Positions 1-20,000 of a DNA stretch of 20,000 nucleotides are shown here, piece after piece. This DNA is from an uncultured virus (IMG/VR IMGVR_UViG_2675903408_000004). Lineage: Duplodnaviria > Heunggongvirae > Uroviricota > Caudoviricetes. The position numbers were made by a program, and so were the translations under genes. The stretch spans positions 55,926-75,925 of IMG/VR virus record IMGVR_UViG_2675903408_000004. One strand, written 5' to 3'. Numbering within the stretch: position 1 is the first letter of the stretch; each line of letters opens with the position of its first letter. Under the pieces are notes generated by a model. The model was not told the DNA's origin. It worked only from the letters and a program-made list of their open reading frames with translations, and searched no databases.

Positions 1-138
1 GAAGATGCAGAGAATCTCTTCAAGAATGAGGAAGAAATTTACTTGCAACAAGAATATGTTGATGGCAATTTCTCTGGAGACATTGTAGTTTCTGAAATTG
101 CAACATATCAATTATCATATGAAAATGAAGCTTCTTAA
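1..138 (+). CDS. 3' end of an acidic hypothetical phage protein (truncated by window edge)
   Basis: Frame 1 is open from base 1 (EDAENLFKNEEEIYLQQEYVDGNF...YENEAS) to TAA at 136-138. Confidence 0.65.
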   Translation, partial: EDAENLFKNEEEIYLQQEYVDGNFSGDIVVSEIATYQLSYENEAS

Positions 139-175
139 TAAAATCGTACTTTCATAGGGAATAGGAGAGGCTACA

Positions 176-412
176 ATGCAAAATACAGTAAAAGTAACTT
201 TCAATGTAAACGGTGTAGAAATCAAAACAGATGCGGGTGTACCACAAATGCCAAATGGTATTAATGCTGACAATATGATTGTTTTGCATGCAAAAAGCAA
301 TTTGAAGAAAAATCTAGGCGTTGATATTTTTGAGGTTATGAATGCAGAGCATTACGAAGATATCGAACATCTCGTGACTATTGACAAATCAGGCTATACT
401 CAAGGTGTTTAA
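176..412 (+). CDS. Hypothetical phage protein, 78 aa
   Basis: RBS AGGAGAGG before ATG; bounded on both sides by the junction palindrome. Confidence 0.8.
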   Translation: MQNTVKVTFNVNGVEIKTDAGVPQMPNGINADNMIVLHAKSNLKKNLGVDIFEVMNAEHYEDIEHLVTIDKSGYTQGV

Positions 413-453
413 ATAAAATCATTCTATTATCAAAATTAGAGAGGGGCAAATTT

Positions 454-1002
454 ATGAACTATAAAGGCAAAATAAATACTGAGTTCTTATTGAAATTAAA
501 TGAGTGTATTAACTTTCTTCCAGATGACCATAACAACTTAAATTGGACTATTGTGTTTTATGATCAACAAAACTTTATTAATGATCATAAGGATAATAAA
601 GTGTATTCGAAAGAACATTACAATAAAATATTAGATAAAAATTCACTTGCTTCAGGATCTACAGTGAGTGAAATTAAAGAAATCCATCTGTTCCTTTTTA
701 AATATGAATTCACTCCAGCTGATTTAATAAAATTAATCGGAAACATTTATCATGAAATTAGACATGCATGGCAATACTCCAATAATATTTATGAAATAGA
801 AAACGAAATCTCTCCTTACGAAGATTTTGAAGCTTATATTAAACAGCCCTGGGAACAAGATGCATATAAGTTTCAGTTGAAATATATGAGAGTACATTAT
901 AACAAGATTTTAGAAATTTTTAATCTGAAAAACTATGTTGTCCCTGTTTACAATTTTCATGAAGATATAATGAAATTTATTAACGAGGAAATAATCAAAT
1001 AA
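454..1002 (+). CDS. Putative zincin-like Zn metallopeptidase (HEXXH), 182 aa
   Basis: IYHEIRHAWQ motif with downstream WEQDA (candidate third ligand E); RBS GAGGGG. Confidence 0.7.
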   Translation: MNYKGKINTEFLLKLNECINFLPDDHNNLNWTIVFYDQQNFINDHKDNKVYSKEHYNKILDKNSLASGSTVSEIKEIHLFLFKYEFTPADLIKLIGNIYHEIRHAWQYSNNIYEIENEISPYEDFEAYIKQPWEQDAYKFQLKYMRVHYNKILEIFNLKNYVVPVYNFHEDIMKFINEEIIK

Positions 1003-1037
1003 ATTAAAAAATGATCTGTTTTAAAGTTAATCTATCT

Positions 1038-1067
1038 AAAAAGAGCATTAATTTAAATGCTCTTTTT
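1038..1067. terminator. Bidirectional intrinsic terminator between convergent genes
   Basis: AAAAAGAGCATT-AATTTA-AATGCTCTTTTT, a perfect 12-bp inverted repeat with A/T tails. Confidence 0.8.
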
Positions 1068-1232
1068 CATACCGCAACGCCGGCATTCACGTAAGAATAT
1101 CCCACTCTTCACAGAGCTTTTGAACAAAGTGTAATCGCAATTGTCGCAGCGACCGTATTTTACATCAGGATACTCTTTGTAATCATAAACGATTGAAGTA
1201 TCATACCCGTTTGTTTCGTATTTCTCTTCCAC
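1053..1232 (-). CDS. Small zinc-ribbon protein, 59 aa (probably SPbeta YoyH-like); not in ORF track
   Basis: RBS AGGTGA then GTG; MEEKYETNGYDTSIVYDYKEYPDVKYGRCDNCDYTLFKSSVKSGIFLRECRRCGMKKSI, with CxxC...CxxC. Confidence 0.75.
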   Translation of the reverse strand: MEEKYETNGYDTSIVYDYKEYPDVKYGRCDNCDYTLFKSSVKSGIFLRECRRCGMKKSI

Positions 1233-1302
1233 AAGATCACCTACATAATTTATTCGACATACTCAAGAATAGCAAATTTCGTTCGATATAGGGAGGGAAC
1301 AA

Positions 1303-1553
1303 ATGATTGGTTTAGCTTAGTTTTTAATTATTTGGCTTGGAGTTGGATTATTGACTGGCATTAAGTTTATTTTTGTTGATCAGGTCTATGATGAAGAGTT
1401 TAAAGAACTCATGGATAAAGAAACAGCAGATGCATGGAAAGGAATTTGGCCAGCCTATTTTTCAAAAATAAGCTTAACGTTATTGCCTTTTTCATGTTAA
1501 TTGGTCTGCTGCCATTAGCAATGAGGATTACAAAATTATTTAAAAGAGGTTGA
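1303..1553 (+). pseudogene. yopE: Disrupted small membrane protein gene (YopE-like, 83 aa when repaired)
   Basis: RBS GGGAGG and ATG at 1303; in-frame TAG at 1318-1320; 1-nt deletion near 1430; two hydrophobic segments (FLIIWLGVGLLTGIKFIFV, VIAFFMLIGLLPLAM); TGA at 1551-1553. Confidence 0.7.
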
Positions 1554-1556
1554 TTT

Positions 1557-1772
1557 ATGCCTTTGCTTGATTATTTTTATGTGTTGCAGTTTGAAAACAA
1601 TGAATACTTCAAATCATTTAAGTTAGATGAGAGCGGTTATTTGACATCCAGTGACCTCCACGAAGCTTCTAAAATGTACAATATGTTAGAAGTCATTGAG
1701 GTTGCAAGTGAGCTCAAAACAAAGTGTAATGTCCAATGTGAGGTAAGGGAAATCCAAGTCGTAAAGCGTTAG
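1557..1772 (+). CDS. yopF: YopF-like hypothetical protein, 71 aa
   Basis: RBS AGAGGT; length and position between yopE-like and yopG-like genes match recalled SPbeta order. Confidence 0.65.
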   Translation: MPLLDYFYVLQFENNEYFKSFKLDESGYLTSSDLHEASKMYNMLEVIEVASELKTKCNVQCEVREIQVVKR

Positions 1773-1782
1773 GAGTATTTAG

Positions 1783-1914
1783 GTGTATTGGATAGAGTGG
1801 ATTGAGGATGGGGAAAAGAAAAGCATTGTGGCAGAAGGTTGGATTGAATGGGTTGCCATACTTGAAGACTTGTATCAGAAGCGGTTTGAGTGTGTTGAAT
1901 GGAAGCGGCTTTGA
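1783..1914 (+). CDS. yopG: YopG-like Trp-rich 43-aa protein; not in ORF track
   Basis: RBS AGGAG then GTG; MYWIEWIEDGEKKSIVAEGWIEWVAILEDLYQKRFECVEWKRL. Confidence 0.65.
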   Translation: MYWIEWIEDGEKKSIVAEGWIEWVAILEDLYQKRFECVEWKRL

Positions 1915-1972
1915 AAAGGGTTGTAAACAAAAATAGAAAGGTAAAAGAAAACAGGCAGGGGAGAGTGCACTC

Positions 1973-2686
1973 GTGTTTAAAACAGAAGTAAATGAATTTT
2001 CTCATAAAATAAAAAGTTTTAACGAGAAATTTCTAACGAATTTTGAACAAAATATAAATAAAATGCTAGATCCTTTAGATTTTAAATATAAGAGTGTAAT
2101 GATAAGTCATGGGTTTCCGCCAAATGGAAACGTTCCACTTCGTTTAACAATTGATGTAGCAAAGATTTTTGATTATTCGGAAGGAGACAAAGAGAAGGAA
2201 TTTTATTATCTTCTATTTAAATATTATGACCATTTTAGAGTTAAATACTTATTAAAAAGCTGGAGTAACATAGATTGGCTAAAGCGTAGGGTTCCTTTGT
2301 TAGAGGAAGCTGTGTTTGCACACAATAACGATTTGTTTTTTCTTTCAATACCTATATTTCTAAGTCAACTTGAAGGGGCGATTGCTGACGGAACTGGGCA
2401 TGTTGGAAAAATGAATTTTTCTTTAGTAAAGGATAAGCTAAAGAGTATATTGGTTAACCAGAAGCTCTTTAAATATGACAAAGAAATTGAAGAGTTTTAT
2501 ATAGAGACTGTACTAAATGGATTTGAACATAATCAGAACATTCCTGTTTTTAGTCGTCATGCGATATTACACGGAGGGGATATTGAATATGGAACAAAAG
2601 AAAACTCATTGAAGGCCATTATTTTATTTGATTACATAATTAAAAAAATTGAAAAGGAAAGTAGAGGGCAAACAATTGTTAATTAG
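1973..2686 (+). CDS. Putative HEPN-like RNase domain protein, 237 aa
   Basis: C-terminal SRHAILHG (R-x4-H) and upstream helix LSIPIFLSQLEG; RBS GGGGAG before GTG. Confidence 0.6.
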   Translation: MFKTEVNEFSHKIKSFNEKFLTNFEQNINKMLDPLDFKYKSVMISHGFPPNGNVPLRLTIDVAKIFDYSEGDKEKEFYYLLFKYYDHFRVKYLLKSWSNIDWLKRRVPLLEEAVFAHNNDLFFLSIPIFLSQLEGAIADGTGHVGKMNFSLVKDKLKSILVNQKLFKYDKEIEEFYIETVLNGFEHNQNIPVFSRHAILHGGDIEYGTKENSLKAIILFDYIIKKIEKESRGQTIVN

Positions 2687-3422
2687 TGAGTATTTAAAGA
2701 TTATTAACGGTGCAACGTTTATTAAAAATTCAAAAGTTAATGACAATGTAGTACTTATTGAATACTTCTCTTCTTTTTGTGACTACAAAGATATAAATAA
2801 ATGCTCCAGTATAACAGAAGAAGACTTTGAAAATTATTTTAACAGCGGGGATAAAATTTTGAAAATTGTGGTTGGTGAACCAGCAAGGATATTTAGGGAA
2901 TTTTCAAACATATCAGCTGTAATAATAAAGCTTCAGGAAATTTCTTATTGTATAACCAGAGCATCTTTAGGTTCTTTAACGAATTTAAATATAAGTGATC
3001 TTTCCACAGAAAACGAATCGTGGAGAAACTTTGCAAATGAACACATTTATAATAAATTGAATCGTCAAAAATTGTATAGCCAAATAAATAATTTTACAGC
3101 AGATCTGCATTTGAGAATTGGCCACAATAATTTGACCTTGGATCAATCATTGCAAGTTTTAAACAGCAAAATTGAGAAAGGAGAAGCAAGAATACTTAAT
3201 AACGGAACAATTGAGTTTGCAGCTCCAGGTACGTTTGATGAACCAGATAAAAAGAACAGTAAATATTCGCTGTTTTTCTTTCAAGGTGCATTAAGAGCAG
3301 CAGGAGAGTTTATAACAAAAAAAGTACTTGATGGTAGTCTGTTAGATTCAATTAAAGACTTTTTGAATGAAAAAGTTGTTATTTCAAATGATATTAATTT
3401 AGAAGTGGAGAAACCAATATGA
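2676..3422 (+). CDS. Hypothetical protein, about 248 aa, coupled to the HEPN-like gene
   Basis: ORF track 2649-3422; more likely start is TTG at 2676 after AGAGGG; overlaps the upstream stop and the downstream ATGA. Confidence 0.7.
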   Translation: MLISEYLKIINGATFIKNSKVNDNVVLIEYFSSFCDYKDINKCSSITEEDFENYFNSGDKILKIVVGEPARIFREFSNISAVIIKLQEISYCITRASLGSLTNLNISDLSTENESWRNFANEHIYNKLNRQKLYSQINNFTADLHLRIGHNNLTLDQSLQVLNSKIEKGEARILNNGTIEFAAPGTFDEPDKKNSKYSLFFFQGALRAAGEFITKKVLDGSLLDSIKDFLNEKVVISNDINLEVEKPI

Positions 3423-3757
3423 CTGAAGATGAAATAATAAATAACATTGGGAATCAAATTAAAGAAAGTGAATACTTCAAAAAAGGTTTTAAAGCTGGAG
3501 CTGAGTATAAAAATCGGTTGGAGAGTAAAGTTAATGAGCTTGAAACATTGCTTCTTGAGTTTATCGGATATGAAGATGAGTGGTTGTTAACTAAAGCAAA
3601 ACTAAAGAAAACAAATAGAGAAGTGCTTGCTGAAATAGTTATTAATCAACGCCAGCTTATGAGGGAGCTATATAATAAATTAGACAATAAAACAAAAATA
3701 GAACTAAAAAAGAGAGTAGAAAGTTGCATTTGGCCAATTATGCACAATGAGGATTAA
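3419..3757 (+). CDS. Hypothetical coiled-coil protein, 112 aa
   Basis: ATGA overlap with previous gene; RBS GTGGAG; helical, charged sequence. Confidence 0.75.
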   Translation: MTEDEIINNIGNQIKESEYFKKGFKAGAEYKNRLESKVNELETLLLEFIGYEDEWLLTKAKLKKTNREVLAEIVINQRQLMRELYNKLDNKTKIELKKRVESCIWPIMHNED

Positions 3758-3771
3758 CCCTCATTGTGTTT
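3743..3771 (+). terminator. Intrinsic terminator after the three-gene module
   Basis: CACAATGAGG-ATTAAC-CCTCATTGTG followed by TTT. Confidence 0.7.
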
Positions 3772-3809
3772 AGGTAAAATAAGAAATTCATTGATTTAAC
3801 AACAAATAA

Positions 3810-3860
3810 AGAATAAAAATAAAATATATACTTGAAATTCTGACAACTATGAGGTATATT
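3810..3860 (+). promoter_or_regulatory. SigA promoter of aimR preceded by the repeated element AGAATAAAAATAAAAT (probable SPBRE)
   Basis: Element at 3810-3825; TTGAAA (3832-3837), 17-bp spacer, TATATT (3855-3860). Confidence 0.7.
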
Positions 3861-3902
3861 ATAAACAAGGGAAGTGATAAGTGAATAAAGGGGGGAGACA
3901 AG

Positions 3903-5057
3903 TTGAAATTAAAACAGTTGATTAAGAACGAATGCGAAAAAGATAATCAGCTTGCAGCTAGACTTGCTAAATTGGCCGGTTATGAAAAAGTAAATGGTTT
4001 TTATAAGTTTGTGAACACCCCAGAAAAAGAAATGGAAAACATAGAAGGTTTAATAAACATCGTAAAAAGCTTGTTTCCTGATAATGAAAAACAGCTATTA
4101 AGTGAATACTTCTTAGAATTAGACCCTAACAAAAAATGTGCAAGACACTCGGTTGAATATTCCGATTTAAATCAGTGGGATGAGCTTACTGACCAGTTAA
4201 TTAAAAATCTTTGTGAATCAACTAATTCAATAAGCCGTGAATGGGGTCAGATTTACTCTATACATAGAAGATTAAATAAAAGTGAAATTACGTTAAATGA
4301 TGCTATAAGAGAAACGGGTAAATTCAGAATAAAAACCCCTGAAATGTTTTTATTTTCAAACATATTAATTATGTACGAATATCTGAAAATTGGTGAATTC
4401 GGTTTAATGAAAAGCACTTCGCAATTTTTAGATATAGAAGAGTTACCTGATGGATTTATTAAAGAATGTTATTATGGCCGAATTGAACTTTTAAAAGCCA
4501 ATATATCCTTGAATGACTACGAATTAGAAGATACCAGGATTCATTGCCAAAAAGTTATTGAAAGTACAAATAACAATAGATTAATTGTATTTGGTTATTT
4601 GACATATGGAAACACATTTATATTTGAAGATTATGAAGAAGCTAAATTATGTTATGAAAAGGGGATGGAATACGCAAAAGAAAATCCTCATCACGTCTAC
4701 AAATTAGAGCTAGCTCTTTGCTTTCTTAATAATGTTTGGGCAAAAGATAATAAATGGATTGATTTTCAGTCAAACGAGATACCGGATATGATTGAGGTTG
4801 CCTATTATTTAGTCAACATGAAGGAACTAGAGAAAGCAGCATCAATTATAGAAAAAATCGAGAAATTGAATGTTTTGGATGATGACTTAGGATTTCTAAA
4901 TCATGTTAAAGGTCTACTGTATGATGATGTCTCCTTCTTTCATGAAAGCATAAAGAAGTTCAAAAAATCCGGCGATAAACTTTGTTTAAATTTGCCTCTT
5001 ATTGAACTTAAAAAACGTGGATATACAGATGAAATATTGAATTTAATTTCACTCTAA
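3903..5057 (+). CDS. aimR: Arbitrium receptor AimR (RRNPP family, HTH plus TPR), 384 aa
   Basis: N-terminus MKLKQLIKNECEKDNQLAARLAKLAGYEKVNGFYKFVNTPEKEMEN closely matches phi3T AimR as recalled; TPR-like helices; directly followed by a secreted-peptide gene ending in RGA. Confidence 0.95.
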   Translation: MKLKQLIKNECEKDNQLAARLAKLAGYEKVNGFYKFVNTPEKEMENIEGLINIVKSLFPDNEKQLLSEYFLELDPNKKCARHSVEYSDLNQWDELTDQLIKNLCESTNSISREWGQIYSIHRRLNKSEITLNDAIRETGKFRIKTPEMFLFSNILIMYEYLKIGEFGLMKSTSQFLDIEELPDGFIKECYYGRIELLKANISLNDYELEDTRIHCQKVIESTNNNRLIVFGYLTYGNTFIFEDYEEAKLCYEKGMEYAKENPHHVYKLELALCFLNNVWAKDNKWIDFQSNEIPDMIEVAYYLVNMKELEKAASIIEKIEKLNVLDDDLGFLNHVKGLLYDDVSFFHESIKKFKKSGDKLCLNLPLIELKKRGYTDEILNLISL

Positions 5058-5087
5058 ATGTTGACATCCTTGAAAGGAGGTGAGAAA

Positions 5088-5213
5088 ATGAAGAAAATTT
5101 ACTTCGGTCTTGTTATTTTACTTGCATTAGCTGTTGGTTTCGTAAGTGGTCAACAATCTGTTGAAACTGCAAGTGGAGATGTTACAGTAGCCTCTGCTAG
5201 TCGTGGGGCGTAA
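5088..5213 (+). CDS. aimP: Arbitrium propeptide AimP, 41 aa; mature hexapeptide SASRGA (5193-5210); not in ORF track
   Basis: RBS AAAGGAGGTG; MKKIYFGLVILLALAVGFVSGQQSVETASGDVTVASASRGA*: signal peptide plus C-terminal xxxRGA. Confidence 0.95.
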   Translation: MKKIYFGLVILLALAVGFVSGQQSVETASGDVTVASASRGA

Positions 5214-5242
5214 AAAACAAATATAATACATAATACTGTCTT

Positions 5243-5274
5243 AGACGTTTGATCCATTGGATCAGGCGTCTTTT
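5243..5274 (+). terminator. Intrinsic terminator between aimP and aimX
   Basis: AGACGTTTGATCC-ATT-GGATCAGGCGTCT (13-bp stem with two G-U pairs) followed by TTT. Confidence 0.85.
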
Positions 5275-5289
5275 CTAATTTTAAGGGAA

Positions 5290-5324
5290 AGTTCCAGGAA
5301 TTCTAAAACTGAAAAATGAGAACA
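5290..5324. promoter_or_regulatory. Candidate AimR operator upstream of aimX
   Basis: GTTC (5291-5294), 25-bp A-rich spacer, GAAC (5320-5323). AimR proteins bind short inverted repeats about 25 bp apart at this position. Confidence 0.7.
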
Positions 5325-5337
5325 TGGGGGAATTAGA

Positions 5338-5493
5338 ATGAAAAAACAATTATTACAAACATTTTCTTATGAAGAAATGGCAAAAGGCTATGAAGAAATG
5401 GCTGCAATCAATTCAACAATAGCACAAGAGGATAATCACCTTGAGAATGAAGCGGAAATGGCTAGATCACGACATAAAACCTTGGCTTCCTAA
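5338..5493 (+). CDS. aimX: AimX, 51 aa, phi3T-type pro-lytic MazE-mimic protein; not in ORF track
   Basis: MKKQLLQTFSYEEMAKGYEEMAAINSTIAQEDNHLENEAEMARSRHKTLAS*; GYEEMAAIN resembles the MazF-binding GYMEMAKIN of B. subtilis MazE; RBS GGGGG; located downstream of aimP. Confidence 0.9.
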   Translation: MKKQLLQTFSYEEMAKGYEEMAAINSTIAQEDNHLENEAEMARSRHKTLAS

Positions 5494-5555
5494 GCAGAAT
5501 GAAACTAAATAAAATAGACATTTTAAACACATCGAGCACATGTGTTTATTTGTCT

Positions 5556-5606
5556 AGAATAAAAATAAAATTAATTATTGCATAATCTGTTGGCAACGGA
5601 TATAAT
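5556..5606 (+). promoter_or_regulatory. SigA promoter of the sro operon preceded by the AGAATAAAAATAAAAT element
   Basis: Element at 5556-5571; TTGCAT (5578-5583), 17-bp spacer, TATAAT (5601-5606). Confidence 0.75.
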
Positions 5607-5643
5607 GAAGATACATAAGATAACGTTGTTGGGAGATGGGACT

Positions 5644-5850
5644 ATGGAAGAATCAAATAAAAACGAAGAGTATAAGGTTACTTCATTAAGACAGTATCAA
5701 TACATAAAACAACTTAAGAGCTTTACTCGTGTTAATCTTCATATGGAAGATCCAGATGTGTTTACACCTAATAATGTTACTACAATGAGAAGAAATCATA
5801 AAGAGCATATGCTTATTAAGGATCAAAATAATACAATTAAATGCATATAA
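5644..5850 (+). CDS. Small protein, 68 aa, first gene of the sro operon
   Basis: ATG at 5644 after GGGAGATGGG; the ORF-track start at 5578 coincides with the -35 box, so it is unlikely. Confidence 0.65.
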   Translation: MEESNKNEEYKVTSLRQYQYIKQLKSFTRVNLHMEDPDVFTPNNVTTMRRNHKEHMLIKDQNNTIKCI

Positions 5851-5866
5851 GGAGAATAAAAATAAA

Positions 5867-6112
5867 ATGATCAACAATAAATTTTATACCGAAGAAAATA
5901 AAAAGAAAGTCTGGAAAAAGCATATGATTGTCTTGAAATTCTTAGAGCAACCAGGAATATCAGAAGCATATCTTAATTACTTGCAGGAAGAAATTCATAA
6001 TGATGAATGGATAGGGTTTGAAAATGAATTTTTTGAGGAACTGACTGGCAAACCTGTTATAAATGTAGGCGACAAAATTCAAGCGACAAAACAATATTCA
6101 GCTGTTCATTGA
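5867..6112 (+). CDS. Small protein, 81 aa, second gene of the sro operon (positional equivalent of the pro-lysogenic SroB/phi3T_93 slot)
   Basis: RBS AAGGAG; assignment is positional only. Confidence 0.65.
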   Translation: MINNKFYTEENKKKVWKKHMIVLKFLEQPGISEAYLNYLQEEIHNDEWIGFENEFFEELTGKPVINVGDKIQATKQYSAVH

Positions 6113-6145
6113 GTAAATAATTTTATACTTAAAGTAGGTGCTTTA

Positions 6146-6310
6146 TTGAATATATCTATTTTGATTAAGTTGCTAGACGTTTATGACTTAATGAAGCAAA
6201 TAGAAATCTGCAATGCAAATATTATGCTGCTAAGAAGCTCTAATCAAGATACTGACTGGTTAAATTTGTGGTATGATTTAGATAATTATTTAATGGATAA
6301 AATTAAATGA
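6146..6310 (+). CDS. Small hypothetical protein, 54 aa; not in ORF track
   Basis: RBS TAGGTG then TTG; MNISILIKLLDVYDLMKQIEICNANIMLLRSSNQDTDWLNLWYDLDNYLMDKIK*; the stop overlaps the yopP RBS. Confidence 0.55.
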   Translation: MNISILIKLLDVYDLMKQIEICNANIMLLRSSNQDTDWLNLWYDLDNYLMDKIK

Positions 6311-6320
6311 GGTGGAAACC

Positions 6321-7382
6321 TTGGAAATGAAAAAGCAAACACCATCTGTTAGGGATTACTCCATTTTTAATGACATAAATAGATGGTTTGATGAATTAGA
6401 TTTGAGAAATAGGGACGACAAATCAGTATACATTGAAAAGTCTAATACTAGAACCACCTATGAAAGGCATATTAGAGAATTCTTTAATTATCAAGTTGGA
6501 AAGGATATTGAATATTTAAATGATGAAGATGTAATAATAAAAAAGAATGATTTAATGGATTATAGGATTTATTTGGCTAAAAATAAAAACAATACAAATG
6601 CAACGATTAATAATAAAATCGCAGCACTGAAAAGTTTAATTAAATTCTTGGAGTCAGAGCACGACTGTGACTCAAGCGTTTTTAATTTTAGACCATTGCC
6701 GACAGAGAAGAATCCAGCTGGTTCATTTGAGGGGATTCCTGAAGCTGAAGAGTTTGCGGAAGCTGCATTTATCCATGAGAGACAAAACAGGTTAATGAAA
6801 AAGCTCTTTATTTTATTCAGTGTACGCACAGGCGCAAGAAAGTCAGAAGTCTTACGAGTAAAATGGGAAGACATAACGTATTCATCAAAGTACGATTGTT
6901 ACTTAGTCAATTTCAAGAAGACTAAACAGAAGAAAGCGAGACCAGTAGGTATTTCTAGCTCCTTTTATGAGGAGTTGTTAACACTCAAGAATGAGTATGG
7001 TGACCATGAGCTGATTTTTCATAAATTAACTGTAGACTCAATTAATGATATGTGGCACAGAGTTTGTAGAGTACTAAATATTCCACAGGAAAGAAATCTT
7101 AGGCCACACAGTTTACGAAATACAGCCACTAATTTTTCTTACAATGTAAGCGGAGACATTAAAAAAGTGGCAGCATTTTCAGGACATAAAAACATCAATG
7201 TGCTAAATGACCATTATCTAAATAAGGAAAGGGATTATTCTCAAGATCCTGGTGTTTTAATTGATCAAGATATAGATATTGATTTCCTGGACTCTGTTAC
7301 ATTAGACCAGTTTACACGGTTCTTTTTAGATTGTGATGTTTCCACTCGTAAGAAGCTCAAAAAATTTTTAGAATTAAAATAA
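6321..7382 (+). CDS. yopP: Tyrosine recombinase/integrase-family protein YopP (SroD)
   Basis: N-terminal SAM-like core-binding region; motifs TGARKSE (R), KTK (K), HSLR (HxxR), SGH (H), DHY (Y). Start is likely TTG at 6321 after GAGGTGG. Confidence 0.85.
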   Translation: MEMKKQTPSVRDYSIFNDINRWFDELDLRNRDDKSVYIEKSNTRTTYERHIREFFNYQVGKDIEYLNDEDVIIKKNDLMDYRIYLAKNKNNTNATINNKIAALKSLIKFLESEHDCDSSVFNFRPLPTEKNPAGSFEGIPEAEEFAEAAFIHERQNRLMKKLFILFSVRTGARKSEVLRVKWEDITYSSKYDCYLVNFKKTKQKKARPVGISSSFYEELLTLKNEYGDHELIFHKLTVDSINDMWHRVCRVLNIPQERNLRPHSLRNTATNFSYNVSGDIKKVAAFSGHKNINVLNDHYLNKERDYSQDPGVLIDQDIDIDFLDSVTLDQFTRFFLDCDVSTRKKLKKFLELK

Positions 7383-7466
7383 AAGTGATATAAATAATCA
7401 TATAAATGCTTTACTTGTACGTTAATGTAATGATAAATTTAATATGATTATGTGTGAGGTGATACT

Positions 7467-8813
7467 GTGGTTCAGGATCTGTTGACAACAGATAAGCTTT
7501 TAAAGCTTAAAAATAAAATAGAAGAAGTTGCTTCTGATATTAAACATGATTCCAGAAAAGTAAGGGAAATAAAAGCAGTCATGGGAGCGCAGTATAAAAC
7601 GCTGCCTGGTTATGTACAAGAAATCTTGAATAATAATGATAATAACATTCAACGCTTGAATGAAAAGGAAGTTTATATTTTCTCTAAAGAACTACACAAA
7701 CTTACTGGCGTAGCTGCTTTAGATCCTTTGAGTTATTTCCCACCAAGGCTAGCTAAGGAGTTAGAGGGCGGAAGAATTTTTGCCGGTGAAGAGGTTCTAA
7801 CACTTCCTTATACATTTAAAAACGTAATAAAAATAAATGAAGACAACTATGTGACTTCAATTACTGCGAAAGAATTAAGTGAACTATATAATAGCTCAAT
7901 ACTACAATACAACTATAATACTCAACGTGAAGGCAGATTCATTAAGGGAAGCTTAATACCTGTTCCAAAGACTAATCCTAAATCAGTTGAAGAGATTAAA
8001 GAACTATTTAAAAAAGGCGACTTAATTGTGTCTATGTTTACATTTAATGCACGGTTCGGTACTTCAGATGAGGATGAAGAAATAGAGTACAACCCCAGCG
8101 ACCTAAGCTTAACTGTTACTATGGGTACATTAGTTGATGTTCTAGATGGTTACCATAGAATATCTGGAGTTGTTAAAGCTATAACTGAAGCTCCTGAATT
8201 AGATCAAACCTTTATTTTGAATATCTTAAATTATACTGAAGAAAAAGCAAAACGTCATTTTGCACAAATGAATACAATAAATCCTGTTGAGAAATCAAGG
8301 ATTGAAGAACTTGGCCAAAAACGCTATTCTTCCACTATTGTTGAGCAACTTAAATATAATAGTGAACTCAAAGACAAAATTAGTGTGCAAAGTGAAATTG
8401 GTATGAATAGTCCATTCTTGGTTACTTATTATACTCTTTCTGAAGCAATTGACGATGCTTTTGAGGTCAACTCACGAAGAGATGCTATTCAATTGTCCAA
8501 GTATTTAAGGGACTTCTTTGCTGAGCTTTTCTATGCTTTTCCAGATGATTTTCTTGAAGATAATCTTAGCGAGTCAAGAAACAAATCGTACATCAACTAT
8601 AATGCTATATTTTATGGATACATTTATTTGGCCAAGAAAATACAAGAGAATGATACGCCGTTAGCTAAATTAGGAACGATTTTGCAGCAGGTAGATTTTG
8701 ATAAAGGTAAGACATTCAAGGAGTTAAGCAGCAGAAATTATGAGGAACAATTAAATGCTGCAATGAAGAAAAAACTGAAAAAAGTTTTTTATGATGAAAT
8801 TGATGTTCGTTAG
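7467..8813 (+). CDS. yopQ: YopQ (SroE), DGQHR/DndB-ParB-like domain repressor component, 448 aa
   Basis: VLDGYHR motif, YNYNTQR and FAQMNT segments; lies between yopP and yopR; RBS GAGGTGA. Confidence 0.85.
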   Translation: MVQDLLTTDKLLKLKNKIEEVASDIKHDSRKVREIKAVMGAQYKTLPGYVQEILNNNDNNIQRLNEKEVYIFSKELHKLTGVAALDPLSYFPPRLAKELEGGRIFAGEEVLTLPYTFKNVIKINEDNYVTSITAKELSELYNSSILQYNYNTQREGRFIKGSLIPVPKTNPKSVEEIKELFKKGDLIVSMFTFNARFGTSDEDEEIEYNPSDLSLTVTMGTLVDVLDGYHRISGVVKAITEAPELDQTFILNILNYTEEKAKRHFAQMNTINPVEKSRIEELGQKRYSSTIVEQLKYNSELKDKISVQSEIGMNSPFLVTYYTLSEAIDDAFEVNSRRDAIQLSKYLRDFFAELFYAFPDDFLEDNLSESRNKSYINYNAIFYGYIYLAKKIQENDTPLAKLGTILQQVDFDKGKTFKELSSRNYEEQLNAAMKKKLKKVFYDEIDVR

Positions 8814-9802
<989 letters not shown>

Positions 9803-9803
<1 letters not shown>

Positions 9804-9826
9804 TTAATCCCTTAATAGGGATTAAT
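9803..9826. terminator. Hairpin at the end of yopR
   Basis: ATTAATCCCT-TAAT-AGGGATTAAT, perfect 10-bp stem. Confidence 0.6.
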
Positions 9827-10006
9827 CTTACATAACAAAAAGAATAAAAATAAAATAACTAATTTAAATATGAGCTGAATCGTGACATTTAAATATTAGA
9901 TGGTAGGATTTTGTTCGTATTTTCAGAATTCGACAAAAGTAGACAAAGACAACAGGGGTAATTTGTGGTAAAATCAGACTATACCCTAAAAAGGGTACAG
10001 GGAGGT

Positions 10007-10034
10007 TCGCTAGGGCGAAATTCCTAGCGATTTT
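10007..10034. terminator. GC-rich hairpin just downstream of yopS
   Basis: TCGCTAGG-GCGAAATT-CCTAGCGA followed by TTTT on the + strand. Confidence 0.55.
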
Positions 10035-10255
10035 CAATGTTTGATTTTCCATTCATAGAGGTCTTCGAGGGTACAATTTAGCGCTACAGCTATAAGTTTG
10101 GCTGTTCGAATGTTCATAGAAGGTCTAACGCCATTAGCGTAATCACTTAACCTTTGGGTACTGATACCGGTGATACGCGAAAGCTGACCCAATGAAAGCC
10201 CTCTTTTTTGAAGGAGATCTGGAATCAAACATTGTCCGAATTCTACTTCTAGCAT
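10034..10255 (-). CDS. yopS: YopS, Cro/CI (Xre)-type HTH regulator, 73 aa
   Basis: LLQKRGLSLGQLSRITGISTQRLSDYANG HTH; RBS AGGAGG; on the opposite strand after yopR as in SPbeta. Confidence 0.85.
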   Translation of the reverse strand: MLEVEFGQCLIPDLLQKRGLSLGQLSRITGISTQRLSDYANGVRPSMNIRTAKLIAVALNCTLEDLYEWKIKH

Positions 10256-10335
10256 CGGACAACCTCCTGATTTTATGTATGCTCCTTATCTTACTATATC
10301 AATTCTTACCTGATTTTTAAATGATCAAAAAAGAA

Positions 10336-10723
<388 letters not shown>

Positions 10724-10795
10724 AATTCACACATCTTGTCAGTCATCATGAGAGATAAAAAATTGATGGCTTTATAGTCAGACTGGAGTTTAAAA

Positions 10796-11035
10796 ATGAA
10801 ACTAGACATTGAAATTGACATGAGAGATAACTTAGCAGCGATTATCTTTAACGTAGGATCTGATAACATATTAACTGGAGAATATTACATAGAAATTGAC
10901 TTTCAGAATAAAGGCAATAAGTTAACGTTGAGGATTGACAGGGCTGCACTGTTGGATCTTAGAGATAAAATTAATGAAACTCTGTGGAAATTGGATGATG
11001 CTAAAACAGTATTAAACAGAGGCTTTACTATGTAA
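10796..11035 (+). CDS. Hypothetical protein, 79 aa
   Basis: RBS TGGAG; ORF track. Confidence 0.7.
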   Translation: MKLDIEIDMRDNLAAIIFNVGSDNILTGEYYIEIDFQNKGNKLTLRIDRAALLDLRDKINETLWKLDDAKTVLNRGFTM

Positions 11036-11061
11036 GTAAAGCTTGTTTTTTAATCAAATTA

Positions 11062-11111
11062 AGAATAAAAATAAAATTACTATTTACATATGATCCCATT
11101 AACTGTATAAT
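11062..11111 (+). promoter_or_regulatory. SigA promoter preceded by the AGAATAAAAATAAAAT element
   Basis: Element at 11062-11077; TTTACA (11083-11088), 17-bp spacer, TATAAT (11106-11111). Confidence 0.7.
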
Positions 11112-11153
11112 TCAAAGCATAAAGATACTAAAGAAAGGAGATGTCGCTTTTAT

Positions 11154-11393
11154 TTGATTAATGATGCTCAGAATAAAGAAATAAAAAACATGGTCATGAA
11201 AAAGTTTTTAAAGGTTTTTTCTTCATGCAACAGAGCTTTACATAACTTGAATAAAGATGAAATAAGGAAGACTATTGGTGATTTGGACTTTGTTAAGGAC
11301 AACCTCGAAGAAATACAGTTTATTTTGAAGGATATTGTTTTTACATATGATGAGAGAAAGAATGAAATCATTAAGGATCAAAATAAAATGTAA
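11154..11393 (+). CDS. Hypothetical helical protein, 79 aa
   Basis: RBS AAAGGAG upstream; the stop lies inside the spacer of a junction palindrome. Confidence 0.65.
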   Translation: MINDAQNKEIKNMVMKKFLKVFSSCNRALHNLNKDEIRKTIGDLDFVKDNLEEIQFILKDIVFTYDERKNEIIKDQNKM

Positions 11394-11428
11394 GTTTTAT
11401 TTAGAATTTAAATTAAGGAGGACACAGA

Positions 11429-11611
11429 TTGAATAGATTAAATGGACTGATTACAGATAAATACGGTGATGCAATGTATAGAAGTGGTTTTTGTATAACC
11501 ATTGAAGAGAATTCAAATTCTAATATGATAACGGCCGATTTCACATTGAATAAAAGTCACCTTCCGTTTTTAAAAGATATTGTAAAAGACTTAGAGGAGG
11601 GTACAGAGTGA
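11429..11611 (+). CDS. Hypothetical protein, 60 aa
   Basis: RBS AAGGAGG and TTG start; GTGA overlap with next gene. Confidence 0.7.
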   Translation: MNRLNGLITDKYGDAMYRSGFCITIEENSNSNMITADFTLNKSHLPFLKDIVKDLEEGTE

Positions 11612-11823
11612 GTGAGCCAAAATTTAAGGGATTTGTGGTCTATCGTAAACGTAAGACGGATGGAAAGTTAATACCGTTTTACAGTTTCAAATATGACGAT
11701 ATTGAAAGCATTACTGACATAGAAGACGGGTGCAAAGTATCGTTCAAAAATGGCGATTCATTCGTTACGAAAGGTACGGCAGTAGAGTATAAGAAAAAGA
11801 TCGGATGGGAGGGTTCGGAGTGA
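11608..11823 (+). CDS. Hypothetical protein, 71 aa
   Basis: GTG start within the junction repeat. Confidence 0.75.
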   Translation: MSEPKFKGFVVYRKRKTDGKLIPFYSFKYDDIESITDIEDGCKVSFKNGDSFVTKGTAVEYKKKIGWEGSE

Positions 11824-11996
11824 TGAACATGAAAAGGAAGCCAGCACGTGTTTTTGATACAAGAAACAACGTCACATTTTTCACAGGGACAGAATGGGAA
11901 TGTATGGAGTTTGCATTAAAAAATTATCCTCGTGAAGAATTTCCTCATGTTTTAGTCGGTGTAAATGATGAAGATGAAGGGGAGGGTACGGAGTGA
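11820..11996 (+). CDS. Hypothetical protein, about 58 aa
   Basis: GTG at 11820 (or ATG at 11823) within the junction repeat; the ORF-track start at 11805 lies upstream of the RBS. Confidence 0.7.
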   Translation: MMNMKRKPARVFDTRNNVTFFTGTEWECMEFALKNYPREEFPHVLVGVNDEDEGEGTE

Positions 11997-12482
11997 CTGA
12001 TATAGCACCATGTATCCAATGCGGAAAGATGACGAGTGTAGATATAACCATGTGCTGTGATGGCTACATGTGCGGATGTAAGGGGCTTCCCATTCACCCG
12101 CCCTTATGTGAAGAGTGTGAGAAGACATTTTTTAAGCACGGAATGAAGGAATTTCACTTACACAAATATCCTGTGACATCAGTTGAAGGTAATGAGTATG
12201 CCGTTAGCATTTATAACGATAGATACTCAAAAGGTTTTGTCAAAGTATCTTTATATAAAAAGGTACGCGGTTTTTTCAGAAAAGAAAAGTTTAAGTGTCT
12301 TACAAGAGAAGGAGATTTTGCTCCAAGTTATTTCGAAGCAAAGTGGGATTACAATTACATACAGATGGCAATCAATGAAGAAGTCATTATCTATGAAAAT
12401 TCCCATACAGGAGCAAATTAATCATGAAAATAAACAAAAGGCAGCCATAGAGAAATTTGAAGCATGGAGTGAACAAGAATAA
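11993..12482 (+). pseudogene. yopW: Cys-rich N-terminal domain fused to a YopW-like domain; +1 frameshift near 12403
   Basis: N-terminus CIQC...CCDGYMCGC...CEEC, then MKEFHLHKYPVTSVEGNEY (YopW-like, recalled). Removing one C from TCCC (12401-12404) joins the frame to IQEQINHENKQKAAIEKFEAWSEQE*. Confidence 0.6.
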
Positions 12483-12542
12483 CCTTATAAGTTTAACCGG
12501 TTAAAAGATGCATTTTAAATAGAAAATGAGGTGGCTTAATAA

Positions 12543-13172
12543 TTGAAGTTAGTTGAGACTACTATAAGAAATCGAATTAGAGAGATATTAATTGAAAAGG
12601 GATTAACTCTACATGATCTGTCGTCTTTAACTGGTATCAAAGTACAACAATTAGGTGATTATGCTTCAGGTGTTAGATGTCCTATGAGCATTAATACTGC
12701 ATTAAAAATTAGTAGAGGGCTAGGTCTTTCAGTAGAAGAAATTTTTTACGAAGAAATAATTTATCGCCGGGAACTTATGAAGGGAGAACTTTCATCATAT
12801 ATGATGACGGAGGGAGATAAGCAATACATTGTGCAAAATAATTACACAACAAACATACAGTACATGCATAATTCTCAATTGCATCAAGGCAGTAATTATA
12901 ATGTTAATGATTTTAAAGAATCGATAGCTAACCTTATAGAGTTATTTAAAAAGGAGTATGAAACGTTAAACTTGAAATTTGATCAAGCTGCTTTATCCTC
13001 AAATACCATAAAGGAGATTGAAAGAGAGATAGGTAATGAGTCGCCGGATAGGAGCAAGCTTATTATGTTTCTAAATATTTTAAAAGATGTAATAAAGGGA
13101 GCAGCATCCACAGTTGTTGGTGGACAAATTAATACGTTAATAAAATCTATGTCAGAACAGGGTATGGGGTGA
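12543..13172 (+). CDS. YopS-like Xre HTH fused to an N/Q-rich linker and a helical C-terminal domain, 209 aa
   Basis: KGLTLHDLSSLTGIKVQQLGDYASGVR aligns by eye with YopS RGLSLGQLSRITGISTQRLSDYANGVR; RBS GAGGTGG. Confidence 0.75.
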   Translation: MKLVETTIRNRIREILIEKGLTLHDLSSLTGIKVQQLGDYASGVRCPMSINTALKISRGLGLSVEEIFYEEIIYRRELMKGELSSYMMTEGDKQYIVQNNYTTNIQYMHNSQLHQGSNYNVNDFKESIANLIELFKKEYETLNLKFDQAALSSNTIKEIEREIGNESPDRSKLIMFLNILKDVIKGAASTVVGGQINTLIKSMSEQGMG

Positions 13173-13864
13173 TGGATATGGGAATGTTTGATACCTTTAA
13201 TGGTCAAATAAAATGTCCTAATTGCGCTGCAATACAAAACACAGAAGTTCAGTTTAAATGGAGTGAATGCATACTATTGGACTACGAGTTGGGGGATGTT
13301 GTTCGAGGAGCGCAAGAAGGTTTATATGTCGAAGATGATTGGTTTAACGAGCGGTGCTCAAACTGTAAAACAGAATTTATGCCGAATGTGGTTTTGAAAA
13401 ACGGAAAGGTTATTTCATTTATTAGCAAAGAGGAGCTTCAAAGAACAGACATTGCTCAATTAAAAGATATCCCATTAAAACATGCTAAGACACAAAGGTA
13501 TGAAAGAGATAAAATCGTTGCCAAGGGTTTTACTAAGGAATCAGCCGATTTCAATAAGCAACCATTTAAAGAGAACCAGCTTATAATGGCCTTTGAGCGT
13601 GAATGGAAAGTTGCAAAAGGATGGAGAAAGGACTTTAATCCAGAAAAAGTCAGTGAGTTTTTCAAACTTACCGGTTGTGCAACAAGGAAATCTGATTACT
13701 GGTTTCTTTATATAGTTGTAGATGCTACAGGATTGAAACGCTTCGTTGAAGTATCCGACAGAATTAAACATTGGTCAGACAATGATGATAGGTACGGCAA
13801 TATGCTGTTCAGTGAAACCTATGGATTTAAAGATGAACACTTTTTATTTAGCGAAATTTTTTGA
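13169..13864 (+). CDS. Hypothetical protein with N-terminal zinc ribbon, about 231 aa
   Basis: CPNC...CSNC motifs; GTGA overlap with previous gene. Confidence 0.75.
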   Translation: MMDMGMFDTFNGQIKCPNCAAIQNTEVQFKWSECILLDYELGDVVRGAQEGLYVEDDWFNERCSNCKTEFMPNVVLKNGKVISFISKEELQRTDIAQLKDIPLKHAKTQRYERDKIVAKGFTKESADFNKQPFKENQLIMAFEREWKVAKGWRKDFNPEKVSEFFKLTGCATRKSDYWFLYIVVDATGLKRFVEVSDRIKHWSDNDDRYGNMLFSETYGFKDEHFLFSEIF

Positions 13865-13909
13865 TAGGGAGGAAATGAGAGAATTAGATTAAGTAAAGGA
13901 GATGGAAAG

Positions 13910-14644
13910 ATGGAATTGTTACAACCAAATCAATATTTTGAAATGATTAAATCAAAGAAAAATAAGGTTACAGACAAAGAACTTCAAAGATATTACGACA
14001 ATTGCTTGGTGTTACTCAATAAGTATAAGCAAACCAATCAAATTAAAGCTGCAAAGAAACTGATATTCCACTTAGAATCAATTGAAAAAGAACGAGAGAT
14101 TGTAAAGCTTGGCATTGATACATTTGTTTATCGAGATGACATTGAAGAATACATAGATAACATTGCAAAAGACACAGTCAAAATTATTGAGCTTGAAAAT
14201 TACGAACGTGAAATCCCTGACGATGTCATCATGAAATACAACAAAGTAAAAGACAAATTGGATCGGTTTTACGTGGTGTTTACAGATTATACGGGGAAGG
14301 TTGAAAGGCAAATCGAAAAAGAACGAAGAGAAAAAGATCCAATTTTATTTGGCACTTTTCAAGATGAGTCAAGCGGTACTCTGATTGAACGTTTTTATTT
14401 CATAGGCGACTGGGAAGATGAATATTGCGATCTCACCTTAGATAAGATGATTTCCGAAGTACAGGAAGCAAAAGAATCCAATATTGCAATGACCATCAAT
14501 ACACCCCAAGATATTGAGCAATTGAAGATACAGTTAAACAACATGGACAAGATAGCAAATGGGTTTAGGATGAACAATCCCGGATTTGCAGTGGTTAACG
14601 AAAAGAAAAATTGGTTTAAAAAACTGTTCAAAAGGACGAAGTGA
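13910..14644 (+). CDS. Hypothetical phage protein, 244 aa
   Basis: RBS AAAGGAG; long ORF containing KDPILFG and FYFIGDWEDEYCDLT segments. Confidence 0.8.
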   Translation: MELLQPNQYFEMIKSKKNKVTDKELQRYYDNCLVLLNKYKQTNQIKAAKKLIFHLESIEKEREIVKLGIDTFVYRDDIEEYIDNIAKDTVKIIELENYEREIPDDVIMKYNKVKDKLDRFYVVFTDYTGKVERQIEKERREKDPILFGTFQDESSGTLIERFYFIGDWEDEYCDLTLDKMISEVQEAKESNIAMTINTPQDIEQLKIQLNNMDKIANGFRMNNPGFAVVNEKKNWFKKLFKRTK

Positions 14645-14991
14645 TGAAAAGAACAGTTGACCTTACTGAAAATAGAGAGTTCATGAAGATCGGAAGTAAC
14701 AAAAGCAAGTCATTATTGCAAAGGTACTTAAAGAAGCGAATATACCCATGGAGTGTAGAAGCAGAAGTAAGACAGAACGACTTTTATAGTAACGGCTTAT
14801 TGTTAACTGGCAACGGCTTTGAAAGGGAAAAACAAAAGGAGTCAGCAGCCTTTGATAAGACGTGTCATTGTTGTGGTAAGTGGGACTCATTCCATATGAC
14901 GATAACTAAATCAACTCTGTGTAAAAGTTGCGAAGAAATGCTTGATCACAGTGTTGTGGGTAATGTCCCTTGGAGAAAGCAGTTTGGATAA
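14641..14991 (+). CDS. Zinc-finger hypothetical protein, 116 aa (YoqA-like by length and context)
   Basis: CHCC...CKSC; overlap with previous stop; its stop is part of a junction palindrome. Confidence 0.7.
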   Translation: MMKRTVDLTENREFMKIGSNKSKSLLQRYLKKRIYPWSVEAEVRQNDFYSNGLLLTGNGFEREKQKESAAFDKTCHCCGKWDSFHMTITKSTLCKSCEEMLDHSVVGNVPWRKQFG

Positions 14992-15025
14992 AAGTAAAAT
15001 TTTAAAGAGAATCGGAGGATGGAAG

Positions 15026-15190
15026 ATGGAGAATGATGTTTTATACGGAGTTTACAGTACTAGGTCACGAAAGTTTTGCTTTGGAATTGAGGAGTCTTCA
15101 AAAACAAAAGCAAGAAAAGAGCTATTCAATCGAATTGGTACAGATGCATACAAATGGCGTTTTGAAATAAGAAAAATTAAAAGAAAGTAG
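15026..15190 (+). CDS. yoqE: YoqE-like basic protein, 54 aa
   Basis: RBS GGAGG and ATG at 15026 (MENDVLYGVYSTRSRKFCFG...KIKRK); length matches recalled YoqE. Confidence 0.6.
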   Translation: MENDVLYGVYSTRSRKFCFGIEESSKTKARKELFNRIGTDAYKWRFEIRKIKRK

Positions 15191-15198
15191 GTGGATAA

Positions 15199-15403
15199 GT
15201 GAAATTTGCACCAATGGATAAAGTTAAATTTAAAAAAACTAGTCACTTCAACAAACTTCGAACTTTAAAAAAAAAGAGTTCCTGAATTAGATGATCCTTT
15301 ACTCGGCGAATGCTGGGAATTTGAAGAAGATGGTTTGAAACAATTTGATTGGGAGGAGAACTACGAATTTGTCGCTAGACCCAAACATTTTAATTGGGAT
15401 TAA
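15199..15403 (+). pseudogene. yoqF: YoqF-like gene (67 aa when repaired) broken by an A9 homopolymer
   Basis: GTG at 15199; A-run at 15267-15275; A8 restores MKFAPMDKVKF...LKKRVPELDDPLLGECWEF...PKHFNWD*. Confidence 0.6.
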
Positions 15404-15455
15404 AAACAGAATCTAATTAAAATTGTAGTTTTAAGTTAAATACAGGAGGAGATCA

Positions 15456-16094
15456 GTGATTGCTGAAAAAACTAATGCCTCAGTAAAGATGTATTTAGAG
15501 GATGATATAGCAAGGTTATATAAAGATCATTTTCGATTGATAACGGGGGTAGACCTAAAAAGTAATTTGATAGAGAATAAATCATCTGTAATAAGTGCAA
15601 AAGAGATTGAGAAGTGTATACAGCTGCTACATAAGGATTATCATAACCTAGGGATTAGAATATTTGTGTTTCAAAATAAAATCCAAGCATTGCTTAATTT
15701 TTTGAACCCACTTGGAGCACCTTTTTGCTTAAAAACCATCAGAAGTATCTTTAGAAAACAACTGGTTGGTTTAAATGGGTTTGGGGTTATTCACATTTAT
15801 CCATTCAATTATCCAAAAGATATAACTTGCTACAATCAGACTATAAAGCTCTTTATTCTCGAAACACTGTATCATGAACTTAGACACGCTTACCAAGATG
15901 AGTCTATGACTTGCGTTAAAGATTCGAAATATATAGATGGAGGTCAACCTGGCTATTTTGCACAGAAAAGCGAGCGAGATGCAAGACACTTTGCGACTAG
16001 AATGATGAATAAGTTTCATGATGATATTAATAATATTCTAGGAATAAAGTTTAAATGGGAAACTTGCTGGGGAAGATTAGAGATTTATAAATAA
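15456..16094 (+). CDS. Putative zincin-like Zn metallopeptidase (HEXXH), 212 aa
   Basis: LYHELRHAYQ...SERDA; RBS AGGAGG; flanked by perfect junction palindromes. Confidence 0.7.
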   Translation: MIAEKTNASVKMYLEDDIARLYKDHFRLITGVDLKSNLIENKSSVISAKEIEKCIQLLHKDYHNLGIRIFVFQNKIQALLNFLNPLGAPFCLKTIRSIFRKQLVGLNGFGVIHIYPFNYPKDITCYNQTIKLFILETLYHELRHAYQDESMTCVKDSKYIDGGQPGYFAQKSERDARHFATRMMNKFHDDINNILGIKFKWETCWGRLEIYK

Positions 16095-16136
16095 ATTAAA
16101 ATAAAAAGACTGTTTTAAAGAGAAAGGAGCTGAACC

Positions 16137-16807
16137 ATGGCAATTGATTTTGCAAAACTAAGTGATCCAGAATGGAAAAAGCAGTGGGCTGATGAAAGAA
16201 AAGAACGTGAGCGGCAATTAGAAGAACAAGAAACACTGAGAAAGAAGACAGTTTGCTTTACCGGTCATAGACCAAATAAATTGGGTGGCTATGATATGAG
16301 AAATCTCACAATGCTCAAACTCAAAGATAAGCTGCTTGAAGTGATTGAGGAGTTAATCATAAAAGAAGAGAAGTCCAGGTTTATAACTGGAGGAGCATTA
16401 GGAACTGACCAGGCTGCTTGCTGGTGTGTACATATCTAAAGAAGAAATACCCTCATATCAAAAACATAATTGCCACACCTTTCAAAGAACAAGATAAAGT
16501 TTGGTCTGCAGACCAAAAAATGTGGTACAAACGTATGCTTGATGTTGCAGATGAGATTATTAATGTTGAAGAATTAGATAAATATAAAGTTAGTGGAGAT
16601 AAACCAGGAGAGTTTTCGCCGGCTAAGATGCAAAAGCGAAATGAATACATGATTGATCACAGTGAAGCAATAGTAGCTGTTTATGACGGAAGTAAAAGTG
16701 GGACAAGAAACTGTCTGAATTACGCTAGGAAATCTTACTTAGGACATCAACTATGGAGGCTTCATCCTGATTTTAATTTTGAATTAGATATTACTTATAT
16801 TGCTTAA
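16137..16807 (+). pseudogene. SLOG/DUF1273 (YspA/YoqJ-like) protein split by a 1-nt deletion near 16435
   Basis: VCFTGHRP...FITGGALGTDQ in the first ORF; MQKRNEYMIDHS...AVYDG...SGT in the second; one added base at CATATCTAAAG gives HI-LKKKYPHIK. Confidence 0.75.
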
Positions 16808-16828
16808 AACAAGAATAGGAGGATTAAA

Positions 16829-17236
16829 TTGAGAGAAATAAAGTTTCGGATGTATTCAAAAAAGAAAAAAGTTATGCACTATTGGGATCATATAAAACAG
16901 TTCCAGATGGCAGTGCTTGATGACAATGATGAAAATGAAAAATACAGTTCATGGATGCAATTCACCGGATTGAAGGATAAGAACGGCCGTGAGATTTACG
17001 TGGGGGATTGTTGTACGGCAAAACATAAGTCAGGAAAGGTTTGTATAGGTCAGGTCAAATATGACTTATCGTTTGTTTTTAATATTGAGGGTTTTGAAGA
17101 ATTGTTCATTAACGGAGTAGGAGCCGTGAAAACTAACCGTACCTTTGATATACATTCGTTTATCAAATGGTTTGATGAAGTCGAAGTCATCGGCAACATT
17201 TACGAGAATCCTGAGCTGGTGGAGGCAGCAGAATGA
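16829..17236 (+). CDS. yopX: YopX-family protein, 135 aa
   Basis: MREIKFR...MQFTGLKDKNGREIYVGD...EVIGNIYENPEL signature. Confidence 0.85.
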   Translation: MREIKFRMYSKKKKVMHYWDHIKQFQMAVLDDNDENEKYSSWMQFTGLKDKNGREIYVGDCCTAKHKSGKVCIGQVKYDLSFVFNIEGFEELFINGVGAVKTNRTFDIHSFIKWFDEVEVIGNIYENPELVEAAE

Positions 17237-17523
17237 AAGTGTTAGAGAATCAGACACTTTATCAGTGTGAACACTGTGGAAAACGATTGATGACAAAGCA
17301 CGGAGCTAGGCTACACGAAAGAATATATTGCTCGGTTGTCAAAGAGGAAGAACAGAAAAAACGTCAGGAATCCTGTGAACATAAGCATATGGAAATGAGT
17401 TATTGCACTATGCCGGGAGAAGATCATTTGCAAATACCTGACTATGAATGTTGTTCTGACTGCGGCATGACAGAAATGGAGATTGCAGAGCAAAAGAATA
17501 ATTTTCAGGGGGTGGCAAAATGA
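17233..17523 (+). CDS. Zinc-finger protein, 96 aa (YopY-like by context)
   Basis: YQCEHCGK...HERIYC and CEH...CSDC motifs; ATGA overlap. Confidence 0.75.
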   Translation: MKVLENQTLYQCEHCGKRLMTKHGARLHERIYCSVVKEEEQKKRQESCEHKHMEMSYCTMPGEDHLQIPDYECCSDCGMTEMEIAEQKNNFQGVAK

Positions 17524-17891
17524 AGGAAATTAAATTCCGTTCATGGATTAAAGACAAAAAAGAGATGCTTTATGAATTTACCTTAAAACAACCAACGGTT
17601 AGCCATTGTAAGTCAAACATCCTCATGCAATACACGGGGCTTAAGGATAAGAAAGGGAGGGAAATTTATGAAGAGGATATCTTCCAAACATCTTATATGA
17701 AAAATAGAGGCTGCGCATACCGATGTGTTTTCTCAGCAGAGTTCGGCGGATACCTATTTGATCCTTTTGTAATTGGAGATAAAGATGCTCCTTTATTGGG
17801 CATCGAGGAGTTTGCTCAGCAGTGGGAAGAAGTCAAACATGGTGAAGTTATCGGGAATATTTACGAAAATCCAGAGATTTTGAGTAATTGA
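17520..17891 (+). CDS. Second YopX-family protein, 123 aa
   Basis: MKEIKFRSW...MQYTGLKDKKGREIYEED...EVIGNIYENPEIL. Confidence 0.85.
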   Translation: MKEIKFRSWIKDKKEMLYEFTLKQPTVSHCKSNILMQYTGLKDKKGREIYEEDIFQTSYMKNRGCAYRCVFSAEFGGYLFDPFVIGDKDAPLLGIEEFAQQWEEVKHGEVIGNIYENPEILSN

Positions 17892-17929
17892 ATAAAAGGA
17901 TTATTTTATTCAGAACGGAGGACACGAGG

Positions 17930-18031
17930 ATAGGCTACATTAAATACATAATTGAAACCGCCTGGTTTAACTTAGTTTGGTTTAAATGGCACCTTGGAGC
18001 GGACATAAGCATATTTGACAGCTGCGGATGA
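17930..18031 (+). pseudogene. Probable gene remnant with ATA in place of the start codon
   Basis: Strong RBS GGAGG (17917-17921) 8 nt before ATA-GGC-TAC..., reading IGYIKYIIETAWFNLVWFKWHLGADISIFDSCG*. Confidence 0.4.
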
Positions 18032-18083
18032 AATACATACCAACGAATAAAGGATAAAAATAAAATAAGTGGAGGTTGTGCGG

Positions 18084-18299
18084 ATGATAAAGAGGAATCT
18101 GCTTAGTAACCACGTGGATGAGATTATCGGTGAATATTACGCTACTAAAGGATATTCCGTTCAGAGTATTGATCGCCAAGAAAATGGTCAACTAATTGTT
18201 GTTACGAAGCGAGTAACAGAGGAAAGGGAACCGGAGAAAGTTGATTTAGCATTCGATTTCATACATAAAAGACCACATAGAAAGAAATATCTTGCTTAA
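18084..18299 (+). CDS. Hypothetical protein, about 71 aa
   Basis: RBS GGAGGT at 18071-18076; ATG at 18084. Confidence 0.7.
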   Translation: MIKRNLLSNHVDEIIGEYYATKGYSVQSIDRQENGQLIVVTKRVTEEREPEKVDLAFDFIHKRPHRKKYLA

Positions 18300-18313
18300 A
18301 GGGGGATTAGAAA

Positions 18314-18469
18314 TTGGACAGAATGAAAGAGCTTATTAGAAAAAATCTGAGTCTGAAGAAGATGTTAGAAGCCAACGAAAGAGAGATACTTGAGGAAAAA
18401 CGCAAAATAAGAACTCAAAAATTTTCTCGAAAGTTGATCGAAAGACAGCAAGAAAAAGCATTAGTCTAG
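18314..18469 (+). CDS. Small basic coiled-coil protein, 51 aa; not in ORF track
   Basis: RBS AAGGGGG then [54 protein letters not shown]. Confidence 0.6.
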
Positions 18470-18486
18470 GTGAAGGAGTTAAATTA

Positions 18487-18777
18487 ATGAACACTTATGT
18501 AGTCGATGACAGCAAGTATAAATGTATTTATGCGGGAACCGAGAAAGCAGCTTCTTTTAATAATGAATTTGCAAACGGAACAAGAGTAAGGGTTTGGTTT
18601 GAAGGCCATCACATAAAAACGTTTGAGAAAGAACAAAGAGAAGTCTGTGGAGTAGGAGATTGGATCCTTAAGTATGATGCTGCTACTGAATTGCAAAAGG
18701 AAGTAAATCGTTTGGAAAAGACATATTTCAAGAAGAAAGAATTGTTAGACACTATTAGACAAGCTGATGAAGTCTAA
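18487..18777 (+). CDS. Hypothetical protein, 96 aa
   Basis: RBS AAGGAG; ORF track. Confidence 0.75.
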
Positions 18778-18822
18778 ATAAAAGATAGTTTTTAATGAAA
18801 ATAAATCAATGGAGGAATTTTA

Positions 18823-19578
18823 TTGGAATATAACTTAACAGTAACAGAACAGGATGGACAATTTTTGGTGGATAGTCGTGAAGTGGCGGAGTTGATCGGT
18901 AAGCGTCATGATCATTTACTTCGTGACATTGAAGGATACGTTACGGTTTTGAGTCAAACCCCAACTTTGGGGGCTGACGAATATTTCGTTAAAAGTACAT
19001 ATCAGTCAGGAACAGGAAAGAGTTATAAACATTATCTTCTTACAAAAATGGGCTGTGAAATGGTTGCCAATAAAATGATTGGTGAGAAAGGTATTATCTT
19101 TTCAGCTCAATATGTAAAAGCGTTTAATCGAATGGAAAAAGAATTAATGCAGCCAAAAACAGAGCTAGAGGTTTTAGCTGCAACAGTTAATAATATGGTA
19201 CAGCAAGAAAAACGAATAACTGTTATTGAAAATGAGCAAAAGAGGATCTTTGATTTGATTGGATTGAATCCATCGAATTGGAGAAAAGAAATCAACAAAA
19301 TTATTAGATTAATAGCAAAAGAAAGTGGGTTAAGTCACTCGGCAGTATGGTCTGAGAGTTACAAAACCTTAGAAACCCGAGGGAAATGTAATCTGCAAAG
19401 AAGACTTGATAATAAAAGAAATAACATGAAAAAAGAGGGAGCGTCTAAAACAAAAGTAGAAAAAGCAAACTTTATGGATATCATTGATGAAGATCCAAAG
19501 CTTACAGAGATTTTCTTAGCGATTGTTAAAGATATGGCTGTGAAGTATAAGGTGACCTTCAAGAAAGAAACTGCATAA
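18823..19578 (+). CDS. yoqD: Rha-family phage regulator/antirepressor (YoqD-like), 251 aa
   Basis: VDSREVAELIGKRHDHLLRDI...YLLTKMGC...YVKAFNRME Rha signature plus C-terminal WRKEIN...LQRRLDN domain; RBS GGAGG. Confidence 0.8.
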   Translation: MEYNLTVTEQDGQFLVDSREVAELIGKRHDHLLRDIEGYVTVLSQTPTLGADEYFVKSTYQSGTGKSYKHYLLTKMGCEMVANKMIGEKGIIFSAQYVKAFNRMEKELMQPKTELEVLAATVNNMVQQEKRITVIENEQKRIFDLIGLNPSNWRKEINKIIRLIAKESGLSHSAVWSESYKTLETRGKCNLQRRLDNKRNNMKKEGASKTKVEKANFMDIIDEDPKLTEIFLAIVKDMAVKYKVTFKKETA

Positions 19579-19625
19579 AATATTTATTTTATCGAAAGGG
19601 GGTAAGAGAAGGACAAATTAAACGC

Positions 19626-20000
19626 ATGAATGATATTAATGACCTGATGCTTATCGCAAGCATTGAGCGTCGAACTTTCTATGGCAAAGAAAACATCTCA
19701 GGACAATCCAATCAAAAAGCGTATGTCAAATTCAGAACACAGCTATTCTTTGTTGATAATTACACGGGGAAAGACGTTTATCCGTATGAATTACGCCACG
19801 ATCCAAACGGCTTTTCACACGGAGGTAACGTGTGGCAGATGATCAAGAGTTTTAGAGAATTCATCATAACAGGGAACTGTGGCGAGCTGAGGGATTCTAA
19901 AGAAATATGGGCGTACAGCTATAATGAGGGATGTATGAAAATTCGCAATAAAGGAAAGGCGATTGGATTTGTAGAAAGTATCGTTTACCCTTATTGCTGA
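19626..20000 (+). CDS. Hypothetical protein, about 124 aa (N-terminus possibly damaged)
   Basis: ORF ends at TGA 19998-20000; the strongest RBS (AAGGGGG, 19596-19602) is about 24 nt from the ATG. Confidence 0.6.
   Translation: MNDINDLMLIASIERRTFYGKENISGQSNQKAYVKFRTQLFFVDNYTGKDVYPYELRHDPNGFSHGGNVWQMIKSFREFIITGNCGELRDSKEIWAYSYNEGCMKIRNKGKAIGFVESIVYPYC

Follow-up and report, generated by a model that had tools for sequence, protein, structure and literature searches.

The junction palindrome and its positions in the window

The window, a 20,000-nt stretch of an uncultured Caudoviricetes phage (IMG/VR record IMGVR_UViG_2675903408_000004, positions 55,926 to 75,925), carries an aimR-like gene, the yopP-Q-R segment and several accessory genes, among them yoqE-like, DUF3920-like, YopX-family and Rha-family genes, and the palindrome WTAAAA-N6-TTTTAW recurs at its gene junctions. 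The sites, which have no strand, and the one gene of direct interest are as follows.

5509-5526: junction palindrome, centre TAGACA; perfect match, 15 nt past the stop of ORF 5338-5493
11383-11400: junction palindrome, centre TGTAAG; perfect match, stop of ORF 11154-11393 inside the centre
12501-12518: junction palindrome, centre GATGCA; perfect match
14988-15005: junction palindrome, centre GTAAAA; perfect match, left arm holds the stop of ORF 14641-14991, yoqE-like gene next
15417-15434: junction palindrome, centre TTGTAG; perfect match, followed by DUF3920-like gene 15456-16094
16101-16118: junction palindrome, centre AGACTG; perfect match
17892-17909: junction palindrome, centre GGATTA; perfect match, adjoins the stop of YopX-family gene 17520-17891
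18778-18795: junction palindrome, centre GATAGT; perfect match, between ORF 18487-18777 and Rha-family gene 18823-19578
19575-19592: junction palindrome, centre TATTTA; perfect match, left arm holds the stop of the Rha-family gene
138-155: variant site, centre TCGTAC, right arm TTTCA; one mismatch
413-430: variant site, centre TCATTC, right arm TATTA; one mismatch
3774-3791: decayed site 5′ of the aimR-like gene; three changes, counterpart of the relatives' TACGAA site
6312-7382, plus strand: yopP-like gene, Xer-like tyrosine recombinase and candidate enzyme, by Pfam domains and catalytic residues

Perfect copies number exactly nine, at each of the coordinates given in an earlier sequence-only reading, compared to 0.17 expected by chance from 200 dinucleotide shuffles, none of which reached nine (maximum two). 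Eight of the nine fall within the junction class, which extends the intergenic DNA by 15 nt into each flanking gene (3,890 nt, 29.9% GC), where 0.062 are expected and none of 2000 first-order Markov simulations reached eight. Both backgrounds agree with the earlier estimate of well under one chance copy per 20 kb. The ninth copy, probably that at 17892 beneath a 47-aa ORF (17888-18031), sits under an ORF retained by a crude ORF caller. Enrichment is limited to the six-base spacing, with 16 copies in the whole 75.9-kb record and 33 in SPbeta versus zero to two for each other spacing (0 to 14 in the record), and the nine centres in the window are all distinct, as first reported. Matches with up to two mismatches are not enriched as a class in the window (49 versus 40.3 expected; 19 of 200 shuffles reach 49). 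A published description of this junction motif was not found in the literature.

The placement of the copies at or just past a stop codon and ahead of a ribosome-binding site is borne out, as three contain the stop codon (11383, 14988, 19575) and six begin 0-19 nt after it (5509, 12501, 15417, 16101, 17892, 18778). A strong Shine-Dalgarno (SD) sequence lies within 45 nt downstream in 84 of 176 distinct family contexts, starting 0-14 nt past the core in 69 of these 84. Perfect copies are absent from yopP-Q-R (6312-9803), as had been noted. The units between sites hold one to five genes; the earlier reading saw no promoter in most of them, and at least one carries an SPBRE/promoter-like element, at 18053. 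Further SPBRE copies lie at 5558, downstream of site 5509, and around a one-mismatch match at 9850.

Three of the five degenerate copies originally listed have counterparts in relatives. The centres at 138 and 413 occur there as perfect sites in the same order, with TCATTC perfect in 14 instances and each time next after TCGTAC, and BLAST segments (HSPs) against relatives start at 137-138 and end at 152-161. The hairpin flank upstream of 3774 recurs ahead of perfect ATAAAATACGAATTTTAA in L010, L017 and L019, as well as in L015 and L030; in SPbeta the perfect site behind it has the centre TTGGAA. The copy at 1007 (two mismatches) has no counterpart among relatives, and 11036 (two mismatches) was rejected as the descending arm of a terminator-like hairpin (11020-11044). 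Single-mismatch variants are non-random, with TTTCA the most common (27 of 63) and 44 of 63 changes at the second or fifteenth core base (TTTCA 27, TTTAA 8, TGAAA 9).

Conserved centres and exchange of the genes between them

Among 30 related loci every site retains its own 6-bp centre and the order of the centres is identical in all 30, with the DNA between them replaced; G001, G041 and G045 follow the SPbeta order over approximately 50 kb. The centres are positional, and to the earlier question of whether spacers travel with cassettes the answer is no. TAGACA (5509) is identical in L007 and has a one-nucleotide variant, TGGACA, at the matching place in L004-L006 and L008, and TGTAAG (11383) occurs 25 times in the loci scanned, which comprise the window, the SPbeta pieces and the IMG/VR loci, and is in every case the first site past a yopR-like gene. 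TTGTAG (15417) differs by one nucleotide from the TTGAAG centre of relatives, and at the GGATTA site (17892) relatives have a TTTCA-arm variant. Centres are conserved as well as arms, with 87 one-base changes over the six centre positions and 142 over the ten arm positions in flank-anchored pairs, which are not phylogenetically independent and can be drawn only from widespread cassettes; part of this conservation could reflect ascertainment. Any change is seen in 20-26% of retained sites, and per-base divergence of the 70-nt coding anchors beside them is 5-6.5%. Gene reordering relative to the centres is the exception: among 525 pairs anchored downstream, 20 have a given downstream gene behind a different centre. 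The Rha/yoqD-like gene follows GATAGT in the window and GATGCA in SPbeta, which upholds the difference in gene order from SPbeta noted earlier.

Identical 18-mers, centre included, are joined to unrelated flank families, up to 8-11 of them upstream and 7-9 downstream, including GATGCA (12501) with 8 upstream and 9 downstream families at 29 loci and AGACTG (16101) with 11 and 7 at 27 loci. BLAST homology to relatives begins or ends at seven sites (12501, 14988, 15417, 16101, 17892, 18778, 19575), with HSP starts at 12501-12502 for the first, starts at 14977-14987 and ends at 14993-15005 for 14988, ends at 15418-15427 for 15417, 10 starts within 16089-16101 for 16101 and 18 starts within 17887-17893 for 17892. 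SPbeta 86885 shares the site and downstream gene of window site 14988 and has an unrelated upstream flank. SPbeta 92393 has the GATAGT centre of 18778 with both flanks unrelated, SPbeta 92752 has the TATTTA centre of 19575, and the interval between these two centres holds yoqT on the other strand in SPbeta and a Rha gene in the window. The outermost W of each arm follows its own side, the first being shared with the upstream flank and the last with the downstream one. Homology to SPbeta stops at 116431, the final base of a site, in 7 of 23 phage records, and SPbeta/phi3Ts homology starts at site 113663. Variable slots hold 20 distinct contents in 22 loci, 9 in 14 and 10 in 12; a single content fills the slot of the core operon across 18 loci.

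The combination of conserved centres in fixed order and swapped genes between them identifies the sites as preferred exchange joints for accessory blocks among related phages. They are not the sole joints. Motif sites account for 14 of the 21 single-copy 14-mers with at least three unrelated flank families per side, 10 with a perfect core and 4 read as variants or edges. A non-palindromic 17-nt stop/start linker, GGAGGGYGCGGARTGAG, recurs in 16 distinct contexts with equally combinatorial flanks, from 6 families upstream and 9 downstream, and short conserved sequences can thus serve as joints without a dyad. Unique adjacencies vary in 158 of 168 cases with the motif versus 175 of 230 without it, and mosaic junctions lacking the motif occur in the window, e.g., at 13866, 16800, 17236 and 18300. 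The earlier view of the copies as sites for inserting and reordering cassettes is retained in part: blocks are swapped and homology ends at the site edges, but reordering is the exception.

Anatomy of the site and candidate enzyme

The palindrome forms the invariant inner part of a longer dyad of 28 bp with 11-6-11 layout, TYTnnWTAAAA-N6-TTTTAWnnARA, in which the half-site profile from 128 distinct centres is T 75%, Y 83%, T 62%, two unspecified positions, W 92% and then TAAAA, and the flanks are two-fold symmetric irrespective of gene direction. Approximately 30 copies are present per SPbeta-family genome, spread across the whole 130 kb including the late genes. As the sequence-only reading supposed, arms around a 6-bp spacer are the anatomy of a tyrosine-recombinase (Xer-type) core site, and difH (..TGAAAA-CTGCAC-TTTTCA..; PMC3325230) matches the phage layout with GAAAA-N6-TTTTC in place of TAAAA-N6-TTTTA. 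According to PMC5241119, XerH spans 11 and 10 bp, recognises specific bases in the inner 5 bp alone and hardly contacts the 6-bp central region.

A recombinase gene does lie near the sites. The window YopP matches Pfam Phage_integrase (2.6e-15) and Phage_int_SAM_1 and has all of the catalytic residues R, K, H-x-x-R, H and Y. An alignment of 29 family members of 26-94% identity shows no substitution at Arg-I, Lys, His-II, His-III or Tyr and retains Arg-II in 25; in SPbeta-type YopP (4 of the 29 aligned) and YomM the second catalytic Arg is replaced by Lys, and SPbeta retains its 33 sites. The best solved relatives of the family profile are XerA, XerD and XerH, and its match to IntI4 is limited to positions 222-286. 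The window and SPbeta YopP proteins share just 34% identity, yet the sites are identical in both phage groups. The literature searched assigns no function to YopP and gives integration to the serine recombinase SprA. Among 91 host-family genomes, the motif excess is 49, 42, 38, 32, 26, 22, 16, 13 and 3 in the nine that encode a YopP-like protein, compared to a median of 3 in the 82 that do not (Mann-Whitney p = 1.5e-5). YopP-like neighbourhoods down to 27% identity contain 16-35 copies per 80-120 kb, and TAAAA-N6-TTTTA ranks first among palindromic pentamer pairs in all five neighbourhoods scanned de novo. This co-occurrence could reflect mere shared phage ancestry, and in G012 SPbeta-like remnants that lack a YopP-like gene still have sites. 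The connection of YopP with the sites is circumstantial, and we infer from it that this orphan Xer-like protein is the candidate recombinase.

Proposed matched-centre exchange and its competitors

The copies resemble labelled crossover joints, on which the Xer-like recombinase of the phage itself possibly acts, and a putative matched-centre exchange between co-resident phages is tentatively preferred at somewhat short of an even chance. It would be the natural equivalent of recombinase-mediated cassette exchange with heterospecific lox/FRT sites. A dimer of a phage tyrosine recombinase, most likely YopP with YomM as alternative, would bind both arms of a site, and strand exchange would span the 6-bp centre, joining sites from two phage genomes resident in one cell, such as a prophage and a superinfecting relative. 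As strand exchange is proposed to require identical centres, recombination would occur only between sites of the same address, which would preserve gene order and block deletions inside one genome, and two matched exchanges would swap the intervening cassette. Strict centre-matching leaves the 20 pairs with a changed centre unexplained.

The main competitor, a serious possibility though on the doubtful side, is that the dyad is a docking site for a non-recombinase phage protein (a roadblock, silencing or architectural factor), such as the ParB/DndB-like YopQ, an Xre-type HTH protein or a catalytically idle YopP. Exchange would follow from the conserved 16-18 bp being the sole homology shared by otherwise unrelated genes, through RecA or the Sak4-like YorG by general or phage recombination. 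The 17-nt linker and the mosaic junctions without the motif fit such short-homology exchange, and the 5-N6-5 layout is also compatible with HTH dimers. The SPbeta annotation lists further recombination genes besides a Sak4-like annealing protein, the loss of the second catalytic Arg in SPbeta-type YopP and YomM points the same way, and MrpR (PMC10516654) is a recombinase fold turned pure DNA binder in the same phage family. A dimer reading only the arms has no need of centres conserved like arms, however, and an identity of 16 bp is very short for homologous recombination, yet more than ten sites have each seen many independent joins. The retention of catalytic residues at 26-40% identity and the Xer-like 11-6-11 anatomy, in which the inner 5 bp alone are fixed, also count against this reading.

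Use of the sites by the host Xer recombinases (CodV/RipX) is improbable. It would parallel the use of host XerC/D by IMEX elements and by the pdif sites of Acinetobacter plasmids, where many Xer sites flank accessory modules (PMC6449649); B. subtilis dif has the same 28-bp, 11-6-11 layout (PMC5357621), and remnants without yopP still have sites. The motif is nevertheless concentrated in the prophage rather than the host chromosome (60 copies in G001 versus 11 in the control, at least 21 of them within 48 kb of prophage), and the phage has its own Xer-like gene. An RNA-level role, in which an AU hairpin ahead of the ribosome-binding site would affect processing, transcript stability or translation insulation with exchange as a by-product, is more improbable still: the constant position between stop codon and nearby SD, and the SD inside the centre of the late-gene site SPbeta 50181, would suit it, but the hairpins are weak as RNA (-0.1 to -6.8 kcal/mol, six of nine weaker than -1.5), arms are conserved in sequence without compensatory changes, mismatch variants disrupt pairing, flank symmetry disregards gene direction and a loop needs no site-specific centre.

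The integron-like shuffling originally suggested, with attI capture of mobile cassettes bearing attC-like sites by an integron-type integrase and free reordering, is very hard to credit, as the one- to five-gene units, the nearby tyrosine recombinase gene and the occasional cassette in another slot are outweighed by collinear centres that cassettes do not carry, sites fixed at 28 bp unlike attC, a YopP profile nearest to Xer proteins and not IntI, and sites spread genome-wide rather than in a single array behind one attI.

Palindromes at gene junctions of the window

The window is the final 20-kb part of a virus record of 75.9 kb and matches the SPbeta-like Bacillus phages BUCT083, SPbetaL1-L8, phi3T and SPBc2 at 90-95% identity, in several pieces that cover 8-50% of a 9-kb query. 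The following genes are assigned by Pfam:

3903-5057, AimR
6312-7382, plus strand, yopP-like tyrosine recombinase (YopP)
7467-8813, yopQ-like DndB/ParB-like protein (YopQ)
8832-9803, MrpR/YopR
downstream of MrpR/YopR, small genes: HTH, DUF3920, YpsA/SLOG, two YopX-family and one Rha-family

A palindrome, WTAAAA-N6-TTTTAW, with arms TAAAA and TTTTA around a 6-bp centre, recurs between these genes. The sequence-only reading had counted nine perfect copies, and exactly these are recovered (5509, 11383, 12501, 14988, 15417, 16101, 17892, 18778 and 19575), with 0.17 expected by chance. On a junction background of intergenic DNA and gene ends (3,890 nt, 29.9% GC) 0.062 are expected, and none of 2000 simulations reaches the 8 copies found in that class; chance and composition are thereby ruled out as the source of the motif. 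Six is also the only favoured spacing, with 16 copies in the whole record and 33 in SPbeta, every other spacing from 0 to 14 giving 0-2. As first described, the nine centres are all different, and the stop codon of the upstream gene lies inside each site or within 19 nt of it. The five degenerate copies proposed alongside them give a mixed picture: those at 138 and 413 have one mismatch each and carry the centres TCGTAC and TCATTC of perfect sites found in that order in relatives, and that at 3774 is a three-change remnant of a site that relatives have upstream of aimR. The copy at 1007 is unsupported, that at 11036 is part of a terminator-like hairpin, and matches with up to two mismatches show no overall enrichment as a class. 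In the SPbeta record NC_001884, two of the 33 copies (2628 and 116414) fall within annotated stem_loop features and none of the 33 has a repeat annotation; a literature search on SPbeta-like phages, the original genome paper (Lazarevic et al. 1999) being outside its scope, found no account of the motif or of addressed joints.

Conservation extends past these 18 bases. A half-site profile from 128 distinct sites, both strands read, gives T 75%, Y 83%, T 62%, two free positions, W 92% and then TAAAA, and the site is therefore a 28-bp dyad of 11-6-11, TYTnnWTAAAA-N6-TTTTAWnnARA in full. On the upstream side the two free positions with the preceding T are often a stop codon, and on the downstream side a strong Shine-Dalgarno (SD) sequence occurs within 45 nt in 84 of 176 distinct contexts, beginning 0-14 nt past the core in 69 of the 84. 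One-mismatch versions of known sites are non-random (n = 63: TTTCA 27, TTTAA 8, mirror TGAAA 9). Symmetry, strict spacing and tolerance of change at particular positions together favour binding of double-stranded DNA by a protein dimer over an RNA structure.

A site among the late genes of SPbeta, at 50181-50198 (5181 in locus L002, the SPbeta piece), holds the ribosome-binding site of yonB within its centre; the reverse strand reads AAAGGAGTA, with the ATG directly after the arm. It is kept in genomes G041, G045 and G022, of which G022, the more distant, differs at one base.

The palindrome differs from other repeated elements of these phages. SPBRE, the operator of MrpR (YopR), is likewise a short AT-rich intergenic repeat, and the protein that binds it has the fold of a tyrosine recombinase (PMC10516654), but its presumed sequence is RRTAAAAATAAAAT, and it lacks a dyad with a free centre and is located at promoters. 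There are six copies of RRTAAAAATAAAAT in the window (3812-3825, 5558-5571, 5855-5868, 9843-9856, 11064-11077 and 18053-18066) against 0.04 expected, taken to be SPBRE from the repeat pattern and the position upstream of aimR-like, yopM-like and yopV-like genes; the copy at 18053 lies within a unit bounded by two junction palindromes. Since this SPBRE-like element (published motif 15 bp) is a different repeat at other positions, the palindrome is rejected as the MrpR operator. It is rejected also as a YonO promoter, YonO having one mapped start site, upstream of yonK, in the cited part of PMC5467207. Promoter-like sites in the window are at chance level (83 against 84.3).

Addresses in fixed order

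Identical 18-mers, centre included, are found with many unrelated sequences on either side and in many combinations, the same centre being flanked by 8-11 unrelated upstream families and 7-9 unrelated downstream families. A motif-blind test for joints, which took single-copy 14-mers in at least six loci with at least three unrelated flank families on both sides, returned 21 places, of which 14 are motif sites, three are one other linker, two are SPBRE-like and two are other sequences; 10 of the 14 have a perfect core in the printed context and the other four read as variants or edges. Gene adjacency is variable at 158 of the 168 unique junctions that have the motif, but also at 175 of 230 without it; a gene followed by the motif has 4.27 distinct successors compared with 2.58 otherwise (p = 1.7e-4). 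In each arm the outermost W follows the adjacent flank, which places the crossovers inside the 16-bp core.

The centres themselves stay in place. In 30 of 30 loci they follow the order TCGTAC, TCATTC, TACGAA, [yopM-R], TGTAAG, GATGCA, GTAAAA, TTGAAG, AGACTG, TCGTGA, GATAGT, TATTTA/TAGTTA, CAGAGA, and the order relative to SPbeta is also kept over about 50 kb in three genomes (G001, G041 and G045). The expectation that spacers travel with cassettes is thus contradicted, centres being positional addresses, and it is the content of the slots between two addresses that varies, except in the interval of the core operon.

Slot contents in related loci
TGTAAG to GATGCA: 20 distinct contents in 22 loci, 723-3131 bp
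GATGCA to GTAAAA: 9 distinct contents in 14 loci
AGACTG to TCGTGA: 10 distinct contents in 12 loci
TACGAA to TGTAAG (core operon): one content in 18 loci

The GATAGT-to-TATTTA slot holds the Rha gene in the window and yoqT, on the other strand, in SPbeta.

Some genes of the window slots are irregular in frame. The yoqJ/YpsA (SLOG)-like gene at 16296-16804 is read in two frames, split at about 16436 (residues 1-47 in one, 48-170 in another), and looks like a frameshifted gene from its sequence. The yoqF-like gene at 15205-15400 has a two-frame match to SPbeta yoqF near its start (residues 3-26 in one frame, 8-67 in another), which may be a frameshift or a different start. In the stretch of about 160 nt that follows site 17892 (17910-18068) there is an SD-like GGAGG but no ORF of at least 40 codons with a usual start, and the gene downstream of the site in that slot may have decayed.

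Conservation of the centres was measured on site pairs anchored by one homologous flank only, which avoids circularity.

Outcome in anchored site pairs (525 unique downstream-anchored; 718 upstream-anchored)
Perfect core, same centre: 320; 414
One arm change, same centre: 63; 79
One centre change: 19; 68
Another centre: 20; 5
One arm change and different centre: 15; 17
No site: 88; 135

One-base changes number 87 across the six centre positions and 142 across the ten arm positions, about equal per base. Any change at all is seen in only 20-26% of retained sites, and the adjacent 70-nt coding anchors differ at 5-6.5% per base. Taken descriptively, the pairs being non-independent and anchoring being possible only for cassettes seen in two or more loci, centres and arms are conserved to the same degree.

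Breakpoints of homology follow the sites in part. Seven of the nine window sites coincide with a start or an end of homology to relatives, in agreement with the proposal that breakpoints map to the motif, but motif-less breakpoints are found at 13866, 16800, 17236 and 18300. In SPbeta, the homology of 7 of 23 phage records ends on the last base of site 116414-116431, and SPbeta/phi3Ts homology begins exactly at site 113663; the crossover of the experimental phi3Ts-SPbeta hybrid Hyb2 lies somewhere in a long stretch identical in both parents, downstream of that site. One 'non-homologous' junction, after yosA, is described in the cited part of Dragos et al. (bioRxiv 10.1101/2020.05.06.055103) and may be the site at 116414.

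A second type of joint is the 17-nt non-palindromic stop/start linker GGAGGGYGCGGARTGAG, in which an SD sequence is combined with an overlapping ATGA/GTGA stop-start and the upstream proteins share the ending ..EGAE*. The linker occurs in 16 distinct flank contexts with at least six upstream and at least nine downstream families, so that even a conserved short sequence that is no dyad can serve as a joint. Examples among the related phage loci are:

L005:13336, linker GGAGGGYGCGGARTGAG
L009:13289, linker GGAGGGYGCGGARTGAG
L016:14447 and L016:14916, linker GGAGGGYGCGGARTGAG
window ~17218-17238, related junction

A candidate recombinase and its rivals

The window YopP has a pair of Xer domains and the full catalytic set (R, K, HxxR, H, Y), and in a 29-member family alignment reaching down to 26% identity Arg-I, the hairpin Lys, His-II, His-III and Tyr are invariant and Arg-II is present in 25 of 29. 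Against solved structures the YopP-family profile ranks XerA, XerD and XerH first; IntI4 falls below them and matches only 65 profile positions. yopP is a core gene and is reported to be transcribed in the lysogen (bioRxiv 10.1101/2021.11.22.469490; PMC10516654). In the cited part of PMC8612738 YopP is described only by its XerC-superfamily domain, and SPbeta integration is carried out by the serine recombinase SprA. The SPbeta-phage literature searched gives no function for YopP. A gene for a YomM-like tyrosine recombinase, 64% identical to SPbeta YomM, lies outside the window at G000:C1:21104-22105 (minus strand). About 27 nt separate its end from the junction palindrome at G000:C1:21060, which has the centre GAGGGA.

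We tentatively favour exchange between matched centres by the Xer-like recombinase of the phage. More guardedly, the whole could be a genome-wide system of about 30 heterospecific Xer-like sites used by the orphan YopP, perhaps with YomM or the ParB-like YopQ. Shared arms with a unique 6-bp address per slot would allow a phage to trade accessory cassettes, slot for slot, with related phages or prophages that occupy the same cell. This would amount to recombinase-mediated cassette exchange as it occurs in nature, and would give a physical basis to the 'linker' idea of modular phage evolution. A recombinase requiring identical centres would explain why centres are kept, why their order is unchanging and why the genome suffers no deletion despite 30 similar sites.

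The main rival, a substantial possibility although we lean against it, is that a different protein binds at the dyad, and that the dyad would serve short-homology recombination simply as the one stretch of homology available. Its standing comes from the divergence of YopP, a Lys at Arg-II, the GGAGGGYGCGGARTGAG linker and the motif-less mosaic junctions. Identity to the SPbeta proteins (L002:33691-36256) is only 34% for the window YopP and 38% for its YopQ, although identical sites are common to the two phage groups. For the neighbouring YopR, identity to the type present in most related IMG/VR loci is 77%, and from these comparisons yopP and yopQ seem to exist as alleles that have diverged deeply within an operon conserved in other respects. 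The Lys at Arg-II is found in both YopP and YomM of SPbeta. The joints share identical centres and collinear order, yet 20 of the 525 downstream-anchored pairs have the gene behind another centre, and homology-driven exchange predicts the same pattern.

The association of the motif with YopP is seen across genomes. The 28 IMG/VR loci around yopR homologues have 4-10 copies each per ~21 kb. A YopP-like gene is called (E <= 1e-20) in 9 of 91 host-family genomes, in which the motif excess over control is 49, 42, 38, 32, 26, 22, 16, 13 and 3; for the remaining 82 genomes the median excess is 3 (Mann-Whitney p = 1.5e-5). In genome G001 the motif occurs 60 times and the reversed-pattern control 11 times; 48 kb of prophage adjoining the YopP-like gene hold at least 21 of the motif copies.

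Motif copies around YopP-like genes in further genomes (G) and one IMG/VR locus (L)
G045: 35 in 120 kb
G041: 32 in 120 kb
G022: 27 in 120 kb
G091: 21 in 80 kb
G081: 16 in 80 kb
G008: 10 in 25 kb
G021: 7 in 20 kb
L034: 6 in 21 kb

In a de novo scan of the last five neighbourhoods the top palindromic pentamer pair is TAAAA-N6-TTTTA in five of five, even where the recombinase is only 27-33% identical and all centres are different; arms are thus constant family-wide and centres lineage-specific. No covariation of recombinase type with arm sequence is seen, arms being invariant across all YopP types. SPbeta-like remnants in G012 have sites without a YopP-like gene, and the co-occurrence of YopP and motif may be only common descent.

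The host Xer proteins offer another possible agent, and the dif site of B. subtilis is itself 11-6-11 (PMC5357621); with the sites concentrated in the prophage, we consider action of host Xer improbable. Still less probable is an RNA element, the site hairpins being weak as RNA (-0.1 to -6.8 kcal/mol). Reads over a stretch of the SPbeta-type prophage of G041 weigh neither way: Ribo-seq run X24 (650 reads in 15 of 30 bins) has no ends at sites, runs X21 and X22 give zero reads, and joints are seen in none of them. A true integron is the least credible of these explanations, the phage sites being fixed in length and position.

Phage mosaicism at gene boundaries raises an old question, whether it results from illegitimate recombination and selection or from dedicated linker sequences. 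In the SPbeta family, a well-studied model, discrete sequence-defined joints occur with conserved per-slot addresses and an orphan recombinase of the matching site type, which makes the question directly testable in laboratory strains of Bacillus subtilis. If recombinase-driven exchange is true, it would explain the fast turnover of small accessory genes, including defence and counter-defence genes, assign a function to YopP and provide a natural set of orthogonal recombination sites. If exchange is only homology-driven, the sites would still delimit the units that the family exchanges, and would indicate a site-specific DNA-binding protein so far unrecognised.

Comparison with known systems

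The closest anatomy is that of the Xer/dif sites of single-recombinase systems (XerH/difH of Helicobacter and Campylobacter; XerS/difSL), with inverted ~11-bp arms and a 6-bp central region. The 128 distinct phage sites have the Xer-type plan of ~11-bp inverted arms around a 6-8-bp centre, with a spacing of strictly six, and the window YopP, a tyrosine recombinase with an intact catalytic set, is the candidate to act on them. XerH spans 11 and 10 bp, confines its base-specific reading to the inner 5 bp of each arm and hardly contacts the 6-bp centre (PMC5241119), and the phage sites match this pattern in having a strongly conserved inner arm, a weakly conserved outer arm and a centre that is free between sites. 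difH is ..TGAAAA-CTGCAC-TTTTCA.. (PMC3325230, Table 1), so that the inner-arm A-tracts are GAAAA-N6-TTTTC in difH and TAAAA-N6-TTTTA in the phage, whose fifth arm base is T, not G. Whereas dif is a single site per chromosome for dimer resolution, the phages have ~30 intergenic sites per genome, each with a different centre, and unlike for dif no FtsK-type control is known for them.

Similar in use are the pdif/dif modules of Acinetobacter plasmids, in which many Xer-type 28-bp sites flank accessory modules shuffled between replicons (PMC6449649, PMC13141974). There the host XerC/D act on distinct XerC and XerD arms in alternating orientation and modules change place, in contrast to the near-symmetric arms, own Xer-like gene and slot-specific centres in fixed order of the phage system. 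The promoter-early stem-loop (PeSL) cassettes of T4-type phages are also short repeated intergenic elements, in hyperplastic regions where small non-essential gene modules are shuffled, and consist of strong sigma-70 promoters and terminator stem-loops, with homology recombination and mini-circles (PMC2839356). The phage motif has no promoter hexamers and hairpins of only -0.1 to -6.8 kcal/mol, and is rejected as a PeSL; unlike in PeSL, its unique centres should block exchange between neighbouring copies.

The sequence-only reading had seen an integron-like shuffling system, and its core, exchange joints for gene cassettes with recombinase-type anatomy, stands, but the integron does not. Promoterless small gene units, recombination-type sites between them and a tyrosine recombinase are common to both. 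An integron attC site is a longer, imperfect palindrome, variable in length and sequence, that moves together with its cassette and functions as a folded single strand. The phage sites are a fixed 28 bp, positional and collinear, with flank families varying around the same centre, and in place of IntI and a single attI array there are Xer proteins outranking IntI4 in the profile and sites genome-wide, including the late operon.

In the laboratory design of heterospecific lox and FRT sites for Cre or Flp, sites with the same arms and different spacers recombine only when spacers are identical, and two different sites flanking a cassette permit clean exchange without deletion. The phage layout would be such recombinase-mediated cassette exchange in a natural and genome-wide form, in which dependence on spacer identity is suggested by the comparative data only.
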